Of a DNA stretch of 64,000 nt, positions 1 through 64,000 are shown piece by piece. Made by a program: the position numbers and the translations under genes. Positions within the stretch are counted from its first letter, which is position 1, and each line of letters opens with the position of its first letter. Under the pieces are notes generated by a model, which worked only from the letters and a program-made list of their open reading frames with translations, was not told the DNA's origin and did no database searches. This DNA comes from Candidatus Gottesmanbacteria bacterium GW2011_GWC1_43_10 (lineage in GTDB: Bacteria; Patescibacteriota; Microgenomatia; UBA10105). The stretch lies in the NCBI GenBank assembly GCA_000995415.1, contig LCEX01000008.1:8398-72397 (forward strand), read 5' to 3'.

Positions 1-810
1 TCCACAACTGATCCAAAAATACGAAATGACGGTGAAAATCGTTTGCTCCTTGAACCAACGTTTCAGCTTTAGTGAGATAAACTTCAGTAACGGCCGGTAA
101 CCAAAACCAGGCTGTAAATAAAGCGCCGACAACTATCACTTTAAGTATCAGCGCTGCTTTACTAAAATCAGATCGGTTAACTAGACTCTTTAGTAATTCG
201 CTGGCTAAGAAAAGTCCCAAAAATCCGAGAGTCAGGAAAGCAGTGATGTTGTGTGAAAGAATTACGCCTGCCAAACCTAAAGCAGCAATCAACCAGCTTT
301 GATCTCTATTTTCTTTGTCTCCGATAATCCCATATAATATTAACGGCAAAAATGCATATGCCCAGTATTCCCCCACTGCTCCCCGTACATATATTTGTAC
401 TCCGTGATACGGCGCATAGAGATATACCAGGGCCGAAATTATCCCGCCCCATACTCCTCCCAACTTATATCCCAATACATACATAAATATTGCGGCCAGC
501 AAAACACCTAGACCAAACATAAGTTTGGTAACTACTATTGCATCCAAACCTGACAACACTCCAATCGCTCCTATGTAATAAGGTAACGGCGCGTAAAAAT
601 TGAAAATCGGGTACCCGTAACCATAACCCAAATCACTTACCCAACGCACCGGGAATTGGCCATCTCCCAGGGCTCGGGCCATTTCAAAAACGCGCGTCGG
701 TTGTGTGTCATCATGCATCGGAAAATATCCGCGAGAAAGAAGCGGCGACAAAATGGGAAATGACAGCAGGATGATAAATATTAACGGAAGGATTTTTTTC
801 GTAAGTTCCA
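1..810 (-). CDS. Polytopic membrane protein, YfhO/PMT-like putative GT-C glycosyltransferase. N-terminal part only; C-terminus lies beyond the window start.
   Basis: Not in the ORF track because it is truncated. Manual minus-strand translation starts ATG at 810 (MELTKKILPLIFIILLSFPILSPLLSRGYFPMHDDTQPTRVFEMARALGDGQFPVRWVSDLGYGYGYPIFNFYAPLPYY...). It is a clear paralog of ORF 781..2379 (shared YFP.HD...P.RW....G.GYP.F.FY.PLPYY motif). Confidence 0.6.
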
Positions 811-2379
811 TAAATATATTAACACAATTACTCCGCTCACGCTTAGTATATCAGCTACCTGGCGAATAGGTGTATTGGTAAAATCCACTTTCACTTCATG
901 CGCGCCCTCTGGAACATTAAGCGCCATCAACCCAGTCTGTGGTATAACCTCTATCTGGCTTGGCTTTTGATCAACCTGGGCTACCCAACCCGGAAAGTAA
1001 ACTGTATTCACTAACAGTTTGGTTGGCAAAGGTGTATTGACCTGCAGTTTTAAACTGGTACTCGTATTTTTTTCTATCCGAAAACTTCCACCGCTATCTA
1101 AAACTACTTTTTCTGGTGGACGGTTTCGCGGTTTCACTCGCACTCCAATAGGCATGAGTTCATCAGCCGAAGTTGTGGTTGCATCATTGGTTTGATAATA
1201 GTCATCGCTCGGGTATATCCGAGGTAACGTCCGGATAAGATTTGAGTTTAATCCGATTCCCAGTATTATGACTAACACTACCCACACTTTACCCAACCTG
1301 AGGTGAGCGATGGCACCACTTGTGAACGCCAGCAAAAATGTGGCCACACTTAATGTCCGCCAGGGAAAATCAATTTCTTGTAAAAAGGGTAACTGCCACA
1401 AAAACCCCGAGATTGGAAATAACATTATTAGCGCCAAAATATCTAACCCCACCAGAACCAACAATCGTGATTTAAGTGCTGGTTTACCAAAGAAAAAAGA
1501 ACCCAATGACAAGATTGCTGCGAGTAACAATCCGGTCCCGATAAATAAAGGCGGACGGACACCAAATTGCCAAGAATCAACTAGCAGCTCTGGCAGAGTC
1601 ATAAAATGTTCGGCTTTATTGGCTAAAGGGGTTTGACTCAAGATAATCTGCGATTTTTCAAGTATCGCCGGTAGCCAAAAATACGCTGACAGAAGTAGAC
1701 CCAAACCTAAAGTCACTGCTAGTATCTTGACTTTTTCAGGAGAAAATTTGACTTGCACCAATAAAAAAACCAGCCAAACGCAAAAAAACGGCAGAAATAA
1801 AATAGCTAAAGCATTGTGGGTCAAAATCAAAGCCGCCAGGGTCAAACTGCCGGCAATCATCAATTTGGATGATGGTTTCTGAATCAGTTGGTCAAATAAC
1901 CAAAACAGGAGCGGAAAAAAAACTAGGGCCAACGACTCGCCTATAGATCCGCGCACAAATAAATTGGTAAATCGGTACGGGGCATAGGTGTAAAGCGCTG
2001 CCGCCACTAAACCTCCCCACACCCCCCACTGCGACTCGGCCAATAAAAACATCGTCACTCCCGAACCCACCACTGTTAATATAAAAGTAAGTTTTACGGC
2101 ACTTACCAAACCAAAGCCTACTGCATATAGAATTTCTGCCAAATAGTACGGCAAAGGATAAGTAAACAAAAACAACGGATAACCAAACCCATGATTGAGG
2201 TACCCGGCCCACCGCGGAGGTAGTTGTAATTCTTTGATTTCGCGATGCATTTCGGCGAGTCGCACCACCGCCCATTCACCGTCATGTGTCGGAAAATAAC
2301 CCGGCAACAAAAACTGATAAATCACCGGAAGGGAAATCAACAAAATAAATAGCCAGCTAAACAATCGTGATAGTTTCAT
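781..2379 (-). CDS. Polytopic membrane protein, YfhO/PMT-like putative GT-C glycosyltransferase
   Basis: 532 aa with many TM segments. N-terminal motif YFPTHDGEWAVVRLAEMHRE...PPRWAGYLNHGFGYPLFLFTYPLPYY is paralogous to the upstream partial gene. TAATG stop/start overlap with the next gene. Confidence 0.6.
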   Translation of the reverse strand: MKLSRLFSWLFILLISLPVIYQFLLPGYFPTHDGEWAVVRLAEMHREIKELQLPPRWAGYLNHGFGYPLFLFTYPLPYYLAEILYAVGFGLVSAVKLTFILTVVGSGVTMFLLAESQWGVWGGLVAAALYTYAPYRFTNLFVRGSIGESLALVFFPLLFWLFDQLIQKPSSKLMIAGSLTLAALILTHNALAILFLPFFCVWLVFLLVQVKFSPEKVKILAVTLGLGLLLSAYFWLPAILEKSQIILSQTPLANKAEHFMTLPELLVDSWQFGVRPPLFIGTGLLLAAILSLGSFFFGKPALKSRLLVLVGLDILALIMLFPISGFLWQLPFLQEIDFPWRTLSVATFLLAFTSGAIAHLRLGKVWVVLVIILGIGLNSNLIRTLPRIYPSDDYYQTNDATTTSADELMPIGVRVKPRNRPPEKVVLDSGGSFRIEKNTSTSLKLQVNTPLPTKLLVNTVYFPGWVAQVDQKPSQIEVIPQTGLMALNVPEGAHEVKVDFTNTPIRQVADILSVSGVIVLIYLWNLRKKSFR

Positions 2380-3887
2380 TAGGGTAAGACACGATAAAAT
2401 TTTAGGTATGTGGGTCCATCGCCGCGTTGATATTGGGCAATGAGTTTAAGTGGCCAATACTCGGGTATTTGTTGCCTTTCTTTAAAGAGTAAGTACGTGG
2501 GTTGGACTTTGGCAGCCTCCTGAAGTTGTTTAGGAAAATCTCCACCAATCGGCCAAATTGGATCAAACTTGACGTTGGGATTTTTACCCAAATATAACTC
2601 CAAGGCCATCGGATACAATCCAAACGTACCTTCGGTTCCCACCAAAATTTGACCATGCTTGCTAGCTTCATCTAAATATGCCACCGCTTCCTTGATCCCG
2701 TAGCCGGCAGGCCAATCATTGATGTACTGTTGTCGGTCTGTGCTGGGAATTGGCGCATGAATCGGATCAAAAATAATCTGCCTGTCAAACCAAATCAATG
2801 GTGATATCAAAAGTACTGTTGCAATCATCAACCAGGTTCTATGACGAATTGTGGCTAATAAATGATCGCCGAATATGATGGTCGGGATAAGTAATGGAAA
2901 AACCATAAATAAAATAAACCGCGGATAGATCACTCGGCCAAATGCAGCCAAGGCAAAAAAAGGAATTATAAAATAGCCTAAGAAAAATAGTGCCCGACGC
3001 AAATTGTGTCTGATATACCAAATATTGGCAGCTAAAATAAGCAAACTTAGTAGCGGAGTCAAGTAACCCACCAACCAGGAAGTCAGACTCTTCAAGTTGT
3101 TATATAGATGACTAAGCGGAGCCCGTAAGAATTCCGCCGGAGTATAAATAAATTCCAAGTTTTTTTGGGCGATGATGTGGCGAAATTCTGACAGTCTTAA
3201 AATATTATTGTAAATCTGCGCTTGAAAAATGATGACTAAACATAAAAGTAACCACTTAAAGAGATTGGCTCCACGCTTTTTTGTGGGCCAGGGCGTAATT
3301 AATAAAGTCAGTGGCAGTAGCATCCAAAAAAAGTTAGCCGAAGATTTAGTCAGCAACCCTGCCCCTATAAAAGTACCCAAAATAAGAGCTAAATCCAATC
3401 TTTGCTTAAGCGCAAAAAGATATGTAAAAAAAAGCACCCAGATGGCAATCGCCGCAAGCAAAGCATCATAAATGGCTAACCTATCATACATCAGAAAAAA
3501 AGGGATTATAAGATATAACAGGCCGCCGATGATCACTCCACGCATCTTGCGCGTCAAATACCAACCAAACACACTTATGCCCACCATGCCCGTAAAACCG
3601 GCTATTATTGAAAGCAATCTCCCGGCAATCAAAGGATCGCTCATTACTTTTAACATCGGTAAAAGCAACCAAATGAAAAGTGGCTGTTTACCATCAACAA
3701 GCGAAATGAATCGCCACCGCGGATCAGCTAAGGCAATCTGTCCCCACCTTAGATATATAGCTTCATCGGTAAAAATCGGGATAATGGTTAAGTTGACTAG
3801 TCTGGTGACAAAATAAACCAGACTCAAACCAAGTGTCAACAAGACGTATGGAAAAATCAGTTTTATGTGTTTGTTCAAGTTGATCAC
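2379..3887 (-). CDS. GT-C family membrane glycosyltransferase (ArnT/PMT-like, GT39/GT83-type)
   Basis: 502 aa, polytopic. The first extracytoplasmic loop has an IFTDEAIYLRWG DE-motif typical of polyprenyl-phosphate-sugar-dependent GT-C enzymes. Confidence 0.7.
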   Translation of the reverse strand: MINLNKHIKLIFPYVLLTLGLSLVYFVTRLVNLTIIPIFTDEAIYLRWGQIALADPRWRFISLVDGKQPLFIWLLLPMLKVMSDPLIAGRLLSIIAGFTGMVGISVFGWYLTRKMRGVIIGGLLYLIIPFFLMYDRLAIYDALLAAIAIWVLFFTYLFALKQRLDLALILGTFIGAGLLTKSSANFFWMLLPLTLLITPWPTKKRGANLFKWLLLCLVIIFQAQIYNNILRLSEFRHIIAQKNLEFIYTPAEFLRAPLSHLYNNLKSLTSWLVGYLTPLLSLLILAANIWYIRHNLRRALFFLGYFIIPFFALAAFGRVIYPRFILFMVFPLLIPTIIFGDHLLATIRHRTWLMIATVLLISPLIWFDRQIIFDPIHAPIPSTDRQQYINDWPAGYGIKEAVAYLDEASKHGQILVGTEGTFGLYPMALELYLGKNPNVKFDPIWPIGGDFPKQLQEAAKVQPTYLLFKERQQIPEYWPLKLIAQYQRGDGPTYLKFYRVLP

Positions 3888-3980
3888 CTTTTTATATATT
3901 TTTATTGTAACACAGGTTCTATGTTGTTTCTCTCAACTATGATTATGTTTACGCCAATAACGAGGTTCGGTTGAGAAAAC

Positions 3981-5504
3981 TTAATTCATGACCCGCAATT
4001 TTTCCCAAACTTCAATCTCTCCGGGAAATATTTGCTGCCAGATGAGTTGGCCGTCTCCCTCCCGCTCCGCCAACCAACTTCGTAGCCTACCGGTTTTCCA
4101 TGGATCCGGTTCAATGATGTAAAATACAGTCGCCTGCTCATCATCTCGATCAGCTGTAAAGGCGTATTCTTTATTTCCATACCACTTAAACAAGTAATGG
4201 TAGTTATAATCAATAACTGATGGGGAATAGACTTGGACGTTAAACGGTTTGCCGGAAGCTCTTTGATAAACCGTTTCGACAACTCGGATCTCGTTTTTAT
4301 AACTTGAGGCATCTCCAGCCCAAGGCTTGGCAAAAAATCTCCAAGGGGCCAAGTTGTAAAGCAATAAACTACTGATGATCACCCCACCCCAAATCCGGTA
4401 TTTTTTTACAAATATATATAACCCCATTCCGATGAGCGGCAGAACCAACGTCGGAAACATATTGATGTAATATTCCCACAGCGTCCCTTGATAAATGACT
4501 AAGTTAATCCCCAACAAACAAATTAGAACTAATAAAAATCTTAACGTTTTTTGTTTGCTGATTTCCTTTCCGCCGGCCATGATCATGATCAGTAATATTA
4601 TGCCGATAAGTTTATTGCTATTTACAAATGCATATGCCAGCAAATTGGTAATTGTCTGGATCCTATCACTCAGACGAACCAATAACGACATTTGGTTTAC
4701 TAAAGTCGGATGAGTCAAAAACTTAAACAGTGAGTACGTTTGGATCCAACTATGCCGCATTTCAAAAATCAGCCTGGGAATTAACCAAAAATCAAAACCC
4801 GCGCCTCCCAAAATCAGCTGTTTCATTTTGGGCAGCTGTCTGGTCAAAACCAACGTCAATCCAAAAACGGGCACAAACAAAATCCCTGCGGCGAGCTCAA
4901 ATTCGAAAATCGCACCCAAGACCGCTGCGACCCAAAACCACGGCCACCGGCCTTTTTGATATTTTACTAAACTTATGAGTAAAAGCAGCATCAGTAGTGG
5001 GACCAGATTGGGATGCCATAACTGAGCCCCAGTTGAGATGTAAAACGGCGATACAGACATGAGTCCCGCCAAAATTAATCCCAGTCGTTCATCTACCAGT
5101 TCTTTCCCCAAAATGAAGGCTAAAACTATGCTCGCTGCCGAAATCAGGTTGAAACTTGCTACCAACCACACCGGATCCCCCTTAAATATCCAGAATAAGG
5201 GTACTAGCAACCAATACCACCATACACCATGAAAAACTCCATCAATCCCTGTCGTCGGTCCAATCAAGGTCAAGTGACGGCCATTGACTATGTCATCCAA
5301 AGCCAAAAAATCTTTACCTTGGTCATAAGTAAAGGCAAAAAAACCATGTATAGTACCACTAAGTCGAGTGTAAATACCAATACCGACAAACAGACTTAAA
5401 AGCAGAATTGACTTGTGTTTTTTGATCCAACTTAAATCAAAAGTTTTTTGCGCCATATACTTAGTATTCCTACTGCAACGATCAAACTTAACCACATGCC
5501 CCAA
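3981..5504 (-). CDS. GT-C family membrane glycosyltransferase (ArnT/PMT-like paralog)
   Basis: 507 aa, polytopic. FAFTYDQGKDFLALDDIVNGRHLTLIGPTTG is paralogous to GFLGDEGRDMLVVKRMIVDHKLTLLGPITS of ORF 7444..8955. The true start is probably the internal Met near 5456 (MAQKTF...). Confidence 0.65.
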   Translation of the reverse strand: MGHVVKFDRCSRNTKYMAQKTFDLSWIKKHKSILLLSLFVGIGIYTRLSGTIHGFFAFTYDQGKDFLALDDIVNGRHLTLIGPTTGIDGVFHGVWWYWLLVPLFWIFKGDPVWLVASFNLISAASIVLAFILGKELVDERLGLILAGLMSVSPFYISTGAQLWHPNLVPLLMLLLLISLVKYQKGRWPWFWVAAVLGAIFEFELAAGILFVPVFGLTLVLTRQLPKMKQLILGGAGFDFWLIPRLIFEMRHSWIQTYSLFKFLTHPTLVNQMSLLVRLSDRIQTITNLLAYAFVNSNKLIGIILLIMIMAGGKEISKQKTLRFLLVLICLLGINLVIYQGTLWEYYINMFPTLVLPLIGMGLYIFVKKYRIWGGVIISSLLLYNLAPWRFFAKPWAGDASSYKNEIRVVETVYQRASGKPFNVQVYSPSVIDYNYHYLFKWYGNKEYAFTADRDDEQATVFYIIEPDPWKTGRLRSWLAEREGDGQLIWQQIFPGEIEVWEKLRVMN

Positions 5505-6580
5505 AATTGATACCGACCGGTAACCCCCCCATAATCACCAAACCAAAAGAAAGGCAAATAGCGTACCAATGTAGCCACACTCAAGGCTACGGCCAATACT
5601 TTGCAGGTGACTGATTGACTAATTGCGGCCAGTGCTACTAAGGGAATGATATACCAACTATAAGGTTCGCGTTGCCAAACTACCGGCAGCAAAACCAGTA
5701 ACCACAAATAGAAACTCCAAGGAACTAGTTTGTTTTGTAGTTTTTTGATTAAAAATAAAGGCAACAATCCGATACTTAAAAATTTGATGCTAACAGAAAC
5801 CATCAAAGTCAAAATCGACCAGGTAGCTTTGTGGGTAATAAATAAATATATTGCCAACAGAACCAAAGACAGCATCATTACCTCGTTGTGCGGACTCAAT
5901 AAACTTTCTACAAGTACCAGTGGATTTAAGGCAAAAAAAATCAGGCCGTGATCTATATTTGCCCCAGATACCTGTTTGAGGATTTTTTCAATCAACTTGA
6001 TATTCATCGCATGAAAACCCAAGAACATGAGTTTAAATAAAACCAATGTCCATACAAACTTCCCCAGGCCCAAATATGAGGGAATCAGGGTCAACCAAAG
6101 CCATCCTATTCCATACGGATAAAAACGGTGCGTCCAGCGCATGAATCTGATCCAGGGATCGGCCGGAAAATCTAAAGCGCGAAAAAATGTCGGATTCAGT
6201 CCATACTTGGTTACAATCCGCGCATCAAACATGTAGTTGAATAGGTCGTGCGAAAAGGCTGGGTAAGCCAAAATGAGCAGACTGGAAATACCGATCATCC
6301 ACCACATCTGTTTTCTGGTCATTACTTGTTTTTTGACTAACCACAAACTTAAAAAGTAAACCAGGAATAACCCTGTTAGTAAAACAACGAGAATCTGGGT
6401 TGATACTGGACGGTTAAAATAACCCAAGATTAGAAGCGGTTGCTGCAGTTTTTGATAAAATGCGTTCGTTGATAAAGTTAAATTTAAATCCACCTGCGAA
6501 TAAGAATAAACGGTTAGTCCAAAAATCAGGATAATTTCCAGTATCAGTAATGGAATAAGTTTGGTCGTTTTTGGTTTCAT
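5432..6580 (-). CDS. Polytopic membrane protein, possible GT-C fold glycosyltransferase (DUF2029/GT87-like)
   Basis: 382 aa, roughly 10 TM segments, motif SHDLFNYMFDARI...FYPYG. It sits within the glycosyltransferase gene array. Confidence 0.4.
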   Translation of the reverse strand: MKPKTTKLIPLLILEIILIFGLTVYSYSQVDLNLTLSTNAFYQKLQQPLLILGYFNRPVSTQILVVLLTGLFLVYFLSLWLVKKQVMTRKQMWWMIGISSLLILAYPAFSHDLFNYMFDARIVTKYGLNPTFFRALDFPADPWIRFMRWTHRFYPYGIGWLWLTLIPSYLGLGKFVWTLVLFKLMFLGFHAMNIKLIEKILKQVSGANIDHGLIFFALNPLVLVESLLSPHNEVMMLSLVLLAIYLFITHKATWSILTLMVSVSIKFLSIGLLPLFLIKKLQNKLVPWSFYLWLLVLLPVVWQREPYSWYIIPLVALAAISQSVTCKVLAVALSVATLVRYLPFFWFGDYGGVTGRYQFWGMWLSLIVAVGILSIWRKKLLI

Positions 6581-7341
6581 GTGGCAGAGTTCCGCTCGTA
6601 CATTCCCCTCAAACTATTAAGTCGGATGTGCAATATGTCTACCAATGCATCAAGTGAATCAAATAACGGGCTGACGCGCCTGGTTTCCACATAATGCCAT
6701 TCGACCGGGACTTCTTTGATTTTGTAGCCCGAACGGTTAGCCACAAAGAGTATTTCTACATCAAATCCTGCCGTCACCCGTGGTCCGCTCGCGTGTTTGT
6801 GTAAGTTATATAATTTCAATCTGGAAAAAACCTTTCGCGCCACCTCCCGCTTGAACAGTTTAAATCCGCATTGGGTATCTTCAATTCGACTTAAGCCCAA
6901 AATGAGATTTCTTACCAACATGAACCCGGGACCCATCAATCGACGTAAAAGCGGCGCTCCTGCCCGGCGACTTTTTCGCGATCCGATCACTACGTCGAAC
7001 CCCCGATCCAACCAGGGCAATAGTTTTTCAACCTGATCGATTGGGGTCGCCTGATCCAAATCCGTAAATAATATCCTGGCCCCTGTTGCTGCTAGCATCC
7101 CAGTAACGACTGTTCCAGCCTTCCCCTGATGCGTATTTTCGATAAGTCGAAAATGACTATTGCCGCCCACAAATTGCTTTATCAAGTCTTTGCTCGCATC
7201 GGTGGAACCGTCATCAACTATCAACACTTCCCAAACTAAAGGCTGTTTCTCTAAGTACCGGGCCACCTTATCCAAAGCTCCCAGGCGGATGTTTTGCTCT
7301 TCGTTGTAACAAGGAATTACTACCGATAATTGCGGTTGCAT
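6577..7341 (-). CDS. GT2 polyprenyl-phosphate sugar synthase (DPM1/ArnC-like, soluble form)
   Basis: LSVVIPCYNEEQNI...LIVDDGSTDAS GT-A DxD region, 254 aa without a C-terminal TM. Confidence 0.8.
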   Translation of the reverse strand: MQPQLSVVIPCYNEEQNIRLGALDKVARYLEKQPLVWEVLIVDDGSTDASKDLIKQFVGGNSHFRLIENTHQGKAGTVVTGMLAATGARILFTDLDQATPIDQVEKLLPWLDRGFDVVIGSRKSRRAGAPLLRRLMGPGFMLVRNLILGLSRIEDTQCGFKLFKREVARKVFSRLKLYNLHKHASGPRVTAGFDVEILFVANRSGYKIKEVPVEWHYVETRRVSPLFDSLDALVDILHIRLNSLRGMYERNSAT

Positions 7342-7443
7342 TGCCTAATTGTAGGTGAAAATGCCTATATTTGCAATCTAAACTGAGGGTAAGATATTAT
7401 TTCCACCCGAATCCTTAAGGCCCGCAGGCCGAGGGATCTTACG

Positions 7444-8955
7444 TTAAGGTAAGGGGTCAGTGACGGTTGGCTGATTTTCGCCTAAGTAATGTACCAATCT
7501 GAACACTTTAAACAATCCAACTTGCCATTCATCGGTGATTTCGGCTCGACCAAAACCGGCAATTTCCCATAAGGGGTGTCCCAACGGTTGACAAACTTTT
7601 TCTTCACAGACCACCAATAGCTGGTCAGTCACGGATTTGCGATTCGGATCGACCTTTGGATTCTCAATTACCACCGGTGGAGTTCCCATGATTTCCAAGA
7701 AGTAACGGTAGGCATGATCGGAATTTTTGTAGGCAATTAAAGCAAAATTATACGGTTTGCCACTTGTTTTGTCTAAAATAAATTGTGCTATCTCTTTAGT
7801 CTGGGTAACCAACCGATTTGGAGCAGCTAAAATCGGAGTCTGCTTCAACTCAAAATAACTCAACATCCCAACTACTAGTATCGCGATCAGCCACCCATAT
7901 TTGTTTTTCATGAGATGCGACAGGGCAATCGCGACCAATAAAAAAGGCAATGGAAAAGCAAACATCAAGTAGTAATCATAAATATTTCCGGTATAAAAAG
8001 AGAGCAATCCAATTCCCACCAGATACCAAATTAGTAAAACTATGAGCGCTCCATGTCGTCGCGGTTTATATTTGTTACTTTTGCTTAAATAAAAACAAAT
8101 ACCTAAAGTCAGCAATAGTACAACCGTAGCTATTCGCGCATTTTCGATGACGACTACCCGCCAAAACAATCTTAAGGTCAAGTCCCAAAACCTATAAAGT
8201 ACTGTGGTTAGTCCAAATGATTTGGCGTCTCCACCGCGCGTCACAAACTCATACACAGTGATCGTGTTGATAAACTGGTGTCTTACCTCAAATAATAAAA
8301 AGGGCAAGCTGCTTACAAATCCTCCAAACAACAAGCTTAACCAATAAACTAGCGGAATTCTAAAGCGTTTTAACCCTAAACAAACAAGGGTAATCGGAAT
8401 AAACACCAACGCGATATAATGTAACTGCAAAGCCACACCTATAGCCAAACCCGCTACAAATAAGAAGCGATAACGATCCTCACACATCACTTTTACTAGA
8501 CTGTACACTGTCAACAAGGCCCAAAACGGCAGAATGTTGGGGTTCCATGAGGAATGCGAATACGTGATCACGAGCGGTGACAAGGCATAAAGCAAAGAAG
8601 CAATTACTGCCACTTTGGTGTCGAAAAACTCCCGGCTCAATTTCCAGATAAGAAGAATTGTGGCTAATGAAAATAGTGCCACCATCACCGCCGGGCCCGT
8701 CGGATCTAGACGCCAAGCCCACAAAAATGGCACCATAAAGTAATAATACATGGGTCCCAGATGCATGAGGCCAACGCTGGTGATCGGTCCAAGAAGAGTA
8801 AGTTTATGATCTACGATCATTCGTTTGACCACCAACATATCCCGTCCCTCATCGCCCAAAAATCCCATGTAATCACCAATACGATAAAGCCGGAGATAGG
8901 CAGCAATTATGAGAATAATAAATAAAATAATATAAGGAAGATATTTTTTAAACAT
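7444..8955 (-). CDS. GT-C family membrane glycosyltransferase (ArnT/PMT-like)
   Basis: 503 aa, polytopic, GFLGDEGRD motif. Paralog of 3981..5504. Confidence 0.7.
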   Translation of the reverse strand: MFKKYLPYIILFIILIIAAYLRLYRIGDYMGFLGDEGRDMLVVKRMIVDHKLTLLGPITSVGLMHLGPMYYYFMVPFLWAWRLDPTGPAVMVALFSLATILLIWKLSREFFDTKVAVIASLLYALSPLVITYSHSSWNPNILPFWALLTVYSLVKVMCEDRYRFLFVAGLAIGVALQLHYIALVFIPITLVCLGLKRFRIPLVYWLSLLFGGFVSSLPFLLFEVRHQFINTITVYEFVTRGGDAKSFGLTTVLYRFWDLTLRLFWRVVVIENARIATVVLLLTLGICFYLSKSNKYKPRRHGALIVLLIWYLVGIGLLSFYTGNIYDYYLMFAFPLPFLLVAIALSHLMKNKYGWLIAILVVGMLSYFELKQTPILAAPNRLVTQTKEIAQFILDKTSGKPYNFALIAYKNSDHAYRYFLEIMGTPPVVIENPKVDPNRKSVTDQLLVVCEEKVCQPLGHPLWEIAGFGRAEITDEWQVGLFKVFRLVHYLGENQPTVTDPLP

Positions 8956-9082
8956 TATTTAGTTTTGTCATCCCACAATCTGCCGGCTGGCGGAGGGAAT
9001 TTAAATTATTATTTATAGATTATCCGATCCCTCCAAATGGAGACAGGCAAGTTGAATAATGACAAGGTGTCCGGCTTCATTT

Positions 9083-10177
9083 TTATTTCTTCCAAATGAA
9101 GCGGTTATAGATAAAGTAATTATAAGGAATAACTAAAAAAGCAATTGCAAAAATCATCAGTAAAAACCAAGCTGATTTGCCCCACAACCAAACACCCACT
9201 CCCACGACTACTCCTTGAATAATTACGGCGCCAATCGAAGTGCCCAAGAAATGAATAAATTTTTGGCTAAGTTTTGTGAGTCCGGATATGCGTTTGTGAC
9301 TAAATGTCCACAAATTGTTACCCAAAAAATTGGCGCAAATGGCAAAGAAAGAACCGATTGCCACGGCTATCCCGGGATTTATAAACTGGACGAGCACTTT
9401 GGCAATTATAGTTTGGACACTAAATCCGATGACGCCGATGACTAAATATTTAAGGAAGGTCGAGTTGTTCAAGATATACAGCAACAGATTTTTGATATAA
9501 TCAAAAGGAGCAATTTTACTTTTTCCATGAATCCGATCTGCAAACTGTTGTGGAACTTCGGCGATTTTAAATCCGGCAACTTTGGCTTTACGTAAAAAGG
9601 CGACTTGGAATGTATAACCGGAATATTTTTCCAGTCCTGCCTCAACTTCGGTAAACACCTGCTTTTTATATACTCTGTATCCGGAGGTCCAATCATGCGG
9701 GAGTAACATCCCCAATCCAAACCTAACTACCGTATTCCCAACAATACTATAAATCTTGCGGTGAATCCCCCAGTTTCCGGGGATTGAACCGCCGGGAATA
9801 TAACGACTACCAATCACTAAATCAGCACCTCTTTCCAGTTGATAAAAAAAATCCGGTAGTAGTAATGGGTTATGTTGCCAGTCTGCATCCATTTGAATAA
9901 AAATATCAGGCTGTAGATATTTGAACGCATAATTTGCCCCAAACATATAGGCAGCTCCCAATCCTTCTTTTTTCTTTGAAATCAAGATAATATTGTTGTA
10001 TCTTTTGGATAAATTTTCTACAGTTTTGGCCGTACCGTCCGGAGAGTAATCATCAACCACCAAAATCGTCAGTTTATATTTTGTAAGTTTTTGAAACACT
10101 CCTTCAATTGCTCCAATTAACGTTTCGACGTTGTCCTTCTCGTTATATGTAGGAAGAATTAATATGACATTTTTCAT
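9083..10177 (-). CDS. GT2 polyprenyl-phosphate glycosyltransferase fused to a C-terminal GtrA-like membrane domain
   Basis: N-terminus ILPTYNEKDNV...VVDDYSPDGT is a GT2 fold. The C-terminal 120 aa carry 4 TM segments typical of GtrA (KYLVIGVIGFSVQ...NNLWTF). Confidence 0.8.
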   Translation of the reverse strand: MKNVILILPTYNEKDNVETLIGAIEGVFQKLTKYKLTILVVDDYSPDGTAKTVENLSKRYNNIILISKKKEGLGAAYMFGANYAFKYLQPDIFIQMDADWQHNPLLLPDFFYQLERGADLVIGSRYIPGGSIPGNWGIHRKIYSIVGNTVVRFGLGMLLPHDWTSGYRVYKKQVFTEVEAGLEKYSGYTFQVAFLRKAKVAGFKIAEVPQQFADRIHGKSKIAPFDYIKNLLLYILNNSTFLKYLVIGVIGFSVQTIIAKVLVQFINPGIAVAIGSFFAICANFLGNNLWTFSHKRISGLTKLSQKFIHFLGTSIGAVIIQGVVVGVGVWLWGKSAWFLLMIFAIAFLVIPYNYFIYNRFIWKK

Positions 10178-10185
10178 ACAAGTTG

Positions 10186-11046
10186 TTACTTTTTGAAATA
10201 TTCCAGAGTTTTTGTAAGTCCTTCTTCCAAACCAACTTTCGCTTCCCAGTCGGTTTCTCCCCAGTAGTGAGAAACTTTTTTAATGATATTAAGTAGTTCC
10301 AAAATGGTTTTTTCTTCCGGGTTACCTAAATTGATCACTTCACCCCGAGCCGCAGGAGTTGTAAAAACTGACATGATTCCTTCTATTAAATCTGAAATAT
10401 AACAAAAACTTCGAGTTTGACTGCCATCTCCCTGAATAGTTAAAGGAGTACGCGAGAGAATTTGTTTAATAAAATTTGTTACCACCCTCCCATCATCTAT
10501 ATCCATTCTTGGGCCAAAGGTATTAAAAATCCGAATGATGCGGCCATCAAGCTGATATTTTCGGATATAAGTAGCCACAAAAGATTCACCCACCCGTTTG
10601 GCTTCATCATAACAAGAACGTGGACCATTGGGATTGACATGTCCCCAATAGGTTTCTTTTTGGGGATGTTCCCGAGGGTCTCCATAAACTTCAGAGGTGG
10701 AGGCAAAAATAAATTTAGCTTGCCAAACCCGAGCCTTCTCAAGTAAATAATAAGTGCCTATTGAGTTAACTAACAATGTTTCTACGGCATATTTTTGGTA
10801 TTTTGGGGGACTAGCTGGTGAAGCAAAATGGAAAATGACACTCGCCGAAATTGCCTCGGGAAGTGGTAAAGTCACATCATGTTCAATAAATTCAAATTTA
10901 GGTTGGGATAATAAATGTGCAATATTTTTCTTATGGCCCGTAACTAGATTATCAATGCAAACGACTTCGTGACCAGTTTCGAGTAATCGATCACACAAAA
11001 AAGATCCAATAAAACCAGCACCACCGGTAACAAGACACTTCATCAA
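10186..11046 (-). CDS. uxs: UDP-glucuronate decarboxylase (UDP-xylose synthase)
   Basis: Extended SDR with GGAGFIGS. Near-identical blocks to UXS1: ASTSEVYGDPREHPQKETYWGHVNPNGPRSCYDEAKRV, RIFNTFGPRMDIDDGRVVTNFI, GDGSQTRSF, NLGNPEEKTILE. Confidence 0.85.
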   Translation of the reverse strand: MMKCLVTGGAGFIGSFLCDRLLETGHEVVCIDNLVTGHKKNIAHLLSQPKFEFIEHDVTLPLPEAISASVIFHFASPASPPKYQKYAVETLLVNSIGTYYLLEKARVWQAKFIFASTSEVYGDPREHPQKETYWGHVNPNGPRSCYDEAKRVGESFVATYIRKYQLDGRIIRIFNTFGPRMDIDDGRVVTNFIKQILSRTPLTIQGDGSQTRSFCYISDLIEGIMSVFTTPAARGEVINLGNPEEKTILELLNIIKKVSHYWGETDWEAKVGLEEGLTKTLEYFKK

Positions 11047-11140
11047 TAATTATCCAATAATCCAATTTCAAATTCTCAAATTATCCAATTTTTTATTGGT
11101 ACTTATTGGATAATTGGATAATTTGCTGATTGGATAATTT
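11047..11140. repeat. AT-rich word-palindrome (ATTATCCAAT / ATTGGATAAT arms) between uxs and the gmd-like gene
   Basis: ATTATCCAATAATCCAAT...ATTGGATAATTGGATAAT imperfect inverted repeat. Confidence 0.5.
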
Positions 11141-12103
11141 TTATACGTTTTCTCTCCAGTAATTTAGGAGGTCAGACATCGTTTTTTCAAAAGGAATTTC
11201 CGGTTTCCAACCTGTTTTCGTTACAAACTTCGTATTGTCACCAATCAATACTTCAACGTCTGATGGCCGCATCCGGGTCGGATCAGGTTTAATCTCAACT
11301 TTGACTTTGGACATACCTGTAAGTAAATCAAGTACATCCTTGATTTTCCAGGCTTTGCCGGTAGCGATATTGTAAGCTTCACCCGGATCGCATTTTTGAA
11401 CTGCTAGATAATAAGCGCGTACCATATCCCGGACATCAGTATAATCCCGCCGTGCTTCTAGGTTACCGACATGCACTACAGGCTCACGCTTGCCTTTTTC
11501 AATTTCGGCAATTTGTTTGGCGAAACTGGATTCGGCAAACACTTCGCCCCGGCGGGGACCAGTATGGTTAAAACCGCGGGTACGAATAATATTCATTTGA
11601 TAACTTTGGTGATATTGATAACCCAAATAATCCATGGCCAGCTTGGAAACTGCATATGGAGACAAAGGCCGCATCGGATTGGTTTCTTTTATCGGCACTT
11701 CGTTTGGTAACACTTTGCCGTATTCTTCTGAAGAACAAGCTATCTGAATCGGCACCGGTAAACCGGTTTTTCGTACTGCTTCAAACAGATGTGCACTCCC
11801 GATGATGTTGACTTCCAATGTCTGGGTTGGTGATGCCCAGGATGATTGCACAAATGACTGAGCTGCCAAATGAAATATATAGTCAGGTTTGATTTTATCA
11901 ATCACGGTATATAAAGAATGTGCGTCAAGCAAATCAGCTTCTTCAATTTTGATTTTATCTTGGATTGCTTCAATATTTTCCGTTTTTGAACGCCATCTTT
12001 GGATACCATATACTTCAACCCCTTCGGTAAGAAGTAATTCCGCCATGTGACTACCCACAAATCCGGTGATTCCGGTAATTAATGCTTTTTTGCCTTTATT
12101 CAT
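11141..12103 (-). CDS. GDP-mannose 4,6-dehydratase / GDP-4-keto-6-deoxymannose reductase family extended SDR (Gmd/Rmd-like)
   Basis: ALITGITGFVGSHMAELL, YAVSKLAMDY, FNHTGPRRGE, C-terminal GWKPEI. 320 aa. Confidence 0.6.
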   Translation of the reverse strand: MNKGKKALITGITGFVGSHMAELLLTEGVEVYGIQRWRSKTENIEAIQDKIKIEEADLLDAHSLYTVIDKIKPDYIFHLAAQSFVQSSWASPTQTLEVNIIGSAHLFEAVRKTGLPVPIQIACSSEEYGKVLPNEVPIKETNPMRPLSPYAVSKLAMDYLGYQYHQSYQMNIIRTRGFNHTGPRRGEVFAESSFAKQIAEIEKGKREPVVHVGNLEARRDYTDVRDMVRAYYLAVQKCDPGEAYNIATGKAWKIKDVLDLLTGMSKVKVEIKPDPTRMRPSDVEVLIGDNTKFVTKTGWKPEIPFEKTMSDLLNYWRENV

Positions 12104-12245
12104 AAAACCCCCTATAAAAAAATTAAAATGTAAAAATCAAAATTACAATGTAAAAACCTAAAATTTTATAATTTTAAACTGTCATTTTATTTGGCAAAAC
12201 CAGATCTAGCTCCGCTAAACATTTTGCATTTTAAATTTTAGATTA
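12104..12245. repeat. AT-rich intergenic repeat (AAAATGTAAAAATCAAAAT / AACTGTCATTTT words), homologous to 13539..13650
   Basis: Shares TTAAAATGTAAAWATCAAAAT...CAATGT and TTTTAAACTGTCATTTT blocks with the ugd-upstream region. Confidence 0.5.
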
Positions 12246-13538
12246 TTACGATCTACCAACACCAAAATACTCAAATCCCTGCTTTCTCACCTTTACCGGA
12301 TCATACATGTTTCGACCATCAAAAAGAATGGGATGTTTCATGCTAGTAAGAATTTTCTTGAGATCAAGCTGTTTAAATTCATTCCATTCTGTGATCACGA
12401 CTAATGCATCGACACCACTCGCCACTTCATAAGCATTTTCAAGATAAGTTACATTATGCAATAATTTTTTAGCATTTTCCATGGCCACCGGATCAAAGGC
12501 CCGGATTTTGGCACCCGCATTTTGGAGGGCCGTGATGATTTTGACAGAAGGCGCTTCACGCATATCGTCGGTATTTGGCTTGAAAGACAAACCCAAAATG
12601 CCAACAGTTTTACCCTTGATAGGCGACAAAACAGTTTCTATTTTTTTAATGAAAAACTTGCTCGCTTGTTCATTGATATTATCGACTGATTTAAGAAGTT
12701 GAAAATCATAACCGACACTATCGGCAATCGCAATCAAAGCTTTTACATCTTTGGGGAAACAACTGCCTCCATAACCCACACCGGGATAGAGAAATGCCCG
12801 CCCGAGACGATTATCGAGACCCACCCCTTCCAATACCTTTTCCACATCAGCCCCTACTCGTTCTGATAAAAAAGCTACTGCATTGGCAAAAGAAATTTTG
12901 GTCGAAAGGAGTGAATTGGAGGCATACTTAATCATTTCGGCAGTTTCGATGTTTGAAATAACCGTTTTGCCATTAATTGGTTTATGCAGATCCACTATCA
13001 CTTTTTGGGCTTTGGGACTTTCTACTCCTATCACTACCCGATCTGGATGCATGGTGTCATTTAAAGCTGTACCTTCACGTAAAAATTCAGGACACGATGC
13101 AATATCATAAGTTGCTTTGTCAGGTTTGACACTCGCAACAATCGCGCCTACCTTACGATTGGTTCCCGGAGGTACAGTACTTTTGGTAGCCACAACTGTA
13201 TAACCATCCAAATTTTTACCGATTTCCCCAGCCGCGGCAAATACGGCTGTCAAGTCTGCTTCACCGGTTTTTTTGGGAGGAGTACCTACTGCAATAAACA
13301 CGACTTCAGATTCTGGTACGGCTTCTTCATATTTGAGAGTGCATTTGATACGGCCGGCTGCCAAATTCCTGCGCACCATTTCTTCGAGTCCCGGCTCATA
13401 AAAAGGCATGATCCCTTTTTTGAGTTTTTCGATTTTTTCAGGTGTGTGCCCGACAATCCACACCGTATTACCCAAATCAGCAAAAACAGCTGCAGTTACC
13501 AGTCCGACATACCCATGGCCAATAAAAGCAATTACCAT
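12246..13538 (-). CDS. ugd: UDP-glucose 6-dehydrogenase
   Basis: VIAFIGHGYVGLVTA Rossmann region, GGSCFPKDV catalytic Cys motif, 430 aa. Confidence 0.85.
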   Translation of the reverse strand: MVIAFIGHGYVGLVTAAVFADLGNTVWIVGHTPEKIEKLKKGIMPFYEPGLEEMVRRNLAAGRIKCTLKYEEAVPESEVVFIAVGTPPKKTGEADLTAVFAAAGEIGKNLDGYTVVATKSTVPPGTNRKVGAIVASVKPDKATYDIASCPEFLREGTALNDTMHPDRVVIGVESPKAQKVIVDLHKPINGKTVISNIETAEMIKYASNSLLSTKISFANAVAFLSERVGADVEKVLEGVGLDNRLGRAFLYPGVGYGGSCFPKDVKALIAIADSVGYDFQLLKSVDNINEQASKFFIKKIETVLSPIKGKTVGILGLSFKPNTDDMREAPSVKIITALQNAGAKIRAFDPVAMENAKKLLHNVTYLENAYEVASGVDALVVITEWNEFKQLDLKKILTSMKHPILFDGRNMYDPVKVRKQGFEYFGVGRS

Positions 13539-13650
13539 AAATTTAAAATGTAAATATCAAAATGCAAAATGACAATGTGAAATTTTAAAATTAGTATATC
13601 TTTTTACATTTTTAACTGTCATTTTGATTTTTGCATTTTGCACTTTGCAT
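13539..13650. repeat. AT-rich imperfect palindrome (AAAATGCAAAATGACAATG / CTGTCATTTTGATTTTTGCATTTTGCAC) between the rmlD-like gene and ugd
   Basis: Inverted arms built from the same words as 12104..12245. Confidence 0.5.
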
Positions 13651-14526
13651 TTATATGATCCCTTGTCTCTTTATTTCTTCCAAACCTTGACCAAATGCCC
13701 TCATTGTAACTCCCAAAGAAGCTATTTTATCATTTTTAAGACGTAACTCAAGGGGCCGCGGCGCCCGACCTTGGTAATAGCCGGCAGTTTTGACACCAGT
13801 TATCAATCGCTCATCAAAACCAAACTGTCTGGCTAAAACCTGTGCCGCCTCAAAGGGTGAAAGGGACGCGCCTCCTACTCCATGATAAATTCCTGAGGCA
13901 TTTTTAGCAATAAGGGTTTCAATGCTTTTGGCAATATCATCTATAAAAGTAGGCGTAAAAATATGGTCAGTTAAAACCGTCAATGATTCGTTTCTCTGCA
14001 AACGATGATACAGTGTATGAACAAAATCTTTTTTAGGGCCACCGCATTTGGCACGGTAAGGATAAGCTATGCGGAGTACTATATTTTGAGAGCTATTAAG
14101 CACCACTTGTTCACCTGCATATTTAGTTTGACCATACCAATTGATAGGATGCGGAATTGAATTTTCGGTATAAACTTTTTCCGTTCCGTCAAATACAAAA
14201 TCTGTAGAGATATAAAGCACTCGTTTATGAAACTGGTCTGCTGCTTCTACAATATTTCTGGTGCCTTCGACATTGATTTGCCAGGCAGCGCCTGTTTGAC
14301 CTGCTGATTTATCTTTTTCGCAGCCGTCAACATCGGTTTTGGCAGCCATATGGATCACCCATGCGCTTTGTGAATTTTGTATGTGTTTTGTGACGACTTC
14401 TTTTTGGGTGATATCAACTCCAGTTGCCAAACTTAAATCGGTAAATGAGTATTTGGAATCCAAAAGTTCCACTATTCGTGTACCCACCAAACCTGAAAGG
14501 CCAGTACCAAGGATTACTTGTTTCAT
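13651..14526 (-). CDS. dTDP-4-dehydro-6-deoxyhexose reductase (RmlD family)
   Basis: 291 aa. YISTDFVFDG matches the RmlD STDYVFDG motif. N-terminal GTGLSGLVG. Confidence 0.65.
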   Translation of the reverse strand: MKQVILGTGLSGLVGTRIVELLDSKYSFTDLSLATGVDITQKEVVTKHIQNSQSAWVIHMAAKTDVDGCEKDKSAGQTGAAWQINVEGTRNIVEAADQFHKRVLYISTDFVFDGTEKVYTENSIPHPINWYGQTKYAGEQVVLNSSQNIVLRIAYPYRAKCGGPKKDFVHTLYHRLQRNESLTVLTDHIFTPTFIDDIAKSIETLIAKNASGIYHGVGGASLSPFEAAQVLARQFGFDERLITGVKTAGYYQGRAPRPLELRLKNDKIASLGVTMRAFGQGLEEIKRQGII

Positions 14527-14615
14527 AACACAAAAGTTCCCCCTCTTAAGGCAAGTGCGAGGGTTAGGGGGAGTTATGAAGTTATTTGAATAACCCCTCC
14601 TTATCTCCCCTTAAT
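14527..14615. repeat. GC-rich compound palindromic intergenic repeat (family 2) between rfbB and the rmlD-like gene
   Basis: CCCCCTCTTAAGGCAAGTGCGAGGGTTAGGGGGAGTTATGAAGTTATTTGAATAACCCCTCCTTATCTCCCCTTAATTTAAGGGGAGG shares the GAGTTATGAA...ATAACCCCTCC core with 25030..25140. Confidence 0.6.
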
Positions 14616-15632
14616 TTAAGGGGAGGTATTATACTGCATTTTATAATAATTTTGGTACTCACCACTCTTTACGTGTTTCCACCATTCTTGATTTTCTTTA
14701 TACCAATTGATAGTAGTTTGCAAATAAGTATCAAAATCATGAAGTGGTGCCCAACCAAGTTCTTTTTGAATTTTGGTCCAATCAATCGCGTATCTGCGGT
14801 CGTGACCCGGTCGATCTTTGACAAATTCAATCGTTGACTCAGTCTTACCCATAAGACCCGCGATTTTCTTAACGATTTCGAGATTTGAAATGTCGCTAGT
14901 TAATCCTCCCACACAATAAGTCTCACCAATTTTACCTTTTTGAAAAACCGTTTCAATTGCCCGACAGTGATCTTCTACGTATAACCAATCACGCACGTAC
15001 AATCCATCTCCATAGACCGGAACTTTTTTGCCTTCAAGTAAATTGGTGATTGCAAGTGGAATCAACTTCTCCGGATGCTGAAAGGGGCCGTAGTTGTTGG
15101 AACAATTGGTGATCGTAGTTGGAAGTCCATAAGTGTGATAATAAGCCCGGACAAGATGATCAGATCCGGCTTTACTCGCAGAATAAGGGCTGCGGGGATC
15201 ATAAATCGTGGTCTCGGAAAATTTTTCCGTGGTATTTAATTTTAGTGCACCAAAGACTTCATCGGTGGAGACATGATGGAAATGTTTGACTTTTTGTTTG
15301 ACTGCGGCGTCCAACAAAACTTGCGTTCCCAATACATTGGTACGCACAAAAATGGCCGGACCGGAAATAGATCTATCAACATGCGATTCAGCTGCAAAAT
15401 GGACCACTGTATCAACACCCTGCATGACTTTCTCAACTATTGAAGAATCCGTAATGTCGCCTTTGATAAATGAATAGTGGGGATTTTTTTCAACTTCAAC
15501 CAGGTTTTCCAGATTTCCAGCATAAGTTAATGCATCAAGGTTGACGATCGTGTCATCGGGATGATTTTTCAGCCAGTACAAAATAAAGTTGGAGCCGATA
15601 AATCCCGCTCCGCCAGTTACAAGTAATTTCAT
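14616..15632 (-). CDS. rfbB: dTDP-glucose 4,6-dehydratase
   Basis: MKLLVTGGAGFIGSNF...LDALTYAGNLENL, YSASKAGSDHLVRAY, 338 aa. Confidence 0.9.
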   Translation of the reverse strand: MKLLVTGGAGFIGSNFILYWLKNHPDDTIVNLDALTYAGNLENLVEVEKNPHYSFIKGDITDSSIVEKVMQGVDTVVHFAAESHVDRSISGPAIFVRTNVLGTQVLLDAAVKQKVKHFHHVSTDEVFGALKLNTTEKFSETTIYDPRSPYSASKAGSDHLVRAYYHTYGLPTTITNCSNNYGPFQHPEKLIPLAITNLLEGKKVPVYGDGLYVRDWLYVEDHCRAIETVFQKGKIGETYCVGGLTSDISNLEIVKKIAGLMGKTESTIEFVKDRPGHDRRYAIDWTKIQKELGWAPLHDFDTYLQTTINWYKENQEWWKHVKSGEYQNYYKMQYNTSP

Positions 15633-16171
15633 AAATTTGAACTTTTGTTTAAATATACTTCAAGTAGATGAAACGCGCAAATTGTTGGTCCATCTAATAT
15701 TTTTCCTTGTGCAATCATCATGTCTACTTTTTTAATGGATATTTTTTGTACTTCAAGAAGTTCATTTTCTTCTGGATGAGGTTTCCCCAAAGAAAGACTT
15801 TGCGCGACAAAGACGGAAACTTTTTGATTTGAAATTGAATTGGCAATATAAAAACTACCGATCTCCCTCCATTCTTTGGCCGTAATTCCTGTTTCCTCCC
15901 CAAGTTCTTGTTGCGCCATTTCAAGCGGAGTTTTATTTACAACAGACCCCATAGGAAATTCCCAGGAGTAACGCGATGTTGGATAACGATATTGACTAAC
16001 TAAATAGGTTTCTTTTTTATCGTTTAAAGGAATTACAACAGAAAAATTACGACGTTCTATACTATAATACGGAGCTCGAACATTATTTGGACGTATAACA
16101 TCATGTTCGTAAACGGTCAAGTACGGACTTGAATAAACTTTTTTTGAAGACAGTGTTTGCCATTTTTTCAT
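15629..16171 (-). CDS. Nudix hydrolase (NDP-sugar / ADP-ribose pyrophosphatase-like)
   Basis: Degenerate Nudix box GSVVNKTPLEMAQQELGEETG. 180 aa. ATGA overlap with rfbB. Confidence 0.6.
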   Translation of the reverse strand: MKKWQTLSSKKVYSSPYLTVYEHDVIRPNNVRAPYYSIERRNFSVVIPLNDKKETYLVSQYRYPTSRYSWEFPMGSVVNKTPLEMAQQELGEETGITAKEWREIGSFYIANSISNQKVSVFVAQSLSLGKPHPEENELLEVQKISIKKVDMMIAQGKILDGPTICAFHLLEVYLNKSSNL

Positions 16172-16591
16172 TTACTTCACTATTCCTTGCTCGAGTTCTT
16201 CTTGAGTATAATCCACCTGCTCATCTTTTAGTGATGGATCATAAGGCGGATCTGGATAATTGATGAGCCAAGCTTCCTCATCACTGACACATTGTAGACC
16301 AGTAGGTGTTTCTCTGGGAATATATATCCGTTTACCAGGCGTTAAGATATGTTCCTCTCTTTTGCCGGAAATATAAAGAATGATTTTCATCGTCCCTTTA
16401 AGGCAAATATAGCGGGCGGCGCGGATGCGGTGCAAATGATAGCCTTTGAATGCTCCCGGCAAAGCTGCCGAAATATAAGCTATAGTTTTATCACCTTCTT
16501 TAAACAGTTCCATGAGCCACCCATTTTCTTTTCCGTCCAGGTCATAGGTCGCGACTTTTTTGGCTGTGTCTTCAATCACTTGAGTGATCAT
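16172..16591 (-). CDS. FdtA/WxcM-like cupin (dTDP-4-keto-6-deoxyhexose 3,4-ketoisomerase-like), standing in the RmlC position
   Basis: 139 aa. KGYHLHRIRAARYICLKGTMKIIL parallels the FdtA RGFHAHKKLEQVLVCLNGSCRVIL His-His motif. Confidence 0.5.
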   Translation of the reverse strand: MITQVIEDTAKKVATYDLDGKENGWLMELFKEGDKTIAYISAALPGAFKGYHLHRIRAARYICLKGTMKIILYISGKREEHILTPGKRIYIPRETPTGLQCVSDEEAWLINYPDPPYDPSLKDEQVDYTQEELEQGIVK

Positions 16592-16593
16592 AT

Positions 16594-17331
16594 TTATTCG
16601 TTTCCTGTTTTCACGAGTTCTGCGACTAAATTGTTCGCGCGCAGCAGTTCATCATAAGAAGTCCCGGCATCAATCCACCAACCTTCCATCACTTCGCAGG
16701 TCATCGTACCTTCTTTCAAGTACGAGTTATTTAAATCAGTGACCTCCAATTCGCCCCGGGCTGATGGCTTGAGCCGGCGAATAAAATCATAGACACGTGC
16801 GTCATACATGTAAATTCCGGTTTGAGCCAGATCTGATTTGGGATGCTCGGGTTTTTCTTCTATCGAAACCACTTTGTGGTGTTTGTCCAACTCTATCACT
16901 CCGTACTGTTTGCTGTCGGTTGGCATATGCTTGGCAAAGACTTTGGCGCCTTTGGCTTGTCTTTCAAAATCAGTGACCGCACTACTTAAGTTGTGGGTAA
17001 AAATATTATCACCTAAAATCACCAGAATTTTTTCCTGACCGGAAAAATCTTCACCCAGAGCAATAGCTTGAGGGATGCCACCAGCATCTTCCTGGATGGC
17101 ATAGGATAATTTGAGTTGAAAATCCCGCCCGGATTTAAGTAAGTTTATAAACTGGGGCAAATGTTCAACCGAACTGGTGATCAAAACCTCTTGGATTCCC
17201 GCCCGTTGCATCGATTCCAACGCATAAAAAATCATCGGTTTGTGGTAAACCGGCAACAAATGTTTATTTGTCACCCAAGTCAAGGGTCTCAATCGAGTCG
17301 CTTTGCCTCCGGCTAAAATCACGCCCTTCAT
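16594..17331 (-). CDS. rmlA: Glucose-1-phosphate thymidylyltransferase (short form)
   Basis: GVILAGGKATRLRPLTWVTNKHLLPVYHKPMIFYALESM matches the RmlA N-terminus. 245 aa. Confidence 0.75.
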   Translation of the reverse strand: MKGVILAGGKATRLRPLTWVTNKHLLPVYHKPMIFYALESMQRAGIQEVLITSSVEHLPQFINLLKSGRDFQLKLSYAIQEDAGGIPQAIALGEDFSGQEKILVILGDNIFTHNLSSAVTDFERQAKGAKVFAKHMPTDSKQYGVIELDKHHKVVSIEEKPEHPKSDLAQTGIYMYDARVYDFIRRLKPSARGELEVTDLNNSYLKEGTMTCEVMEGWWIDAGTSYDELLRANNLVAELVKTGNE

Positions 17332-17338
17332 AATATTT

Positions 17339-17653
17339 TCAATAAATATAAGTCAAAAGTGTCCACACAAGGGAAACCCCCAATCCGGCAATAGCCACAT
17401 ATTCTACCACAATCTTCCAGTTTAAGTCACGGTCATAAAGATGGTGGAAAATCCCCCAAAAGGCATAAGCTAGGCCGGTGATGACAATAATTTGTAATTG
17501 CTTTCCGCTCTGCCCCATACTTTTGGCAAAAGACACAAATCCGATAGTCATCAAAAGCAACAAAATAAAAAACTGCAGATCGTGATGGTGATAGTGATAA
17601 TGCCGATGACTTAAGTGCATACCTATATTATACTCCCAAAAGACATGAGCCAA
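17339..17653 (-). CDS. Small His-rich membrane protein (hypothetical)
   Basis: 104 aa, 3 predicted TM segments, HLSHRHYHYHHHD segment. Overlaps the 3' end of the CAP protein gene by 31 nt. Confidence 0.3.
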   Translation of the reverse strand: MAHVFWEYNIGMHLSHRHYHYHHHDLQFFILLLLMTIGFVSFAKSMGQSGKQLQIIVITGLAYAFWGIFHHLYDRDLNWKIVVEYVAIAGLGVSLVWTLLTYIY

Positions 17654-18579
17654 ACCATACCGGTGATGATAAATAAGAAAAGCAAATGAGCTGTGTTGCG
17701 TCCGCTTGCGCGTACGATCCGGTGGCGCCAGACATAAACCCCATCTGCCACTAATAGCAACATCAGGAGACTTGATAATCCTAAGAGAAAGTTTTTGGAG
17801 ATTTTCCCGATATCAAAAAGCGGCGATTTGACGACTGAATCAGCCAACCCGGAAACTACGTTTCGCGGAGAGGGTGCCACCACTGCTCCTGTCGGAGTAG
17901 CTTCATCACTCACAAATCTGGCTACCGGCGTACTTTCTGTCTCGGCATTGACTTGGGCAATTGGTAGTCCTTCGGGTTGGCTGGGAAGTTTATTGGCCAA
18001 ATTAGCATTGGCGCTAGCCAGACTTTTACCAAACATTTGCACTACTAGTGTCGTCTCTTCACCATTTAAGACCCCGTTGACTACAGCATAACCCACATCT
18101 TCATATTGCGCCCTTAAAATGTTTTCGCGATGCGAAGGTGAGTTCATCCATGCCTCAACTACCCCGGATGAATCATTGAAGTTTTTAGCTAAATTTTCGC
18201 CGGCGACAGTGTAGACGTAACCTGAACTATTGATAAAATCCCAGGGTGTCGTCCCGTCAGGCGCGGTATGCGCCCAATAACTTTTATTAAACATGTCCCG
18301 GGCTTTTCCGGCTGCGGCTTCGGATAACTGTGAGTTTAGTTTAAGATCTGTTTCACCTGCAGCTATACGCTTGGAGTTAACTAAATCAAGCAATTCATTG
18401 ATACGAATATCAGTCGCAAACCCCAAAATCTGCGGATCGATCCGATGGAGCGTTTGCAAAGATATTCCAATCACCAAAAAAGCAATCACGTAGAGCAGGA
18501 AAAAATCGTGTTGCAGCAGTTTGGCACGAAAATTGTTGGTATGGTGCGGCAAAAATAAATGGTGTAAAAACTCAAACAT
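17623..18579 (-). CDS. CAP/SCP (YkwD-like) domain membrane-anchored protein
   Basis: YWAHTAPDGTTPWDFI...AGENLA...WMNSPSHRENIL...YEDVGYAV CAP motifs. N- and C-terminal TM segments. Confidence 0.65.
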   Translation of the reverse strand: MFEFLHHLFLPHHTNNFRAKLLQHDFFLLYVIAFLVIGISLQTLHRIDPQILGFATDIRINELLDLVNSKRIAAGETDLKLNSQLSEAAAGKARDMFNKSYWAHTAPDGTTPWDFINSSGYVYTVAGENLAKNFNDSSGVVEAWMNSPSHRENILRAQYEDVGYAVVNGVLNGEETTLVVQMFGKSLASANANLANKLPSQPEGLPIAQVNAETESTPVARFVSDEATPTGAVVAPSPRNVVSGLADSVVKSPLFDIGKISKNFLLGLSSLLMLLLVADGVYVWRHRIVRASGRNTAHLLFLFIITGMVWLMSFGSII

Positions 18580-18658
18580 AACAAAAACAAGATCTTTTTT
18601 AAGACCTAGATACAGCTTAGCGTATGCTTGGCGCCAGTTGCAAGAGGGTTGATTGGTT

Positions 18659-19819
18659 TTAGGTCGAACGGATTTTGGCGAAGGCTATAAACAACACCAA
18701 AGCTATCCCGGACATCAAACTCCCGTACCAAAACGTAGCTACGGGACTGACCTTCATCCAAAGGATCCCGCCCAAAAATGAAGCTATGAAACTTCCGATA
18801 GCTATGATGGTTTGATGTAGTCCAAAAAAAGTCCCGGACTCTTTTTGACCGATAAATTCTGCGATATAGGCTTTGGATACACCATCAGTTGCTGCAATAT
18901 ACACGCCGTAAATCGGAAAGAGTAACCAAAACCATAAGGGGTTTTTGATCAATCCAAATGCAAAATAAACGAGCGTAAATACCAGGAGTCCGCCGGCAAA
19001 CACGCGTCGGGGACCGATCCTATCAGCCCAGCTGCCGGCCGGAGTCGCAAACAAAGTTTGTGAGATGTTATACAGCACATAAGTCAGTACCACCAGCGTG
19101 GTAGAAAACCCCAACTGTTTGGCTCGTAGCAATAAAAATGCGTCGGAACTATTGCCCAAGGCAAACAAGAAGCTGATGACTAAAAACAAACGCAGCTTGG
19201 GCGAAATACCCACAAAAGAAAAACTGATTCGTTGTTGGGATACAACAGCGGATTCTGGCCGCTCATGAACAAACAGAACTAAGAGTAAAACTGCAACCAC
19301 TCCCGGAATAAACGCTAAAAAGAAAACCAGGCGCATGTTTTCACGCAACAAAAAGAGTAATGCCAATGCCAACAACGGACCAAACACCGCTCCTAAACTA
19401 TCAAATGCCCGGTGGAACCCAAAAATATACCCTCTGTTGGTAGGAGTTGTATTTTCAAGTAGCAGACTATCCCGCGGTGCCGTCCGCAAACCCTTACCCA
19501 ACCTATCAATAAAACGCGCAAATAAAATCAACGGCCAGATAGTAGCCAGTCCGATCAATATTTTGGAAATAGCTCCCAATGTGTATCCCCAGACCACAAA
19601 AATTTTGCGCTGCTGCCAAAAATCTGACATGTAACCAAAAATAAATTTGGATAAACTCGCGGTAGCTTCGGCCACACCCTCAATCAGCCCGACGACAGCA
19701 ATCGGTGCGCCCAAAACCGAAGTCAGAAAGATCGGCACAATCGGATAGATCATTTCCGCTGCCAAATCGTTGAAAAAACTCACCAAACCTAGAAGAAAAA
19801 CATTTCGCGGTACGCGCAT
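18659..19819 (-). CDS. MFS transporter
   Basis: 386 aa, 12 TM, typical MFS loop motifs (DRLGKG...R). Confidence 0.8.
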   Translation of the reverse strand: MRVPRNVFLLGLVSFFNDLAAEMIYPIVPIFLTSVLGAPIAVVGLIEGVAEATASLSKFIFGYMSDFWQQRKIFVVWGYTLGAISKILIGLATIWPLILFARFIDRLGKGLRTAPRDSLLLENTTPTNRGYIFGFHRAFDSLGAVFGPLLALALLFLLRENMRLVFFLAFIPGVVAVLLLVLFVHERPESAVVSQQRISFSFVGISPKLRLFLVISFLFALGNSSDAFLLLRAKQLGFSTTLVVLTYVLYNISQTLFATPAGSWADRIGPRRVFAGGLLVFTLVYFAFGLIKNPLWFWLLFPIYGVYIAATDGVSKAYIAEFIGQKESGTFFGLHQTIIAIGSFIASFLGGILWMKVSPVATFWYGSLMSGIALVLFIAFAKIRST

Positions 19820-19907
19820 AGTTTAATTGTATACTTTATTTACGAAGTTCAAATAATAATTAGATAGTATCATCATACTTGCAAAAACGGGAGGTACCGG
19901 GCAAAAT

Positions 19908-20780
19908 ATGAACCTGATGCGGAGAATACGCCAAATTTTGATAGTAGGACTTATTCTGATGGCCTCAGGAATTGGCCTGCTATTTGCGTCTAAATCTATT
20001 ATCCTTAAACCTACTATCACTGCTTCTCCGCTACCTTCTCCTACGTCTACGCCAAAACCAACACCTACCCCCAGTCCGAGTCCCCTCACTTTTGCCCAGA
20101 TGAATGAACGTTTTGGTCCGTGTGCGTTTGTGCCGGTACTCATGTATCACCATGTCCAAAACTTGGATCAGGCCAAAGCCGAAGGCCACCAGTCTTTGAC
20201 AGTGGGTGATGATTATTTCCGGCAGCAACTAGTGTACTTACGGGATCACGGATATCAAGTAATCAGAACGCAGGATTTAATCAACTTTTTTGAAACCGGC
20301 ACCTCCGTCCCATCCAAATCAGTTTTACTCACCTTTGATGATGGTTATGTGGATTTTAATACTACCGCATATCCTATCCTTAAAGAATTTGGATACTCGG
20401 CCACTGTCTTTTTGTCCACTGGACTCACGGAAAATCCGGGATATTTAAGCTGGAATGCAATCAGTGATATGAATAATTCAGGTCTGGTTCTCTTTGCCAA
20501 CCATACTTGGTCGCATCGCAATGTCGGAGCTGAAAACGCGGTCGTAGAAAAAGAAATAGGAACCGCTGATACCCAACTTAAAGAGCATGGGCTTAATTCT
20601 CCCAAGGTTTTTGCTTATCCTTACGGCTTCCAAAGCGACTTTGCCGAAACATATCTTGCCCAAAACGGCTATCAATTGGCTTTTACCACGAATCCGGGAT
20701 CTACCCAGTGCAAAAAACTGCGTTTTGAACTACCTAGGCTGCGGATCGGCAACGCCACCCTGACCGAGTATGGGTTTTGA
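19908..20780 (+). CDS. Polysaccharide deacetylase (CE4/NodB domain) with N-terminal TM and Pro/Thr linker
   Basis: LTFDDGYVDF...ATVFLSTG...HTWSHRN NodB motifs. Confidence 0.8.
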   Translation: MNLMRRIRQILIVGLILMASGIGLLFASKSIILKPTITASPLPSPTSTPKPTPTPSPSPLTFAQMNERFGPCAFVPVLMYHHVQNLDQAKAEGHQSLTVGDDYFRQQLVYLRDHGYQVIRTQDLINFFETGTSVPSKSVLLTFDDGYVDFNTTAYPILKEFGYSATVFLSTGLTENPGYLSWNAISDMNNSGLVLFANHTWSHRNVGAENAVVEKEIGTADTQLKEHGLNSPKVFAYPYGFQSDFAETYLAQNGYQLAFTTNPGSTQCKKLRFELPRLRIGNATLTEYGF

Positions 20781-20793
20781 TTGACATCAAACT

Positions 20794-21120
20794 TCAGATA
20801 TCAAATTTTGATGCGGCGTATTGAGGTAGCTCAATTGGTTTCCCGTTTACCGGGATTTTAAGTGTCCACCCCAATGTGTTTGCGACAGCCACTCCCACGC
20901 GTACGCCGGTAAACGATCCGGGACCGGGATGAACTTTAATATCCGTCAAATCTTTGAGGGTTAACTTTTCACTTTGTAAAGCTTTTTCAATGAGCGGTAG
21001 TACATTTTGCGATCTGGTTTCTTTGTTTGTGACTTCTACATATTCTTTGCGTATCCCATCAATAATTAGAGCCACTGTGGTTTTACCACTATCTGACGTG
21101 TCAATATATAGAGTTATCAT
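20794..21120 (-). CDS. tsaB: tRNA t6A37 biosynthesis protein TsaB (short, N-terminal-domain-only form)
   Basis: ITLYIDTSDS...HPGPGSFTGVRVGVAVANTLGWTLKIPV is the YeaZ/TsaB signature. Only 108 aa. Confidence 0.65.
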   Translation of the reverse strand: MITLYIDTSDSGKTTVALIIDGIRKEYVEVTNKETRSQNVLPLIEKALQSEKLTLKDLTDIKVHPGPGSFTGVRVGVAVANTLGWTLKIPVNGKPIELPQYAASKFDI

Positions 21121-21124
21121 AATC

Positions 21125-21236
21125 TATTTGTTCATAACTCCACCAAACCTCCTCTTGTCTCAAGAGGAGAAATTCCCTCCCTTAAATTAAGAAAGGGCTA
21201 GCCTGCCTGCCGGCAGGCAGGGGTGAGTTATTAAGT
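21125..21236. repeat. Family-2-related palindromic repeat between tsaB and tsaC, including a CCTGCCTGCCGGCAGGCAGG palindrome
   Basis: TTCATAACTCCACC...CCTCCTCTTGTCTCAAGAGGAG...CCTGCCTGCCGGCAGGCAGGGGTGAGTTATTAAG. Confidence 0.5.
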
Positions 21237-21809
21237 AATTAATTTAACACTCCCTTGTCTCAAAATCTTTACTGGTTCTTGAGAACAATCAACTACAGTT
21301 GAAGCTTGACCACTAGTTGTACCTCCAGGCAAAACCAAGTCTACGAGCTTAATAAGTTCCGGATCCATCTCAGATCGGGAAATGGGAGTTGGCGCCCCAT
21401 GAAAATTGGCCGAAGGGCCCAAGATGGGCACTCCCGCTTGTTTAATTATTTTGAGTAACTGCGGCTGGTTTGGCATCCGAAGTCCCAAGTTTTCACGACC
21501 ACCACGAACAGGGGAGTAGACCAAATCTTTTTTACATTTATAAATAATGGTGAGTGCCCCCGGCCAATACTTCTCAACCAAATGTCGCACAATCTGGGAA
21601 GGGGAATCCCAGTAGGAAAGTGCCATTTCAACTTCGGAAACCAATACCGGTGTCGCCTGCATCAAGGGCCGCCTGCGAATCCGGAATAACCGATCAATTG
21701 CCTGAGGTCTATCAATCCGACACCCCATACCCCAAACCGTATCAGTCGGAAAAATGATAATACCACCCTGGTTTAATACTTCAATTGCTTTTTCTACTCC
21801 AATATCCAT
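21231..21809 (-). CDS. tsaC: L-threonylcarbamoyladenylate synthase (YrdC/TsaC)
   Basis: GGIIIFPTDTVWGMGCRI...RIRRRP YrdC motifs. 192 aa. Confidence 0.8.
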   Translation of the reverse strand: MDIGVEKAIEVLNQGGIIIFPTDTVWGMGCRIDRPQAIDRLFRIRRRPLMQATPVLVSEVEMALSYWDSPSQIVRHLVEKYWPGALTIIYKCKKDLVYSPVRGGRENLGLRMPNQPQLLKIIKQAGVPILGPSANFHGAPTPISRSEMDPELIKLVDLVLPGGTTSGQASTVVDCSQEPVKILRQGSVKLIT

Positions 21810-22158
21810 AATATAATTCTCAAATTTTCGTTTTTAACCCTTGAAGTGTTTTGCGACATTTTTCTTTTTTAATGCCATTTGAAGTGTTTGCGTAGATTTT
21901 CTTACAAGTGAGTAAGGTGAGGAAACGGCCTCCTGGTCCGAGGTGCTCCTCCCGATACGAACGCAGTTAGAAAATCAACCTGCCTGCCGGCAGGCAGGGC
22001 AAACCTTCACTGGCCGGCTTTCTTTGCTTCATTTCTTGGGCAAGCAAGAAATGAAGAATGATAAAAAAATCAATTTGAACTATGACTTATGTAATTTATT
22101 TTATAAGATTGCCGCGTCGGGACGTACCGTCTGGTACATCCCTCCTCGCAATGACAAA

Positions 22159-22617
22159 CTACGTAACCCTTATTAAATTTTTAATTGAAACAAGTCTTTC
22201 TGTTTCCGACATTTGCTTAAATTCAATTCTAATTACTTGTTTTGGTAATCCTAACCCCAACCTCTCCGGCCACTCGATAACAACTAAATTTTCCGGATTT
22301 GCAAAAATTTCCTCCAAACCCAAACTTTCAACCTTATTTTGTTCACCCAACCGATACAAATCAATATGAATTAATTTTTTAAAAATAGAATTTTTTAAAA
22401 GGTATTCCCTACTCAAAATAAAAGTGGGGGAGAGGATGCGTTTTTTGATACCTAATCCGCGTGCCAATCCTTGGACAAAAGTAGTTTTCCCACTCCCCAA
22501 TTCCCCACTTAGAGTGAGGATAGTAGCCTGTTTCCCTTTTCCATTTTTTATTAAAGAATGTCCAATTTTTTCGCCAAGTTTTTGAGTTTCTTGGGCGCTT
22601 GTGGTAAGTATTTCCAT
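22159..22617 (-). CDS. tsaE: tRNA t6A37 biosynthesis ATPase TsaE
   Basis: TLSGELGSGKTTFVQGLARGLGI...SPTFIL. 152 aa. Confidence 0.8.
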   Translation of the reverse strand: MEILTTSAQETQKLGEKIGHSLIKNGKGKQATILTLSGELGSGKTTFVQGLARGLGIKKRILSPTFILSREYLLKNSIFKKLIHIDLYRLGEQNKVESLGLEEIFANPENLVVIEWPERLGLGLPKQVIRIEFKQMSETERLVSIKNLIRVT

Positions 22618-22964
22618 AAGTAGACTGCGGCCAGAGAAATCCCAATCGTATCTATAAACACATCCCGGATCCTGCCCTCGCGTGTCGGGGTAAAGACCTG
22701 ATGAATTTCGTCAGTTGCTGCATAAACTACGGCCAAAATAAATGCCCGTGCCCGATTTTGCCAGTCAGGATCATGATTGGTATTTCTGAAAGCCCGAAAC
22801 AAACTCACGTACAAAATCCCGTACTCGATGAGATGTAAAGTTTTGAAAATAGTAAATTGAATGAGATATACATCCGATACCGCCACCCGCGATCGCGCGG
22901 AAAAATAAAAAATCAACCCCATCCAAAAAAAGGCCGGTCCCCAATACTTAAAAAGTTTCACCAC
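22551..22964 (-). CDS. VanZ-like family membrane protein
   Basis: DEIHQVFTPTREGRIRDVFIDTIG VanZ motif, 4 TM. 67-nt overlap with the tsaE start. Confidence 0.6.
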   Translation of the reverse strand: MVKLFKYWGPAFFWMGLIFYFSARSRVAVSDVYLIQFTIFKTLHLIEYGILYVSLFRAFRNTNHDPDWQNRARAFILAVVYAATDEIHQVFTPTREGRIRDVFIDTIGISLAAVYLWKYLPQAPKKLKNLAKKLDIL

Positions 22965-22968
22965 TCCA

Positions 22969-23829
22969 TTATACCAATTTCTGCTTCTGCGTGAGCCAAA
23001 ACGCCAACCCGCCGCCTCCGGCTGAAATCGTGATCCCCAGTCCGACTAAAATCCAACCCAGAGGTAAACCGCTGCCCGTATCTGTTTCCGTTTGTGGTGA
23101 GGGCGGAACCACGGCCAACGTCTCTGTTTCCGCACTCACCGTAGTCTCACCCAAAACTTCGGGAGTCAACGTCGGCGACGAAATCAGACTGGGCCTAATC
23201 GTAGGGCGTGGAGTCGGTGACTTGACTAAAGGCGTCGGAGTCGGCTGCGGTGAAGCTATTGGAGTAGGGGTAGGGGTTGGCGTCGCTTCGGGCGCAGGAG
23301 TCGCAGTGGGAGTTGGGTCTGGTGTTGGAGTAGGAGTTGGCGGAACCAAATCCAAACACCGGGTTGGTGACTTGGTTGGCGTCTGGTTTTCCTGCCAAGT
23401 TTCGCCATCAGGAATTCTGGCAAAGGACTTATCAGTTGCAGTATTTGTATACGGATAACTATCTACGACAGTTCCGTTCAAATCGAACAAAGTAGGTGTG
23501 TCTCCGTTATTATTAAGATACGTTGACAACTCCCAATAACAAGTAGCTTGTGAAGTGAGTAACCCCGACAATGCGATTTTACCGCTAGATCCGCTATCAG
23601 AACTAAAATTTGTATCATCATCAAAATAATAATTTGATAGATCAATTGAGTCCGTTTCGGAATTATAAAATTCCACCCATTCCGGGTTTCCGGTTGATGG
23701 AGCCGGAAGAAATTCGTTAATTTTTACTTGAGCATGAATAAACGATGCGAGAAATAAGAACAACACAAGAAGAAATAGATTCGTTATTATTTGTCTTACC
23801 GGAATGAAATTTACTTCCGACAGTGTCAT
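22969..23829 (-). CDS. Lamin-tail-domain (LTD) surface protein with PT-rich linker and C-terminal TM anchor
   Basis: VKINEFLPAPSTGNPEWVEFYN LTD signature, a long P/T-rich tract, C-terminal hydrophobic segment plus KQK. Confidence 0.6.
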   Translation of the reverse strand: MTLSEVNFIPVRQIITNLFLLVLFLFLASFIHAQVKINEFLPAPSTGNPEWVEFYNSETDSIDLSNYYFDDDTNFSSDSGSSGKIALSGLLTSQATCYWELSTYLNNNGDTPTLFDLNGTVVDSYPYTNTATDKSFARIPDGETWQENQTPTKSPTRCLDLVPPTPTPTPDPTPTATPAPEATPTPTPTPIASPQPTPTPLVKSPTPRPTIRPSLISSPTLTPEVLGETTVSAETETLAVVPPSPQTETDTGSGLPLGWILVGLGITISAGGGGLAFWLTQKQKLV

Positions 23830-23841
23830 TTAACTTAAATT

Positions 23842-24996
23842 TTACTGCGGGATCATGTGTAAATACCAACTCGTGATCCCGTCACCTTGATCAACTTTCG
23901 CATAGTATAGTGTTCCGGCATAAGTACCGCCACATTGAAATGAACCGGCATAAAGTTTGCCACTTTTTACAGCTTTGACTGAATTATCAGCTGAGTCCAT
24001 ATCTATCCCATAATGTACTCCACCTGGATAAAAAGTTCTGGCAAAGTCATGCGAACCATACCCTTGGTTGATCTGAATTGGTTCTGACATCGGCCAACTC
24101 CAACTACCTCTAGGATTTATCGTGCCATAATAACCATATTGTGAACTCGGATAAGAATAACTGAAACTTACTGACTTTAAATAGTCATTTGGATCCTTGA
24201 TTGATGTTCCCTCATGAACTTCAAAATGTAAATGTGTACCAGATGAGCATCCTGAAGCCCCACCAATCAATGATCCGATTTTGTCTCCTTCGTTGACATT
24301 GCGGAGGAATACTTCTTGTCCTTGACCTAAAGCCACTGCCAATTCTGCTCGTGCCGACGCTAGTAACTCTTGATAAGTCGCTTCGTCATTTTTGGTCACT
24401 TCAAGCAGGGCTTGTTTTGATTGTTTCTGGTTAGCAAGTATGGTTTTTTGCTGTTCAAGTTGTTGTTTCAACTTCTCCTGTTCGGCTTTTTTGAGTTCAC
24501 GCTGGGCTTTTTTGTCACTCACATCAGCTTTGGCGACCTGAACTTCGGTTAAAACCCGGCGATCATGCGTCTGGGCAATCTGGATATATTTGGCTCGACT
24601 CACAAAATCAGTTAGCCCATTGGCAGAAAAAAGCAGTGTCAGATAAGACACACGTTTGACTTTGTACGCCGAAACGATCCGGTTGATCAAAACCTGGGAC
24701 AGATGGGACAAAGTGACATCCAAACCTTCGATTTTTTTATTGAGCTCCCTGATTTCAATTTCCAACTGGTTGATTTTTTCAACTGAATTGGAGATTTGTA
24801 GTGTCGTCAGTTTGATCCGCTGATCCATCGCGGTGATCTCGGCACTCAATGTCTGGGCCTGGGCCTGGGTCTGGGAAAGTTTTTGCGTCAGATCATCAAT
24901 TTGTTTTTGCAGATCCTGGATTTGATCGCCCGCGGCCGGAGTGACCGCCATTACAAATAGAATTACGAGCAGTATTCCCGTCAGTAGTTTTTTCAT
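23842..24996 (-). CDS. M23 family peptidase with N-terminal coiled coil (EnvC-like FtsEX partner)
   Basis: GCSSGTHLHFEVHEG M23 motif plus long coiled coil. The start is set at MKKLLTGILL (24996); the ORF-track extension to 25113 translates a palindromic repeat. Confidence 0.8.
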   Translation of the reverse strand: MKKLLTGILLVILFVMAVTPAAGDQIQDLQKQIDDLTQKLSQTQAQAQTLSAEITAMDQRIKLTTLQISNSVEKINQLEIEIRELNKKIEGLDVTLSHLSQVLINRIVSAYKVKRVSYLTLLFSANGLTDFVSRAKYIQIAQTHDRRVLTEVQVAKADVSDKKAQRELKKAEQEKLKQQLEQQKTILANQKQSKQALLEVTKNDEATYQELLASARAELAVALGQGQEVFLRNVNEGDKIGSLIGGASGCSSGTHLHFEVHEGTSIKDPNDYLKSVSFSYSYPSSQYGYYGTINPRGSWSWPMSEPIQINQGYGSHDFARTFYPGGVHYGIDMDSADNSVKAVKSGKLYAGSFQCGGTYAGTLYYAKVDQGDGITSWYLHMIPQ

Positions 24997-25003
24997 GACC
25001 GAG

Positions 25004-25172
25004 TCCTTAGAGCCTGTTTGGAAAGTCCCAGTACCCCCCTCTCTTAAGATAAGAGAGGGTTGAGGTGAGTTATGAACGGAATCTGGATTATCTTCATCAT
25101 AACCCCTCCTCACCTCTCCTTATCTTAAGGAGAGGAAGCTAATCGCTATAAACTTTCCAAACAGGCTCTTAG
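25004..25172. repeat. Nested palindromic repeat. Outer 20-bp TIR (CTTAGAGCCTGTTTGGAAAGT / ACTTTCCAAACAGGCTCTTAG) encloses a family-2 element
   Basis: Inner CCCCCCTCTCTTAAGATAAGAGAGGGTTGAGGTGAGTTATGAA...ATAACCCCTCCTCACCTCTCCTTATCTTAAGGAGAGG. It lies between the M23 peptidase gene and ftsX and is translated as a spurious N-terminal extension in the ORF track. Confidence 0.65.
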
Positions 25173-26038
25173 TTTCGTAAATACCGATTGATGGCTAATA
25201 CGCTCGCGAGGATACCCAAAAAAGTCCCTAAAGCTAACATCATGGCCAGAAAAATCGCATAAAATACCAAAGGGATCGGAAACAGAGGTATACCTACAAA
25301 TAGCGGCATCAAAAGCGGCGACGCGTAGACCAAAATCAACACATTGACTATCCAACCGATCAATGATCCCACCAGTCCATAAATGATCCCCTCGGCCATA
25401 AACGGCATCCGGATATACCAGTTGGCTGCGCCCACGAGCTGTAGTATCTCAATTTCTTCGCGTTTCAAGGCTATCTTCATACTGATAACCGTCACTACCG
25501 TAAATAGCGAAACCAGGCTCAAAAAAATGACCAACAGCATCCCTACTTGCCTGATACTCGTTGTCCAGGAAACCAGGATGTTGACCACATCTTCCGGAAA
25601 CACGATATCTGACACGTCGGCTTCTTTTTTGAGGAGGTTTGCCAGGTCTGGTAAATATTCGATTTTGGTAGCCGAAACTTCAATTGATGCCGGCAAAATA
25701 TCTGCCGACACCATCTCCAAAAGCAATGGATCATTTTTGTACTGCTCTTTGTAGATAGCCAAAGCATCCTCTTTGGACACGAATTTGACTGAAGCCACTT
25801 TGTCCATGAGTTTTAGCCGATCTTGCAATTCATTGACGTCTGCCTCTTTTTTGGTATCTTTGAAAAAGATGATAATTTGCGGTTTTTGTTCAAAATATTT
25901 AAGGACTATAGTCGAACCGACGCTCAAAAGAAAAAACATACCGCTGACCAAAAATGTCAGCGTCATCACTGAAATTGCGGCAAATGCCTGATATGGTGAT
26001 CGTCGGATATGACGCCAGGTGTTGCTAAAAGTGCCCAT
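25169..26038 (-). CDS. ftsX: Cell division permease FtsX
   Basis: 289 aa, 4 TM with a large periplasmic loop. Immediately adjacent to ftsE. Confidence 0.8.
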   Translation of the reverse strand: MGTFSNTWRHIRRSPYQAFAAISVMTLTFLVSGMFFLLSVGSTIVLKYFEQKPQIIIFFKDTKKEADVNELQDRLKLMDKVASVKFVSKEDALAIYKEQYKNDPLLLEMVSADILPASIEVSATKIEYLPDLANLLKKEADVSDIVFPEDVVNILVSWTTSIRQVGMLLVIFLSLVSLFTVVTVISMKIALKREEIEILQLVGAANWYIRMPFMAEGIIYGLVGSLIGWIVNVLILVYASPLLMPLFVGIPLFPIPLVFYAIFLAMMLALGTFLGILASVLAINRYLRN

Positions 26039-26148
26039 AAAATAAATTCAAAAGTTAAAATTCAAAAGGCAAAAGTTCAAGTTAAAAATCAAAAGTTCCT
26101 TACCTTTAAATTTTGAATTGTACTTTTGACTTTTGAATTTTGAATTTT
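26039..26148. repeat. 110-bp AT-rich palindrome (CAAAAGT / ACTTTTG words) separating ftsE and ftsX
   Basis: AATTCAAAAGTTAAAATTCAAAAGGCAAAAGTTCAAG...TTTGAATTGTACTTTTGACTTTTGAATTTTGAATT. Confidence 0.5.
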
Positions 26149-26829
26149 TTATCTGTATTTTCCGCTTTTTTCATCTTTGATGATTTTACCTTTTTTCATA
26201 GAGATGACGCGTTTACGCATACTATTGACGATATCGACGTTGTGTGTGGCCATGATGACAGTCGTACCCAACTTGTTGATTTCTCTTAAAATTTTTAATA
26301 TCTCCCAAGAGGTGGTCGGATCCAGATTTCCGGTCGGCTCATCAGCCAATAATACTTTTGGTCCGCCGACAATTGACCGGGCGTTCGCAATCCGTTGCAA
26401 TTCTCCGGCAGATAATTGTACGGGAAATTGATTTATTTTGTCTGTGAGATCAACCAGTTGCAAGACTTCTTTCACCTTTTTGGTGATCTCGTTTGGCGGT
26501 TTGCCTAAGATCTCGAGAGCAATGGCCACATTTTCACCGACTGTACGGTCAAACAATACTTTAAAATCCTGAAATACCATCGCTACCTGCCGACGCAGTT
26601 CGGGAATTTTTGCTTTCAGTAAAGTGGCAATATTAAGCTTATCAAGAAGTATCGTCCCGTTTGTCGGCACGAGATCGTGGATCAACAATCGCAGGATAGT
26701 AGTTTTGCCCGCTCCAGAAGGTCCGACCAAAAAAACAAATTCTCCGCTTTCGACTTTGAAACTGGTATCGGTCAAAGCTTGAGTTTTATCACCATATGTT
26801 TTTGTGACTTGGTCGAAAGAAATAAACAT
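26149..26829 (-). CDS. ftsE: Cell division ATP-binding protein FtsE
   Basis: Walker A GPSGAGKTT, ABC signature LSAGELQR, 226 aa. Confidence 0.9.
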   Translation of the reverse strand: MFISFDQVTKTYGDKTQALTDTSFKVESGEFVFLVGPSGAGKTTILRLLIHDLVPTNGTILLDKLNIATLLKAKIPELRRQVAMVFQDFKVLFDRTVGENVAIALEILGKPPNEITKKVKEVLQLVDLTDKINQFPVQLSAGELQRIANARSIVGGPKVLLADEPTGNLDPTTSWEILKILREINKLGTTVIMATHNVDIVNSMRKRVISMKKGKIIKDEKSGKYR

Positions 26830-26847
26830 AGACAGGTCCGGTAAATA

Positions 26848-27108
26848 TTAATCCACATTGCTTCGTGCATAGCGCAAAAGCTGCATCCGCTTCTCCATAT
26901 CTTGAGTCTCAAGTTTACGGATTTCCTGATCTAGAGTAGTCACCGCCCGCGCCGAAAGCACATTGAGACTCGCTGACACCACCGCGCCAACTACAATTGA
27001 CAGACAAAAAACCAGGACGAGCGTGCGAACAATAATGATTTTTGGCGCTTTTTCCAAATGTTTTTCCCATTTACCTAAGCGCCGCCACCATACCATATAT
27101 TTATTCAA
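26848..27108 (-). CDS. FtsB/DivIC-like septum protein (single TM plus coiled coil)
   Basis: 86 aa. TM followed by a heptad-like LDQEIRKLETQDMEKRMQLL. Confidence 0.4.
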   Translation of the reverse strand: MNKYMVWWRRLGKWEKHLEKAPKIIIVRTLVLVFCLSIVVGAVVSASLNVLSARAVTTLDQEIRKLETQDMEKRMQLLRYARSNVD

Positions 27109-27586
27109 GTAATTCCAGCCGGCCTACATCCATGAACCAACCGGCTTTTTGTGCGGCAAATGTCTGTCCAAACACCTTTACCTTTTTGCCGACATAATCA
27201 TCCAGAGGAACTGTTGAAGAAGTCAGATACACATCTTGCGATGGTCCACCCGGCCGTTCCAAATGATGACTACCTTCATTATCTACACCGCCTTCCCGAA
27301 GCATACCTTCAGCGCTGTCTTTAAAAGTTGCAGTATCCTCTACCCCAACCGCTTTTGCCAAACCTTCTTTAGTCTTACCAGCATTGGATAAGGATCCACC
27401 AACTTTTCCACCTCCGGATTGGGCCAACACGTATCCGGTAAATACACCTGCTATGATAATACTTAAGCCAACCAATACTACTGGTAATTTGATCGTCACT
27501 TTAGTCTCCTTTACTGGTTCCAGTTCCTTGATGATGGGGGTCGCTTCTTTCGTTTCCGGAACCTTTTTTTCGGTCTGCTTGGGCAT
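27101..27586 (-). CDS. Membrane-anchored hypothetical protein
   Basis: 161 aa, Lys/Glu-rich N-terminus, one TM, no recognised domain. ATGA-type overlap with the downstream gene. Confidence 0.4.
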   Translation of the reverse strand: MPKQTEKKVPETKEATPIIKELEPVKETKVTIKLPVVLVGLSIIIAGVFTGYVLAQSGGGKVGGSLSNAGKTKEGLAKAVGVEDTATFKDSAEGMLREGGVDNEGSHHLERPGGPSQDVYLTSSTVPLDDYVGKKVKVFGQTFAAQKAGWFMDVGRLELLE

Positions 27587-27649
27587 AAACTTTTCCCTTC
27601 CATTACAGCATACGCATTTTGTAAGATTTTTTCAAGTGAGTAAGCAAAA

Positions 27650-28666
27650 TTACGATCGGATCGAAAACTTCTTTAAATAACTTTCAATAAACGGATCCAA
27701 GCCGCCATCCAAAACCGCATCTGTATTGGAAGTTTCATAATCTGTACGTAAGTCTTTCACCATATGATAAGGGTGCAAGACATAACTTCTGATCTGGTTC
27801 CCCCACCCGGGTTTTTTGTAAACTCCGCGCATATCTTTTTGGGCTTGAGTCCGTCTTTCTTCTTCAATTTCCCAAAGTTTGGCCCGCAATATTTTCAGAG
27901 CATTTTCCCGGTTTTGGCCTTGATAACGTTCTTGTTGGCAAGTGACGATGATTCCGGTGGGTTTGTGTTTAAGTCGCACGGCTGTAGAAACTTTATTTAC
28001 ATTTTGTCCGCCCTTTCCACCTGAGCGGTAAAATTCCCATTCCAAATCAGTTTCCGGTATGTCTATTTCAGTCGTATCTTCAATCACCGGCAAAACCTCG
28101 ACCAGTGCAAAAGAAGTTTGCCGAAGTTTATCGGCATTAAATGGTGACTGACGCACCAATCGGTGTGTCCCGGCCTCACATTTGAGCATGCCATAGGCAA
28201 AAGCGCCATTGACCGTGATGGTCACACTTTTGATCCCGGCTTCATCTCCGGGCGTATATTCTATTTCTTCCCAAGTCCAACCTTTGCTTTCAATAAAACG
28301 GCTATACATCCGAAACAACATGCTCGACCAATCCATGGCTTCAGTCCCACCTTGTCCGGCATGGATAGCCAAAATCGCATCACTTCGGTCATAAGTGCCG
28401 GAAAGGAAAACTTTGATTTCCATTTTTTCGACCAGTTTCCTAAGTTCCGTCTCATTCCCCTCGGCGACTAACATTTCCAAAAACTCCCCTTCTTCAACTT
28501 CTTTTTGCAAGGCAGCCAGTTCCTTCATTTTGGCTGTGGCCCTGACCTGGTCCTGCCAAAACGCCGGATCTGAGGCTTCTTTGCCCAGATCTTCAATCTT
28601 GAGTTTGGTTTGGGGAATATTTAGCTTGTGCAAAATGTCTGCAACTCGCTGTTTTAATTCGTCCAT
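27650..28666 (-). CDS. prfB: Peptide chain release factor 2
   Basis: GGQ motif ([11 protein letters not shown]) and SPF tripeptide (QSPFNAD). Contiguous ORF with no CTT TGA C frameshift site. Confidence 0.9.
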
Positions 28667-28902
28667 AGTGTGGTAATTGTACGGCTAAGTGGGAATTTTC
28701 ACAAATATAGAAGGGGTTAGTAACAGTTCACTTTTTGATACTAAAGTTGTTGTTCGAGCGTAGTCGAGAACTATATTACGGAAACTTCCCTGCCAACAGG
28801 CAGGTCAACTCACTACGTTCGTTCGAAAAATAAAATATCGGGGATCTGATAAATTACCCCTTATATTGAGGTAAACCTGTTATAATTCAGATAATAACAA
28901 GT

Positions 28903-29721
28903 TTGTATTTCCGTAATATGGTTGGTGAAACTTCTAAAAACAAAGGGCGGAGACTAAATTTATCCAAGTATCGGTATGTCTTTTGCGATCTGGATCATAC
29001 TATTGCTTCATTTATTGATGGAAAATTATATATACCTCCTACCGTAGTTACCGCAATAAACGATTTAGATGCAGAAATCGGTTTTAGCATCAGCACAGCG
29101 CGGTGTTTAGAAGAAATATATGCAATAGAAGGAATATCAAATATCATTTTTCGTTCACCACTAATTTTGGAAAATGGCGCTACTATAGTTACTTCTGATT
29201 TTACAGTTATAAAACAACATGTTTTAACGGAAAATGTCGCTGTTGACCTTGTTGAGTACTTAAAAAAATTTGATATCTGGAAAAAAGTTTGTATTGCTGG
29301 AAAATTACTTGATTTTGATAATGTAGATCACCTTTCTAAGCTAACCAAAATTGCACTTCAGGATTTAACAGAAGATATGTTAAAAGAAATATTTGAAAAA
29401 TTATCTAGCTATTCCAATATTGCATATTTTAGATCAAAAGCAGCTCATAAATCGGGTACTTTTACACTTGACATCACTAACATTCAAGCTACAAAACAGA
29501 ACGGTGTATTTACAGTATTAGAATTAGCTGGCGTTGGGAGAGATAAAGCAATAGGTATTGGTGATAGTGATAATGACTTTCCCATGCTTGAGGCCTGTGG
29601 TTTGAAAGTGGCAGTTGCTAATGCTAAACCTTCAATATTAGACATTGCCGATTTGATAGTTCCAAGTTGTGATCATGAAGGAGTAGCACAATTACTCCCT
29701 AAATTGGGAAAGAAAATTTAG
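28903..29721 (+). CDS. HAD-IIB (Cof-type) sugar phosphatase
   Basis: FCDLDHT motif I...GIGDSDNDFPMLEACG motif IV. 272 aa. Low-GC segment. Confidence 0.7.
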   Translation: MYFRNMVGETSKNKGRRLNLSKYRYVFCDLDHTIASFIDGKLYIPPTVVTAINDLDAEIGFSISTARCLEEIYAIEGISNIIFRSPLILENGATIVTSDFTVIKQHVLTENVAVDLVEYLKKFDIWKKVCIAGKLLDFDNVDHLSKLTKIALQDLTEDMLKEIFEKLSSYSNIAYFRSKAAHKSGTFTLDITNIQATKQNGVFTVLELAGVGRDKAIGIGDSDNDFPMLEACGLKVAVANAKPSILDIADLIVPSCDHEGVAQLLPKLGKKI

Positions 29722-29769
29722 TTATTTTGTTATATACTTTTATTAAAAGATAGCTATTTTTATCACATT

Positions 29770-30480
29770 ATGTCAAACACGAAAGTAGCAATAATAACCG
29801 GTGGCAGTAAGGGACTAGGAAAGGAATTAGTAGTTGATCTCGTCAAGGAAGGATATTCAATTGTCACAACTGCTCGTTCAAATGAAGAATTAAATAATTT
29901 AAAAAATGAAATATCTTCTCAATTTAATAGAGAAATTCAAACATTGACAGGTGATTTGACCAAAAAAGATGATGTTTTTGCGTTTTGTGAATTTGTTAAG
30001 GAACAATACACATCAATCGATGTGATAATCAATAATGCAGGATTTAATACGACAAAAACACTAACTGAAACAACGGAAATTGCAGAAATGGAAAAACAGT
30101 TTGCTGTTCATGCAATGACACCATTTCTTATATACAAGTCTTTTGTTGCTCAGATGAAATCAGCAAATCATGGCTACATTATTAATATATTATCAGATCA
30201 GGTTCGCGACAGAACCCGAGGAGGTTGGGCGGCATATAGTACCACTAAACATGCTTTATACGGTTTGGGGAAAGTGATGATTTCTGAGGCTGCAGAAAAT
30301 GGAATAAAAGTCACAAATGCAATAATCGGAGGAATGAACTCAACATTCCGAAATGAAGCTAGAGAAGAATATTTACTACCAACGGATGTAGCTTCTGTTA
30401 TTGTTCAACTGCTTAAAATTCCGAAAGATATTTTTATTCCCGAAATAATCATTTACCCGAAAGTTTACCTTACAAAATAA
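29770..30480 (+). CDS. Short-chain dehydrogenase/reductase (classical SDR)
   Basis: ITGGSKGLG glycine motif, NNAG, YSTTKHA catalytic YxxxK. Confidence 0.8.
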   Translation: MSNTKVAIITGGSKGLGKELVVDLVKEGYSIVTTARSNEELNNLKNEISSQFNREIQTLTGDLTKKDDVFAFCEFVKEQYTSIDVIINNAGFNTTKTLTETTEIAEMEKQFAVHAMTPFLIYKSFVAQMKSANHGYIINILSDQVRDRTRGGWAAYSTTKHALYGLGKVMISEAAENGIKVTNAIIGGMNSTFRNEAREEYLLPTDVASVIVQLLKIPKDIFIPEIIIYPKVYLTK

Positions 30481-30663
30481 CTACTTTCAGTCTCCGTTCG
30501 TTTACGTCTATTTAATGTCATATTTTTCAGCTTTAATTAATTTATCTTCCTTCGTAAAAAACCACGTCACTCTTGTGATGTGGATGAATACGTTTTTACT
30601 TCGGAAGGATTCCACTCCACGAAAATTGCAAGATACCACGTTATACTAAGTGGCACGTGGGCC

Positions 30664-31569
30664 TTATTTGAAAGCCAAAAGAAGCACCAGGATACCCAGG
30701 ATGATTCTATACACCACAAATGGATACAAAGAATGTTTGCTTACAAACCGTAAAAAATATTTGATGGTGAGATAACCAAAAATTGCAGCTGATACGATTC
30801 CGACTGCAAAAAAAGTTAGTTCCGAAAACGCTAGTTCACCACTCGCAAATAAACCAATGGTTTTGATAAGTTTCAACCCTCCGGCTCCGGCAATGATTGG
30901 TGCGGATAGTAAAAATGCAAACCGCGCTGCTTCTTCGCGTCTCAACCCTCGCCACATGCCGGCGGAAATCGTAATCCCAGACCTGGAAACTCCGGGAATC
31001 AAAGCTACAGCTTGAGCTAGTCCCACAGTCAGACTATCCCTCCAATTCATTTGTTTTATATCCCTTATTTTCTTCCCCACTTTCTCTACATATATAAGGA
31101 CTCCGGAAAAAAGAATTAGGGTGAGAGCAATGAGCACTGGCGAGCGAAATACTGTCTCCACTTTTTTTTCAAGTAACAAACCAAAAAGCACACCGGGAAC
31201 CGTCCCAATGAGCAATAAAAACGCCAAGCGTTGAGAATTGTCATTCCCACCCCGTATGTCATTCCCGCGAAACTTGTCCTCGACTCCGATCGGGGAGCGG
31301 GAATCTATTTTAATGGATCCTCCGGTCAGGCCAGAGGATGACATTTTGGTTATCGCTGCTAATACTAATTTTTTCCAATCGTCTCTAAAAAACCAAAGTA
31401 AAGCAATCAAAGTTCCCAAATGAAGTGCCGCATCAAAAGACAACCCGTATTTTTCCTGGGAAATTCCCAGTAAATTCTCGGCAATTATCAAATGCCCAGT
31501 TGAGGATATCGGCAAAAATTCCGATATTCCCTGCACCGCACCCAATAGAATAGCTTTTACTAATTCCAT
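30664..31569 (-). CDS. uppP: Undecaprenyl-diphosphatase UppP/BacA, carrying a 36-codon in-frame repeat-derived insertion
   Basis: EFLPISSTGH and PGVSRSGITISAG motifs. Loop 2 is about 20 aa longer than in E. coli and is encoded by a palindromic repeat at 31239..31346. Confidence 0.85.
   Translation of the reverse strand: MELVKAILLGAVQGISEFLPISSTGHLIIAENLLGISQEKYGLSFDAALHLGTLIALLWFFRDDWKKLVLAAITKMSSSGLTGGSIKIDSRSPIGVEDKFRGNDIRGGNDNSQRLAFLLLIGTVPGVLFGLLLEKKVETVFRSPVLIALTLILFSGVLIYVEKVGKKIRDIKQMNWRDSLTVGLAQAVALIPGVSRSGITISAGMWRGLRREEAARFAFLLSAPIIAGAGGLKLIKTIGLFASGELAFSELTFFAVGIVSAAIFGYLTIKYFLRFVSKHSLYPFVVYRIILGILVLLLAFK
31239..31346 (-). mobile_element. MITE/RPE-like palindromic repeat (GTCATYCC...GGGAATGACA family), 108 bp, inserted in-frame inside uppP
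   Basis: The coding-strand sequence AATGTCATCCTCTGGCCTGACCGGAGGATCCAT...GATTCCCGC...CGCGGGAATGACATACGGGGTGGGAATGACAA aligns end-to-end with 41186..41295. Confidence 0.7.
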
Positions 31570-31575
31570 GTAACA

Positions 31576-32394
31576 TTACTTAACTAACGATTTTAGTATA
31601 TCAAGATTCTTCTTATCTGGCCCTTTATCATCAAACCCCGGAGTTTCCAAAATTAGGGGCAACTTATCAAAATGCGGCGAATTTAATAATAATTTAAGCG
31701 CCGGAGTACCCACAAATCCTGCTCCCAAATTCTCATGCCGGTCACGAAAACTTCCGGCTGCAACTTTACTATCATTGACGTGCATACACTCAATACTTTC
31801 CCACCCCACAGTTGTTTGAATCATTTTATTCAAGCTTTCCATCTTTTCATAAGTATCAAATGTATAACCGCCTGCAAATAAGTGCGCCGTATCCAGACAC
31901 ACGCCGATTTGTGGAGAACCAACAACCTCACACATTTGCGAAAGCTCTTCACCGGTCGAACCGACTTTGCCTTTTCCACCCGAGGCTACTTCAAGTAACA
32001 GTTTCGTTTTGCCATGAGTTTGCCGAAATATTGAATTTATCGAATCAACAACAACTGGCAAAGCTGCGGCAAACCCTTTACCTTTGTGACTTCCGGTGTG
32101 AACAATCACGCCCTTAGCGCCAATTTTATCGCCAAACCGCAAATCCTCAACCAGGCTTTTGATTGAAAGCTCACGCAAAGTTTCTTTTTCACTAGCCAGA
32201 TTGATCAAATAACACGCGTGGATAAAAATTGGACTGATTCCTAAATCAGTAGCTTTAGTTTTAAAAGCTTCACAATCGCTATCTGTAAATTTTGGCCCTG
32301 CAAAAGACTGCGGTGGTGAGGAAAAAATTTGGATGCAACTAGCTCCCATCGCACTGGCCTTTTCCAAAACCGCAACCAGTCCCGAGGATGACAT
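31576..32394 (-). CDS. nfo: Endonuclease IV (AP endonuclease family 2)
   Basis: FIHACYLINLAS...GVIVHTGS...LLLEVASGG TIM-barrel Nfo blocks. 272 aa. Confidence 0.85.
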   Translation of the reverse strand: MSSSGLVAVLEKASAMGASCIQIFSSPPQSFAGPKFTDSDCEAFKTKATDLGISPIFIHACYLINLASEKETLRELSIKSLVEDLRFGDKIGAKGVIVHTGSHKGKGFAAALPVVVDSINSIFRQTHGKTKLLLEVASGGKGKVGSTGEELSQMCEVVGSPQIGVCLDTAHLFAGGYTFDTYEKMESLNKMIQTTVGWESIECMHVNDSKVAAGSFRDRHENLGAGFVGTPALKLLLNSPHFDKLPLILETPGFDDKGPDKKNLDILKSLVK

Positions 32395-32420
32395 TATTTT
32401 CTAACCTCTAGACGTTTACT

Positions 32421-32999
32421 TTATATCTTCAAAAACTTCCCAATAACTTCGTGATGGGAGTAGTATATCCAAATCGTAAACGCCAGCAACAATGGGAAAA
32501 CAATCAATTTCTCCACCCATCCACCAGTTCTAATACGCATAAATTTGAAAGGCGGAATGCCGATTTTAAAAGGAATGGGATAAAACCAAGGGACTCCTTC
32601 AATCGTCACTGTATCGGCAATTAAATGCGAAAGTTGGCCCAAAAAAAATGCCAGTTGCACTAACCCTACTTCCAAATGAGGTAGTTTAATCGTGTTTAAT
32701 AAAAGTCCCAATACCCACGTAAATAAAAAAATGCCCAAAAGTGAATGTGATAAATGCCGGTGACCATCCAAAAAATCACGCGAAGCTTTGCCTTCCCACG
32801 GCGTAAGTTTGTGTTTCCAAGCCGGTGAAGCCACATTGTCAATATCGGGAATGATACCACCAATAAAAGTCGCTACGCCAATTCCCAAGAGCGTTTCCCA
32901 ATTTAAAGATGGCGGAGAATAAGTCAAAAAATAATAGGAAACCAGGGCCACAGCTGCCAGATCATGCGTCCGTTGGATCATGTATTTATGGTAACACAC
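32421..32999 (-). CDS. Membrane-bound metal-dependent hydrolase (YdjM/DUF457-like)
   Basis: Four TM segments with LSHSLLG and HLIAD His-containing motifs. Confidence 0.5.
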   Translation of the reverse strand: MCYHKYMIQRTHDLAAVALVSYYFLTYSPPSLNWETLLGIGVATFIGGIIPDIDNVASPAWKHKLTPWEGKASRDFLDGHRHLSHSLLGIFLFTWVLGLLLNTIKLPHLEVGLVQLAFFLGQLSHLIADTVTIEGVPWFYPIPFKIGIPPFKFMRIRTGGWVEKLIVFPLLLAFTIWIYYSHHEVIGKFLKI

Positions 33000-33058
33000 T
33001 GCTTGAGATTTGGCGTATAATTGAGACGGGGTAAATTACCCCAGCGAGGGATCTATAA

Positions 33059-33547
33059 TTGAGATTCATGCAACTCAAGTCCAAAGTCAATCCCCAGACG
33101 CACCTACTTCTCATCCAACTTCTTTTGGGGTTGGTTTGGTTTCGTTCTGGATTGACTAAGTTGTTGGCACCGGATTTTATAGTAAATCTGCCAAAAACGC
33201 TCACCTTTTTTGCTTCGAAAAATCCACTGCCGTGGTACAAAGATTTTTTGTTGCAATTTGCTATCCCGCAAGTCGGACTTTTCGGAAATTTGACGCGTTG
33301 GGGAGAATTTAGTGCCGGAGTTCTGTTGATCATAACAGCTCTCACCATGCTCTTCAAAAAAGAAGTGCCATTTTTGCGTCACTTGGCACTGGTTGGTAAT
33401 CTGATCGGTGTTTGGCTTAACCTCAACTTCGGCCTGGCTTCATACTGGACCTCTGCCGCTAGTGAAACTATCAATTTATTAATGTTAGGGATACAGATAA
33501 TTATCGGGGTCTATCACTTGCGCTCGTTAAGACAAATGAAGTCGTGA
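33059..33547 (+). CDS. DoxX-family membrane protein
   Basis: IQLLLGLVWFRSGLTKLLAP is DoxX-like. Adjacent to a DsbA-like gene. Confidence 0.5.
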   Translation: MRFMQLKSKVNPQTHLLLIQLLLGLVWFRSGLTKLLAPDFIVNLPKTLTFFASKNPLPWYKDFLLQFAIPQVGLFGNLTRWGEFSAGVLLIITALTMLFKKEVPFLRHLALVGNLIGVWLNLNFGLASYWTSAASETINLLMLGIQIIIGVYHLRSLRQMKS

Positions 33548-33563
33548 GTTTTCAAAAAGATTT

Positions 33564-34178
33564 TTACTTTAGCGCTTTAGCCACTTCCGCGTCTAGATCA
33601 GTGAAAGAAAACAGACTAAGTTTTTTGCCATTGAGATAAAATGTTGGGGTGGCATTTACGCCAATCGCAGTTCCATCTGTTAGATCTTTCTGAACTTTGT
33701 CTTTATATTTACCGGTGGCTAAATCCTGATTAAATTGACTCATGTCCAACTTCAAATCACTTGCCAATTTTTGGATGGTTTCATCAGATAAGTCTTTTTG
33801 GTTGGCAAACAACAAATCATGCATTTCCCAAAATTTACCCTGGGCTCCGGCTGCTTCAGCTGCTTCAGCTGCCCGGCGGGCATTTTTGTGTTGATCAAGT
33901 GGGAAATGGCGGTAGACAAATTTTAAATCGTCCTTATATTTTTCAACTACTTGTTTAACTACCGGATATGCGGCTCCGCAGGCCGGACATTCAAAATCCG
34001 AGAATTCGACTAAGGTGACTTTAGGCGTAGTTGGTCCGGTCGACCAAGCTCCCAAGACATCAGCCGAGACGACTACCTCTTTTTGCGGTTGGGAAAAAAA
34101 GGCCACTGCACCGCCCAAAACCACGAGTGTGGCTACGATCACGCTCACGAAGAATTTGGTTTCACCACTAACTTGCAT
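33564..34178 (-). CDS. DsbA-like thiol:disulfide oxidoreductase, membrane-anchored
   Basis: Thioredoxin fold with FECPACGAAYP CPxC motif. N-terminal TM. Confidence 0.75.
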   Translation of the reverse strand: MQVSGETKFFVSVIVATLVVLGGAVAFFSQPQKEVVVSADVLGAWSTGPTTPKVTLVEFSDFECPACGAAYPVVKQVVEKYKDDLKFVYRHFPLDQHKNARRAAEAAEAAGAQGKFWEMHDLLFANQKDLSDETIQKLASDLKLDMSQFNQDLATGKYKDKVQKDLTDGTAIGVNATPTFYLNGKKLSLFSFTDLDAEVAKALK

Positions 34179-34222
34179 AAGTACCCTAGCATAGCAAAAT
34201 TGGGGCTAAAAAGCAATAGATA

Positions 34223-34456
34223 CTATAGGCCTGTAGCTGGTAGGATCCCGCTCCAGGGTGAGGCTACCGGGGAAGCTATCGGGGTCGGAGTGGGTGAAGT
34301 TTTTGCACTTTGCGATTGACTCGTTTTCGGCGTAAAATCCTTTAAATTGACTTTCACTAGTTTCCTGGTTGCATAAACGATTAACGCTCCCAAAAGTAAT
34401 AAAACTACCAAACCTAAAACGACTCGGTTCATATTGATATAGGCCACAATATACAT
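34223..34456 (-). CDS. Small membrane protein with Pro/Thr tail ending LPATGL
   Basis: 77 aa ORF, one TM, ending ...SPWSGILPATGL. Uncertain whether it is a real gene. Confidence 0.25.
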   Translation of the reverse strand: MYIVAYINMNRVVLGLVVLLLLGALIVYATRKLVKVNLKDFTPKTSQSQSAKTSPTPTPIASPVASPWSGILPATGL

Positions 34457-34524
34457 AAATTAGCCCACCGAGTCAAATTTTTCATTTTGGTTTGCAAAAA
34501 AATAAGATATCTTTGTTATATCCT

Positions 34525-35208
34525 TTAAAAAAACAAGTGATTCACAAAACCAATTTCATATACTATTCCCAGTCCCAAGATGATGCTCAAAGTGCCGGCA
34601 GTTTTTTGTAAAATCATTTCTAGTTTGTTAAACCGGGTTAATTTACTTTTGGCAAAAGTTAGGGGCAAACCAATCAAAAAACTCATCGCTGTCATTCCCA
34701 CGATTGAACCCATCCCAAAAAGCAGAATATAAATGACACCTTCAACTATTGAACGAAATGTTGAAAGCACGAGCACCATGAGTGCCCCACTTCCTGCAAG
34801 TCCATGAACCGCACCAATCAAAAATGAGCGCTTGTGTTGATGGTGATGGCGATGGTCCGAGTGGATATGACTGTGTTCACTAACCCCATGTTCATGAGCA
34901 TGTTCATGAAGTTCTTCGGTTTTAAGTAATGCCCGAATTCCTAAAATAACCAGCATGATTCCAACCAGTGATTCAAGTCCGAGTCCCAACCGAAGCGGGA
35001 TATTTATTTTAAGTATGAGTACGGCAAGCCCCACCATAAACAGAGTCGTGGTGTGGCCTATCCCCCAAAACGTACCGATAAGGGCTGCCCGAAATGAATT
35101 TTTGTGTTCGGTCACGAGTGTCATGACCGCGGTGAGATGGTCTGCTTCAAGAGCATGCTTAAACCCCAGAAATATCCCAAATAAAAATGTAAACAAAATC
35201 GTCGGCAT
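34525..35208 (-). CDS. NicO/RcnA-family nickel/cobalt transporter with His-rich loop
   Basis: TM1 HALEADHL (H-x4-DH) signature. HEHAHEHGVSEHSHIHSDHRHHHQH loop. Confidence 0.65.
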   Translation of the reverse strand: MPTILFTFLFGIFLGFKHALEADHLTAVMTLVTEHKNSFRAALIGTFWGIGHTTTLFMVGLAVLILKINIPLRLGLGLESLVGIMLVILGIRALLKTEELHEHAHEHGVSEHSHIHSDHRHHHQHKRSFLIGAVHGLAGSGALMVLVLSTFRSIVEGVIYILLFGMGSIVGMTAMSFLIGLPLTFAKSKLTRFNKLEMILQKTAGTLSIILGLGIVYEIGFVNHLFF

Positions 35209-35212
35209 AATT

Positions 35213-37398
35213 TTACCTGCCTAAATATTTTTTAATTTTCTCTTCTATTCCTGATGTGGCTTTTTGTGTCAGATCTTTTATTTGTTTGGTATAAAACGCA
35301 ATTTTTTCTTGCAACAAAACCGAAACAAAACCTTTGAGCTGGTCCCGGTTCATGAAACAAGTTAACGGTTCTTTTTGGCAATCTGTATAAAACTTGATGG
35401 TTGTAGTTTGCGGTAAACTATTACCATTAATTTTTAAGGCAACTTCTGACTGGGCGCTTCTTGATGCTACAAAATCGACAAAGAATGGTTCAAATCTTGT
35501 ATCCAACTGCCCGGGAATTTGGGCTGTAATTGGGGCTGCTTCATCAAGTTTCGCTTCCAATGACTGGACTCTTGTTGGACGCGACAAAATGGAAAGCGCA
35601 ACTACAAATAAACGAATTGGGTTACGTCCGGCAATTGCCGTCGTATTGGCCCAATAAAAGGTTGAGGTCCCAGGATCAAGAGGCAAAGCTCCCAGATCTG
35701 GCTGAAAGATAGGAGCCAATTCTTTGACTTGGGAATCAGTTAAAGTCAGGGGTGTGATTTTCCAAATTTCTTGATCTTTAGTAATGGTCGCCATTTTGAT
35801 TTGCTCAAGTTTGGGAGTTTCCCAACCCAGAGCGAGCGTGTTGTTTGCTTGGTCAGGGATTATGAAAAACCTCGGATGTTTGGCAAAAGTAATAAACTGC
35901 GGAGTATTGTTACTTAGTATTTCAACAAGTGTCATCTTGACCGGACTCACAAAACCACTATTTAAGTTGTTTGTTGTAATAAAATCCGGCTCCAGTGTGA
36001 TCCGGCTGTTGTCTACTGTAATTTCCACCACTTCTTTTTCCTGTTTAACTTGAGCTTCAGATGCGCCGGATAATTTAATCCCAAAGGGTTGGACTCCGTC
36101 GTCAGACCGTACCGGATGGCCGGCATAAATATCAGGATTGGAAGGTACCTTTTTGACAGTATATTGCTGCGAACCGTCAATGGTATAAGGCACGATCCAA
36201 TAAGCGCGCGATACTTGAGCAGCTTGGGTCTGGTAAACATCGGTTAGAGGTGAAAAATTTCTAAGATCTGTAAGCAACAAATCTCCGCCAATCACCTGGA
36301 TCCGCGCCCGATACGTGCGGCCAAAGTACCAGAGCACCGTCCCTTCCTCGGGAAAGCGCGGACTTTTAAGCATCCGGCTAGAATTTAGAGGAGTTTGATT
36401 TTTGAAAAGTACCGCGTATTCATGTGGTGAAAAAACTTTGATTTCGCCTGTTTTTTGTTTTTGGACTATTTGCGCCAGTTGTTTTTGATATTCGGCTTTA
36501 AAGTCAACCCACTCGGCTGAATTTTCAAGCCCTAAAAGAATGAGTCCGACATCTTTTTGAGCAATCATTTGATCAAGTAGACTGGTGAAATAATTGGTGC
36601 CAGGAGTCTTAGGATTTTGTAAATAATCATTGGGCTGTGAAGTAAAATACGTAAAAGAGGATCCGTAGTTTCGGTCAAGATCACTTATGGTTTGGCGCAC
36701 CATTACAAGATCAAGTTGACTAGCTTTGTCTGGAGCGGGAATCAGCGGATGACCCAAAGAGGGATAATAAGGAGCATCAAAAATCCCCCCATAAAGCGTA
36801 TAACTGTCTGTTTCATATTGTTCTTTTGTGATTTCATGAAGTTCTACTCCGTATTCATCATGAATGTATTTGAGCGACCAGGCATCAACCATCCAGGCGA
36901 CTGTAAATGTAGGGAAATAACCAAACTGGGTATGAAACTCGCCAAAAACTGTATCAATCAATTGTTTGCGTTCAGTCTGGGTGTAACCGATGAGAAATGC
37001 ATTACGCGCCGAGTACCAATCAGATCCGCTGCTTTCACCTTTGTAATTCACGGCGCTGGCTGAAGCAAGTTGGGGGGTGATTTCCAAAAGAATTCCCAAA
37101 GATTGAGCCCGGGGTAAATTTTTGATTTTTTCAATAGTTGCGCTATCTACCAAAGCATCGTATCGCAGAGCCCAAGCCAAAGGTAAGTTTTTATTTTCAT
37201 CGAGCGAATTGATCTCCGAAAATATATCCGAGGTTCCCCCATGACAACAGGTTTGGGGACCCAACAGGTTTGGGGACCACGGATTTGGTGAATAATCACA
37301 GCATGAGAACCCAAGGATTCTGCACGAACCGGTAATGAGACCAGACTGACGACAAAAATAAAACTTAAAATAATCCCGATTCCGCGAATAATGTTCAT
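35213..37398 (-). pseudogene. Large secreted protein gene split by a 17-bp tandem duplication (signal-peptide ORF 37147..37398 plus body ORF 35213..37264)
   Basis: Removing one copy of CAACAGGTTTGGGGACC (37246-37262 / 37263-37279) joins MNIIRGIGIILSFIFVVSLVSLPVRAESLG...IRGPQTC in frame to CHGGTSDIFSEINSL... of the 683-aa ORF. Confidence 0.6.
37246..37279. repeat. Perfect 17-bp tandem duplication (CAACAGGTTTGGGGACC x2) causing the frameshift in the secreted-protein gene
   Basis: Read directly from the sequence at 37246-37262 and 37263-37279. Confidence 0.9.
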
Positions 37399-37477
37399 AA
37401 TCTGTCTTTTAAATTTTATCCTAACTTCCTATCTTACCGCAAACTCTCTTGAACTAATTATTGACATCGAAGCGCAG

Positions 37478-38869
37478 ATGATGTCTAATAAGTTAGAGAC
37501 CTCTTTTATGAAGGATATTGTTTCATATGTAAAAGCCAATAAAGCCAGGCTACTGCCGATCGGGTTATTGCTTTTCCTTGCACTGGCGACACTTTTTACT
37601 CTGCAACTCACCAAAAAACGGCAGGAATTGCGGACCAAAGCTACCGCGGCTACGGCAATTTTAAGTTTTACTCCGACTATCATCCCAACTTCTCCCGAAA
37701 GCACGTTTGACGTATCGGTCAATCTGGATAGCGGTGGTCAGGCTCCGGTCGGAGCTGATATTCTAGTGAATTTTGATAAAAATCAACTGACTTTGCGAAA
37801 CGTCACTCGACCAACGCTGCAAACCAATTCTGTTTTTAAAACTTATGCGCCGGTGGTAAATGACGGTAGTGGTACGTTTGATACTTCAAGAGTCATGAGT
37901 TGTGCCAATACTGGCTTAAATGGCGGCAGCGGCACTGATTGTCCGAGCGGATCTGGTGTAGTGGAATTTGGAATTATCGCTTTTGATTGGGCCAACGATG
38001 TGCTTCCGACACCCGATCCGGCAAATACGATTTTGAGTCCGGTGATTACGTTCACTTTCCAAGTGGCTCCAACCGCCAGCGGCCAAACTTTACTTACTTT
38101 TAAATATGACGGAACTGGGGTAACTACCGATTCGAATGTGGTGATTGAACCCACCGGTACGGGTAATCCTGAAGATATTCTGGCGGCGCCCACTTCAGTA
38201 GCGACAATAACCCTTGGTGGAGCCGTACCGACCCCATCTCCATCACCATCTACGACTCCGGCACCTACTCCCTCGGCCTCACCCGGAGTCAGTCCGTCAC
38301 CATCAGCCACACCTTCCACTTCACCAGGTGACACCGGATCACTTACGCTGCAAGTTTTGTTTGAGGGCGTGGGCAAACCTGGTATCCAACCAAATCTGAC
38401 AGCCAATATTGAGCTCAAACAAGGTACAACTATAATCACTTCCCAAGACGCCACTTTCGCCGCAAACGGCGAGCAAGTTTTGATCCAAGCTCCAAATTAT
38501 TATTTGTGGGTCTATACCAATACCGCAAGTCCCCTCACCAATCTGGCCGTGGGTGATTATGATGTCTATGTCAAGGGGCCGAAAAACTTGCGCCGGCTGT
38601 TGGGCAGCATCTCTATCACCGCCAACCAAACCACTCTAGCCAACTTCGCTACATCCGACCTGGTTTTACTTACCGGAGATACCAATAATGCCAATAAAGT
38701 ACTATTGGGATATACAGATTTAGTCATCAACTACGGTTGTCCCAACAATCCAGTAAATATCGATCCAGCCGCCTGTACTTTGGTCGCAGATGTGGACTTT
38801 GACGGTCAAATCGATTTGGATGATTATACCTATATCGTATCTAACTACAATAAAACAGGCGTTAATTAA
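37478..38869 (+). CDS. Surface protein with cohesin-like domain, PT linker, beta-sandwich domain and C-terminal dockerin-like Ca-binding repeats
   Basis: VNFDKNQLTL cohesin-like block, PTPSPSPSTTPAPTPSASP linker, GDTNNANKV.../DVDFDGQIDLDDYTYIVSNY dockerin-like repeats. The ORF track starts at 37391; a likelier start is the Met at 37478. Confidence 0.55.
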   Translation: MMSNKLETSFMKDIVSYVKANKARLLPIGLLLFLALATLFTLQLTKKRQELRTKATAATAILSFTPTIIPTSPESTFDVSVNLDSGGQAPVGADILVNFDKNQLTLRNVTRPTLQTNSVFKTYAPVVNDGSGTFDTSRVMSCANTGLNGGSGTDCPSGSGVVEFGIIAFDWANDVLPTPDPANTILSPVITFTFQVAPTASGQTLLTFKYDGTGVTTDSNVVIEPTGTGNPEDILAAPTSVATITLGGAVPTPSPSPSTTPAPTPSASPGVSPSPSATPSTSPGDTGSLTLQVLFEGVGKPGIQPNLTANIELKQGTTIITSQDATFAANGEQVLIQAPNYYLWVYTNTASPLTNLAVGDYDVYVKGPKNLRRLLGSISITANQTTLANFATSDLVLLTGDTNNANKVLLGYTDLVINYGCPNNPVNIDPAACTLVADVDFDGQIDLDDYTYIVSNYNKTGVN

Positions 38870-38880
38870 CGTGATATTTT

Positions 38881-39468
38881 ATGAAGATATGGACGTATTT
38901 GACTTTGTTTACGGTCGTGGCCATCTCTGCAATCGGTTTGGGTACGATCGTCAAAAAAAATAACTCGGCGCGAGTTAGTCCTCCACCCACTATCACGCGG
39001 ACTACCCCAAATACCCAAGAAACTATCCGGGTGGACTTGAAACTTGCACCAGAGACCACTTCTCTACATGTGGGCGAAGAAACTATTTATGATGTCACTA
39101 TCGATTCACGCGACCTGGGTGTAGTCATCGTCCAGGGCAGCTTTAGTTTCGACCCGGCTAGACTTGCGATTTTAAGTATTGAACCCGGACCTTTCCTATC
39201 ACAACCAGATGTTTTAGCCAAATCTGTCGATCCGGTGGCGGGAAAAATCTCGTATACACTCGGTTCTTTAAAATACGGTCAAGGCGAAGGCGTTGTTTTC
39301 CGAATCAAAGTGAAAGCCTTAACGCAAACTCAAGGTTTGGTGAGTCCACTTTCGTTTGAACGGGAAAAAACCAAAATTGGACTCAAAGACCAAGTAAAAG
39401 ATATTGGTTTTTCAGTAGATCAAACCGTGATTCTTTTTAATGAACAACTTATGACCATTTTGTCTTAA
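38881..39468 (+). CDS. Membrane-anchored cohesin-like domain protein
   Basis: N-terminal TM. VTIDSRDLGVVIVQGSFSFDPARLAILSIEPG matches the cohesin DFxLxFDP..L block. Confidence 0.5.
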   Translation: MKIWTYLTLFTVVAISAIGLGTIVKKNNSARVSPPPTITRTTPNTQETIRVDLKLAPETTSLHVGEETIYDVTIDSRDLGVVIVQGSFSFDPARLAILSIEPGPFLSQPDVLAKSVDPVAGKISYTLGSLKYGQGEGVVFRIKVKALTQTQGLVSPLSFEREKTKIGLKDQVKDIGFSVDQTVILFNEQLMTILS

Positions 39469-39522
39469 ACTCAAAAATATTGCTTTGCAGTAAAGTCAAG
39501 AATTAGTGTATATTAGAATAAC

Positions 39523-40614
39523 ATGAAAAAATTTCTGCTCATTTTAGCTTTTGTTTTACTACTACTAGCAATTCCGATCACGCTTTTTCTAGTAAAACAG
39601 CGTCAAGAAATCCGCCAGCGGGCTGTTCCTTCAACCTCGATTTATTTTGATCCGCTATCCTTAACTAAAAATGTGGATGATACATTCACCATCAATGTAC
39701 AGATGGATACCGGTCAAAATTTGGTGACTTTTGTGAAACTGAACCTGGCTTTTGATCCAACTTACTTAGAAGCCGTAAATTTGCAGAATGGAACTATTTT
39801 ACCGCAAGTTCTGGTTGATCGGGTACTAGGTAGTGGTACAGCCAGTATCAGTATTGGAGCTGGTCCGGGACAACCATATCAAGGCACGGGCACTATCGCC
39901 ACATTGACACTCAAGGCACTCGCGCCGACTACCACAGCTGTGACCATCAATGTCGCCGATACGACCGAAGTCAGAGCTCAAGGCGAAGGTTTTCAAAGCG
40001 TGCTCTTGAGTAACCGTAATCCGGCATCAATTGTCATCACTGGTACGGGTGGAGCCAGCCCCTCACCTTCGGCTAGTCCGTCTGACCAACCGTCACCGTC
40101 ACCATCCAGCTCGCCGGGTGGACCCACACCTACACCATCACCTTCGCCGTCAGCTTCACCGGCACAGGTAACGAAAATCACTTCTCCGGTAAACGGCGCG
40201 ACTTTGACTACAGCTAGACCCACGTTTTCCGGCACTAGTTTCGCAAGCGCTTTGGTCGTCGTAAACATCAATACCAATCCGGTGACTACCAGTACGATCA
40301 CGGCTGATACTAGCGGCGATTGGTCATATACCCCAACTTCTGACCTACCAAACGGCAGCTATACTTTGACCGTCACCGGTAACGATAATGCCGGTACCAA
40401 TGAAACAGCTACCGCTACTTTTACCATCTCCGTAAGCGGCGGCACCGGTGGTACAACTATCGCTACCCCCACCCCGTCTGCTTCACCGATCGCTGGTGGA
40501 GTGAGTCCTTCACCGACGGTACCGGTGACTGGAGCTACTACACCTACGCTTTTCTTGCTGGGTTTGGCTGCTATTTTGATCATGCTTGGCACTGGGACGA
40601 TTTTCTTGCATTAA
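39523..40614 (+). CDS. Surface protein with cohesin-like domain, P/S/T linker, Ig-like domain and C-terminal TM anchor
   Basis: VKLNLAFDPTYLEAVNLQNG cohesin-like. SPSPSASPSDQPSPSPSSSPGGPTPTPSPSPSASP linker. C-terminal LFLLGLAAILIMLG TM. Confidence 0.55.
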   Translation: MKKFLLILAFVLLLLAIPITLFLVKQRQEIRQRAVPSTSIYFDPLSLTKNVDDTFTINVQMDTGQNLVTFVKLNLAFDPTYLEAVNLQNGTILPQVLVDRVLGSGTASISIGAGPGQPYQGTGTIATLTLKALAPTTTAVTINVADTTEVRAQGEGFQSVLLSNRNPASIVITGTGGASPSPSASPSDQPSPSPSSSPGGPTPTPSPSPSASPAQVTKITSPVNGATLTTARPTFSGTSFASALVVVNINTNPVTTSTITADTSGDWSYTPTSDLPNGSYTLTVTGNDNAGTNETATATFTISVSGGTGGTTIATPTPSASPIAGGVSPSPTVPVTGATTPTLFLLGLAAILIMLGTGTIFLH

Positions 40615-40673
40615 AGCTCCAGAATATGTAACTAACTAACTCACTCACCTTACGCATCTATCCTTGTCATTCC

Positions 40674-40754
40674 CATGAAAATGGAAATCTATTTCCTGGA
40701 TTCCCGCTGGAGTTTACCCTGATGAAAATCGGGGCGGGAATGACGCTGCGTAAC
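40674..40754 (+). repeat. Shorter copy of the same MITE-like repeat family
   Basis: TTGTCATTCCC...GGATTCCCGCTGG...ATCGGGGCGGGAATGAC. Termini and the internal GATTCCCGC/GCGGGAAT match the family. Confidence 0.55.
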
Positions 40755-40893
40755 ATGAATAACTCAATCTCTATCCTAAACTTTTGATAGGTTAATCTAT
40801 AGTTGGACCATGTTTGTATGACTTGACGACACAGTATTTTTTCCAGTATTATTAATTCGGTTATTTTTTGGTTAATTAAAATATTTCGAGCCT

Positions 40894-41154
40894 ATGCTGG
40901 AAAAAATCGGTGAAAAGGTTTCGGTTAATTTAGTATATAACCACTCAACCGGCGTGGTAATTCCCAAACAACTCCGCTGGAAAAACCAAATTTATCAAAT
41001 CCAAAAAATAGGTCTCCATTACACTCTTTATCAAGGCAACACGCTTATCCACATGTTTTCCGTCTGTGACCAAAACCATTATTTTCTCCTGTCTCTTGAT
41101 ACCAAAACCCTGCACTGGACACTGGAACAAGTAGCAGATGGAGTCACAAACTAA
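40894..41154 (+). CDS. Hypothetical small protein flanked by two copies of the MITE-like repeat
   Basis: 86 aa ORF with no recognisable motif. Repeats lie at 40674..40754 and 41186..41295. Confidence 0.3.
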   Translation: MLEKIGEKVSVNLVYNHSTGVVIPKQLRWKNQIYQIQKIGLHYTLYQGNTLIHMFSVCDQNHYFLLSLDTKTLHWTLEQVADGVTN

Positions 41155-41185
41155 TTTTCAATTTGAAATTAGGAGTTACATACTC

Positions 41186-41295
41186 TGTCATCCTCCGGCT
41201 TGACCGAAGGATCCATAGTTACTTTGAAAACGGATTCCCGCTTTTCCGCCATAGGCGGACAGGCGGCGGGAATGACATACAGGGCGGGAATGACA
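41186..41295 (+). repeat. Full-length copy of the MITE-like repeat family
   Basis: TGTCATCCTCCGGCTTGACCGAAGGATCCAT...GGATTCCCGCTTTTCCGCCATAGGCGGACAGGCGGCGGGAATGACATACAGGGCGGGAATGACAA, 20 bp upstream of dinB. Confidence 0.65.
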
Positions 41296-41314
41296 ACCCT
41301 AATAATATATAACA

Positions 41315-42700
41315 ATGAAACAATTCAGCAATAATCATTCTAGTTGGATGCATATTGATTTGAACTCCTGTTTTGCGACCATTGAACAACAGGCCAATCC
41401 GTTACTTCGTGGCAAACCCATTGTCGTAGCTGCTTATACCACGCCGCGGGGTTGTATATTGGCTCCTTCAATCGAAGCCAAAAAATATGGCGTCAAAACC
41501 GGAATGCAAGTGCAAGAAGGCAAACTGCTTTGTCCAAAGTTAATCGTACTTCCCTCTGACCCACCCAAGTACCGCTTCGTCAATCGTGCACTTCTGAAAT
41601 TGTTTAACGAATATTCGCCGGAAGTTTCCGTGCGTTCAATTGACGAGATGCTATTGAATTTTAGTTATTTTCTTTCTTCATTTGATCCCGTCATTCTGGG
41701 GAGGATCCGCCAGGCGGCGGAGACGACTCCAGAATCCGAAAAAATAAGAACGGATCCTGGACAAGCCAGGATAACTATTCTTTCTGAAAGATCCTTAATC
41801 GACATTGCCCATGAAATCAAACGGCGTATTAAAAGTGAAATTGGCGAGTGGTTGACAGTGTCAATTGGCATCTCCACCAATCCGTACTTGGCCAAACTGG
41901 CTGCCGGCATCCATAAACCTGATGGACTAGATGAGATTAATGAGTCCAATATTTTGAATATTTTATCTTCTCTGAAACTGGTTGACCTCCCATATATCAA
42001 AGAACGCAATGCGTTGCGTTTACTATCTGTAGGCATCAAAACTCCGGTGGATTTTTATTTCGCCTCTTTGCAACAACTCAAAACTGCATTTCAATCTATC
42101 AACGGTTACTATTGGCACCTGCGCCTTCACGGACTTGCCGTTGATGAAGTTGAGTGGCAACGCAAATCTATTGGACATCAATATGCACTCCCCAAACGGA
42201 CGACAAATGTCAAAGAAATCGAACAATTGTTGTGTAAATTAGTAGAAAAAGTAGGCCGAAGGTTAAGAGACAACAATTTAACTGCTTGCGGCATGCATTT
42301 AGCTATTGGCTACGACGATGGATTTTGGCACCTGGGACACAAATTCCCACAAAAAATGTATGCTTCAAGTGATTTATTTGCGGCAAGTAAAATACTGCTT
42401 AAAGAAGCTTTACCCTTAAAACCAGTTCGTTCTCTGGCAATTACTTGTTTTGCATTGGAAGAAAATCTCTATACGCAGACAAGTATTTTTCAAGATGAAC
42501 TCAAAAAACGGGCTATTACAAAAGCTATGGATCGAGTCAATGATAAATGGGGAGAATTTTCGGTGATTCCCGGCACCATGTTAGGCATTCAACGGGAAGG
42601 GAAAATTTTGGATCGCATTGCTTTTGGCCGGGTCATGGACATGCCGGAAATTGTCCTAAAAGAAGAAACACGGTGGAAAAGAGAAAGATATGCACCATAA
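41315..42700 (+). CDS. dinB: Y-family DNA polymerase (DinB/Pol IV-like)
   Basis: HIDLNSCFATIEQQANPLLRGKPIVVA, SIDEMLLNF, ISTNPYLAKLAAGIHKPDGL. 461 aa. Confidence 0.85.
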   Translation: MKQFSNNHSSWMHIDLNSCFATIEQQANPLLRGKPIVVAAYTTPRGCILAPSIEAKKYGVKTGMQVQEGKLLCPKLIVLPSDPPKYRFVNRALLKLFNEYSPEVSVRSIDEMLLNFSYFLSSFDPVILGRIRQAAETTPESEKIRTDPGQARITILSERSLIDIAHEIKRRIKSEIGEWLTVSIGISTNPYLAKLAAGIHKPDGLDEINESNILNILSSLKLVDLPYIKERNALRLLSVGIKTPVDFYFASLQQLKTAFQSINGYYWHLRLHGLAVDEVEWQRKSIGHQYALPKRTTNVKEIEQLLCKLVEKVGRRLRDNNLTACGMHLAIGYDDGFWHLGHKFPQKMYASSDLFAASKILLKEALPLKPVRSLAITCFALEENLYTQTSIFQDELKKRAITKAMDRVNDKWGEFSVIPGTMLGIQREGKILDRIAFGRVMDMPEIVLKEETRWKRERYAP

Positions 42701-42735
42701 GAAAAATTGAATGGACAATTTTAGTCATCTCTCAC

Positions 42736-43236
42736 TTAATCATCATTTTCAGGATCGGGAAAAATATATTTTAGCCAAATGTCTTCATGCTCATCCAATG
42801 TTTCTCTGGTCTTGTCCCGCAATTTCAAACCCAATTGATAAGAATTCCACTCTGGTTGTTTCTCTGGCTCCGAGATATATTCAAAACGCAAAGCAAAGTT
42901 ATTGCATAAATCTTCTATCGTTTCTAACTGTTTTCTCAATAGTCTTTGCACACCAATTTCATCAGTTAACACCCCCTCAATCACAAATGCCAGCAATACA
43001 TAGGGTGTTCCATAATCAATAATTGCCCGCGTTACTGTTGAACCAGATCCTCTTTCTCCAGATTCTAATGCGGCCTCCCTCCATTGATACCCCAGCTGCA
43101 CCAAGGGTAACCATGGAGATAAAAGTGTAAATTGCTCCTGAGTTAGATACTCCCTTATTTTCCCTGAACCAATTAACTTCGAAATGTCATTCGGAGGTAA
43201 TCTTAAAAGTTGCGTCCCTTTTTCTAATTGTCCCAT
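42736..43236 (-). CDS. Hypothetical protein
   Basis: 166 aa acidic ORF with no recognised motif. Confidence 0.35.
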   Translation of the reverse strand: MGQLEKGTQLLRLPPNDISKLIGSGKIREYLTQEQFTLLSPWLPLVQLGYQWREAALESGERGSGSTVTRAIIDYGTPYVLLAFVIEGVLTDEIGVQRLLRKQLETIEDLCNNFALRFEYISEPEKQPEWNSYQLGLKLRDKTRETLDEHEDIWLKYIFPDPENDD

Positions 43237-43321
43237 AGTGTCTAGGTACTTTAGACCAAACTAGAGAATATTGCAAATCACGGTTTTGGTATTTACTTAT
43301 CGTTGTTATTTCTATTTTTTG

Positions 43322-43480
43322 ATATAATGTATCTACCTTCGGGGTCGGGTGTGATTCCGTATCGGTGGTACAGCCCACGAGTCGCAAGACATGATGCTGT
43401 GTAACTCAGCAGCCGACCGTATAGTCGGGAGTCCTATCCGCCAAGTGGCGGATCGGGACAGTGCAATCACTTGCACAATA
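43322..43480 (+). promoter_or_regulatory. FMN riboswitch (RFN element)
   Basis: CTTCGGGGTCGGGTGTGATTCCGTATCGGTGGTACAGCCCACGAGTCGC matches the RFN 5' consensus CUUCGGGGCAGGGUGAAAUUCCCGACCGGCGGUAGUAAAGCCCGCGAGC. AGCAGCCGACCGTATAGTCGGGAG matches the 3' GAAGCCGACAGUAUAGUCUGGAUGGGAG. Confidence 0.75.
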
Positions 43481-43535
43481 AGAAGGCAACACATGCGCCT
43501 AAAAAATAGGCGGGATTGTTGTGTGTATAAATTTC

Positions 43536-43560
43536 CCCCGAAGCCAAAGGGGGATTTTTT
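43536..43560 (+). terminator. Candidate riboswitch expression-platform terminator (CCCCC-loop-GGGGG then T-run) abutting the start codon
   Basis: TTTCCCCCGAAGCCAAAGGGGGATTTTTT directly precedes the ATG at 43561. GGGGGA may double as the ribosome-binding site. Confidence 0.45.
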
Positions 43561-44457
43561 ATGGAAAAAAAATATGGATTTCTGTTTATTGTCGTTGCCG
43601 CCACACTCTGGAGCTTGGATGGATTACTCCGAAGAAGTCTCTACTCGCTTCCACCGACAGTTGTAGTTTTGTATGAACATATCATAGGCCTGGTTTTTCT
43701 TTTACCTTTCGCTCTAAAACACATACCAAAACTCAAAACACTAGATAAAAAAGATATCGGGGCAATTATCTGGATTGCATTTTTGGGAGGAGTATTGGGA
43801 ACTGTTTTTTATACCACAGCTCTCGGAAAAATCAACTATATTCAGTTTTCAGTAGTGATTCTTTTACAAAAACTGCAACCTATCTTCGTTATTTTGACAG
43901 CGAAACTACTTCTTAAGGAACCAATAACCAAAAATTATCTCATCTGGGCTCTAGTTGCCATGATTGGCGCTTATTTTATTTCATTTCCAACGCTTAGTAT
44001 CAATTTTCAAAATGACCTGCCGACTATTACAGCAGCACTTTTTGCAGTAGCGGCAGCGTTCTGTTGGGGGTCATCCACGAGTTTTAATAAGTATGCGCTG
44101 CGCAAAGTCCCTTCAGAATTTGCCCTGGCATTGCGTTTTTTATTTACTATACCTTTAGCATTTATTTTTGTATTATTCACCAATTCAACGCCCGCTCTCA
44201 CCGCACTTTCAAACAGTCAATTGTCAACGCTGGTATTAATTGCACTTTCAACCGGTATGGTAGCCATGGTGATTTATTTTCGTGGACTCAAATATACGCC
44301 AGCACGTTTGTCAGCTATTGCCGAACTTGCCTGGCCGGTATCTGCACTATTTATTGGCTACTATTTTTTCCATGAGCGCCTGGTATTAACTCAAATTGTG
44401 GGAGCAGCTATACTTCTTTTTTCCATGCTAAAAGTCACCCGACTGCAAAAAACATGA
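43561..44457 (+). CDS. EamA/DMT-family transporter, putative riboflavin importer (RibN-like)
   Basis: 298 aa, 10 TM, duplicated EamA halves. Downstream of the FMN riboswitch and overlapping the riboflavin kinase gene by 4 nt. Confidence 0.75.
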   Translation: MEKKYGFLFIVVAATLWSLDGLLRRSLYSLPPTVVVLYEHIIGLVFLLPFALKHIPKLKTLDKKDIGAIIWIAFLGGVLGTVFYTTALGKINYIQFSVVILLQKLQPIFVILTAKLLLKEPITKNYLIWALVAMIGAYFISFPTLSINFQNDLPTITAALFAVAAAFCWGSSTSFNKYALRKVPSEFALALRFLFTIPLAFIFVLFTNSTPALTALSNSQLSTLVLIALSTGMVAMVIYFRGLKYTPARLSAIAELAWPVSALFIGYYFFHERLVLTQIVGAAILLFSMLKVTRLQKT

Positions 44458-44834
44458 ATCCAATCAACGTGACACTTCCTGTTACGGTCGTCAAAGGCAA
44501 AGGTCGAGGGAAAAAAATGGGAATTCCGACACTCAATTTTGCGATCCCCAAAACTCTGAAACTTCCTCATGGCGTCTATGCCGGTTGGTTAATCGCTGGG
44601 AAATATAAATATCAAGCAGCGATTCATTTCGGCCCAAGACCACAGTTTAATGAAACTGACCCGTCACTTGAGGCATATCTATTGCAAAATGCAATCATCC
44701 CGCAAAACACAGAACTACAGCTTACGTTTAGCGCATTTATCCGTAATGTTCAAAAGTTTCCGTCAGTTTCCGAAATGTTAAAAAGAATTGCAGTTGATGT
44801 AAAAGAAATCAACAAAATCTTACTCCAGCTCTAG
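44454..44834 (+). CDS. Monofunctional riboflavin kinase (RibF C-terminal-domain type)
   Basis: VVKGKGRGKKMGIPTLNF (GxGRG..G.PTxN), LEAYLL, IRNVQKFPSVSEMLKRIAVDV. 126 aa. Confidence 0.8.
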   Translation: MNPINVTLPVTVVKGKGRGKKMGIPTLNFAIPKTLKLPHGVYAGWLIAGKYKYQAAIHFGPRPQFNETDPSLEAYLLQNAIIPQNTELQLTFSAFIRNVQKFPSVSEMLKRIAVDVKEINKILLQL

Positions 44835-45500
44835 ACTCGCCCAAAGATATCGACAAGCCCAGGAGCGATAAGGTTTCCATTTGGAAGAAATTTTCTCTGC
44901 TTGTTTGAGTGTAGGATGCGATTTAAGTTGATACAATTTTTTGATCGCATTTTTGAGTCCCTGATCTCCATAAGAAAACACGTCATCTCGTCCCAAACTA
45001 AACATCAAAAACATCTCCGCTGTCCAACGACCTATGCCTTTAACCTGTGTTAGATGAGTAATTATTTCTTCATCCGAAAGTTTATGGATTACGTCAAATT
45101 TTAATATTCCTGTTTGCGTTTTGGTTGCCAAATCTTTGATATAAGAGATTTTAGCGTAGGAAATGCCGCAACTGCGAATTTTTTCGATATCCATTTCTCT
45201 GACTTGTTGGGGCATGGGGAAATTGACATGAGGAAACAATTTTAAAAAGCGGGCAAAAATGGTATCCGCAGCTTTGATAGAAAGTTGTTGACTCACAATT
45301 GATTCAACTAGCGCCCGATAAAAATCCGCGTCCTGTCGTCTTTTAAAAGGGGGTACTTGGCTGATGACTGTTGCAAGAATGGGGTCTACTTTTTTTAAAT
45401 GATTAATTATCTTCTTACTCATAGTTTGCTTGCACCGTTTTGCCATTTTTGCCAGTGGAAATTCCCACCACCAGATATTCTGCATTTTCAGAACTAACAT
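44820..45500 (-). CDS. HhH-GPD DNA glycosylase (AlkA-like 3-methyladenine glycosylase II)
   Basis: VKGIGRWTAEMFLMFSLGRDDVFSYGDQGL HhH-GPD loop plus catalytic Asp. Likely start is an internal Met (about 45422-45446), removing the overlap with the next gene. Confidence 0.7.
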   Translation of the reverse strand: MLVLKMQNIWWWEFPLAKMAKRCKQTMSKKIINHLKKVDPILATVISQVPPFKRRQDADFYRALVESIVSQQLSIKAADTIFARFLKLFPHVNFPMPQQVREMDIEKIRSCGISYAKISYIKDLATKTQTGILKFDVIHKLSDEEIITHLTQVKGIGRWTAEMFLMFSLGRDDVFSYGDQGLKNAIKKLYQLKSHPTLKQAEKISSKWKPYRSWACRYLWASLELE

Positions 45501-45837
45501 TTTCCATCGTATGGATTGACTTAAAAGGTACTACCACTGCGTCGCCTTTTTCCATAATCCTTTCTTCCTCATCAATAATGACTTTAATTTTTCCAGACAT
45601 AATAATAAATATTTCCTGCATGTCTTCATGATAGTGGGCCAGGAATTTTTTCCCTTTTGGCAATTTCGCCCAATTGATCATTTGCACATTTCCCTTTACC
45701 AAATCTTTATACGTCAATAATACTTTTTTTAAGACTTGGGGATTTTTGCTGTCTTCATGACTGGCAGGAATATAAGATAGATTTTTACCACGAATTAGTT
45801 TCATAATCTGACGACGTCGGAAATTTAGCTTTTTCAT
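45415..45837 (-). CDS. Cupin-domain protein
   Basis: FLAHYHEDMQEIFIIMSGKIKV...GDAVVVPFKSIHTMEN two-His cupin motifs. Confidence 0.55.
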   Translation of the reverse strand: MKKLNFRRRQIMKLIRGKNLSYIPASHEDSKNPQVLKKVLLTYKDLVKGNVQMINWAKLPKGKKFLAHYHEDMQEIFIIMSGKIKVIIDEEERIMEKGDAVVVPFKSIHTMENVSSENAEYLVVGISTGKNGKTVQANYE

Positions 45838-46370
45838 GTTCTTCCGGTCTGGAGAATTTTTACTTTTTCAATAACTCCGTACTCCATGCCACCTAATGCA
45901 TAGATTTTGTCCAGTGCTGATTTGTCAGATCCATGAATTATTTCAATTTTTCCGATCAATATTGAGAACGTTTCCATTTCTACAGTTTGCATTAAGGTAC
46001 ATTCAAAATTGAGAACTGCATCTTTTAGTATTGGGCATTTATTTTTCTTCGCTGGTAAAAACTGAAGAGCCATCTGTTTGAGTTTATTCACTTCTCTTCC
46101 ACTCACTGTCCCACAGTATAAGATATCTTTTAGTTGTTCTTGTGATGGATAAGCATAAGTAAATTCTTTAGTTGCCAAAATAACCTCTCGCGAATAATTT
46201 CCATGAGACAAACCAATACAAACAACCATAGGACTCTTATATTCTGAAGATACTACCTGCCAATTAACCGGACATAAGTTTACCTTATTTTTTCTTTGTG
46301 TGATGACTGCGCCAATTACTTCTGGTTTTTCCAGTTTTGATTTTAGCTCTATATTAGGTGACAAGTTCAT
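45834..46370 (-). CDS. Flavin reductase-like FMN-binding domain protein
   Basis: NLCPVNWQVVSS...MVVCIG...LNFECTLMQTVEMETFSILIGKIEIIH...ALGGMEYG fits the PF01613-type pattern. Confidence 0.5.
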   Translation of the reverse strand: MNLSPNIELKSKLEKPEVIGAVITQRKNKVNLCPVNWQVVSSEYKSPMVVCIGLSHGNYSREVILATKEFTYAYPSQEQLKDILYCGTVSGREVNKLKQMALQFLPAKKNKCPILKDAVLNFECTLMQTVEMETFSILIGKIEIIHGSDKSALDKIYALGGMEYGVIEKVKILQTGRT

Positions 46371-46381
46371 ATAAATTTATC

Positions 46382-46957
46382 TTAAACTAGCATTGATTTG
46401 AATTTGCGAAAATCTGCCTGAATCAACGGCAAATATTTGGGAAACCGGATCACAGCTGCCGGATGGAGTGTGACTAAATACTTCCGGCCGTCTTTGGCGA
46501 GTATTTTCCCGTGATCTTTGAGAATCGGGACCGAGAGTTCAAGTACCCCCAAACAAGCAACCCTACCAAGCAGAACAATTATTTTGGGATTGATCACAGC
46601 CAGTTGTTGATGTAAATGTTTTCGGCCATGTGCTATTTGCACTTGGTCTGGAGTACCCCGATCAGGTAAGTATTTAACAGGACTGGTGATAAATACGTCT
46701 GCTTCACTAAAACCGGCTTCGCGAATAAGCCGGCGCAGTAGTTGGCCGGACCTACCGATAAATGGGCGCCCAGTTTTGGCTTCTTCTCTACCTGGGGCCT
46801 CACCAATAAATATCACCCGGGCATCCGGATCTCCTTCTCCTGGCACCGATTTGCCACTGGTTCTTTCGTGACAAATTTTGCAGCTCTCAATTTCCCGGGC
46901 TATTTTTTGTAGTTGTTTGCTTTTGTCCATTTCTAACCTAAAGATACCACGCCCCAT
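46382..46957 (-). CDS. Uracil-DNA glycosylase family 4 (Fe-S type)
   Basis: CxxC...GEGDPDARVIFIGEAPGREE, RPFIGRSG, LGRVA motifs. 191 aa. Confidence 0.85.
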   Translation of the reverse strand: MGRGIFRLEMDKSKQLQKIAREIESCKICHERTSGKSVPGEGDPDARVIFIGEAPGREEAKTGRPFIGRSGQLLRRLIREAGFSEADVFITSPVKYLPDRGTPDQVQIAHGRKHLHQQLAVINPKIIVLLGRVACLGVLELSVPILKDHGKILAKDGRKYLVTLHPAAVIRFPKYLPLIQADFRKFKSMLV

Positions 46958-47014
46958 CTTAGGCGTGGTTATCTTTTTTGACTAACTCCTATTTCTTTTT
47001 TACCTAGTAGAATT

Positions 47015-47449
47015 TTACTCTACTACAACACTTCCAAATTGAGACGGGTTCAAATGATTGTGATACTTATACGTCCCTGCCTTATCAAAAGTCAGTGAAA
47101 CCGATTGTCCGGCTGCCACATCGCCCAAGTTCAACGGTGGATACACCAAATGTGTCGGATGTACCGCCGAACTGACATTGCCTGCAACATCACTTTTATT
47201 GGTCCAGGTGACTTTTGTTCCCACTTTTACAGTCAATGCTTGCGGTTCAAAACCGGTTGCCATAATCGACACGCTACTCGCATTTTCCGCCATCGCGGGT
47301 TCAGCTGGTTTGGTGGCTTCGTTGGTAGTGGAAGACGTTTCATTGGTTGTCGGAGCTACGACCGTATTTTCGCCTTTACTCTTTAAAACAAACCACAACC
47401 CAGCTACCACCACTATCGCTACCAATACTCCCATTAAGGTTTTGCTCAT
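47015..47449 (-). CDS. Secreted cupredoxin-like (plastocyanin-fold) protein lacking the canonical Cys ligand
   Basis: Signal anchor, Thr-rich region, then FEPQALTVKVGTKVTWTN...HPTH...GTYKYHNHLNP. Confidence 0.35.
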   Translation of the reverse strand: MSKTLMGVLVAIVVVAGLWFVLKSKGENTVVAPTTNETSSTTNEATKPAEPAMAENASSVSIMATGFEPQALTVKVGTKVTWTNKSDVAGNVSSAVHPTHLVYPPLNLGDVAAGQSVSLTFDKAGTYKYHNHLNPSQFGSVVVE

Positions 47450-47522
47450 AATATACTCACCTCCTTTTTAGTTTCACTTAAATATAACATATGTCTTTTT
47501 CACCTACAACTTGTGATAAAAA

Positions 47523-48317
47523 TCACTTATATTTAAAGAAAACCAAGTTGCCTAAAAGTAATGCTAATACCAACGAATCGGCCAGTATTACTGGCAAAAA
47601 TGCACTAAATTGCGGTAACGAGACTAGTAATGAGATGATCCCCACAAAAAACCCGAACCAGATTTGTGGGGAGTAATGTATAGGTGTCGTCACCGGCTCG
47701 GGTAACATCACCAGGGAAAAGAAAAGTGTCGTCGGATCCAGATTTAAGTGAAAATTTTGGCCGCTACCGACTTGAATCACCCAGGTTCCTAAAAGATACA
47801 CACTCCAAAAAGCGCCAATTGTCCCCCACCGCCGCAGCCTGATGACAGAAATCAACCCGGGTACCAGTAAGAGTAAAAATCCACTTAATAATTTGAAATT
47901 AGTTAGACTAAGCTGTTGCCACGAAACTCCCCACCAGGAAATTTCATGACTAAATACGGTTCCCACCAAAAATGATCCTAATCCGGCTGGATTGAAAATA
48001 TGTCGTTTGTCAATGCGTAACAAATGTTTCGCGGCCATAGCTATCACTCCGACTGCAACTATTTCGTATAGAGGTAGATTTGGTGCGACTAAAAGCCCAA
48101 TAATAAGTCCGGTAACTAACCCGGCTTTAGGGAAAAACGGTTTAATGCTACGCAATTTTAAAAATATCAGATCAGCCAAAACAGTTGAACCAACGGCCAG
48201 TAAAAATGAGGTTAACTTGGAAAATTGAGGTTGATATAAAAAGGCGCTAAAAAAGATCAAAACCAATACCGCCGCCATCTGGATTTTGGGGATTTTAATT
48301 AGTAATTTAAGTTGCAT
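47523..48317 (-). CDS. RnfD/NqrB-like polytopic membrane protein (short form)
   Basis: 264 aa, about 8 TM, RHIFNPAGLG motif. Confidence 0.4.
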   Translation of the reverse strand: MQLKLLIKIPKIQMAAVLVLIFFSAFLYQPQFSKLTSFLLAVGSTVLADLIFLKLRSIKPFFPKAGLVTGLIIGLLVAPNLPLYEIVAVGVIAMAAKHLLRIDKRHIFNPAGLGSFLVGTVFSHEISWWGVSWQQLSLTNFKLLSGFLLLLVPGLISVIRLRRWGTIGAFWSVYLLGTWVIQVGSGQNFHLNLDPTTLFFSLVMLPEPVTTPIHYSPQIWFGFFVGIISLLVSLPQFSAFLPVILADSLVLALLLGNLVFFKYK

Positions 48318-48444
48318 AGTTCTATTATATCAAGCGCTTGGTAAATTTTGAGCGCATTAAATAATGCAATTGAGCATAAGACTTGTAATGCATATCAACG
48401 ACTTTAACCATCTCACTTGACGGAACTAACCAACTCTTTGTGTT

Positions 48445-49578
48445 TTAGTCAGAAAGTTTCTGGATATTGATTTTCAGTATTTTGTCATCTCCTTCATTTA
48501 CTTTACCCCGACCATCTCGATTGCTAGTGGAAATATAAATATATCCATCTGGTCCTAAAACTACATCTCTGATCCTACCTAATTCCTTTTTAAAATGCTC
48601 CTTAATAATAATTTTGTCTTCCTGAATAATAGCTTCATAAAGAGCTTGACCTCTTAGTCCACCAAAAAATACAGACTCACCTACGAAAGCTGCTCCAGCT
48701 GGTGCCCAAGTATCTGAACCAGAATTTAAACGTGATGCTTCCATCCCTAGTTTCTGTTCATCACCTTGAATAGTTGGCCAACCGTAATTTTTACCAGACT
48801 CAACTAAGTTGAGTTCATCTAAACCAGACTTTGTGCCTGATCTGCCATGTTCTGTTGCCCAAAGTCTGTTCCTTTTATCCCAGACTAAACCTTGGGGATT
48901 GCGATGGCCATAAGAGTAAATTTTAGTTTTAAATGGATTACCAAGAGCTGGTTTTCCCTCATCCGTCACTCTTAAAATTTTTCCAGCTAGGGAATTTAGG
49001 TCTTGAGCCTGTGAAGGTTCTTCTGCATCACCAGTAGTAACGTATAGGAAACCGTCTGGACCAAATTTTATGCGTCCCCCATTGTGGTTGAAAGCTCCTG
49101 GAATTTTATCTACAATTACCTGTTCGTTTTCCATTCTTTGATCTTGGAAAGTCATCCTCACTACCCGATTGAGCGTTTGATCATCGTTAGCTGCATACGT
49201 GTAGTATAAATACACGTATTTGTTGGAGGAAAAATTTGGATGCAACGTGATCCCTAGTAAACCACCTTCACCGATTTCTTTTGCTTCTTTAAGTGTGACT
49301 ACCGGTGTAGGCTTTAGCACTCCACTAACATCAATCAATCTGATTCGGCCAGGTCGTTCTGTGATCAATATACTTCCATCTGGAAGAAATGCGATTCCCC
49401 AAGGTGTATCTAGATTTTCTGCAATTACTGTAGTGGCAAAAGAATCAGCTGGTACTACTTGAGTTGGTTTTGAACTTTGAGGGGAGTTAAAAGAAGGCAT
49501 TTGGTTATTTAGTGATCTTATATATACAAACCCTGTAACAATAAAAATGATTATCCCTAGTAATAGAATTTTTCTCAC
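48445..49578 (-). CDS. PQQ-dependent soluble sugar dehydrogenase (YliI/GSDH beta-propeller family)
   Basis: LDTPWGIAFLPDGSILITERPGRIRLI, HNGGRIKFGPDG, DELN...GKNYGWP. 377 aa with N-terminal TM. Confidence 0.8.
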   Translation of the reverse strand: MRKILLLGIIIFIVTGFVYIRSLNNQMPSFNSPQSSKPTQVVPADSFATTVIAENLDTPWGIAFLPDGSILITERPGRIRLIDVSGVLKPTPVVTLKEAKEIGEGGLLGITLHPNFSSNKYVYLYYTYAANDDQTLNRVVRMTFQDQRMENEQVIVDKIPGAFNHNGGRIKFGPDGFLYVTTGDAEEPSQAQDLNSLAGKILRVTDEGKPALGNPFKTKIYSYGHRNPQGLVWDKRNRLWATEHGRSGTKSGLDELNLVESGKNYGWPTIQGDEQKLGMEASRLNSGSDTWAPAGAAFVGESVFFGGLRGQALYEAIIQEDKIIIKEHFKKELGRIRDVVLGPDGYIYISTSNRDGRGKVNEGDDKILKINIQKLSD

Positions 49579-49594
49579 ATTGGTCGAACACTAT

Positions 49595-50797
49595 TCATTT
49601 TAACTTCGTTCTTTCCTCCGATTTCCTAGCGAAAATAAATGCAGCTAAGAGAGTCGTTATCGGGACAGCTAAAACGAGCCCGATACTAGCAACCAATGTC
49701 CTTACAATCTCCTCTGCGATGATTTCGTAGTTGATGACTTCTGAAAATGGTCTGGGGTTATTAATAAATAAGAGTAAAAGCGGAAGTGCGGCTCCTGTAT
49801 ATACCAGCACCAATGTGTTTACCATCGATGCAATATGGTCGTGTCCTACTTTCATTGCCCGGCTATATAGATCAACAAAAGTAGAGTGTCTGGAAGCATT
49901 TTTTAATTCGGCTACAATTGCTGATTGAGAAACTGTGATATCATCAAATACCCCTAAACCGCCGATGATGATGCCTGCCAGAAGTAAACCTTTTATGTTT
50001 ATAACTCCAGGTTGGAAAACCTGTAAGTAGTTAGCTTCTTCAGAAACAAAACCCGTAAGCCGAGTAATTTCTACAAATAGGCTTGCTAGGATTCCCGTAA
50101 CTACCAATGATAAAATCGTACCAATGATCGCTATAGTAGTTTTTTTATTAATCCCGTGCGAAAGATAAAAAGTCACTGGAACCATAAACAACGAACCGCT
50201 GATGGCAACAGTAATTGGATCACGACCAGAGGAAATCTGCGGCAGGATAAATTTAAAAATAACCAGAAATGATACAGCCATACCGATGAGCGAGGTCAAC
50301 CCATACCATCTACCAATTAAAATAACTACACCCACGAAAATAAGGAAAAGCAATAACAACCCGTCACGTCGAACATAATCAGTAATGTAATAAACATCGT
50401 TGCCCTGAAAGTTTCGGCTATAGGTCAACACCAACTGATCACCCACTTTATACCGTTGTAAGTAAGTGGTGGGAAGATCTCCGTTTTCAACCGCTATTGT
50501 CCTACCGGTTAACGAACCACGCGTAATCATCATTTCGAGTTTCTGGTACAATTGTTCTTTATTATCCATGACCACGATTTGTTTTTCTTCCAAGATTTTT
50601 GTTACTTTTGCTTCTAATATTTCATCCTGTGACTGTGAAATTGGTGGAGCAATCATTGGGTTTTGGTTTTCCTCGGCAAATGCAGTCGAAGAAACACTGA
50701 CTATAAAAGACTGAAACACAAAAATGGAGATCAAAAATAACAGAATTTTTGTTTTTGTCATAGTTATTCCCGTTTGCGCTTTTTTGTTATAAAACAC
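49595..50797 (-). CDS. YibE/F-like membrane protein
   Basis: Signal peptide, soluble domain of about 120 aa, then 6-8 TM segments (LLLFLIFVGVVILIGRWYGLTSLIGMAVSFLV...). Confidence 0.45.
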   Translation of the reverse strand: MFYNKKAQTGITMTKTKILLFLISIFVFQSFIVSVSSTAFAEENQNPMIAPPISQSQDEILEAKVTKILEEKQIVVMDNKEQLYQKLEMMITRGSLTGRTIAVENGDLPTTYLQRYKVGDQLVLTYSRNFQGNDVYYITDYVRRDGLLLLFLIFVGVVILIGRWYGLTSLIGMAVSFLVIFKFILPQISSGRDPITVAISGSLFMVPVTFYLSHGINKKTTIAIIGTILSLVVTGILASLFVEITRLTGFVSEEANYLQVFQPGVINIKGLLLAGIIIGGLGVFDDITVSQSAIVAELKNASRHSTFVDLYSRAMKVGHDHIASMVNTLVLVYTGAALPLLLLFINNPRPFSEVINYEIIAEEIVRTLVASIGLVLAVPITTLLAAFIFARKSEERTKLK

Positions 50798-50857
50798 TCT
50801 ACATTGATTATACTTCTTTAGTCAGAATATAGCCCGGTAGAGATCACGTCATTTAAG

Positions 50858-51910
50858 TTATTTTAAATGTCTTCTATAAAACTCCACTGTTCTCTGCATG
50901 GCTTGGGTAAAACTTGATCCGGTCAGGTTGTGTCCGCCACTTGGATATTCATATAACTCGTGCACTATTGAGGTCGCATCAAGGATTTTTTTGAGGTTTC
51001 GGCTGTATTCAATATTTACTACCTCATCATTTGTGGCATGATGGATTTGAATCGCCCCTTTGATATCAGTTAAATAGTTCGTGGGGACGACTTGCAACCA
51101 AAAAATGTTTTCTGGATCAAACTCTCCATAGGTATCAAACAAAATTTTTCTTTTGCGAGCGCGTTCTGAACCAGTCGGTGGCGATTGATAACTGGCATCA
51201 CCAATGCGATATTCCCTTAAGTCTGAATAAGTATACCCGGCTCCTGCCCAAACCACTACGGCTGGTATTTGAGGTCTGGCTGCCAAACTTCGGAAAACCA
51301 CATTACCCGCCATACTGTGTCCCCACAACCCGACAGAATTCGGATTAACAAAATCTGCAGATTGCAAAGCCGCTTGCGCGTTCAATGTATCAATCACATA
51401 ATCTGAAGAATAATATGCTCCACTTGCTTCTCCCTCAGAACTCCCATGTCCGCGTAAATCAATTTTAAATACCACGAAGCCGTTACGGGCTAAAAAATCA
51501 ACATAATCTTGATACTTTTCCAAAGTCGCGTATTGTTTTGGAGGTATATATCCATGCACAAATACAATAGCCGGCCAACCTGTCACCGGTTGTTGACCCA
51601 AAGGAATAGTTAACAATCCGTTAACCCTCAGATTATCTGATGTATAACTAGTCAAATAACTCGTATAGTTTGAATTTTGGGTAATTTTTTCAAGACTGGC
51701 TAAAGCACTTTGATACTTCCGTTCCCGTAAATAAGGAATGGTTAAGTCGATAAACGGATCAGGTGTAGAACTGGGTTTGGGGAAAAGCTGGATAAGAGAC
51801 TGGTTAAAAGATATTGGTTTGGTTTGTACTCTCTTTATCAGAGATAACACTAAGATAACACTTCCCACAACAAATATAACGAGGATAAATTTTTGTCTGT
51901 TCTTCGACAT
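50858..51910 (-). CDS. Secreted alpha/beta hydrolase (DLH/S9-like)
   Basis: GWPAIVFVHGY, nucleophile elbow GHSMAGN, C-terminal H in HHATNDEVV. N-terminal TM. Confidence 0.75.
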   Translation of the reverse strand: MSKNRQKFILVIFVVGSVILVLSLIKRVQTKPISFNQSLIQLFPKPSSTPDPFIDLTIPYLRERKYQSALASLEKITQNSNYTSYLTSYTSDNLRVNGLLTIPLGQQPVTGWPAIVFVHGYIPPKQYATLEKYQDYVDFLARNGFVVFKIDLRGHGSSEGEASGAYYSSDYVIDTLNAQAALQSADFVNPNSVGLWGHSMAGNVVFRSLAARPQIPAVVVWAGAGYTYSDLREYRIGDASYQSPPTGSERARKRKILFDTYGEFDPENIFWLQVVPTNYLTDIKGAIQIHHATNDEVVNIEYSRNLKKILDATSIVHELYEYPSGGHNLTGSSFTQAMQRTVEFYRRHLK

Positions 51911-52139
51911 TTGACCTATTTAACCTCAATTACGAAATGAACGAAACTAAATTTATTTTCACTTGTTGAAACAGTATCAATTTCTTGGATATTTGCTTCT
52001 GTCATAAGTAACTCCTTTCAATATTTTTAAAATATAGTTAACCTACTAAAGCCTGTGTCACTCATTCTAAGTAGTTGTAGGGTCTACTGAATATTTTTGC
52101 ACAGGTTGGTTCCCGCCGCTATCCGGTATTATCCTACAA

Positions 52140-53245
52140 TCATGGTGTATATGTGCCTAAAGTTACCGAACCACCTGACGAGGTTGAATACTTCCAAGTG
52201 TATGGGGGGTTGGAAATTTGATCGTACGATAAACTAAGCGACTTACTTTGACCTGGAGAAAGCGGAAGATTAGTGATATTTTCGTTGTTCGGCGTACCAA
52301 GAGTTTGGCTACGCATGCTCAATCTAATTACCATTACGTTTTGCTGACTTGACCCAGTATTGGTAAATGTGACGTTTATAACCAGCTTATTCCCACTAAC
52401 GTTGGCTGAAGTGATAACACCTGTGATACCGGATTCAAGAGTCTGAGTTCCAGAGGAAACAAATTTAGAGCTAGGTGTTGGCGTGAGAACGATAGACGCA
52501 ATGGGTTGGGGTATAGTTGCGGATGTCTTGGGTGTTGGCGTGGGAGTTGGTGAAAAAAAACTATTGTTGGAGATAAAGATGTTGTAGAAAAAAATGATCT
52601 GGCGACCTGAAAAAGGGTTTCTATTGGTTGGTCAGGAGTGGAAATGGAAACTAAAGTATTATCTGAGGTAATTAAGTACAAAAAAAGTGGATGAAACGAA
52701 GAAGAGTTGGTAGTTGTTTGAACAAGAAAGGCATTTGATTCAGATGAAACTAAACTAACAAGTAAAACACTTCGAGACGAGGAGGCACTGGCTACCTTAT
52801 CTACAAAAGTTTTCAAATCAAAGTCACTACTGACTCCAACTTGACGAACAATAATAAGAGGGATACTTCCTGAAACTTGCCCTCGGAGAGGCGCACTGAT
52901 AACTGTCTGGACTGCTCCATCGAGTTCCGGACTAAACTTTTCACCAGTTTTGTAAATACTATCAATGACCAGTCCTGTTGGAGGCTTAATTTCATAAAGG
53001 TGGAAATTCACCATGGAGACTGCTTTCTTGTACCAATAATCGGTATGGTTGAGATAGTAAGCGTTAAAAGCAATATAAATAGAGGTGATAACGACAGGCA
53101 AACAAATCAAAGCAAAAATAACTAACCAGATTTTTTGGCGGGTTGAGACATGAGGGTTGTCTTCGGAAAAAGCGTTTCGGTTCTTTAGAGCCAAAAAAAT
53201 AACGATAATAGTAAAAATAGCGGTGGGATCTAGAAATAGATTCAT
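52140..53245 (-). pseudogene. Surface protein (N-terminal TM, PT linker, C-terminal beta domain) interrupted by a +/-1 frameshift at an A8/T8 homopolymer
   Basis: ORF 52376..53245 and the frame ending at 52140 overlap. Manual translation past the homopolymer at 52553-52560 gives ...SFFSPTPTPTPKTSATIPQPIASIVLTPTPSSKFVSSGTQTLESGITGVITSANVSGNKLVINVTFTNTG..., continuous with ORF 52140..52334. Confidence 0.5.
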
Positions 53246-53727
53246 GGTTGGTTTGCTTGAACAGCAGAATTTGCTGCAGTATACTTTGGTAACTGATAAG
53301 CAATTATGCTTCCCAACGTGAAGGCAGTTAAATATAACACGAGAGAAAAGATGATTATTAGCTTAATACCGAGGTAAGAACCGGTTTTAATCTTGAAAGC
53401 ACAATAAAAAAGAGCGAGACTGGAAGCAACAGTTACGACTGGATATACTAGTATCAAAGGCATGATAGTAATCATAGAATAAGGCAGCATTCCTACCTTC
53501 GACGTGACCTGATTTAAGATAACTATTACGGCCAAGGTTTTGTAGGCGTTAAAAAGATATAAGAGAGACAGTATGAGAGTAAGCCAAAAAATAAGATTGG
53601 CCGACTTGGGCACTTCTTGAATTGTTGGTCCTGAAACAATGATTGATGTGGAAGGCGAAACTTCGGACGACTTTTGAATGTGTGGTAATAGGATGTTTGA
53701 ATCTACCATTACTTTAAGTATACACAA
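53242..53727 (-). CDS. Hypothetical polytopic membrane protein
   Basis: 161 aa, 4 TM. Confidence 0.4.
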   Translation of the reverse strand: MCILKVMVDSNILLPHIQKSSEVSPSTSIIVSGPTIQEVPKSANLIFWLTLILSLLYLFNAYKTLAVIVILNQVTSKVGMLPYSMITIMPLILVYPVVTVASSLALFYCAFKIKTGSYLGIKLIIIFSLVLYLTAFTLGSIIAYQLPKYTAANSAVQANQP

Positions 53728-53810
53728 TATCTTTTGTGTGTAAACCCAAATCTATATTGACACCGCCAAAAATATAGTACCATAAATATGGTATTTAATG
53801 ATTTGGGGTT

Positions 53811-54377
53811 ATGGCAAAAAAAGGACGAAGCACCTCTCAAATTAAATGGCTCGTAATCCCGCTTATACTTATTGGTCTGGTGGCAGCATTTGTTTTCTTT
53901 AAAGGGAATACTGAAACAAAACCATCTGAAAGCACTGCATATCGGGTTTATCAAAATTCAGAGATTGGTTTTAGTATCAGCTATCCCGAGAGTTGGGAAT
54001 TAAGAAGTGATACTCAAGCATTTGAAAATGGAGATATCGTATCCTTCAATAAAACCGGCCCGACCCAAAAAGCCCAAACAGAGATAACTGACGGAGCGCG
54101 CTTAAGTATCGCTATACCATTTGCGATCAACACTGATCTTAAATCCTGGTTAAAAGACAACTTTAGTAATGAAGCAAAATTTTCGCAAATGACGTTTGGT
54201 GGTGTGACTTTTGAACAAGTAAATGAATGCTATATTGGCTGTTTTATATACTTCTATACACTCAAAGATGGGAAAGTATTTGGAATGGCTACTTTTGCCG
54301 CAGGCGATGACAGCTATAAAATGGTTTATGAAAATGCGCTCTTGACCATGCTTAAATCATTTAAGTTTGACAATTGA
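53811..54377 (+). CDS. Secreted or membrane-anchored hypothetical protein (SYPxxW motif family)
   Basis: N-terminal TM. GFSISYPESWELRSD motif is shared with ORF 54839..55690 (YEISYPKNWQLDES). Confidence 0.45.
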   Translation: MAKKGRSTSQIKWLVIPLILIGLVAAFVFFKGNTETKPSESTAYRVYQNSEIGFSISYPESWELRSDTQAFENGDIVSFNKTGPTQKAQTEITDGARLSIAIPFAINTDLKSWLKDNFSNEAKFSQMTFGGVTFEQVNECYIGCFIYFYTLKDGKVFGMATFAAGDDSYKMVYENALLTMLKSFKFDN

Positions 54378-54397
54378 AAATATCTCCCGCTAAGAGC

Positions 54398-54486
54398 CTG
54401 TTTGAAAACTGGTATTCAAAGGATAAACAGCTCATAGGAGCCTGTAATGATCCCGATTACTATCGGGATCAAACAGGCTCTAAGAC
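54398..54486. repeat. Palindromic repeat with the same outer TIR (TAAGAGCCTGTTTGA...TCAAACAGGCTCTAAG) as 25004..25172 but a different core (GATCCCGATTACTATCGGGATC hairpin)
   Basis: Direct comparison of the terminal 15-16 nt with the 25.0-kb element. Confidence 0.55.
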
Positions 54487-54490
54487 TTCT

Positions 54491-54802
54491 CTATCTCATG
54501 CCCGCAGTAAATAGAGCGAGAATTGAAAAGGTAGCAAATAGTGACACTGCGATACTAAATCCGTTTAAAACCACGGCAATATACGCCAAATAACGGCTCG
54601 TCACAAACGGCCTAGCTGAAAGTCTTTTTTTACCTAAGAAACCTTCGTAACCCAAAGGAATCGCGATTTTTTTCTCCGGCATTTTGAGTGCAGCGATAGA
54701 AAGAAGTAACCCTGGAATTGAAAGAAGTAGACTAAACACGCCAGTCAGAGCTAGTACAAATGATAGGATTCCCAAAATATAAGCCGCGATCAGTTTATTC
54801 AT
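54491..54802 (-). CDS. Small membrane protein
   Basis: 103 aa, 3 TM. Confidence 0.35.
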   Translation of the reverse strand: MNKLIAAYILGILSFVLALTGVFSLLLSIPGLLLSIAALKMPEKKIAIPLGYEGFLGKKRLSARPFVTSRYLAYIAVVLNGFSIAVSLFATFSILALFTAGMR

Positions 54803-54838
54803 ACCATAAGCGTAAACAACGCAATTTCTGCTGTCAAG

Positions 54839-55690
54839 TTATTTTACTGCATTCCATGTATCAGTGGCTAAATCTTGACGCTCAACTACCCATGTCTTGG
54901 GACTCACGCGGTACCAGTTAAAGGTTGTCGTATGGTCGGGAAATATTTCGTAAACTTGAACTACATAATATGGTATTTCTATGGTTGGCGACCGGTCAAT
55001 GCGAACAGTAAAAACTGAACGATCTCCAATGTCTACCTGTTTTTTAAAGGCAATTACTTCCGCAACTTTTTCCACAAGATTGCGCGCTTTGATTTCGTCT
55101 GCATTTGGTCCAGTGCTTTTGAATGACTGGATAATATTAGTTATGGCCTTAATATCTTCCCCCTGCTCAAAATTGATTCGAACGGTGTAAAAATCCCCTG
55201 ACTCGCCAAAAAATGTATATTCACTAAACTCCAGCTGTTTTCCTTCTTCTTTAAATGTTCCCTCTATCAAAAAAGCTTGGTTGCCATTGATTTCCACACT
55301 TTCATCAGAAGTAATTGAGTAATCCCGATTTTGGTCATATGCATCCATCAGGTTTTTGATAAGAGCTGTTTTTCCGCTATCTGAGGTCAACCGCTGATCA
55401 TATTGCGGCTGTATATATACTTTGACGCGCTTTTCAGGACTGACTATGATAACCGCCGGCGCTTCCTGTTTTGATTCATCAAGTTGCCAATTTTTTGGAT
55501 ATGAGATTTCATAACCATTTCCTTGATACACAATAAGGCCCGATCCACTATTTGAATTGCCAATCTGCTGCTCCAAAGAATACTTTGGTGAACGATAGAA
55601 TATAATAACGACCACTGTCACTAACACCGCGCCAATCACCCACCATAAAGGTTTAATAGTTATTTGTTTGCTTTTCTGTTTCTTTTTCAT
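54839..55690 (-). CDS. Secreted or membrane-anchored hypothetical protein (SYPxxW motif family paralog)
   Basis: N-terminal TM, YEISYPKNW motif. ATGA overlap with the upstream RDD gene. Confidence 0.45.
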   Translation of the reverse strand: MKKKQKSKQITIKPLWWVIGAVLVTVVVIIFYRSPKYSLEQQIGNSNSGSGLIVYQGNGYEISYPKNWQLDESKQEAPAVIIVSPEKRVKVYIQPQYDQRLTSDSGKTALIKNLMDAYDQNRDYSITSDESVEINGNQAFLIEGTFKEEGKQLEFSEYTFFGESGDFYTVRINFEQGEDIKAITNIIQSFKSTGPNADEIKARNLVEKVAEVIAFKKQVDIGDRSVFTVRIDRSPTIEIPYYVVQVYEIFPDHTTTFNWYRVSPKTWVVERQDLATDTWNAVK

Positions 55691-56670
55691 TGTTTATTTT
55701 TCACCGCCGTTATTTTTTTACTTGGAATAAGTTTATTCTCTTGCAAAATCGAAAAAACTAGCATTCCTACCAACCCAGAAAATAATAATCCAAACCAAAT
55801 TCGCCATAACCAGATAAAAAACTGACCTTTGATAACTAAAATATCAACTTTATTGTCTCTATCAAAATCAAAGCCATCGATCCGGCCATCGTTGTTTAAA
55901 TCAATAGATTCAGCTACTCCATCAGAATCTGCATCCATGGTCGTAAACTCAACCACCCGATCATTATTCAAATCATATTTGAACACATCGGCTTTTCCAT
56001 CTTCATCTGCGTCAATTGCTAACCCATCAATAAGCGTATCCTGATTGAGATCAACAAACGTTACCTGATTACTCTCAACATACTTAGTTAGCTTTTCACC
56101 AAAGCCATGTATTATTAAAGTCATTAAAAAAAACCCAACTAATCCAAACATTCCCAATTGAATTTTTGGTATCGAATTCTTCTCAAACTTTTCCACATAC
56201 TCAACTTTCGTTTTTGCAACAAAGTCATGAAGCGCCCGCTTGTCTTTTTTATCAAACAAAATTGTAACCCAACCTATCATCAAAAACGCAAACATACAAA
56301 ATCTAACTAATATTTGCCACACTTTTAACGGCTTTTCGTCCTGTGAAATAATTTTTATGCGAACAAGCATCATCGCCGGAGTAGCTCCAAAAAATAGCCA
56401 GAAGAAAAAGAAATATGCCAGAGAAATTAAAATGATGATATATCCAGCACTTGTGAGACTACCACGAAAGGCAAGCAAACTCGTGAGTATATCAATGATA
56501 GCCAAGTCTGTACCCAAACAAATAGCGCGCACCCAAATCCCAGCCGGTTCACTTTTTTTAATCTTGTCTTGATTTCTTTTGCGGATAAATATCAGTAATC
56601 CCACTCCTACCACAGTAGTCAATAATCCGCTCAAAACTTGCCAAACAATAGAAAATTCTAAAATTTGCAT
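55687..56670 (-). CDS. RDD-family membrane protein with C-terminal extracellular Ca-binding (dockerin/EF-hand-like) Asp-rich repeats and terminal TM
   Basis: WVRAICLGTDLAIIDIL...DKKDKRALHDFVAKTKV RDD block. DADEDGKADVFKYDLNNDRVV...DADSDGVAESIDLNNDGRIDGFDFDRDN repeats. Confidence 0.6.
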   Translation of the reverse strand: MQILEFSIVWQVLSGLLTTVVGVGLLIFIRKRNQDKIKKSEPAGIWVRAICLGTDLAIIDILTSLLAFRGSLTSAGYIIILISLAYFFFFWLFFGATPAMMLVRIKIISQDEKPLKVWQILVRFCMFAFLMIGWVTILFDKKDKRALHDFVAKTKVEYVEKFEKNSIPKIQLGMFGLVGFFLMTLIIHGFGEKLTKYVESNQVTFVDLNQDTLIDGLAIDADEDGKADVFKYDLNNDRVVEFTTMDADSDGVAESIDLNNDGRIDGFDFDRDNKVDILVIKGQFFIWLWRIWFGLLFSGLVGMLVFSILQENKLIPSKKITAVKNKQ

Positions 56671-56674
56671 AGTT

Positions 56675-58435
56675 TTACCAAGAAGAGGTTAACCAACCTG
56701 ATACATTTGAAACCATATTTCCCCACGTTTTAAAACCGGTGAAAACAGTCGAGACGTTATCTCTGATGTTCATCACAATTGCTACCGGAACTGCACCAAC
56801 TACAGTCCCAACCAAACCAACGGTAGCCTCTAGTTTTTCTCCAAATCCCTGGGCGTTCCTAAAGTCGTCAAATGCGACCCCAATCGCCCCACCCACATTG
56901 GTCCAATTTCCGGTTTTGATCATCGCACTAGTTGTGATTTTAACAAATGCTTTCGGAGAATTCTTAGATAAAAATCCAGTAACTATCCGTACCGGATTGT
57001 TTTTTGGTATACCAAATAAAGCCAAAAATGCATCCGGAATATTTGCGATCATATCCGCTAATTTAAGTGGTGGGAAGAGGGTAAATAAACTAGGTGCGGC
57101 TGTGTCTATAGCTGCTTTTGTGGCTGCGTCATCTACTGATACACCTGCTCCGACCATGTCCATAAACGCAATTAGGCCGTTTCCCACATCAGTAATAAAA
57201 GAAACTTGGTTGTAGGCGCCGAACTTGCCATTATCTAGATATTTTTGCAGTTTATCGGCGTTTTTATATGTTGTGGCTGCATCCCGCACCCATTCCAATA
57301 CTCTCCGCGCAGCTTGTAAGTAATCTTTTGGGGGTACATCCGGAGTTTGGGAAACTTGATCAAGTTGGGCGTTATATTTATCGGAAAATTTTTGATCTGC
57401 TTTTAATCTATCCAGATCTGCCTGAGCTACTTGGAGTTTATTCATCACATCAACCAAAGCTGCAAAGTCTTTGGATGAAAGTCCGATTTGGGGTTTTGTA
57501 GAAGGCTTACTCTGATTACGTACTTGCCTAGTCTCCCAACAACTACTATCGCAACTGCTTTTTGTCTCACGGCAAGCAGTTTCACAATCAGGAGGCGGAC
57601 TCGGGGGCGGTAAGTCACACTTGTCTAAACAGGTGTTTTTATTAAGCTTTATCTCGTCAACACACGTTTTATAAGGCGCGTCGCATTTTTGCTGGATTTC
57701 TCCATAACACGGGCTCGCATCTATGGCTGTCCCCCAACAAGGATGACTTCCATCAGGGTTTTTACGATTGGTGATCCCATCAGCGCATGTGGATTTGGTA
57801 TCGAAACAACTGTTAACGGCAGTAGAATAAGCAGCATCATATTCGGATTGACATCTATCTCTACAGGCCTGAGGATCTTCTGGAGTTGGCTGAGGCACTG
57901 GTAATTGCTCATCACATTGGTCAATGCAGACATCAAAGTTTGCTTGACAACCCTCATGACACGCCAGTTCTTCTTTTTCTTCATCTGTCAAATCAGGAGT
58001 TATCGGATCGGCTGAAGGGCTGGGCTTAGGAGTACTGGCCACAGCGATTGAATAAGTCGCGGAATCCTCATGTTCTGTACCAGGTAAGTCTACGCATTCG
58101 GCAGTATCATAGTTGTTGTTCAAAAAAGTCACGGTGATGGAACCATCAGAGGTGACGGTGCCATTTGCGGGCTCGTCATGATCAAGACCTGGACATTCAT
58201 CAGCAATTAAATGTTGGGTGCCAGTGAAAGTCGTGCCGGTTATCGTGCCGGAAAGGACTACGATACCCGGGGGGCGTGATTCTCGAGGCGTTGTTGTTTT
58301 TATAATGATACTGTTGCCTGTTCTTTGCACTTCGAACTCACTACTACCGTCTGTCCAACGCTCTTCTGCTGCCACCGGTACAACAGCCATAAACATTCCT
58401 AAAAAGGTTAACAATAAAACAATGAGTTTTTTCAT
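56675..58435 (-). CDS. Secreted Cys-rich protein with conserved C-terminal helical domain (paralog A)
   Basis: Signal peptide, beta domain, Cys-rich segment of about 30 Cys, coiled-coil segment, and a C-terminal domain of about 250 aa with hydrophobic stretch VGLVGTVVGAVPVAIV shared with ORF 59420..60898. Confidence 0.6.
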   Translation of the reverse strand: MKKLIVLLLTFLGMFMAVVPVAAEERWTDGSSEFEVQRTGNSIIIKTTTPRESRPPGIVVLSGTITGTTFTGTQHLIADECPGLDHDEPANGTVTSDGSITVTFLNNNYDTAECVDLPGTEHEDSATYSIAVASTPKPSPSADPITPDLTDEEKEELACHEGCQANFDVCIDQCDEQLPVPQPTPEDPQACRDRCQSEYDAAYSTAVNSCFDTKSTCADGITNRKNPDGSHPCWGTAIDASPCYGEIQQKCDAPYKTCVDEIKLNKNTCLDKCDLPPPSPPPDCETACRETKSSCDSSCWETRQVRNQSKPSTKPQIGLSSKDFAALVDVMNKLQVAQADLDRLKADQKFSDKYNAQLDQVSQTPDVPPKDYLQAARRVLEWVRDAATTYKNADKLQKYLDNGKFGAYNQVSFITDVGNGLIAFMDMVGAGVSVDDAATKAAIDTAAPSLFTLFPPLKLADMIANIPDAFLALFGIPKNNPVRIVTGFLSKNSPKAFVKITTSAMIKTGNWTNVGGAIGVAFDDFRNAQGFGEKLEATVGLVGTVVGAVPVAIVMNIRDNVSTVFTGFKTWGNMVSNVSGWLTSSW

Positions 58436-58436
58436 T

Positions 58437-59411
58437 TTATTTTTTCCCGGTTATCATATTAAGAAATTTGTTTTCCTTAATAATTGTAAAAACGAGCAAG
58501 GATACAAAACCTGCCACCCCGACACCAAACAGGACTTTCCTCAACAAGATAGCATTTTGACCATCGGCAACTTTTACATCCAATATGTTGTCATTATCAA
58601 AATCAAAACCATCTATTCTTCCGTCATTATTTATGTCTAGAGACTCAGCCACTCCATCTTTATCAGCGTCAAAAGTAGTCAAGTCAACCACGCGATCGTT
58701 GTTAAGGTCATATTTGAATGTATCAACAACGCCATCATTATCAACATCCATAGTCAATCCATCCGACAAGCCATCATTATTAAGATCAAAAAATGAGATT
58801 TGATCATTTTCGGTAATCCCCGTCAGTTTTTCTCCCAAACCACCAATAATCAAACCTATCAGTAAAGCAATAGTCAGGCCAAGGAGGACAAACTTAAGTT
58901 TGGGCACCCATTTATCGACTTGGCTTTTTTCTGTTTTTTCGGTAAAGACAACCCGGGTTTTGGACACCAAATCATGCAGGGCTTTCTTTTCTTTCTTATC
59001 AAAAAGCAGAGGTATCCAGCCAATAAATAAAAATATAAACGTCATCAGTCTTAATGTCACTTGCCACACTGTGAGCGGCTGACCGTCTTGGGAAACGATT
59101 TTTATCCGAGCTAAAATCATCGCCGGAGTCGCTCTAAAAAATAGCCAAAAGAAAAAGAAATAGGCCAGTGTCACTAAAATCGTCACGTGTCCACTAGCTG
59201 CGAGAGTTCCGCGATAAGCCACTAAACTTAGCAAAAGATCAATAATCGCTGCATCTGTTCCAAGACAAATAGCCCGTACCCAAAATCCTGCAGCTTTGTT
59301 TTCCTTGACATCGTTATCAGCTCTTTTACGAAAAAAAGTAATGAAGCCAACACCTACTACTAGTGTCACTAAGGCGCTTATAAATTGTGCTAGAATCAGA
59401 AATTCAAACAT
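58437..59411 (-). CDS. RDD-family membrane protein with Ca-binding Asp-rich repeats (paralog of 55687..56670)
   Basis: FWVRAICLGTDAAIIDLL, DKKEKKALHDLVSKTRV, DVDNDGVVDTFKYDLNNDRVVDLTTFDADKDGVAESLDINNDGRIDGFDFDNDN. Confidence 0.6.
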   Translation of the reverse strand: MFEFLILAQFISALVTLVVGVGFITFFRKRADNDVKENKAAGFWVRAICLGTDAAIIDLLLSLVAYRGTLAASGHVTILVTLAYFFFFWLFFRATPAMILARIKIVSQDGQPLTVWQVTLRLMTFIFLFIGWIPLLFDKKEKKALHDLVSKTRVVFTEKTEKSQVDKWVPKLKFVLLGLTIALLIGLIIGGLGEKLTGITENDQISFFDLNNDGLSDGLTMDVDNDGVVDTFKYDLNNDRVVDLTTFDADKDGVAESLDINNDGRIDGFDFDNDNILDVKVADGQNAILLRKVLFGVGVAGFVSLLVFTIIKENKFLNMITGKK

Positions 59412-59419
59412 ATGACTAT

Positions 59420-60898
59420 TTAATCAGGTGATGTGAACCAGCCGGATACTAACTGACCTGCCCCACTTGCTCCCATCTTAAAAAGCTCAACCGCTGCCAA
59501 CACCTGATCTCTGGTGCGCAGCGCGATCGCCACCGGTACAGCCCCAACCGCCGTACCAACCAAATCCAGGGTTGCTTTAGCTTTTTCGCCTACACCTTCT
59601 GCTTCTTTGAGATCTTGCCAAGCAACTTGAAATGCGCCGCCGACATTGGTCCAAGTATCTGTTTCGACCATCACAGTAGTGGTGAGTTCAACAAAAGCGC
59701 TTGGCGAGTTATCAGCCAAAAAACCGGTGGTGGTGCGTGACCAGTGATCTTTAGGCACACCTACTGCTCCCATAATATCATCAGGCAGAGTCGCTACCAG
59801 ATCAGCGGCCTTAAGCGGCGGAAAAATGTAAAACAAACTCGGAGCTACCGTATCTATAGTTGCTTTAGTAGCAGCATTTTCAAACGACTCCCCTTCATTC
59901 ATGAGATCAATAAATTCGATGACTCCTTCACCAACTTCAGCGACCTTGCCGGCCCGACTACTCGGACCCAAACCTTTACCTTGTAAGTAATTACCCAGGT
60001 CTTCAATATCTCCTGGGACTCCGGCTGCATCCTTGATATATTCCAAATCGGCGCGCATAACTTTGAGTTGTAATTCTGTTTCACTGGGAACATCTTTTAA
60101 TGCTGCCTGGTAACTATTAGCAAAATTATTTTTAGCTTCCCAGGCTGGATCATTTGCGGCTTTGACTTTTTCCAACTCAGCTTGAGCCGCTTGAAATTCA
60201 TTCATTGCCCGCAGCAATGATTTCAAATTTTTTGATGAAACCACTCCTGTTGGAGATTCTTGAGGTGACTGCGGCTTTGATACCGCGTCTGCGGAAGAGT
60301 TGCTATTTGCATCTAAACAGGCTTTCAAATCATCACTGGCCACTTCACTACACGTTCTATCTTCTGTTTCACACTCCTCAGAGCATTTTTTTTGGTTGTC
60401 TAAATCTGTGCAATCCCAAATACAGCTAGTTCGTGTTTGTACACACTGATATTCTGTGTCTTGATAAGCTCTATAACATTCTTCTTGAGATTTCGTATTA
60501 GAAGGCTCTTTTAACACCGCGTCTACTGAAGTATTTTCCTCTTCTTTTAAACATGCTCTATAGTTTGCCTGCACCTGCTGATCACAAGCTTCTTTGGCCG
60601 GGTCACACGTATTTTTTTGACATTCGAGATTGACCTTACCGCCATCTACCGAAAGGCTGGCGGCTTTATTAGCCTTGTCGACACAAGAGTTGATACATGA
60701 CGAAGATTCTACCAAACATTTGTAAAGTTCCTTATCAAATATACTTTGACAATCATCGTTTGCTTGCGCGTTGGCTGTGGGAAGCAAAAAAAATAAAGTA
60801 ATAAAGATAACCCAAAAAAAGATGGGTACCACAATCAAACTCGGCAGGATGAATTTTTTCATTTGATGAACCCTATCTCTCATATAGTATATGCACAC
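59420..60898 (-). CDS. Secreted Cys-rich protein with conserved C-terminal helical domain (paralog B)
   Basis: Signal/TM, Cys-rich region, coiled coil, and the C-terminal block TVAPSLFYIFPPLKAADLVATLPDD...TWTNVGGAFQVAW...LVGTAVGAVPVAIA. Likely start is the Met of MKKFILPSL at 60862. Confidence 0.6.
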   Translation of the reverse strand: MCIYYMRDRVHQMKKFILPSLIVVPIFFWVIFITLFFLLPTANAQANDDCQSIFDKELYKCLVESSSCINSCVDKANKAASLSVDGGKVNLECQKNTCDPAKEACDQQVQANYRACLKEEENTSVDAVLKEPSNTKSQEECYRAYQDTEYQCVQTRTSCIWDCTDLDNQKKCSEECETEDRTCSEVASDDLKACLDANSNSSADAVSKPQSPQESPTGVVSSKNLKSLLRAMNEFQAAQAELEKVKAANDPAWEAKNNFANSYQAALKDVPSETELQLKVMRADLEYIKDAAGVPGDIEDLGNYLQGKGLGPSSRAGKVAEVGEGVIEFIDLMNEGESFENAATKATIDTVAPSLFYIFPPLKAADLVATLPDDIMGAVGVPKDHWSRTTTGFLADNSPSAFVELTTTVMVETDTWTNVGGAFQVAWQDLKEAEGVGEKAKATLDLVGTAVGAVPVAIALRTRDQVLAAVELFKMGASGAGQLVSGWFTSPD

Positions 60899-60976
60899 GA
60901 AAAAATAAAAAGCAAGAATTTCTTGACGCGGTATCTGTGTTTTTGATAACCTAACATCAGGAAAATAAAAAACGAT

Positions 60977-61477
60977 ATGAGCTCAACTCAATTTTGGGTA
61001 GCTGTATTTGTGCCGCAGATTATAGAGCGGATTAGTCCTCATTTTAAACGTCTGTTCGCCCTCAAGGAGTTTGACTCTCAAACACAACAACGAGTATCTT
61101 CCAAGGAGTATCCAGCTTTTTATGCGCTTTTATATCTTTTGTGGGGCATTAGTTTGATAAGTTTCGGCTGCGTGCTTCTTCTATTTATAATCATTTATAT
61201 GACTCAGCTTGTGCCTCAAGAAAAATATGGTCTGATCATTTGGTTCGGGCTGATTATGTTTTTGGGCTCGTTTATGATTCCCGGAGCCTTACTTGATTTC
61301 CTGTTTTGGAGCATTTCTCCGGAAAACTTTAGAGATTATGTCAAATTCAGACTCATCAAATCCGGCTGGGGATATGAAATGCGTGATCAAATAATGACAC
61401 TTTTCAAAATTGGTCTCATCTATCTCCTACTGACTTCGCCTCTGGTTATCTACTTATTATATTTATTGTTCCGTTAG
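60977..61477 (+). CDS. Hypothetical membrane protein
   Basis: 166 aa, 3-4 TM, no motif recognised. Confidence 0.35.
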   Translation: MSSTQFWVAVFVPQIIERISPHFKRLFALKEFDSQTQQRVSSKEYPAFYALLYLLWGISLISFGCVLLLFIIIYMTQLVPQEKYGLIIWFGLIMFLGSFMIPGALLDFLFWSISPENFRDYVKFRLIKSGWGYEMRDQIMTLFKIGLIYLLLTSPLVIYLLYLLFR

Positions 61478-61664
61478 GTCTTTAGATCTATCATGCACAC
61501 CCGTGGAATGCTTTAGTTTGACACCTATGGAATATTCGGATAGTGGCATTTTTTGAATTTTTTTCCGCTGCCGCCCTCCTATTCTTACTTTGTGCCTTTT
61601 CATCCCGATTTGATTGGGAACGGCACAAAGAGCGAATTAAGGAGGACTCCACTTACTTCATTTT

Positions 61665-64000
61665 CTAACTCGGTTGCTGCGGGTAGTGACAATGTTTAAA
61701 TTTCTTTGGAGTACCATCGGACTTCATCGCTCCGCACCAGCAGGGATCGTTGCGGCCGAGTTTTGGAGATTTGGCGCTAAGAGAAGATTGTCCCCGCCCC
61801 GCTACTTGCCGATCCGCCATCTGTACCAATCGCGAATCCTGCTTGATCAGACTTGATAATAAATTACCGGTTGTTTTTCCGGTGGTTGGTGGTGATGAAG
61901 CAGTACGCGCCATTTGCTTCAGACTACCCAACAGATCTCCCGCATCGATTTTGGGTGTGGGAGACGGAGCCGTAGCTCGAATCGTCGGAGTAAATGTAGA
62001 GGTTGGTTGCGGCCCCAGTTGGACTTGGGCTCTAAATATCCGGTGCGAGATGTCATAATCTATTTGGGCAATCAAGCTTTCAAACATCCCAAAAGCCTCG
62101 TTTTTGTATTCGACCAAAGGATCGCGCTGGGCATAACCGCGTAAACCAATACCCTCGCGCAAATCATCTATCGCATCCAAATGATCCATCCACAAATTAT
62201 CGATGACTGTCAAGGTCACCCACCGCTCTACTTGGCGCATGATTTCTTCCCCGAATTGTTTTTCGCGTTGGGAGTATAAGTCTTTGACTAAATTCACCAA
62301 GAATTCGGAAACCTCTAACCCTGTATGCATCTCCTGAAGTTGCGTCACCAGTTGTTTTTGTGATGGTTCATCAAACGGGACAATCGAAACAAATTCCTGG
62401 ATGATTTTTTCGCGTTCGATTTCACCTCTACTTCCGGCATACGTCATGGTGATCTGTTCTATTTGATGAATCAAACTCTCAAGAATCTTGTCTTTTAAGT
62501 CACTTCCTCCAAGAGCACTGCGCCGCCGCTTATAAACAATTTCCCGCTGTTTATTTAAAACATCATCGTATTCGACCAAATGCTTGCGGCTATCAAAATG
62601 AAACCCTTCAACTTTGATTTGGGCCTGTTCGATAGCCTTGGATACCATCGCGTGTTCGAGAGGCACTTCTTCCGGCAATTTAAAAATCGTCATCAGTCTG
62701 GCTACCTGATCTCCGCCGAACAGGCGCATGATGTCATCTTCCAGAGATACAAAAAAGCGGGAAGATCCCGGATCACCTTGCCGCCCGGCGCGGCCGCGGA
62801 GTTGATTGTCAATCCGCCGCGATTCATGCCTTTCCGTCCCGATCACGTGCAACCCACCCAATTTCACGACCTCATCATGTCGCATGCTCCACTTTTTAAA
62901 AACACTTGCATAATTGGCATCTGATTTGATCGGTGACACTCCACCTAAAATGATATCCACTCCCCGACCGGCCATATTGGTCGCGACCGTGACTGCACCT
63001 TTTTCTCCGGCTTCGGAGATGATCATCGCCTCTTTTTCGTGATTTTTAGCATTTAATACCTGGTGCGGTATTCCTTTGCGCCGCAGTAGATCAGAAATGA
63101 TTTCATTTTTATCAATTGAGGTCGTCCCGACCAGGACCGGTTGTCCGCGCTTATAATGTTCAGCTACTTCTTGAGCGATAGCGCCGTATTTGGCCCGGGC
63201 GGTTTTATAAACTACGTCTGAATTATCCTTACGCACCATCGGTCGATGCGTGGGGATAGCTACTACATCCAGCTTATAAATTTTGTGAAATTCTTCGGCT
63301 TCTGTCGCGGCAGTTCCGGTCATACCAGCGAGTTTCTCGTACATGCGGAAATAATTTTGCAAAGACACTGTGGCCAAAGTTTTTGATTCCTGTTGGATAG
63401 TCACCCCTTCTTTGGCTTCAATGGCTTGGTGTAAACCTTCGGAAAATCTCCGCCCCATAAGAAGCCGTCCGGTAAATTCATCAACTATCACCACCTGATT
63501 GTCGCGGACGATATAATCTTTTTCACGCTTGAATAAAGTCCTGGCTTTCAGAGCCGCTTCGATCAAATGTACAGTCTGGAAATCTTTTTCGTACAAGTTG
63601 GGAATCCCCAGCATTTTTTCGACCTTGGTGATGCCATGTTCATTTAGATGCGCAGTCCGCAATTTTTCATCAACGATAAAATCAGTCTCGGGATTCAAGC
63701 GTTCGACGAGTTTGGCTATTTCATAGTATTTTTGTGTCGGTTCGGTGTCGGGTGCAGAAATAATATGTGGTGTCCGCGCCTCGTCAATCAAGACCGAATC
63801 TACCTCATCGACGATGGCATAATGGTATTCACGCTGCACACACTGGGAAATCTCTGACACCATGTTATCTCGTAAATAATCAAACCCGAATTCGGAGTTG
63901 ATACCATAAGTGATGTCAGCCTGATATGCTTCTTTGCGACTGATGGGTTTTAAGTGTCTCAAGCGCCAGTCAATAGCTGATTTGTCTTCATACTCCGGAT
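61665..64000 (-). CDS. secA: Preprotein translocase ATPase SecA (C-terminal roughly 770 aa; N-terminus beyond window end)
   Basis: DITYGINSEFGFDYLRDNM, TNMAGRGVDIILGG, C-terminal zinc motif DPCWCGAMKSDGTPKKFKHCHY. The ORF continues past 64000. Confidence 0.9.
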   Translation of the reverse strand, partial: PEYEDKSAIDWRLRHLKPISRKEAYQADITYGINSEFGFDYLRDNMVSEISQCVQREYHYAIVDEVDSVLIDEARTPHIISAPDTEPTQKYYEIAKLVERLNPETDFIVDEKLRTAHLNEHGITKVEKMLGIPNLYEKDFQTVHLIEAALKARTLFKREKDYIVRDNQVVIVDEFTGRLLMGRRFSEGLHQAIEAKEGVTIQQESKTLATVSLQNYFRMYEKLAGMTGTAATEAEEFHKIYKLDVVAIPTHRPMVRKDNSDVVYKTARAKYGAIAQEVAEHYKRGQPVLVGTTSIDKNEIISDLLRRKGIPHQVLNAKNHEKEAMIISEAGEKGAVTVATNMAGRGVDIILGGVSPIKSDANYASVFKKWSMRHDEVVKLGGLHVIGTERHESRRIDNQLRGRAGRQGDPGSSRFFVSLEDDIMRLFGGDQVARLMTIFKLPEEVPLEHAMVSKAIEQAQIKVEGFHFDSRKHLVEYDDVLNKQREIVYKRRRSALGGSDLKDKILESLIHQIEQITMTYAGSRGEIEREKIIQEFVSIVPFDEPSQKQLVTQLQEMHTGLEVSEFLVNLVKDLYSQREKQFGEEIMRQVERWVTLTVIDNLWMDHLDAIDDLREGIGLRGYAQRDPLVEYKNEAFGMFESLIAQIDYDISHRIFRAQVQLGPQPTSTFTPTIRATAPSPTPKIDAGDLLGSLKQMARTASSPPTTGKTTGNLLSSLIKQDSRLVQMADRQVAGRGQSSLSAKSPKLGRNDPCWCGAMKSDGTPKKFKHCHYPQQPS

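What the first reader, a model, noticed from the sequence alone, without database searches (positions are those of the whole stretch)
1..17331. A 17-kb envelope glycosylation locus with a tandem array of GT-C membrane glycosyltransferases and an Arn-like but amine-less pentose pathway
Seven consecutive polytopic membrane proteins (1-810, 781-2379, 2379-3887, 3981-5504, 5432-6580, 7444-8955, plus the GtrA-fused GT2) fall into at least two paralog groups: YfhO/PMT-like and ArnT-like with a DE motif. They are interleaved with two polyprenyl-phosphate GT2 synthases. Downstream sit ugd plus a bona fide UDP-xylose synthase, a Gmd/Rmd-like enzyme, rmlA/rmlB, an FdtA-like cupin, an RmlD-like reductase and a Nudix hydrolase. 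The logic mirrors ArnC/ArnT (lipid-P-sugar made inside, flipped, transferred outside by GT-C). However there is no ArnB aminotransferase or formyltransferase. That predicts a polyprenyl-P-xylose (or other neutral pentose / 6-deoxyhexose) donor. The many GT-C paralogs would glycosylate different envelope or protein acceptors. Such multi-GT-C arrays tied to a UDP-Xyl supply are not a characterised system.
Basis: inference. Interest (0 to 1): 0.7.

Follow-up and report, generated by a model that had tools for sequence, protein, structure and literature searches.

The report
CPR envelope-glycan locus with GT-C array
This is part of a large, conserved cell-surface sugar-polymer gene cluster in an uncultured groundwater Gottesmanbacteria bacterium, built from known enzyme families and most likely running on lipid-linked mannose rather than the proposed lipid-linked xylose.

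Summary
The genes are real. Sixteen co-directional minus-strand genes encode sugar-nucleotide enzymes, two GT2 synthase-like enzymes and six GT-C membrane glycosyltransferases. The order is conserved across Microgenomates down to about 40% identity.

1. The GT2-GtrA enzyme is not ArnC-like. It is a full-length homologue of Pyrococcus Dol-P-mannose synthase (204 bits; ArnC 74) and keeps every known GDP-mannose contact residue. M5 is MptB/ALG3/PimE-like. Levybacteria-type relatives carry a true Gmd beside the Rmd-like gene, so these organisms probably make GDP-mannose.
2. The uxs copy in this window lacks 72 bp. That removes the invariant Arg277 loop UXS needs to make UDP-xylose. Other assemblies of the same organism are 100% identical over 12.3 kb and have it intact.
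3. The locus continues at least 10 kb past the window edge, with a Wzx-type flippase and more GT2s that could use UDP-xylose.

One signal favours the lipid-P-xylose idea. uxs sits directly upstream of GT2-GtrA in 22 of 28 loci, with a 4-nt overlap in 15. I rate that idea at about 0.2.

Verdict: an uncharacterised member of a known kind (polyprenyl-P-sugar synthase plus GT-C glycosylation); moderate-to-low interest.

The parts
17623..18579 (-). Membrane-anchored CAP-domain protein (318 aa) that heads the locus in nearly all relatives; role unknown
   Evidence: Pfam CAP 65.5 bits. Present upstream of the RmlA-like gene in 21 related loci. N- and C-terminal hydrophobic segments are visible in the sequence.
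17339..17653 (-). Small His-rich membrane protein (up to 104 aa); a similar small gene follows CAP in relatives
   Evidence: Weak DUF5656 hit. Genes of 84-100 aa sit at the same position in L001-L005.
16594..17331 (-). Short RmlA-like sugar-1-phosphate nucleotidyltransferase (245 aa)
   Evidence: Pfam NTP_transferase 182 bits. TIGR01207 rmlA 248 bits, below the 360 cutoff.
16172..16591 (-). Small cupin (139 aa); marginal FdtA/WxcM-like; an accessory gene present in only 4 related loci
   Evidence: FdtA 24.8 bits. PDB hits only at E 0.01 or worse. Found in L001, L002, L005 and L041 only.
15629..16171 (-). Nudix hydrolase, probably an NDP-sugar pyrophosphatase
   Evidence: Pfam NUDIX 39.9 bits; NudE 66.8 bits, below cutoff. 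The L001 orthologue carries NDPSase_N.
14616..15632 (-). RmlB, dTDP-glucose 4,6-dehydratase
   Evidence: TIGR01181 487 bits, above the 365 cutoff.
13651..14526 (-). RmlD-like 4-ketoreductase. No RmlC is in the locus, so the 6-deoxyhexose product is undefined
   Evidence: RmlD_sub_bind 192 bits; TIGR01214 189 bits, below the 224 cutoff.
12246..13538 (-). Ugd, UDP-glucose 6-dehydrogenase; present in every orthologous locus
   Evidence: Three UDPG_MGDP_dh domains; TIGR03026 455 bits, above cutoff. Universal in the synteny table.
11141..12103 (-). Rmd-like SDR (GDP-6-deoxy-D-lyxo-4-hexulose reductase family)
   Evidence: PDB 2pk3 298 bits, E 5e-88; GDP-heptose dehydratase 242 bits; GMD 181 bits. 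Paired with a true Gmd in Levybacteria-type loci.
10186..11046 (-). uxs, a UDP-glucuronate decarboxylase homologue. This copy has a 72-bp in-frame deletion (between window 10250 and 10251) that removes the Arg277 loop
   Evidence: Human UXS1 301 bits. 24 aa are missing relative to five orthologues and to other assemblies of the same organism. Role of Arg277: PMC3438964.
9083..10177 (-). GT2-GtrA: type-III DPMS-like polyprenyl-phosphate glycosyl synthase with a fused 4-TM GtrA-like domain
   Evidence: Pfam GT2 plus GtrA_DPMS_TM. Family profile matches 5MLZ at 204 bits over the full length. Donor-contact residues are conserved.
7444..8955 (-). M6: GT-C glycosyltransferase (PMT_2), ArnT/ALG12-like fold, invariant GDEGRD loop; conserved partner directly downstream of GT2-GtrA
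   Evidence: PMT_2 44.6 bits. AF2 pLDDT 90.7. Foldseek gives 26 hits at E 1e-3 or better, all GT-C; ArnT TM 0.62.
6577..7341 (-). GT2b: soluble GT2 resembling polyprenyl-phosphate hexose synthases (PgfS, Dol-P-hexose transferase, PpgS, ArnC); its stop overlaps the M5 start by 4 nt
   Evidence: Pfam GT2 98 bits. NCBIfam hits are all below cutoff. PDB: ArnC 56 bits, DPMS 50 bits. Gap to M5 is -4.
5432..6580 (-). M5: GT-C of the MptA/MptB family with an ALG3/PimE-type fold
3981..5456 (-). M4: GT-C, paralogue of M6
   Evidence: BLASTP to M6 E 1e-31, 26% identity over 418 aa. PMT_2 22 bits, below cutoff. Start position taken from the gene call in L092.
2379..3887 (-). M3: GT-C (PMT_2) with an invariant FTDEAIY first-loop motif
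   Evidence: PMT_2 37.2 bits. hhalign to the M6 family: 97% probability over 442 columns.
781..2379 (-). M2: GT-C of the PTPS_related family
   Evidence: PF10131 48.4 bits. hhalign to the M6 family: 96% probability.
2..811 (-). M1: GT-C of the PTPS_related family, paralogue of M2, cut by the window edge (563 aa in full)
   Evidence: PF10131 41.6 bits. 35% identical to M2. Full length seen in L092.

Best explanation
The region is the first 17-18 kb of a cell-envelope glycan biosynthesis locus spanning at least about 29 kb (window 18.6 kb plus at least 10 kb beyond the window edge). It is conserved in Gottesmanbacteria and other Microgenomates (CPR).

Proposed mechanism (inferred unless marked as shown):
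1. A cytoplasmic module supplies activated sugars: a dTDP-6-deoxyhexose (RmlA-like, RmlB, RmlD-like), UDP-GlcA and UDP-Xyl (Ugd, UXS), and a GDP-6-deoxyhexose (Rmd-like). The enzyme family assignments are shown; the products are inferred.
2. GT2-GtrA, a type-III Dol-P-Man-synthase homologue, loads a sugar onto polyprenyl phosphate at the inner face of the membrane. The sugar is most likely mannose from GDP-Man. The homology and the conserved donor site are shown; the sugar is inferred.
3. The lipid-linked sugar reaches the outer face through the enzyme's own GtrA-like TM domain or through the MOP flippase encoded just outside the window.
4. The GT-C enzymes M6, M4, M3, M2 and M1 transfer it to envelope acceptors (glycan or protein).
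5. A second cassette, GT2b plus the MptB/ALG3/PimE-like M5, does the same with a second lipid-linked hexose.
6. UDP-Xyl and the deoxyhexose donors are more probably used by the Leloir-type GT2s in the Wzx-containing part of the locus beyond the window.

The uxs copy in this window carries a 72-bp deletion that should abolish UDP-Xyl formation. Other assemblies of the same population have the gene intact.
For: - Family assignments.
- Conserved gene order in 27 other species-level loci down to about 40% identity.
- The GT2-GtrA family profile matches PfDPMS at 204 bits over residues 1-357, including the TM domain.
- The donor site is conserved: DAD-x-[S/Q]-H, G-L-G, GSRY, F-Q, and the equivalents of R131, S135, R202 and K208. 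It is the same in uxs-plus, uxs-minus and distant homologues.
- A true Gmd (2z1m, 391 bits) lies next to the Rmd-like gene in Levybacteria-type loci, which implies that these organisms make GDP-Man.
- M6 is GT-C by fold.
- M3 and M1/M2 are homologous to M6.
- GT2b and M5 overlap by 4 nt.
- The extension holds a MOP flippase and additional GT2s.
- The uxs deletion and its consequence.
Against: - No biochemical data exist for any of these proteins.
- The tight, ancestral uxs-GT2-GtrA coupling has no explanation under a mannose model. In Roizmanbacteria-type loci the two genes are the last genes of an operon that contains no other GT.
- No GDP-Man pyrophosphorylase or Gmd is visible in this window.
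- Conserved donor-contact residues do not prove the sugar, because Arg117 and Asp39 equivalents also occur in UDP-dependent GT2s.
- The acceptors are unknown.
- M6's best structural match by TM-score is ArnT, which transfers a pentose.
- Functional unity of the whole locus rests on co-direction and conserved synteny only. The promoter and terminator scans were uninformative.
Confidence: 0.55

Rival explanations
1. GT2-GtrA uses UDP-Xyl, made next door by Ugd and UXS, to form polyprenyl-P-xylose. This is flipped, and M6 and its paralogues transfer it to envelope acceptors: an amine-less analogue of ArnC/ArnT.
For: - uxs lies immediately upstream of GT2-GtrA in 22 of 28 species-level loci, and its stop overlaps the GT2 start by 4 nt in 15.
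- The tree indicates the adjacency is ancestral, with only about two losses.
- In Roizmanbacteria-type loci, ugd-uxs-GT2-GtrA ends the operon and GT2-GtrA is the only GT there. The base-contacting Asp39 equivalent is Ser in that clade.
- ugd is universal.
- M6's best TM-score is to ArnT, a pentose transferase.
- No lipid-P-xylose donor appears in the searched literature, so nothing there contradicts the idea.
Against: - GT2-GtrA is DPMS-type. All PfDPMS GDP-Man contact residues are retained, and they do not differ between uxs-plus and uxs-minus clades.
- Six loci keep GT2-GtrA-M6 without uxs.
- PfDPMS shows only residual activity with a UDP-sugar (PMC5526996).
- Other GT2s that could use UDP-Xyl exist in the same locus.
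- The uxs allele in this window is predicted to be defective, while GT2-GtrA and M6 are intact.
Confidence: 0.2
2. GT2-GtrA loads another locus-encoded sugar onto the lipid carrier, such as GlcA from UDP-GlcA, or D-rhamnose or another 6-deoxyhexose from the Rmd-like or Rml products. The GT-C array then installs that sugar.
For: - ugd is the only sugar-nucleotide gene universally retained next to the SDR-GT2-GtrA block.
- In the uxs-less clade the Rmd-like gene abuts GT2-GtrA at 8-11 nt.
- GDP-D-Rha would preserve the GDP and manno-configuration contacts seen in the conserved pocket.
Against: - Roizmanbacteria-type loci lack the Rmd-like gene.
- No pocket change suggests that a carboxylate is accommodated or that the O6 contact is lost.
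- I know of no DPMS-type enzyme with such a specificity (own knowledge).
Confidence: 0.12
3. The region is not one system. It is a co-located set of independent envelope functions, for example protein O-glycosylation of pili or surface proteins by PMT_2-type enzymes plus a separate Wzx-dependent polysaccharide. Gene proximity then carries no substrate information.
For: - Intergenic gaps of 90-140 nt separate several blocks.
- Blocks recombine between lineages. The GT-C array is absent from Roizmanbacteria-type loci. An ABC transporter is inserted in L003 and L004. The cupin and Nudix genes are variable.
- PMT_2 is named after protein O-mannosyltransferases.
Against: - All genes are co-directional, and no convincing terminators lie between them.
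- The core order from CAP to M1 recurs in several clades at 30-50% protein identity.
Confidence: 0.13

Closest known systems
Type-III dolichyl-phosphate mannose synthase (Pyrococcus furiosus DPMS, PDB 5MLZ) and eukaryotic DPM1
   Same: GT2-GtrA has the same architecture: a GT2 catalytic domain, interface helices and a 4-TM GtrA-like domain. The family profile aligns over the full length at 204 bits. The DAD-x-[S/Q]-H motif, the G-L-G motif, GSRY, and the equivalents of Arg131, Ser135, Arg202 and Lys208 are all conserved.
   Different: It is bacterial (CPR), so the carrier is presumably undecaprenyl-type rather than dolichyl. It is translationally coupled to uxs. Lys178 is replaced by Gln, as in most homologues examined. 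Activity is untested.
Actinobacterial lipomannan/LAM machinery (Ppm1 PPM synthase plus the GT-C mannosyltransferases MptA, MptB and PimE)
   Different: Here the synthases and six GT-Cs are clustered in one array together with sugar-nucleotide genes. No PIM or inositol anchor genes were seen. M1-M4 and M6 belong to PMT_2 or PTPS_related rather than to the Mpt, Emb or Aft families. The organism is a CPR bacterium with a small genome.
Three-component Gtr-type glycosylation (GtrA flippase, GtrB GT2, GT-C), including CsbB/GtcA/YfhO and GacI/GacK/GacL
   Same: The logic is the same: a lipid-P-monosaccharide is made inside, flipped, and transferred outside by a GT-C. A GtrA-family TM domain is present (Pfam 49.8 bits). 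dTDP-sugar genes lie nearby, as in streptococcal rhamnan clusters.
   Different: The GtrA-like domain is fused to the synthase. The synthase is DPMS-type rather than GtrB-type (56 bits to 5EKP). There are six GT-Cs rather than one.
Arn pathway (Ugd, ArnA, ArnB, ArnC, ArnD, ArnE/F, ArnT)
   Same: Ugd and a UDP-GlcA decarboxylase lie upstream of a GT2 and an ArnT-fold GT-C.
   Different: The decarboxylase is UXS-type (301 bits to hUXS1 against 84 bits to ArnA). There is no ArnB, formyltransferase, ArnD or ArnE/F. The GT2 matches ArnC at only 74 bits. There is no lipid A target in a CPR monoderm-type cell (own knowledge).
Pentofuranose three-component systems (PRPP-dependent polyprenyl-phosphoribose synthase, MATE flippase, GT136; PMC11127046)
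   Same: A pentose side chain is added outside the cytoplasm from a lipid-P-sugar by a GT-C.
   Different: Those systems use a UbiA-like synthase and PRPP, not a GT2 and a nucleotide sugar. No such synthase is present here.

Membership tests
Arn (L-Ara4N lipid A modification) pathway | ArnA-type UDP-GlcA oxidative decarboxylase with a formyltransferase domain | tested here: not met
   The SDR at 10186-11046 matches human UXS1 at 301 bits and the ArnA dehydrogenase domain at only about 84 bits. There is no formyltransferase domain.
Arn (L-Ara4N lipid A modification) pathway | ArnB aminotransferase and ArnD deformylase | tested here: not met
   No DegT-type aminotransferase is encoded in window 1-40 kb or in the 10-kb extension. 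The only deacetylase-family gene (19908-20780) lies on the opposite strand outside the block.
Arn (L-Ara4N lipid A modification) pathway | ArnC-type GT2 | tested here: not met
   NF007986 scores 52.6 bits against a cutoff of 529. The family profile scores ArnC structures at 72-74 bits and DPMS at 204 bits.
Arn (L-Ara4N lipid A modification) pathway | ArnT (GT83) transferase | tested here: inconclusive
   The M6 model's best TM-score is to ArnT 5f15 (0.62/0.58). However, identity is 13-14%, the sequence profile has no PDB hit, and ALG12, OST and AglB score similarly.
Type-III DPMS (polyprenyl/dolichyl-phosphate mannose synthase) | GT2 catalytic domain followed by interface helices and a 4-TM GtrA/DPMS domain | tested here: met
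   Pfam GT2 plus GtrA_DPMS_TM. Full-length alignment to 5MLZ, profile positions 1-357 against chain residues 23-367.
Type-III DPMS (polyprenyl/dolichyl-phosphate mannose synthase) | Donor and acceptor residues of PfDPMS (Asp39, Gly68-Leu69, DADxQH, Arg117, Arg131, Ser135, Phe177, Arg202, Lys208) | tested here: met
   All are conserved in the window protein and its clade. Lys178 is Gln, as in 51 of 58 distant homologues. Asp39 is Ser only in the Roizmanbacteria-type clade.
Type-III DPMS (polyprenyl/dolichyl-phosphate mannose synthase) | Transfers mannose from GDP-Man to polyprenyl phosphate | not testable with these tools
   This needs an enzyme assay.
UDP-xylose synthase (UXS) | SDR core with Thr-Ser-Glu and Tyr-x3-Lys | tested here: met
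   ASTSEVYGD and CYDEAKR align with hUXS1 Thr118-Ser119-Glu120 and Tyr147/Lys151.
UDP-xylose synthase (UXS) | Loop 268-277 with the invariant Arg277 that closes the active site | tested here: not met
   The window allele lacks the 24 residues VFLPLPEDDPLRRKPDITKAQNLL(H). Other assemblies and all orthologues have them. The R277Q phenotype is described in PMC3438964.
GT-C fold glycosyltransferases | Polytopic membrane core with the GT-C fold | tested here: met
GT-C fold glycosyltransferases | Conserved acidic motif in the first extracytoplasmic loop | tested here: met
   Invariant residues: M6 D35-E36...D39; M3 D41-E42; M5 D31 and D112; M2 D33. The outward orientation is inferred from GT-C homology and was not computed.
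MptA/MptB (PPM-dependent alpha-1,6-mannosyltransferases) | Membership of Pfam PF26314 | tested here: met
   The precomputed Pfam hit lies on the identical protein P0241 and on all 120 listed homologues. NCBI names one homologue MptB. The local Pfam copy gave no hit.
MptA/MptB (PPM-dependent alpha-1,6-mannosyltransferases) | Elongates a PIM-anchored mannan using polyprenyl-P-Man | not testable with these tools
   No PIM biosynthesis genes were seen in the window. The activity is unknown.
dTDP-L-rhamnose pathway (RmlABCD) | All four enzymes, including the RmlC 3,5-epimerase | tested here: not met
   RmlB passes its cutoff. The RmlA-like and RmlD-like proteins score below theirs. There is no RmlC family hit, and the cupin is only marginally FdtA-like and is absent from most related loci.
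GDP-D-rhamnose pathway (Gmd + Rmd) | Rmd reductase together with Gmd dehydratase | tested here: inconclusive
   The Rmd-like enzyme is present (2pk3, 298 bits). No Gmd lies in the 40 kb of the window that was scanned or in the 10-kb extension. A true Gmd is adjacent in Levybacteria-type loci.

The most novel reading that the evidence does not exclude
In Microgenomates a DPMS-type GT2 with a fused GtrA-like domain has been recruited to make a lipid-linked pentose, polyprenyl-P-xylose or a UDP-4-keto-pentose-derived sugar, from the product of the translationally coupled uxs gene. ArnT-fold GT-C enzymes then use this previously undescribed donor to xylosylate the CPR cell surface. The recurrent uxs lesions seen in one population would then act as on/off variation of a surface epitope.
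Probability: 0.2. Interest if true: 0.7.

Novelty: new member of a known kind. Interest (0 to 1): 0.35.

Why it matters
The envelopes of CPR/Patescibacteria are almost unstudied, although their surfaces mediate an episymbiotic lifestyle. This locus is conserved across Microgenomates and takes up a large share of a small genome. It predicts that these bacteria build or decorate their surface outside the membrane from lipid-linked sugars, much as actinobacteria build lipomannan or archaea and eukaryotes mannosylate proteins. It gives concrete candidates for heterologous assays: one DPMS-type synthase, one MptB-like GT-C and five PMT_2/PTPS-type GT-Cs. If the minority reading (lipid-P-xylose) were right, it would add a new lipid-linked donor to bacterial glycobiology. 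Otherwise the value is an annotation-level insight plus a correction: the uxs copy in this assembly is defective.

Tried and rejected
- **PDB sequence searches for the GT-C families.** Profile searches with ortholog alignments of M6, M5, M1/M2 and M3 gave no hits at E 1 or better. I used fold comparison instead.
- **Rfam scan of the whole window.** No hits.
- **Promoter and terminator scans.** Counts were at background level (59 against 47±7; 17 against 21±5), so transcription units could not be defined.
- **Literature searches.** Searches for Und-P-Xyl, Dol-P-Xyl and related terms found only unrelated 'phosphoxylose' papers. A search for CPR plus mannosyltransferase, polyprenyl and related terms found no description of this cluster.
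- **Pentofuranose three-component systems (PMC11127046).** Considered and rejected, because they use PRPP and a UbiA-like synthase.
- **Rathayibacter loci (L063, L077).** They hold a DPM1-like GT2 and a UXS-like SDR, but the two genes are not adjacent and sit in an ordinary Wzt-type wall-polysaccharide cluster. My recollection that Rathayibacter has xylose-bearing rhamnomannans could not be confirmed in the library.
- **Sugar-pocket comparison.** I looked for substitutions that distinguish uxs-linked from uxs-less GT2-GtrA clades. There were none in the window's clade.
- **Exact-sequence look-up of the 286-aa UXS.** It is not on record. That led to the discovery of the deletion.
- **Human DPM1.** It serves only as an illustration, not as evidence.

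Full report
**What is there**

Window 1-18,579 holds 18 co-directional minus-strand genes. In transcription order they are:
- a membrane-anchored CAP-domain protein and a small membrane protein;
- an RmlA-like nucleotidyltransferase, a small cupin and a Nudix hydrolase;
- RmlB, an RmlD-like reductase and Ugd;
- an Rmd-like SDR and a UXS homologue;
- a GT2 fused to a GtrA-like TM domain (GT2-GtrA);
- the GT-C protein M6;
- a soluble GT2 (GT2b);
- five further polytopic proteins, M5, M4, M3, M2 and M1.

M1 is cut by the window edge, and its true frame is 2-811. Several junctions are tight: uxs to GT2-GtrA +8 nt, GT2b to M5 -4, M5 to M4 -25, M3 to M2 -1, M2 to M1 -31. No aminotransferase or formyltransferase is present. 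The rest of the window up to 40 kb is housekeeping: t6A genes, FtsEX/PcsB, RF2, UppP and Dsb.

Exact protein matches identify the organism as an uncultured Candidatus Gottesmanbacteria bacterium (CPR, Microgenomates) from Rifle groundwater.

**Are the membrane proteins glycosyltransferases?**

Yes, all six.
- M1 and M2 (PTPS_related) and M3 and M6 (PMT_2) pass the Pfam gathering scores.
- M4 is a paralogue of M6 (E 1e-31), and M1 is a paralogue of M2 (E 8e-43).
- Sequence profiles of the four families found nothing in the PDB, so I modelled M6 and M5 (pLDDT 90.7 and 92.1).
- M6 gave 26 Foldseek hits at E 1e-3 or better, all GT-C. The best full-length TM-scores were to ArnT (0.62) and ALG12 (0.59).
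- hhalign links M3 to M6 over the full length (97% probability) and M1/M2 to M6 over the TM core (96%).
- Acidic first-loop motifs are invariant: GDEGRD in M6 and FTDEAIY in M3.

**Conservation**

I collected 27 other species-level loci that hold a full-length GT2-GtrA orthologue at 39-88% identity. The order rmlB-rmlD-ugd-[Rmd-like and/or uxs]-GT2-GtrA recurs in all of them where the contig extends far enough. CAP heads the locus in 21. The M6 / GT2b-M5 / M3 / M2 / M1 array follows in the Gottesmanbacteria-type clades.

Counting the window, 22 of 28 loci have uxs directly upstream of GT2-GtrA, and 15 of those have a 4-nt overlap. The six loci without uxs form one clade plus a single outlier, so the adjacency is ancestral. 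Roizmanbacteria-type loci end with ugd-uxs-GT2-GtrA and lack both the Rmd-like gene and the GT-C array.

**The uxs gene in this window**

The protein is about 60% identical to human UXS1 (301 bits) but is only 286 aa long. Alignment with orthologues, and DNA comparison with other assemblies of the same organism, show a clean 72-bp in-frame deletion. Over 12.3 kb the window is otherwise 100.000% identical to two assemblies that carry the intact 309-aa gene.

The deleted peptide (VFLPLPEDDPLRRKPDITKAQNLL-H) corresponds to hUXS1 loop 268-277 and Arg277. These are invariant in UXS enzymes. The R277Q mutant loses about 1000-fold in kcat and stalls at UDP-4-keto-pentose (PMC3438964). So this copy is not a bona fide UDP-xylose synthase.

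A second assembly (GCA_000998825.1) has a different, 46-bp frameshifting deletion in the same gene, and four contigs begin inside it. Either real allelic loss or assembly trouble could explain this, and only read mapping can decide between them.

**Which sugar does GT2-GtrA load?**

This question decides how novel the locus is.

Enzyme-level evidence points to a DPMS:
- The family profile matches Pyrococcus furiosus Dol-P-Man synthase (5MLZ) at 204 bits over the whole length, TM domain included. ArnC scores 72-74 bits and GtrB 56.
- I took the donor and acceptor residues from the PfDPMS structures (PMC5526996) and checked their equivalents. Asp39, Gly68-Leu69, Asp89-Ala-Asp91-x-Gln/Ser93-His94, Arg117, Arg131, Ser135, Phe177, Arg202 and Lys208 are all conserved in the window's clade.
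- These positions do not differ between uxs-linked loci, uxs-less loci, and 58 distant actinobacterial and archaeal homologues that have no uxs context.
- The only notable change is Asp39 to Ser, confined to the Roizmanbacteria-type clade.
- The Rmd-like SDR (2pk3, 298 bits) belongs to the GDP-sugar GMD/RMD group. In Levybacteria-type loci it sits beside a true Gmd (391 bits). These organisms therefore probably make GDP-mannose.
- M5's family and its fold neighbours mostly use lipid-P-mannose.

Genomic coupling, by contrast, points to uxs.

I weigh the enzyme-level evidence more heavily. My estimates are mannose about 0.55, xylose about 0.2 and another sugar about 0.12.

**The locus is larger than the finding**

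In the same organism (L092) the genes continue past the window edge. They include:
- the rest of M1 (563 aa);
- two more SDRs;
- a third PgfS/AglJ-like GT2;
- a 482-aa membrane protein with no family match;
- a MOP (Wzx-type) flippase;
- at least two more GT2s.

These are plausible consumers of UDP-Xyl and the deoxyhexose donors. The flippase could serve either a lipid-PP-oligosaccharide or the lipid-P-sugars.

**Comparison with known systems**

The logic matches known synthase-flippase-GT-C glycosylation: the Gtr systems, CsbB/YfhO, GacI-L, and the actinobacterial Ppm1/Mpt machinery. It is not an Arn pathway, since four of five defining Arn features tested were not met. It is not the PRPP-dependent pentofuranose system either.

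I found no description of this cluster, or of any lipid-P-xylose donor, in the searched literature.

**Verdict**

The locus is real and conserved, and it is biologically interesting for CPR envelope biology. It is assembled from known families and most simply read as a lipid-P-mannose/GT-C system embedded in a larger polysaccharide locus. The unexplained uxs-DPMS coupling keeps a more novel reading alive at about 20%.

Noticed in passing
window 10186-11046 (deletion junction between 10250 and 10251); L006 2856-2927; L007 about 2603: uxs carries a 72-bp in-frame deletion in this window and a different 46-bp frameshifting deletion in GCA_000998825.1. Four other contigs of the same organism start inside uxs. 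The flanking 12.3 kb is 100% identical to assemblies with an intact gene. This is either a hotspot of loss-of-function alleles (possible surface-glycan variation) or an assembly artefact.
   Followed up: partly
L017, L018, L020, L022-L025 (GT2-GtrA orthologues, position equivalent to PfDPMS Asp39): In the Roizmanbacteria-type clade the base-contacting Asp39 is replaced by Ser (motif VVDSxS). Its operon is ugd-uxs-GT2-GtrA with no Rmd-like gene. This may signal altered nucleotide specificity in that clade only.
   Followed up: partly
L092 11569-21599 (same organism, beyond the window's left edge): The locus continues with full-length M1, two SDRs with split GalE/RmlB-like matches, a third PgfS/AglJ-like GT2, a 482-aa membrane protein with no family match, a MOP/Wzx flippase and at least two more GT2s.
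   Followed up: partly
window 17339-18579; the same position in 21 related loci: A CAP (SCP/PR-1-like) domain protein with N- and C-terminal membrane segments, followed by a small His-rich membrane protein, heads the glycan locus almost everywhere. Its role is unknown.
   Followed up: no
L003 14009-15710; L004 12761-14466: In two relatives an ABC transporter pair (ABC_tran plus ABC2_membrane, Wzm/Wzt- or TagGH-like) is inserted between M6 and GT2b. In the same loci the terminal GT-C is annotated YfhO instead of PTPS_related.
   Followed up: no
L013, L019, L021, L026, L028-L030, L041: Levybacteria-type loci carry two GMD/RMD-family paralogues side by side. The one tested, from L013, is a bona fide GDP-mannose 4,6-dehydratase (391 bits to 2z1m). 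The window has only the Rmd-like gene.
   Followed up: partly
L012, L014, L017, L018, L024, L027, L028, L031, L034 (record titles): Several MAG records titled 'uncultured Gammaproteobacteria bacterium' carry typical Microgenomates-type loci. They are probably mislabelled in the public record.
   Followed up: no
window 20794-21120: A 108-aa ORF matches only positions 30-84 of the 264-position TsaD/Kae1 Pfam model. It lies next to the Sua5/TsaC and TsaE genes. It could be a truncated TsaB/TsaD-family gene or a start-codon problem.
   Followed up: no
window 22969-23829 and 39523-40614: Two predicted surface proteins, one with a lamin-tail domain and one with cohesin plus Big_13 domains, lie further along the window. 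They are possible surface or glycosylation targets.
   Followed up: no

What the first reader, a model, noticed from the sequence alone, without database searches (positions are those of the whole stretch)
25004..25172. GC-rich nested palindromic repeat family occupying intergenic gaps (14.5, 21.1, 25.0, 54.4 kb)
Four elements share parts. A core is present at 14527-14615 and 25030-25140, and rearranged at 21125-21236. It consists of hairpin-1, then GAGTTATGAA...ATAACCCCTCC, then hairpin-2 (CCCCTC..TTAAG..GAGGG motifs). A 15-20 bp terminal inverted repeat TTAGAGCCTGTTTG occurs at 25004-25172 and 54398-54486. The 25-kb copy looks like a core element nested inside a TIR-bounded element. Each copy exactly fills an intergenic gap (rmlB/rmlD, tsaB/tsaC, M23/ftsX). 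This is consistent with REP/MITE-like elements that may act as terminators or mRNA stabilisers. The ORF track translates one copy as a false 39-aa N-terminal extension of the M23 peptidase.
Basis: seen in the sequence. Interest (0 to 1): 0.6.

Follow-up and report, generated by a model that had tools for sequence, protein, structure and literature searches.

The report
Two nested miniature mobile elements
The repeats are real insertions in a groundwater Gottesmanbacteria (CPR) genome and belong to two unrelated families: an ordinary IS5-type MITE, and gene-less remnants of a 420-bp cassette that encodes a DUF559 endonuclease, is bounded by hairpins and occurs in several bacterial phyla.

Summary
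All four elements exist and are not chance. Three of the four junctions could be compared with relatives, and there they are only 0-14 nt long, so those three elements are insertions.

They are two families, not one.

(A) MITE, at 25010-25168 and 54394-54480. It has 17-nt inverted ends GAGCCTGTTTGRAAA and a 3-bp TTA/TAA duplication. An 885-bp IS5-family insertion sequence on Gluconobacter plasmids has the same ends and the same duplication. The duplicated TAA is now the ftsX stop codon.

(B) The 'core', at 14537-14628, 25035-25137 and, permuted, 21121-21233. It matches the two ends of a ~420-bp cassette. The left end is a hairpin, then GGGKGAGTT, then the ATG of a 125-aa DUF559 (Vsr-like) endonuclease gene. 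The right end is ATAACCCCTCC plus a hairpin, and it encodes the protein's ...TPPxLPLS tail. Intact cassettes and many gene-less versions occur in Patescibacteria, Nitrospirae, Geobacteraceae and Chloroflexi.

The 25-kb copy is a B element nested inside an A element. No other B copy in about 170 loci has A's ends.

How B moves is unknown. A terminator role is not supported. I found no published description of B.

The parts
25007..25009 (.). Left TTA target-site duplication of the outer MITE
   Evidence: The direct repeat TTA...TTA flanks GAGCC...GGCTC. All 8 elements of this type that I inspected have TTA or TAA on both sides.
25010..25168 (.). Outer MITE of IS5-family type. Inverted ends are GAGCCTGTTTGGAAAGT (25010-25026) and ACTTTCCAAACAGGCTC (25152-25168).
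   Evidence: The ends are identical to those of an 885-bp IS5-family insertion sequence in L020/L019. The whole element folds at -87.5 kcal/mol, z = -9.85. It is absent from the ftsX/M23 junction in L005-L007.
25169..25171 (-). Right TTA duplication, which is the TAA stop codon of ftsX on the minus strand
   Evidence: On the minus strand ftsX reads ...CGA AAC TAA|GAGCCTG. The ORF is 25169..26038.
25035..25137 (+). Inner gene-less DUF559-cassette derivative, heads facing in. Left end: hairpin 25037-25059 plus GGTGAGTTATGAA, ending at 25076. Then 22 nt. Right end: ATAACCCCTCC 25099-25109 plus hairpin 25113-25135.
   Evidence: It aligns to the first 40 and last 36 nt of the 420-bp L065 cassette, with the ORF missing. 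Units were found. The residual mini-ORF is MNGIWIIFIITPPHLSLS.
14537..14628 (+). Gene-less DUF559-cassette derivative, heads facing in, in the rmlB/rmlD junction. Left hairpin is decayed; GAGTTATGAA is at 14571-14580. Right end: ATAACCCCTCC 14590-14600 plus hairpin 14605-14625. The rmlB stop codon (14616-14618) lies inside the right hairpin.
   Evidence: The junction overlaps or is 4 nt long in relatives L198-L201. RmlB ends ...QYNTSP* here and ...QYSS* in L199.
21121..21233 (-). Permuted (heads facing out) derivative between tsaC and tsaB. On the plus strand: head TTCATAACTCCACC 21131-21144, hairpin 21149-21169, hairpin 21175-21197, palindrome 21202-21221, inverted head GGTGAGTTAT 21222-21231. 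The tsaC stop codon is at 21231-21233.
   Evidence: It folds as an outer head-to-head stem that encloses three hairpins, -50.3 kcal/mol, z = -6.3. tsaC and tsaB overlap by 4 nt in L006.
54391..54483 (.). Second MITE of the same IS5 type: body 54394-54480, TAA duplications at 54391-54393 and 54481-54483. It lies between two convergent genes.
   Evidence: It aligns end to end with two copies at other sites in a related Gottesmanbacteria contig (L005 514-663 and 4045-4192), which carry an extra 57-nt internal palindrome.
21979..21998 (.). Solo copy of the 20-nt palindrome CCTGCCTGCCGGCAGGCAGG, which also sits inside the 21-kb element
   Evidence: It looks like a terminator on the minus strand. 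It is a separate small palindrome, not a DUF559-type unit.

Best explanation
The window comes from a Candidatus Gottesmanbacteria (CPR) groundwater genome. It carries non-autonomous copies of two unrelated mobile-element families.

Family A (25010-25168 and 54394-54480) is a MITE made of the ends of an IS5-family insertion sequence; its size and duplication resemble the IS1031 group. A DDE transposase supplied in trans would cut at the GAGCCTGTTTG... ends and insert at TWA, duplicating 3 bp. At 25 kb it landed on the TAA stop codon of ftsX. The duplication restored that stop and left 10 nt before the M23 start codon.

Family B (14537-14628, 25035-25137 and, permuted, 21121-21233) consists of internally deleted copies of a ~420-bp cassette. 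The two ends of the cassette are imperfect inverted repeats of about 40-45 nt, each with a 10-bp hairpin. The left end supplies GGGKGAGTT and the ATG of a 125-aa DUF559 (Vsr-like PD-(D/E)XK) endonuclease. The right end encodes its ...(I/V)TPPxLPL tail and, in several copies, its stop codon.

At 25 kb a B element sits in the middle of an A element.

Shown: the anatomy of both families, homology to an autonomous-looking partner for each, absence of three of the four elements from orthologous junctions, spread of B across phyla, and compensatory changes in the B hairpins.

Inferred: A is moved by an IS5 transposase; none was found here. B is spread by the DUF559 nuclease acting on the hairpin ends, either by homing-type double-strand-break repair or by excision and insertion. 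Its gene-less copies would ride on nuclease made elsewhere in the genome or lineage. Copies persist only at gene junctions because they bring a stop codon, or a ribosome-binding-like GGAG and an ATG, and so do little harm.

The confidence given (0.75) is for the identity of the two families and the nesting. For the proposed way in which family B moves I would give about 0.3.
For: Organism. The exact FtsX protein is found in groundwater MAGs, and its nearest named relatives are Gottesmanbacteria.

Family A.
- The terminal repeat is enriched in the window.
- A 3-bp TWA duplication flanks 8 of 8 elements.
- An 885-bp insertion sequence has the same ends and a TTA duplication. Its protein matches DDE_Tnp_1 plus DUF4096, and NCBIfam IS5 family transposase at 226 bits against a cut-off of 110.
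- Related copies lie at other sites in a relative.
- The site is empty in three relatives.

Family B.
- A 22-nt degenerate pattern taken from the core gave 54 loci in GTDB genomes, against roughly 9 expected by my estimate. About 48 of the 56 matches carry the hairpin, which was not part of the pattern.
- In those loci, 125-147-aa ORFs start at the ATG of the left head and read through the right head. Pfam scores two of them as DUF559 at E = 1e-33 to 1e-36.
- Head-to-head spacing is bimodal: 2-53 nt in 34 pairs, and 346-399 nt in 8. The four pairs at exactly 346 nt hold intact DUF559 ORFs; three of the other four hold DUF559 similarity without an intact ORF from the head ATG.
- In a metagenome scan, 99 of 126 left ends are followed by ORFs of 30 codons or fewer.
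- Among homologues found by protein similarity alone, 51 of the top 120 carry the TPP tail. Four of four whose DNA was fetched have both ends.
- The 25-kb core matches the first 40 and last 36 nt of the Gottesmanbacteria cassette in L065, including the lineage-specific TPPH variant.
- Hairpin pairs covary: for example C-G in 27 sequences and U-A in 11 at one pair, and no shuffle of 500 reached the observed covariation score.
- Sites are empty in relatives for all three window copies.

Nesting. None of about 170 other B-bearing loci has A's ends next to a unit.
Against: - No IS5 transposase and no DUF559 gene lies in the window or in the relatives' loci L005-L007. Autonomous partners in this genome are therefore unproven.
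- The only full-length insertion sequence with A's ends is from Acetobacteraceae, far from CPR.
- No target duplication or defined insertion site could be read for B, so transposition is not shown.
- Left-end units also sit in front of ordinary genes such as kdpB and kdpC. The link to DUF559 could therefore be that of a preferred neighbour rather than an enzyme and its substrate.
- Most loci were fetched with patterns inside the ends, so conservation of the ends measured on them is circular. Only the protein-selected loci are unbiased.
- Only three B copies and two A copies were counted in 64 kb. The genome-wide number is unknown.
Confidence: 0.75

Rival explanations
1. The core units are REP/REPIN-type elements spread by a REP-associated tyrosine (Y1/HUH) transposase. 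The DUF559 gene is only a frequent neighbour or cargo.
For: The units are a conserved head plus a hairpin. They occur singly, head-to-head and tail-to-tail, like REPs in BIMEs. A gene flanked by two inverted units is also the arrangement described for RAYTs (PMC3116915).
Against: The flanked gene is DUF559 in every intact case. The head is about 14-20 nt long and contains no GTAG. The right head is translated as the conserved tail of the protein in 51 of 120 homologues. No Y1 transposase recurred among neighbouring ORFs.
Confidence: 0.1
2. The elements are host-evolved RNA structures (terminators, processing sites or mRNA stabilisers, or translation signals) that arose in place between genes. 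They are not mobile DNA.
For: All copies lie at gene junctions within operons. The transcribed strands fold far better than shuffles (z = -2.5 to -9.9). The left end offers GGAG plus ATG in a genome whose genes otherwise mostly lack Shine-Dalgarno sequences. The stems covary.
Against: The same junctions are 0-14 nt long in relatives. Nearly identical 40-nt ends occur in unrelated phyla and beside unrelated genes. No U-tract follows the hairpins at e14 or e25, and the terminator scan does not flag them. There was no Rfam match. One copy sits inside a transposon-type MITE.
Confidence: 0.07
3. The head pairs are attC-like recombination sites and the DUF559 ORF is a gene cassette moved by an integron-type or other tyrosine recombinase. 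The permuted 21-kb copy would come from a circular intermediate opened at a different point.
For: The heads GTTATGA and TCATAAC are exact reverse complements containing GTT and AAC, as attC core and inverse-core sites do. The heads-in and heads-out forms are circular permutations of each other. A right end followed directly by a left end flanks many cassettes.
Against: GTTATGA does not fit GTTRRRY. Each arm holds its own perfect hairpin, unlike attC. Copies are scattered between essential genes, not in one array. No integrase recurred among neighbours.
Confidence: 0.08

Closest known systems
Bacterial MITEs derived from IS5-family insertion sequences (IS1031-group type; Nezha of cyanobacteria is an example I recall from memory)
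   Same: Short and non-coding. 17-nt terminal inverted repeats identical to those of a full IS5-family element. 3-bp TWA duplication. Hairpin-forming. Intergenic. Present or absent between relatives.
   Different: The host is a CPR bacterium. No transposase with these ends was seen in the lineage. One copy carries a second, unrelated element inside it.
REP / REPIN elements and their RAYT transposases (PMC3116915)
   Same: A head plus a hairpin as the unit. Units in inverted pairs. Many gene-less copies and a few copies that flank a small nuclease-type gene.
   Different: The flanked gene is a PD-(D/E)XK DUF559 endonuclease, not a Y1 transposase. There is no GTAG. The ends overlap the start and the C-terminal codons of the gene. 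Nearly identical ends occur across phyla.
Free-standing homing endonuclease genes, including the Vsr/DUF559-clade enzyme I-Bth0305I (3r3p; grouped with DUF559 in PMC3424549)
   Same: A small selfish-looking endonuclease gene of the same structural clade. Patchy distribution across phyla. Inserted between conserved genes.
   Different: Known homing genes spread into one cognate site and have no terminal inverted hairpin repeats or gene-less miniature derivatives. No recognition site is known here.
Palindromic 'multicopy nucleotide sequences' of Geobacter genomes (PMC2996986, PMC2700814)
   Same: Pyrimidine-then-purine hairpins such as CCCCCTCCC-GTCAA-GGGGAGGGGG that fill intergenic regions. Some of my hits are in Geobacteraceae.
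   Different: The published consensus has a different head and stem. My motifs were not found in the supplements of those papers. No link to DUF559 is reported there.

Membership tests
MITE of an IS5-family insertion sequence | Terminal inverted repeats | tested here: met
   The repeats are 17 nt at 25 kb. At 54 kb, GAGCCTGTTTG at one end faces CAAACAGGCTC at the other.
MITE of an IS5-family insertion sequence | Ends match those of an autonomous element that encodes a DDE transposase | tested here: met
   L020 1503-2387 has GAGCCTGTTTGGAAAATC at both ends. Its 285-aa protein matches DDE_Tnp_1 plus DUF4096 and NF033580 at 226 bits against a cut-off of 110.
MITE of an IS5-family insertion sequence | Target-site duplication of fixed length (3 bp, TWA) | tested here: met
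   8 of 8 elements have it, including both window copies and the full-length insertion sequence.
MITE of an IS5-family insertion sequence | Small and without a transposase gene | tested here: met
   The bodies are 159 and 87 nt. tblastn with the transposase finds nothing in the window.
MITE of an IS5-family insertion sequence | Several copies at different sites; presence or absence between relatives | tested here: met
   Two copies here and two at other sites in L005. The ftsX/M23 site is empty in L005-L007. The genome-wide count was not obtained.
MITE of an IS5-family insertion sequence | Matching transposase present in the same genome or lineage | not tested
   Only 64 kb of this genome and about 43 kb of relatives were available, and none was found there.
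REP / REPIN (RAYT-associated) | Conserved GTAG-type head 5' of a short palindrome | tested here: not met
   The head is TTCATAACYC..CC. It contains no GTAG.
REP / REPIN (RAYT-associated) | Inverted units flank a Y1 (RAYT) transposase gene | tested here: not met
   The flanked gene is DUF559. No other family recurred among neighbours.
REP / REPIN (RAYT-associated) | Tens to hundreds of copies per genome | not testable with these tools
There are three copies in 64 kb.
Derivative of the DUF559 cassette with hairpin ends (no published family found) | Both ends match the left and right ends of an intact cassette | tested here: met
   e25 and e14 align to the first ~40 and last 36 nt of L065. Left-type and right-type units are distinct and are paired in the same way in many taxa.
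Derivative of the DUF559 cassette with hairpin ends (no published family found) | DUF559 genes chosen independently of the DNA motif carry these ends | tested here: met
   51 of 120 protein homologues have the TPP tail. L193, L194, L202 and L203 all have both ends.
Derivative of the DUF559 cassette with hairpin ends (no published family found) | Mobility shown by target duplication or an excision footprint | tested here: inconclusive
   The junctions are empty in relatives, but no duplication or exact boundary could be read.
Intrinsic terminator | G+C-rich hairpin followed by a U-tract on the transcribed strand | tested here: not met
   e14 and e25 are not flagged. Only one weak hit lies inside e21.
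Integron attC site | Core sites GTTRRRY / RYYYAAC and an array next to an integrase | tested here: not met
   GTTATGA does not fit the core consensus. The copies are scattered, and no integrase recurred among neighbouring ORFs.
Any Rfam RNA family | Match at the gathering score | tested here: not met
   There were 0 matches in the whole window.

The most novel reading that the evidence does not exclude
The ~420-bp unit (hairpin end, 125-aa DUF559 endonuclease, hairpin end) is an autonomous mobile element of a kind not yet described. A Vsr-like PD-(D/E)XK nuclease acts on its own hairpin-bearing inverted ends, and that is enough to spread the element and its gene-less miniatures within genomes and between phyla (CPR, Nitrospirae, Desulfobacterota, Chloroflexi). 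The window's cores are its MITE-like offspring. It would be among the smallest autonomous mobile elements known.
Probability: 0.3. Interest if true: 0.85.

Novelty: new variant of a known kind. Interest (0 to 1): 0.65.

Why it matters
CPR genomes are small and tightly packed, and are usually thought to carry little mobile DNA. Here about 550 nt of selfish DNA from two families (plus other palindromes seen in passing) has been wedged into junctions where genes overlap in relatives. These insertions rewrite stop codons, C-termini and start contexts of essential genes (ftsX, rmlB, tsaC/tsaB), and they mislead gene callers.

The wider point is the second family. A DUF559 'domain of unknown function' endonuclease, annotated in bulk as 'very short patch repair endonuclease', turns out to sit in a conserved cassette with hairpin ends and many gene-less derivatives across phyla. 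That gives DUF559 a testable role as the nuclease of a mobile element. It also explains a class of intergenic hairpins, and the odd ...TPPxLPL(PQGEE) protein tails, seen in groundwater and sediment genomes.

Tried and rejected
1. First guess: cyanobacterial small dispersed repeats or Nezha MITEs, from the look of the repeats. Dropped when the exact FtsX protein placed the window in CPR groundwater MAGs. The key paper (PMC2527708) is not held.

2. Full-text searches for the motif strings returned only primer hits. DUF559, Geobacter multicopy-sequence and homing-endonuclease searches gave no description of the element.

3. Looking for the parent insertion sequence next to single TIR hits in viral contigs found only phage genes. 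The plasmid collection gave it instead.

4. Rfam gave no match.

5. The terminator idea is not supported.

6. Is the 18-codon mini-ORF of the 25-kb core, which keeps the start and the tail in frame, a sign of a translated peptide? Across mini-elements the frames are 10:8:4, so there is no bias.

7. Is the composite (A ends around a B core) itself a travelling unit? No other locus shows it.

8. Reading a target duplication for B from filled and empty junctions. ATAACTC is repeated at both sides of the 21-kb copy, but it is part of the conserved head, so this is uninformative.

9. Comparing conservation of ends against the ORF gave 90% against 64%. I discount this because most loci were selected by a pattern inside the ends.

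10. tsaD, where relatives keep an intact cassette, is not in the window.

Full report
**What is there.**
- The 14-mer TWAGAGCCTGTTTG occurs four times in the window, as two inverted pairs, against 0.44 expected.
- The 14.5-kb and 25-kb cores align over about 100 nt (E=6e-9). The 21-kb copy shares an arm with them in the opposite order (E=3e-4).
- Seven of the eight perfect G+C-containing hairpins in the 64 kb with a stem of at least 8 bp lie in these elements or in the related palindrome at 21979.
- The transcribed strands fold much better than shuffles: -87.5 kcal/mol and z = -9.85 for the 25-kb element, z = -6.3 for the 21-kb element, and z = -6.6 to -8.0 for the two strands of the 54-kb element. 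The 14.5-kb element is weaker at z = -2.5.

**Organism and context.** I first suspected a cyanobacterium. The exact FtsX protein of the window instead occurs in groundwater metagenomes and MAGs (GCA_000998235.1, GCA_003535735.1, JGI 3300025323), and the nearest named relatives are Candidatus Gottesmanbacteria.
- The flanking genes are rmlB/rmlD, tsaC/tsaB, ftsX/M23 peptidase, and two convergent genes at 54 kb.
- Three of four public records call the M23 gene with the false 39-residue extension that runs into the element (423 aa against 384 aa).

**The elements are insertions.** I fetched orthologous loci of relatives.

| Junction | Relatives | Window |
|---|---|---|
| ftsX / M23 | 4, 13 and 14 nt (FtsX 63-73% identical) | 172 nt |
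| tsaC / tsaB | 4-nt overlap | 110 nt |
| rmlB / rmlD | overlap or 4 nt, in four relatives (RmlD up to 78% identical) | 89 nt |

**Family A: the TIR-bounded element is an IS5-type MITE.**
- On the gene strand the 25-kb element reads ...AAC TAA|GAGCCTGTTTGGAAAGT...ACTTTCCAAACAGGCTC|TAA GGACTCGGTC ATG. The 54-kb element is also TAA|GAGCC...GGCTC|TAA.
- The same ends with a TTA or TAA direct repeat bound two ~150-nt copies at other sites in a related Gottesmanbacteria contig (L005). They also bound small elements of 48 to about 200 nt in high-G+C contigs of the viral collection.
- An 885-bp insertion sequence on Gluconobacter plasmids has these ends and this repeat too. Its 285-aa protein is a DDE_Tnp_1/DUF4096 transposase that passes the NCBIfam IS5-family model.
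- In all, 8 of 8 elements have the 3-bp TWA duplication.
- The size and the duplication fit what I recall for the IS1031 group of the IS5 family. That subgroup assignment is from memory, not tested.
- At 25 kb the target was the ftsX stop codon. The duplication keeps a TAA for ftsX, and removing element plus one TAA leaves a 10-nt spacer, like the relatives.
- The 54-kb copy aligns end to end with the L005 copies but lacks their internal 57-nt G+C-rich palindrome.
- No IS5 transposase is present in the sequence I hold for this lineage.

**Family B: the core is a remnant of a DUF559 cassette.**
- The core consists of two units in inverted orientation. Each unit is a head (TTCATAACYC..CC) followed by a 10-bp-stem hairpin (CCCTCTCTTA-nnn-TAAGAGAGGG or CCTCCCCTTA-nnn-TAAGGGGAGG).
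- A degenerate 22-nt pattern covering the head and the first stem bases found 54 loci in the one-genome-per-species collection, where I estimate about 9 by chance. About 48 of the 56 matches continue into a complete hairpin that the pattern did not specify.
- The hosts are Patescibacteria (Gottesman-, Uhr-, Doudna-, Parcu-, Saccharibacteria), Nitrospirae, Geobacteraceae and other Desulfobacterota, and Chloroflexi.
- Clustering the neighbouring ORFs gave one recurrent family: 125-147-aa proteins whose ATG is the ATG inside GAGTTATGAA. Pfam calls two of them DUF559 at E = 1e-33 to 1e-36. The closest solved structure is the 'endonuclease-like protein' 3HRL.
- A review places DUF559 with Vsr and with a group I intron homing endonuclease (PMC3424549).

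**Anatomy of the cassette.** In L065 (Gottesmanbacteria), L030, L060 and L064 (Nitrospirae), L182 and others the layout is the same:
- hairpin, TTAGGGKGAGTT, ATG, ORF;
- then ...(F/K)(I/V) T P P x L P L (S/P), where ATAACCCCTCC and the second hairpin are the last codons, and in several copies the stop codon.
- The two ends are imperfect inverted repeats of each other, but they are consistently distinguishable as a left type and a right type across phyla.
- Head-to-head spacing is bimodal: 2-53 nt in 34 pairs and 346-399 nt in 8 pairs. The four pairs at exactly 346 nt hold intact DUF559 ORFs. Three of the other four show DUF559 similarity but no intact ORF from the head ATG, and one shows none.
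- So gene-less forms greatly outnumber intact ones, as MITEs outnumber their parent elements.

**Control for circularity.** Most of these loci were chosen by a DNA pattern inside the ends, so I also started from the protein.
- Of the 120 best database homologues of the L065 protein, 51 carry an (I/V)TP(P/L) tail by a strict test, and more have close variants.
- All four homologues whose DNA I fetched (L193, L194, L202, L203) have both ends.
- Three Gottesmanbacteria-like genomes keep an intact cassette just upstream of tsaD. One of them comes from the same sample as the closest FtsX relative.

**The window copies.**
- The 25-kb core aligns to the first 40 and last 36 nt of the 420-bp L065 cassette with the interior missing. 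It shares the lineage-specific TPPH variant of the tail.
- Its residual 18-codon ORF keeps the start and the tail in frame. Across mini-elements, however, the frames are 10:8:4, so I read nothing into that.
- The 14.5-kb copy has the same layout with a decayed left hairpin. It replaced the end of rmlB (...QYNTSP* against ...QYSS* in a relative), and the rmlB stop codon lies in the right hairpin.
- The 21-kb copy has the heads outward and three hairpins between them, one being the unrelated palindrome CCTGCCTGCCGGCAGGCAGG. This heads-out form is as common elsewhere as the heads-in form (57 and 55 adjacent pairs). It often sits between ordinary genes, for example at the kdpB and kdpC starts, with the downstream gene starting at or near the head's ATG.
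- No DUF559 gene is in the window.

**Nesting.** In about 170 other loci with family B units, none has GAGCCTGTTTG-type ends beside a unit. Small extra palindromes also nest in both families elsewhere.

**Structure under constraint.** On the pattern-selected set, the ten stem pairs are 81% paired despite about 8 chance rows. Changes are compensated (C-G in 27 sequences and U-A in 11 at one pair), and no shuffle of 500 reached the observed covariation score or percentage paired. The head variant travels with the stem variant: CTCACCC with CCCTCTC, and CTCCCCC with CCCCCTC.

**How it probably works.**
- For A the mechanism follows from the family: a DDE transposase in trans, insertion at TWA, 3-bp duplication. 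This is inferred, since no transposase was seen here.
- For B only the anatomy is shown. My preferred reading is that the DUF559 nuclease acts on the hairpin ends and spreads the cassette, and that gene-less copies are deletion derivatives using nuclease made elsewhere. Whether this is homing-type repair or true transposition I cannot say, because no target duplication or exact boundary could be read.
- Rivals are REP/RAYT-type mobilisation, attC-like site-specific recombination (the heads-in and heads-out forms are circular permutations), and host RNA structures evolved in place.
- The last rival is contradicted by the empty junctions and the cross-phylum identity. A terminator role is not supported and there is no Rfam match.

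**Known or new.**
- A is a new member of a well-known kind.
- For B I found no description in the held literature. Geobacter papers list other palindromic 'multicopy sequences' with a different consensus.
- The absence of a paper in this library does not prove novelty.

Noticed in passing
window 12100-12250, 13537-13654, 26027-26171: A+T-rich long palindromes built of AAAATG/CAAAAT-type words, with arms of 54 and 70 nt. They fill gaps that are much shorter in relatives: 5 nt for rmlD to the next gene, and 9-99 nt for ftsE to ftsX. This looks like a third family of inserted palindromes.
   Followed up: partly
window 31238-31343 (+), 41186-41296 (-), partial copy near 40734: A ~110-nt repeat holding TGTCATTCCCGC / GCGGGAAT and GGATCCTCCGG...GGAGGATGACA hairpins. 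It is present as an inverted pair 10 kb apart at 90-94% identity. The 31.2-kb copy lies inside a listed ORF.
   Followed up: partly
window 21202-21221, 21979-21998, variant at 28785-28805: The 20-nt palindrome CCTGCCTGCCGGCAGGCAGG occurs inside the 21-kb element and also alone. The solo copy at 21979 is followed by a T-run on the minus strand and is flagged as terminator-like.
   Followed up: partly
window, all gene starts: Almost none of about 50 gene starts has a Shine-Dalgarno-like sequence upstream; the regions are A+T-rich. The GGAG-rich left end of the DUF559 element is therefore unusual in this genome.
   Followed up: no
window 20794-21120; L005 15744-16070; L006 14250-14585: The TsaD-family gene taken here to be tsaB encodes only 108-111 residues in this organism and its relatives, about half the usual length as far as I recall.
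   Followed up: no
L065 127-546, L202 130-550, L203 160-583; L033 ~3600-4060; L194 9960-10380: Intact DUF559 cassettes sit just upstream of tsaD in three Gottesmanbacteria-like genomes, and directly after tRNA genes in two other CPR-type contigs. This hints at preferred sites.
   Followed up: partly
L005 514-663 and 4045-4192; L021 4953-4983: Extra small G+C-rich palindromes are nested inside copies of both families: a 57-nt insert in the L005 MITEs relative to the window's 54-kb copy, and GCAGAGCTAAGCTCTGC between hairpin and head in one L021 copy. Nesting of tiny palindromes seems common.
   Followed up: partly
protein homologues P0121-P0240: Many DUF559 proteins annotated 'very-short-patch-repair endonuclease' end in ...TPPxLPL(PQGEE) or similar proline-rich tails. 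These tails are translations of the right-end repeat rather than part of the Pfam domain.
   Followed up: partly

What the first reader, a model, noticed from the sequence alone, without database searches (positions are those of the whole stretch)
35213..37398. Secreted 760-aa protein gene split by a perfect 17-bp tandem duplication
CAACAGGTTTGGGGACC occurs twice in tandem at 37246-37279. With one copy removed, the signal-peptide ORF (37147..37398) fuses in frame to the 683-aa ORF (which the track starts at a TTG). As it stands the mature domain lacks its signal peptide. This could be a recent inactivating duplication, an assembly or consensus artefact, or an on/off switch by slipped-strand or recombination between the repeats. 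The encoded protein has no recognised domain. It may be a carbohydrate-active or surface enzyme.
Basis: seen in the sequence. Interest (0 to 1): 0.65.

Follow-up and report, generated by a model that had tools for sequence, protein, structure and literature searches.

The report
Gene split by likely assembly-join duplication
A perfect 17-base tandem repeat does break a secreted-enzyme gene in this sequence, but 20 other assemblies of the same groundwater bacterium carry one copy and an intact gene, so the break is most likely an assembly join error and not biology.

Summary
CAACAGGTTTGGGGACC occurs twice in tandem at 37245-37278, one base off the reported position. Removing one copy fuses the two ORFs into a 722-aa protein, not 760 aa. 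That protein is 100% identical to KKS87361.1 of Candidatus Gottesmanbacteria GW2011_GWB1_43_11.

The window is contig UV55_C0008 of a sibling low-coverage MAG. Twenty other contigs of this population have one copy and are otherwise identical or nearly identical to the window. None has two copies. The frameshifted 83-aa product is absent from 15 billion predicted proteins.

The repeat-unit edge is a recurrent assembly breakpoint:
- Two contigs from other assemblers start exactly there.
- A sibling MAG has a 113-bp deletion ending at the same nucleotide.

The three GW2011 MAGs that could be read here carry about one private indel per 6 kb. The window has another one, 131 bp missing at 32378-32382.

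Best reading: two contig ends overlapping by 17 nt were butt-joined (about 0.62). A real segregating duplication allele is not excluded (about 0.25). A programmed switch is unlikely (about 0.05), and no ortholog checked is split.

The intact protein has a signal peptide, a glycoside hydrolase/deacetylase-type barrel, Ig-like domains and a C-terminal helix. Interest is low.

The parts
37245..37261 (-). Copy 1 of the 17-bp unit (plus strand CAACAGGTTTGGGGACC; gene strand GGTCCCCAAACCTGTTG). It encodes G41-P-Q-T-C45 and the first two bases of the C46 codon of the intact protein.
   Evidence: Window position 37261 is also where contigs L022/L029 and L030 start, and where the UV04 deletion ends.
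37262..37278 (-). Copy 2 of the 17-bp unit. This is the extra copy relative to all other assemblies. It shifts the frame by +2.
   Evidence: Twenty distinct contigs have one copy and none has two.
37147..37398 (-). 83-aa ORF. It holds the true N-terminus (45 residues: signal peptide, beta-strand 1, R40, G41-C45), followed by 38 out-of-frame codons.
   Evidence: The product is absent from the 15-billion-protein collection and from 1.84 billion cluster representatives.
35213..37264 (-). 683-aa ORF with a TTG 'start' that spans the junction of the two copies (its two Ts come from one copy, its G from the other). It is annotated in GenBank as KKS81832.1 (UV55_C0008G0047). It is the body of the gene, not an independent gene.
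35213..37398 (-). The whole gene. With one 17-bp copy removed it encodes the 722-aa protein KKS87361.1/OGG10025.1. Its parts are a signal peptide (residues 2-26), a glycoside hydrolase/deacetylase-type barrel (about 31-340), Ig-like beta-sandwich domains (about 345-665) and a C-terminal helix (679-721).
37226..37284 (.). Imperfect DNA hairpin (quasi-palindrome) that encloses the duplication site. In the single-copy sequence its arms are ATCCG.GGT..CCCC and GGGG.ACC.CGGAT.
   Evidence: dG is -12.4 kcal/mol on the plus strand and -12.6 on the gene strand, with z-scores of -2.9 and -3.5 against shuffles.
33564..35208 (-). Downstream same-strand genes: a DsbD_2/NicO-like membrane protein (34525-35208, starting 4 bp after the stop), a 77-aa protein (34223-34456) and a DsbA/thioredoxin-like protein (33564-34178). 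This is probably one operon with the 722-aa gene.
   Evidence: A distant ortholog locus, L039, also has NicO/DsbD_2 and DSBA neighbours.

Best explanation
The 17-bp tandem duplication is most likely a local assembly or scaffold-join error in one low-coverage metagenome-assembled genome: contig UV55_C0008 of a Candidatus Gottesmanbacteria GW2011 MAG from Rifle groundwater.

Proposed mechanism (inferred):
- Two contig ends overlapped by only 17 nt, which is shorter than the smallest default k of the de Bruijn assemblers concerned (my recollection, not checked here).
- The ends were placed next to each other from read-pair information and joined end to end without collapsing the overlap.
- This wrote the shared 17 nt twice.

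The organism's real gene is the intact 722-aa gene seen in every other assembly. It encodes a Sec-exported protein with an N-terminal (beta/alpha)-barrel of the glycoside hydrolase/deacetylase superfamily, several Ig-like domains and a C-terminal helix. It probably acts on an envelope or extracellular glycan and is probably co-expressed with a DsbD-like/DsbA-like disulfide system.

What is shown: the duplication is present, it is private to this record, the gene is intact elsewhere, and contig breakpoints recur at the unit edge.

What is inferred: the butt-join mechanism and the biochemical role.
For: 1. The fused protein is 100% identical over 100% of its length to P0001 (KKS87361.1/OGG10025.1).

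2. Twenty distinct contigs have the single-copy junction and none has the double copy. They come from MEGAHIT-style assemblies in ENA, Logan, JGI, GCA_001779175.1, the GenBank assembly GCA_003535735.1 and the sibling MAG UV17. The sibling MAG UV61 encodes the intact 722-aa protein. Several of the contigs match the window with 0 mismatches over 5-8 kb apart from the 17-bp gap.

3. The 683-aa product is on record only from this GenBank record. The 83-aa frameshift product is not in the 15-billion collection and has no match among 1.84 billion representatives.

4. Window position 37261, the unit edge, is a recurrent contig boundary.
- ERZ28564304 scaffold_3422 and Logan SRR1658343_21846 both begin exactly with GGTCCCCAAACCTGTTG.
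- In the same ENA assembly, scaffold_273 arrives from the other side with the single-copy sequence and overlaps scaffold_3422 by 55 nt without being merged.
- The sibling MAG UV04 has a 113-bp deletion whose end is that same nucleotide.
- The downstream-side boundary is the same in all three cases. The upstream-side boundaries all differ. This pattern fits a problem contig end.

5. The GW2011 MAGs are full of private indels, about 13 in about 80 kb compared.
- UV04: 109, about 107, 85, 115 and 113 bp missing, plus a run of 46 N.
- UV17: about 87, 48, 6, about 161 and 129 bp.
- The window itself: 131 bp missing at 32378-32382, truncating the AP-endonuclease gene.
- The other assemblies show no such indels, apart from two NN gaps in GCA_003535735.1.

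6. The duplication has zero microhomology at its ends, as expected for an arbitrary overlap.

7. Chen et al. 2020 (PMC7111523) describe this error class in IDBA-UD and CLC assemblies: duplicated sequence at scaffold joins whose flanks overlap.

8. No ortholog checked is split at this point. Nearly all of the 120 listed homologues keep the signal peptide and the RGxxxCC motif, and two apparent N-terminal truncations are mis-called starts.
Against: - No reads could be inspected, so the absence of read support for the double copy is inferred and not shown.
- The breakpoint recurs at exactly the unit edge in what may be three different read sets: UV55, UV04 and SAMN03202998/SRR1658343. A purely random coverage gap does not explain this unless those assemblies share reads, which I could not establish.
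- A real single/double-copy polymorphism would produce a de Bruijn-graph branch at exactly that nucleotide and would explain the recurrence equally well.
- One private MAG indel in the same gene, the 48-bp in-frame deletion of UV17, is also listed from Logan. So not every such lesion is an artefact.
- The site lies in a significant DNA hairpin, and hairpins can promote real slippage events.
- The deposited sequence has no Ns at the join.
Confidence: 0.62

Rival explanations
1. The duplication is a genuine spontaneous loss-of-function allele. A 17-bp tandem duplication arose by replication slippage or template switching at the local hairpin. It segregates at appreciable frequency alongside the intact allele in the aquifer population, and the UV55 assembly followed the duplicated path.
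For: - A mixture of single-copy and double-copy reads would place graph branch points exactly at the two unit edges. Contigs in two other assemblers start at exactly that nucleotide, and the UV04 junction lies there too.
- 17 is not k-1 for the common assembler k values (my knowledge, not checked here), so the length is not obviously set by an assembler.
- The site is a significant quasi-palindrome.
- A real indel polymorphism appears to exist elsewhere in the same gene: the 48-bp deletion is also listed from Logan.
Against: - Twenty of 20 other contigs that span the site are single copy.
- No predicted protein with the frameshifted tail exists anywhere in the collection.
- In sample SAMN03202998 the contig coming from the upstream side runs 38 nt past the unit with the single-copy sequence and does not stop at the unit end.
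- There is no microhomology at the ends.
- The host MAG and its siblings carry many demonstrably private indels.
Confidence: 0.25
2. The repeat is a programmed or selectable on/off switch (phase variation). Gain and loss of the 17-bp copy reversibly turns export and activity of a surface enzyme off and on.
For: - A two-copy tandem repeat can revert precisely by slippage or recombination.
- The gene encodes a secreted or surface protein, the usual class of phase-variable genes.
- The breakpoint recurs at the unit edge.
Against: - Known contingency loci use many copies of 1-7-nt units. Here there are two copies of a 17-nt unit that encodes the family's invariant catalytic-domain motif.
- The unit's DNA is not conserved in orthologs, and no ortholog among the 120 examined is split there. 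The apparent truncations are mis-called starts.
- Only one of 21 or more assemblies carries the off state.
Confidence: 0.05
3. The gene is naturally split and the two ORFs function separately, as a small exported peptide plus a cytoplasmic 683-aa protein.
For: GenBank annotates the 683-aa ORF as a protein.
Against: - The 683-aa ORF starts at a TTG formed at the junction of the two copies, and I saw no Shine-Dalgarno-like sequence upstream of it.
- It lacks beta-strand 1 and the invariant R40 of the barrel.
- The tail of the 83-aa ORF is out-of-frame sequence with no homologue.
- All homologues are contiguous.
Confidence: 0.01

Closest known systems
Local assembly errors at scaffold joins in short-read metagenome assemblies (Chen, Anantharaman, Shaiber, Eren and Banfield 2020, Genome Res, PMC7111523)
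   Same: - There is a perfect duplicate of a short sequence at a point where two contigs meet.
- It occurs in a low-coverage MAG of the GW2011 groundwater set.
- It is private to that assembly.
- Neighbouring private deletions of about 50-160 bp look like the same class of error.
   Different: - The published description has Ns between the duplicated flanks. Here no Ns remain.
- Lack of read support, which is the defining test, could not be checked.
Spontaneous frameshifting tandem duplications, and their precise reversion, in bacteria
   Same: A head-to-tail exact duplication that is not a multiple of 3 inactivates a gene. It is located in a quasi-palindromic region.
   Different: There is no flanking microhomology, and no second observation of the allele among 20 other contigs of the population.
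Slipped-strand phase-variable (contingency) loci
   Same: A repeat-number change in the 5' coding region of a surface-protein gene would switch it off and on.
   Different: The unit is 17 nt with 2 copies, not many copies of 1-7 nt. The repeat is not conserved in orthologs. It lies in an invariant catalytic-domain motif, not in a dispensable leader region.
PDB 3lm3 (BDI_3119, putative glycoside hydrolase/deacetylase) and CE4/GH57-type 7-stranded barrels (3qbu, 1z7a, 3s6o, 3p0b)
   Same: The N-terminal domain of the intact protein has the same fold class: Foldseek E = 6e-13 to 3lm3, target-normalised TM-score 0.58.
   Different: - There is no sequence-level match to any PDB chain, Pfam family or NCBIfam family.
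- The family has no invariant His and only one near-invariant His (H182), so the canonical CE4 Asp-His-His metal triad is not apparent.
- It has an invariant CC pair, Ig-like domains and a C-terminal helix that these structures lack.

Membership tests
Scaffold-join / local assembly error | The variant is present in one assembly only, and independent assemblies of the same population lack it. | tested here: met
   Zero of 20 other contigs carry it. The 683-aa product is known only from this GenBank record, and the 83-aa product is absent from 15 billion proteins.
Scaffold-join / local assembly error | The duplicated segment coincides with contig ends. | tested here: met
   Contigs L022/L029 and L030 start exactly at the unit edge. 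The UV04 deletion ends there. Two scaffolds of one assembly overlap there without being merged.
Scaffold-join / local assembly error | No read perfectly supports the consensus across the join. | not testable with these tools
   No read-level data are available. This is the decisive missing test.
Scaffold-join / local assembly error | The same assembly or pipeline shows other unsupported local lesions. | tested here: met
   The window lacks 131 bp at 32378-32382. UV04 and UV17 have about 11 private lesions between them: 10 indels of 6-161 bp and one run of 46 N. The other assemblies have none apart from two NN gaps in GCA_003535735.1.
Phase-variable contingency locus | A tract of many short (1-7 nt) repeat units whose number varies. 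| tested here: not met
   The unit is 17 nt with exactly 2.0 copies, and the identity does not extend beyond them.
Phase-variable contingency locus | Both states are observed within or between populations. | tested here: inconclusive
   The double copy is seen in one MAG only and the single copy in 20 contigs. The recurrent breakpoint could reflect hidden heterogeneity.
Phase-variable contingency locus | The repeat or switch is conserved in orthologous genes. | tested here: not met
   Nearly all of the 120 homologues are contiguous through the motif. The two short ones examined are mis-called starts with intact upstream frames and different DNA at the site.
Glycoside hydrolase/deacetylase 7-stranded barrel superfamily | Fold match of the catalytic domain. 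| tested here: met
   The AF2 model has pLDDT 94.4 and pTM 0.91. Foldseek hits are 3lm3 (E = 6e-13), 3qbu (3.7e-7), 1z7a and 3s6o (1e-3) and the GH57 enzyme 3p0b (7e-4).
Carbohydrate esterase family 4 (NodB deacetylases) | Conserved Asp-His-His metal triad and catalytic His motifs. | tested here: not met
   The invariant columns are R40, C45, C46, R73, D75, E100, E187, Q188, D192, R229, N251, D252, E286 and others. There is no invariant His; only H182 reaches 90% or more. There is no Polysacc_deac_1 Pfam hit.
Sec-exported protein | An N-terminal positively charged, hydrophobic and AxA-type signal peptide. | tested here: met
   MNIIRG-IGIILSFIFVVSLVSL-PVRA|ES, judged by inspection. The model has a helix at residues 2-19. 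The same layout is seen in about 110 of 120 homologues. No dedicated signal-peptide predictor was available.

The most novel reading that the evidence does not exclude
The 17-bp unit edge is a true mutational hot spot at a quasi-palindrome. Single-copy and double-copy alleles co-exist across several Rifle groundwater samples. The population therefore keeps an 'off' state of a conserved exported CPR glycan-acting enzyme that can revert precisely. This would be a tandem-duplication switch of an unusual kind: a long unit, two copies, inside an invariant catalytic motif. The heterogeneity would also be what breaks the assemblies at that nucleotide.
Probability: 0.07. Interest if true: 0.45.

Novelty: not a real feature. 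Interest (0 to 1): 0.12.

Why it matters
As biology it probably does not matter, because the organism's gene is intact. It matters as a data-quality point.
- GenBank KKS81832.1 (683 aa, TTG start) is a truncated, mis-started version of a 722-aa exported protein.
- The GW2011 MAGs compared here carry roughly one unsupported indel per 6 kb. These can mimic pseudogenes, split genes or 'switches'.
- Scans for gene inactivation or phase variation in CPR MAGs should compare sibling assemblies before interpreting such lesions.

A secondary result concerns the protein family. It is a conserved family of about 700 aa in Microgenomates with no Pfam model. It now has a confident fold assignment: a glycoside hydrolase/deacetylase-type barrel with an invariant RGxxxCC motif, plus Ig-like domains. 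In this genome and in one distant ortholog locus (L039) it has Dsb-like neighbours.

If reads did show a real single/double-copy mixture, it would be a modestly interesting case of a reversible loss-of-function allele in an uncultivated episymbiont-type lineage.

Tried and rejected
- **Collection scans.** Exact scans for the 34-mer (double copy) and for a 38-mer (single copy) found nothing in the GTDB genome contigs or the JGI metagenome contigs. Those collections do not hold this locus, so the scans are uninformative.
- **Word-index protein search.** The search for homologous proteins with the 83-aa ORF returned 'no candidate shares three words', although P0001 shares 45 residues with it. This is a limitation of the index, not evidence.
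- **Exact look-ups.** Ten possible contig-end partial N-terminal products were all absent. This is weak evidence, because very short partial products may not be stored.
- The window's own 683-aa product is not in the gene-position index.
- **GC-bias hypothesis.** I tested whether the lesions sit in AT-rich, low-coverage DNA. Lesion segments have GC of 0.32-0.53 against a window mean of 0.42, with no trend. Rejected.
- **Recurrent N-terminal truncation in other species.** P0018 and P0063 start at or after the CC motif, but their upstream DNA is in frame and intact. They are mis-called starts. Rejected.
- **SNP variants near the site as the cause of the contig breaks.** No SNP lies within about 1 kb of the site in any contig.
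- **Sequence-level annotation.** Pfam, NCBIfam and PDB sequence searches gave no hits.
Full report
**1. Observation**

On the plus strand the 17-mer CAACAGGTTTGGGGACC occurs at 37245-37261 and again at 37262-37278. The two copies are exact, and the period-17 identity does not extend by even one base on either side. TRF scores it as 2.0 copies at 100% match. It is the only perfect repeat with a period above 12 nt in the window. Shuffles give 0 expected matches.

The gene lies on the minus strand. An 83-aa ORF (37147-37398) carries the true start. A 683-aa ORF (35213-37264) begins at a TTG that spans the junction of the two copies.

**2. Source of the window, and the intact gene elsewhere**

The fused protein is 100% identical over its full length to P0001. 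P0001 is KKS87361.1 (UV61_C0002G0082, Candidatus Gottesmanbacteria bacterium GW2011_GWB1_43_11), which is the same sequence as OGG10025.1.

The window's own 683-aa ORF is exactly KKS81832.1 (UV55_C0008G0047), on a 73,567-bp contig. The only sources that hold it are NCBI and NCBI nr. The window is therefore a sibling MAG from the same Rifle groundwater data set.

I fetched every reachable contig of this population. Twenty distinct contigs carry the single-copy junction with both flanks, and none carries the double copy. They are:
- ENA assemblies of SRR1658465, SRR1658462 and SRR1658343
- ten further ENA assemblies
- Logan SRR1658462 and SRR3989344
- JGI 3300025323
- GCA_001779175.1
- GCA_003535735.1
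- the sibling MAG UV17

The sibling MAG UV61 encodes the intact protein, although its DNA was not read here. Several of these contigs match the window with 0 mismatches over 5-8 kb apart from the 17-bp gap.

The 83-aa frameshift product is not among about 15 billion predicted proteins. It has no hit among 1.84 billion cluster representatives.

**3. The unit edge is a recurrent assembly breakpoint**

- ENA ERZ28564304 scaffold_3422 (15.5 kb) and Logan contig SRR1658343_21846 (3.4 kb) both begin exactly with GGTCCCCAAACCTGTTG, which is window position 37261.
- In the same ENA assembly, the 73-kb scaffold_273 arrives from the other side. It carries the normal single-copy sequence and stops 38 nt past the unit. 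The two scaffolds therefore overlap by 55 nt without having been merged.
- The naming pattern of these ENA contigs looks like that of the SPIRE resource, which used MEGAHIT with default parameters (PMC10767986). This attribution is my inference.
- The sibling MAG UV04 (GCA_000998235.1) reads ATTATGAACA|GGTCCCCAAACCTGTTG. That is a 113-bp deletion whose end is unambiguously the same nucleotide.

In three assemblies, then, the downstream piece starts at the same base, while the end of the upstream piece differs each time: 17 nt past that base in the window (the end of the unit), 55 nt past it in scaffold_273, and 113 nt short of it in UV04.

**4. The assemblies that carry these lesions are error-rich**

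Over the roughly 31 kb that could be compared, each of three GW2011 MAGs (the window, UV04 and UV17) has private indels without Ns.
- UV04 lacks 109, about 107, 85, 115 and 113 bp and has a run of 46 N. These lesions hit Sua5, RF-1, the DsbD-like gene and the IMS polymerase gene.
- UV17 lacks about 87, 48, 6, about 161 and 129 bp.
- The window lacks 131 bp at 32378-32382. This shortens the AP-endonuclease product from 280 to 272 aa. The 272-aa product is again on record only from this MAG, while the 280-aa form is held by NCBI, JGI/IMG, Logan, ENA and UniRef on 17 contigs.

The other assemblies show no such indels. The only exceptions are two NN gaps in GCA_003535735.1.

That is about 13 lesions in about 80 kb. 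Only one of them, the 48-bp in-frame deletion of UV17, is also listed from Logan.

Chen et al. 2020 (PMC7111523) describe local assembly errors as prominent in IDBA-UD assemblies. They include joins at which the flanking sequences overlap and are left duplicated.

From my own knowledge, not checked here, the GW2011 genomes were IDBA-UD assemblies with automated error repair. PMC6509639 says only that the ra2.py strategy was described in Brown et al. 2015.

**5. Interpretation**

The most economical account is as follows.
- In several low-coverage assemblies the downstream contig begins at window 37261.
- In UV55 the upstream contig happened to reach 17 nt past that base, which is less than the smallest default k of these assemblers (my recollection), so the graph could not merge the two.
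- A read-pair-guided join then wrote the shared 17 nt twice.
- In UV04 the same contig start was joined across a 113-bp gap.

The lack of any microhomology at the duplication ends fits an arbitrary overlap.

What this account does not explain by itself is why the downstream contig starts at the same base in what may be different read sets. I could not map the MAGs to sequencing runs.

Three causes remain open:
- The assemblies share reads.
- There is a sequence-specific technical effect. The site lies inside a significant imperfect hairpin, with dG about -12.4 kcal/mol and z about -3.
- There is real heterogeneity.

A true mixture of single-copy and double-copy molecules would create graph branches exactly at the unit edges. 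I therefore keep a genuine segregating duplication allele as a serious rival, at about 0.25. GC bias does not explain the lesions. No SNP variants lie near the site.

**6. Switch hypothesis**

I found nothing that supports a programmed switch.
- The unit encodes G41 to C46 of the motif IxxQxRGxxxCCxxG. In that motif R40, C45, C46 and G49 are invariant across 69 aligned homologues.
- Nearly all of the 120 listed homologues keep the signal peptide and the motif in one frame.
- Two of the homologues that appear to start at or after the motif (P0018 and P0063) are simply mis-called starts. Their upstream DNA is intact and in frame, and their nucleotide sequence at the site is different.
- Two copies of a 17-nt unit are unlike known contingency repeats.

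**7. What the gene encodes**

There are no hits in Pfam, NCBIfam or PDB sequence searches.

An AlphaFold2 model built from the 69-sequence alignment is confident, with pLDDT 94.4 and pTM 0.91. It shows:
- an N-terminal hydrophobic helix (residues 2-19) followed by PVRA|ES, which reads as a Sec signal peptide by inspection
- a beta/alpha barrel from beta-strand 1 (residues 31-39) to about residue 340
- beta-sandwich domains to about residue 665
- a long C-terminal helix (residues 679-721)

Foldseek against the PDB matches the barrel to these structures:
- 3lm3, a putative glycoside hydrolase/deacetylase (E = 6e-13)
- 3qbu, the HP0310 peptidoglycan deacetylase
- 1z7a and 3s6o, polysaccharide deacetylase family proteins
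- 3p0b, a GH57 branching enzyme

The C-terminal half matches invasin, intimin, SbsC and filamin Ig-like domains.

The invariant residues are mostly Arg, Asp, Glu, Trp and Tyr, plus the CC pair and C668/C675. There is no conserved His pair, so this is not a canonical CE4 enzyme.

The duplication site lies immediately after beta-strand 1. The 683-aa ORF therefore lacks the signal peptide, beta-strand 1 and R40, and would be non-functional as written.

The gene is followed on the same strand by a DsbD_2/NicO-like membrane protein (4 bp after its stop), a 77-aa ORF and a DsbA/thioredoxin-like protein. A 45%-identical ortholog also sits next to NicO/DsbD_2 and DSBA genes. This fits an exported, disulfide-containing enzyme. 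That link is inference.

**8. Verdict**

- The 'split gene' reading is correct.
- The break is most probably an assembly-join artefact of one MAG (0.62).
- It is less probably a real loss-of-function allele (0.25).
- It is improbably a switch (0.05).

Read mapping would settle the question in minutes, but it is outside the available tools.

Noticed in passing
window 32378-32382 (compare L011 2743-2873): The window lacks 131 bp that every other assembly has. The junction has a 5-bp microhomology, AGTCC. The loss removes the start of the AP_endonuc_2 gene (272 aa here, 280 aa elsewhere). The 272-aa product, KKS81826.1, is private to this MAG. It is probably a second assembly lesion.
   Followed up: partly
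window 41186-41296 and 31238-31345; third copy in L011 2788-2890: A dispersed intergenic repeat of about 110 bp, rich in hairpins (GTCATTCCCGC...GCGGGAATC and TCCTCGGA...TCCGAGGA). It has at least three copies at 76-84% identity and looks like a REP/MITE-like element in a CPR genome.
   Followed up: partly
window 35887-35933: A 48-bp in-frame deletion allele of the same gene (706-aa product, KKS52106.1) is present in the sibling MAG UV17, and Logan is also listed as a source for it. The GenBank assembly GCA_003535735.1 has an NN gap at 35915-36042, and two contigs have a SNP at 35927. This is probably real strain variation in an Ig-like domain.
   Followed up: partly
L009/L018, L024 (GCA_000998235.1) and L010/L016/L026 (GCA_000998605.1): The sibling GW2011 MAGs carry many private deletions of 48-161 bp without Ns (plus one 6-bp gap), in genes such as RF-1, Sua5, BacA, the DsbD-like gene and the IMS polymerase gene. 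The rate is roughly one per 3-6 kb. The other assemblies of the same population compared here have none.
   Followed up: yes
window 34725-34801: Dense SNP clusters between strains (contigs L004 and L008) fall in the His-rich loop of the DsbD_2/NicO-like membrane protein gene.
   Followed up: no
window 11048-11139, 13539-13652, 26044-26148: Long AT-rich imperfect palindromes of about 100 nt, built from 7-8-nt periodic motifs: an A-rich arm followed by its T-rich complement. They sit in short spacers between same-strand genes, for example between the FtsE-like and FtsX-like genes. They may be terminators or attenuators, or structured RNA.
   Followed up: no
window 33564-37398 and L039: The 722-aa gene is followed by DsbD_2/NicO-like, 77-aa and DsbA-like genes. 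A 45%-identical ortholog locus also has NicO/DsbD_2 and DSBA neighbours. The family has an invariant adjacent cysteine pair (C45-C46), which could form a vicinal disulfide or bind a metal, and invariant C668/C675.
   Followed up: partly
window 26384: A single-base difference private to the window relative to five other assemblies (L021, L022, L023, L024 and L028).
   Followed up: no
window 37391-38869: The maximal ORF is 492 aa and would overlap the start of the 722-aa gene by 8 bp. Most gene calls use the internal ATG at 37478 (463 aa). The protein has no family match, and its sequence contains a Pro/Ser/Thr-rich stretch.
   Followed up: no
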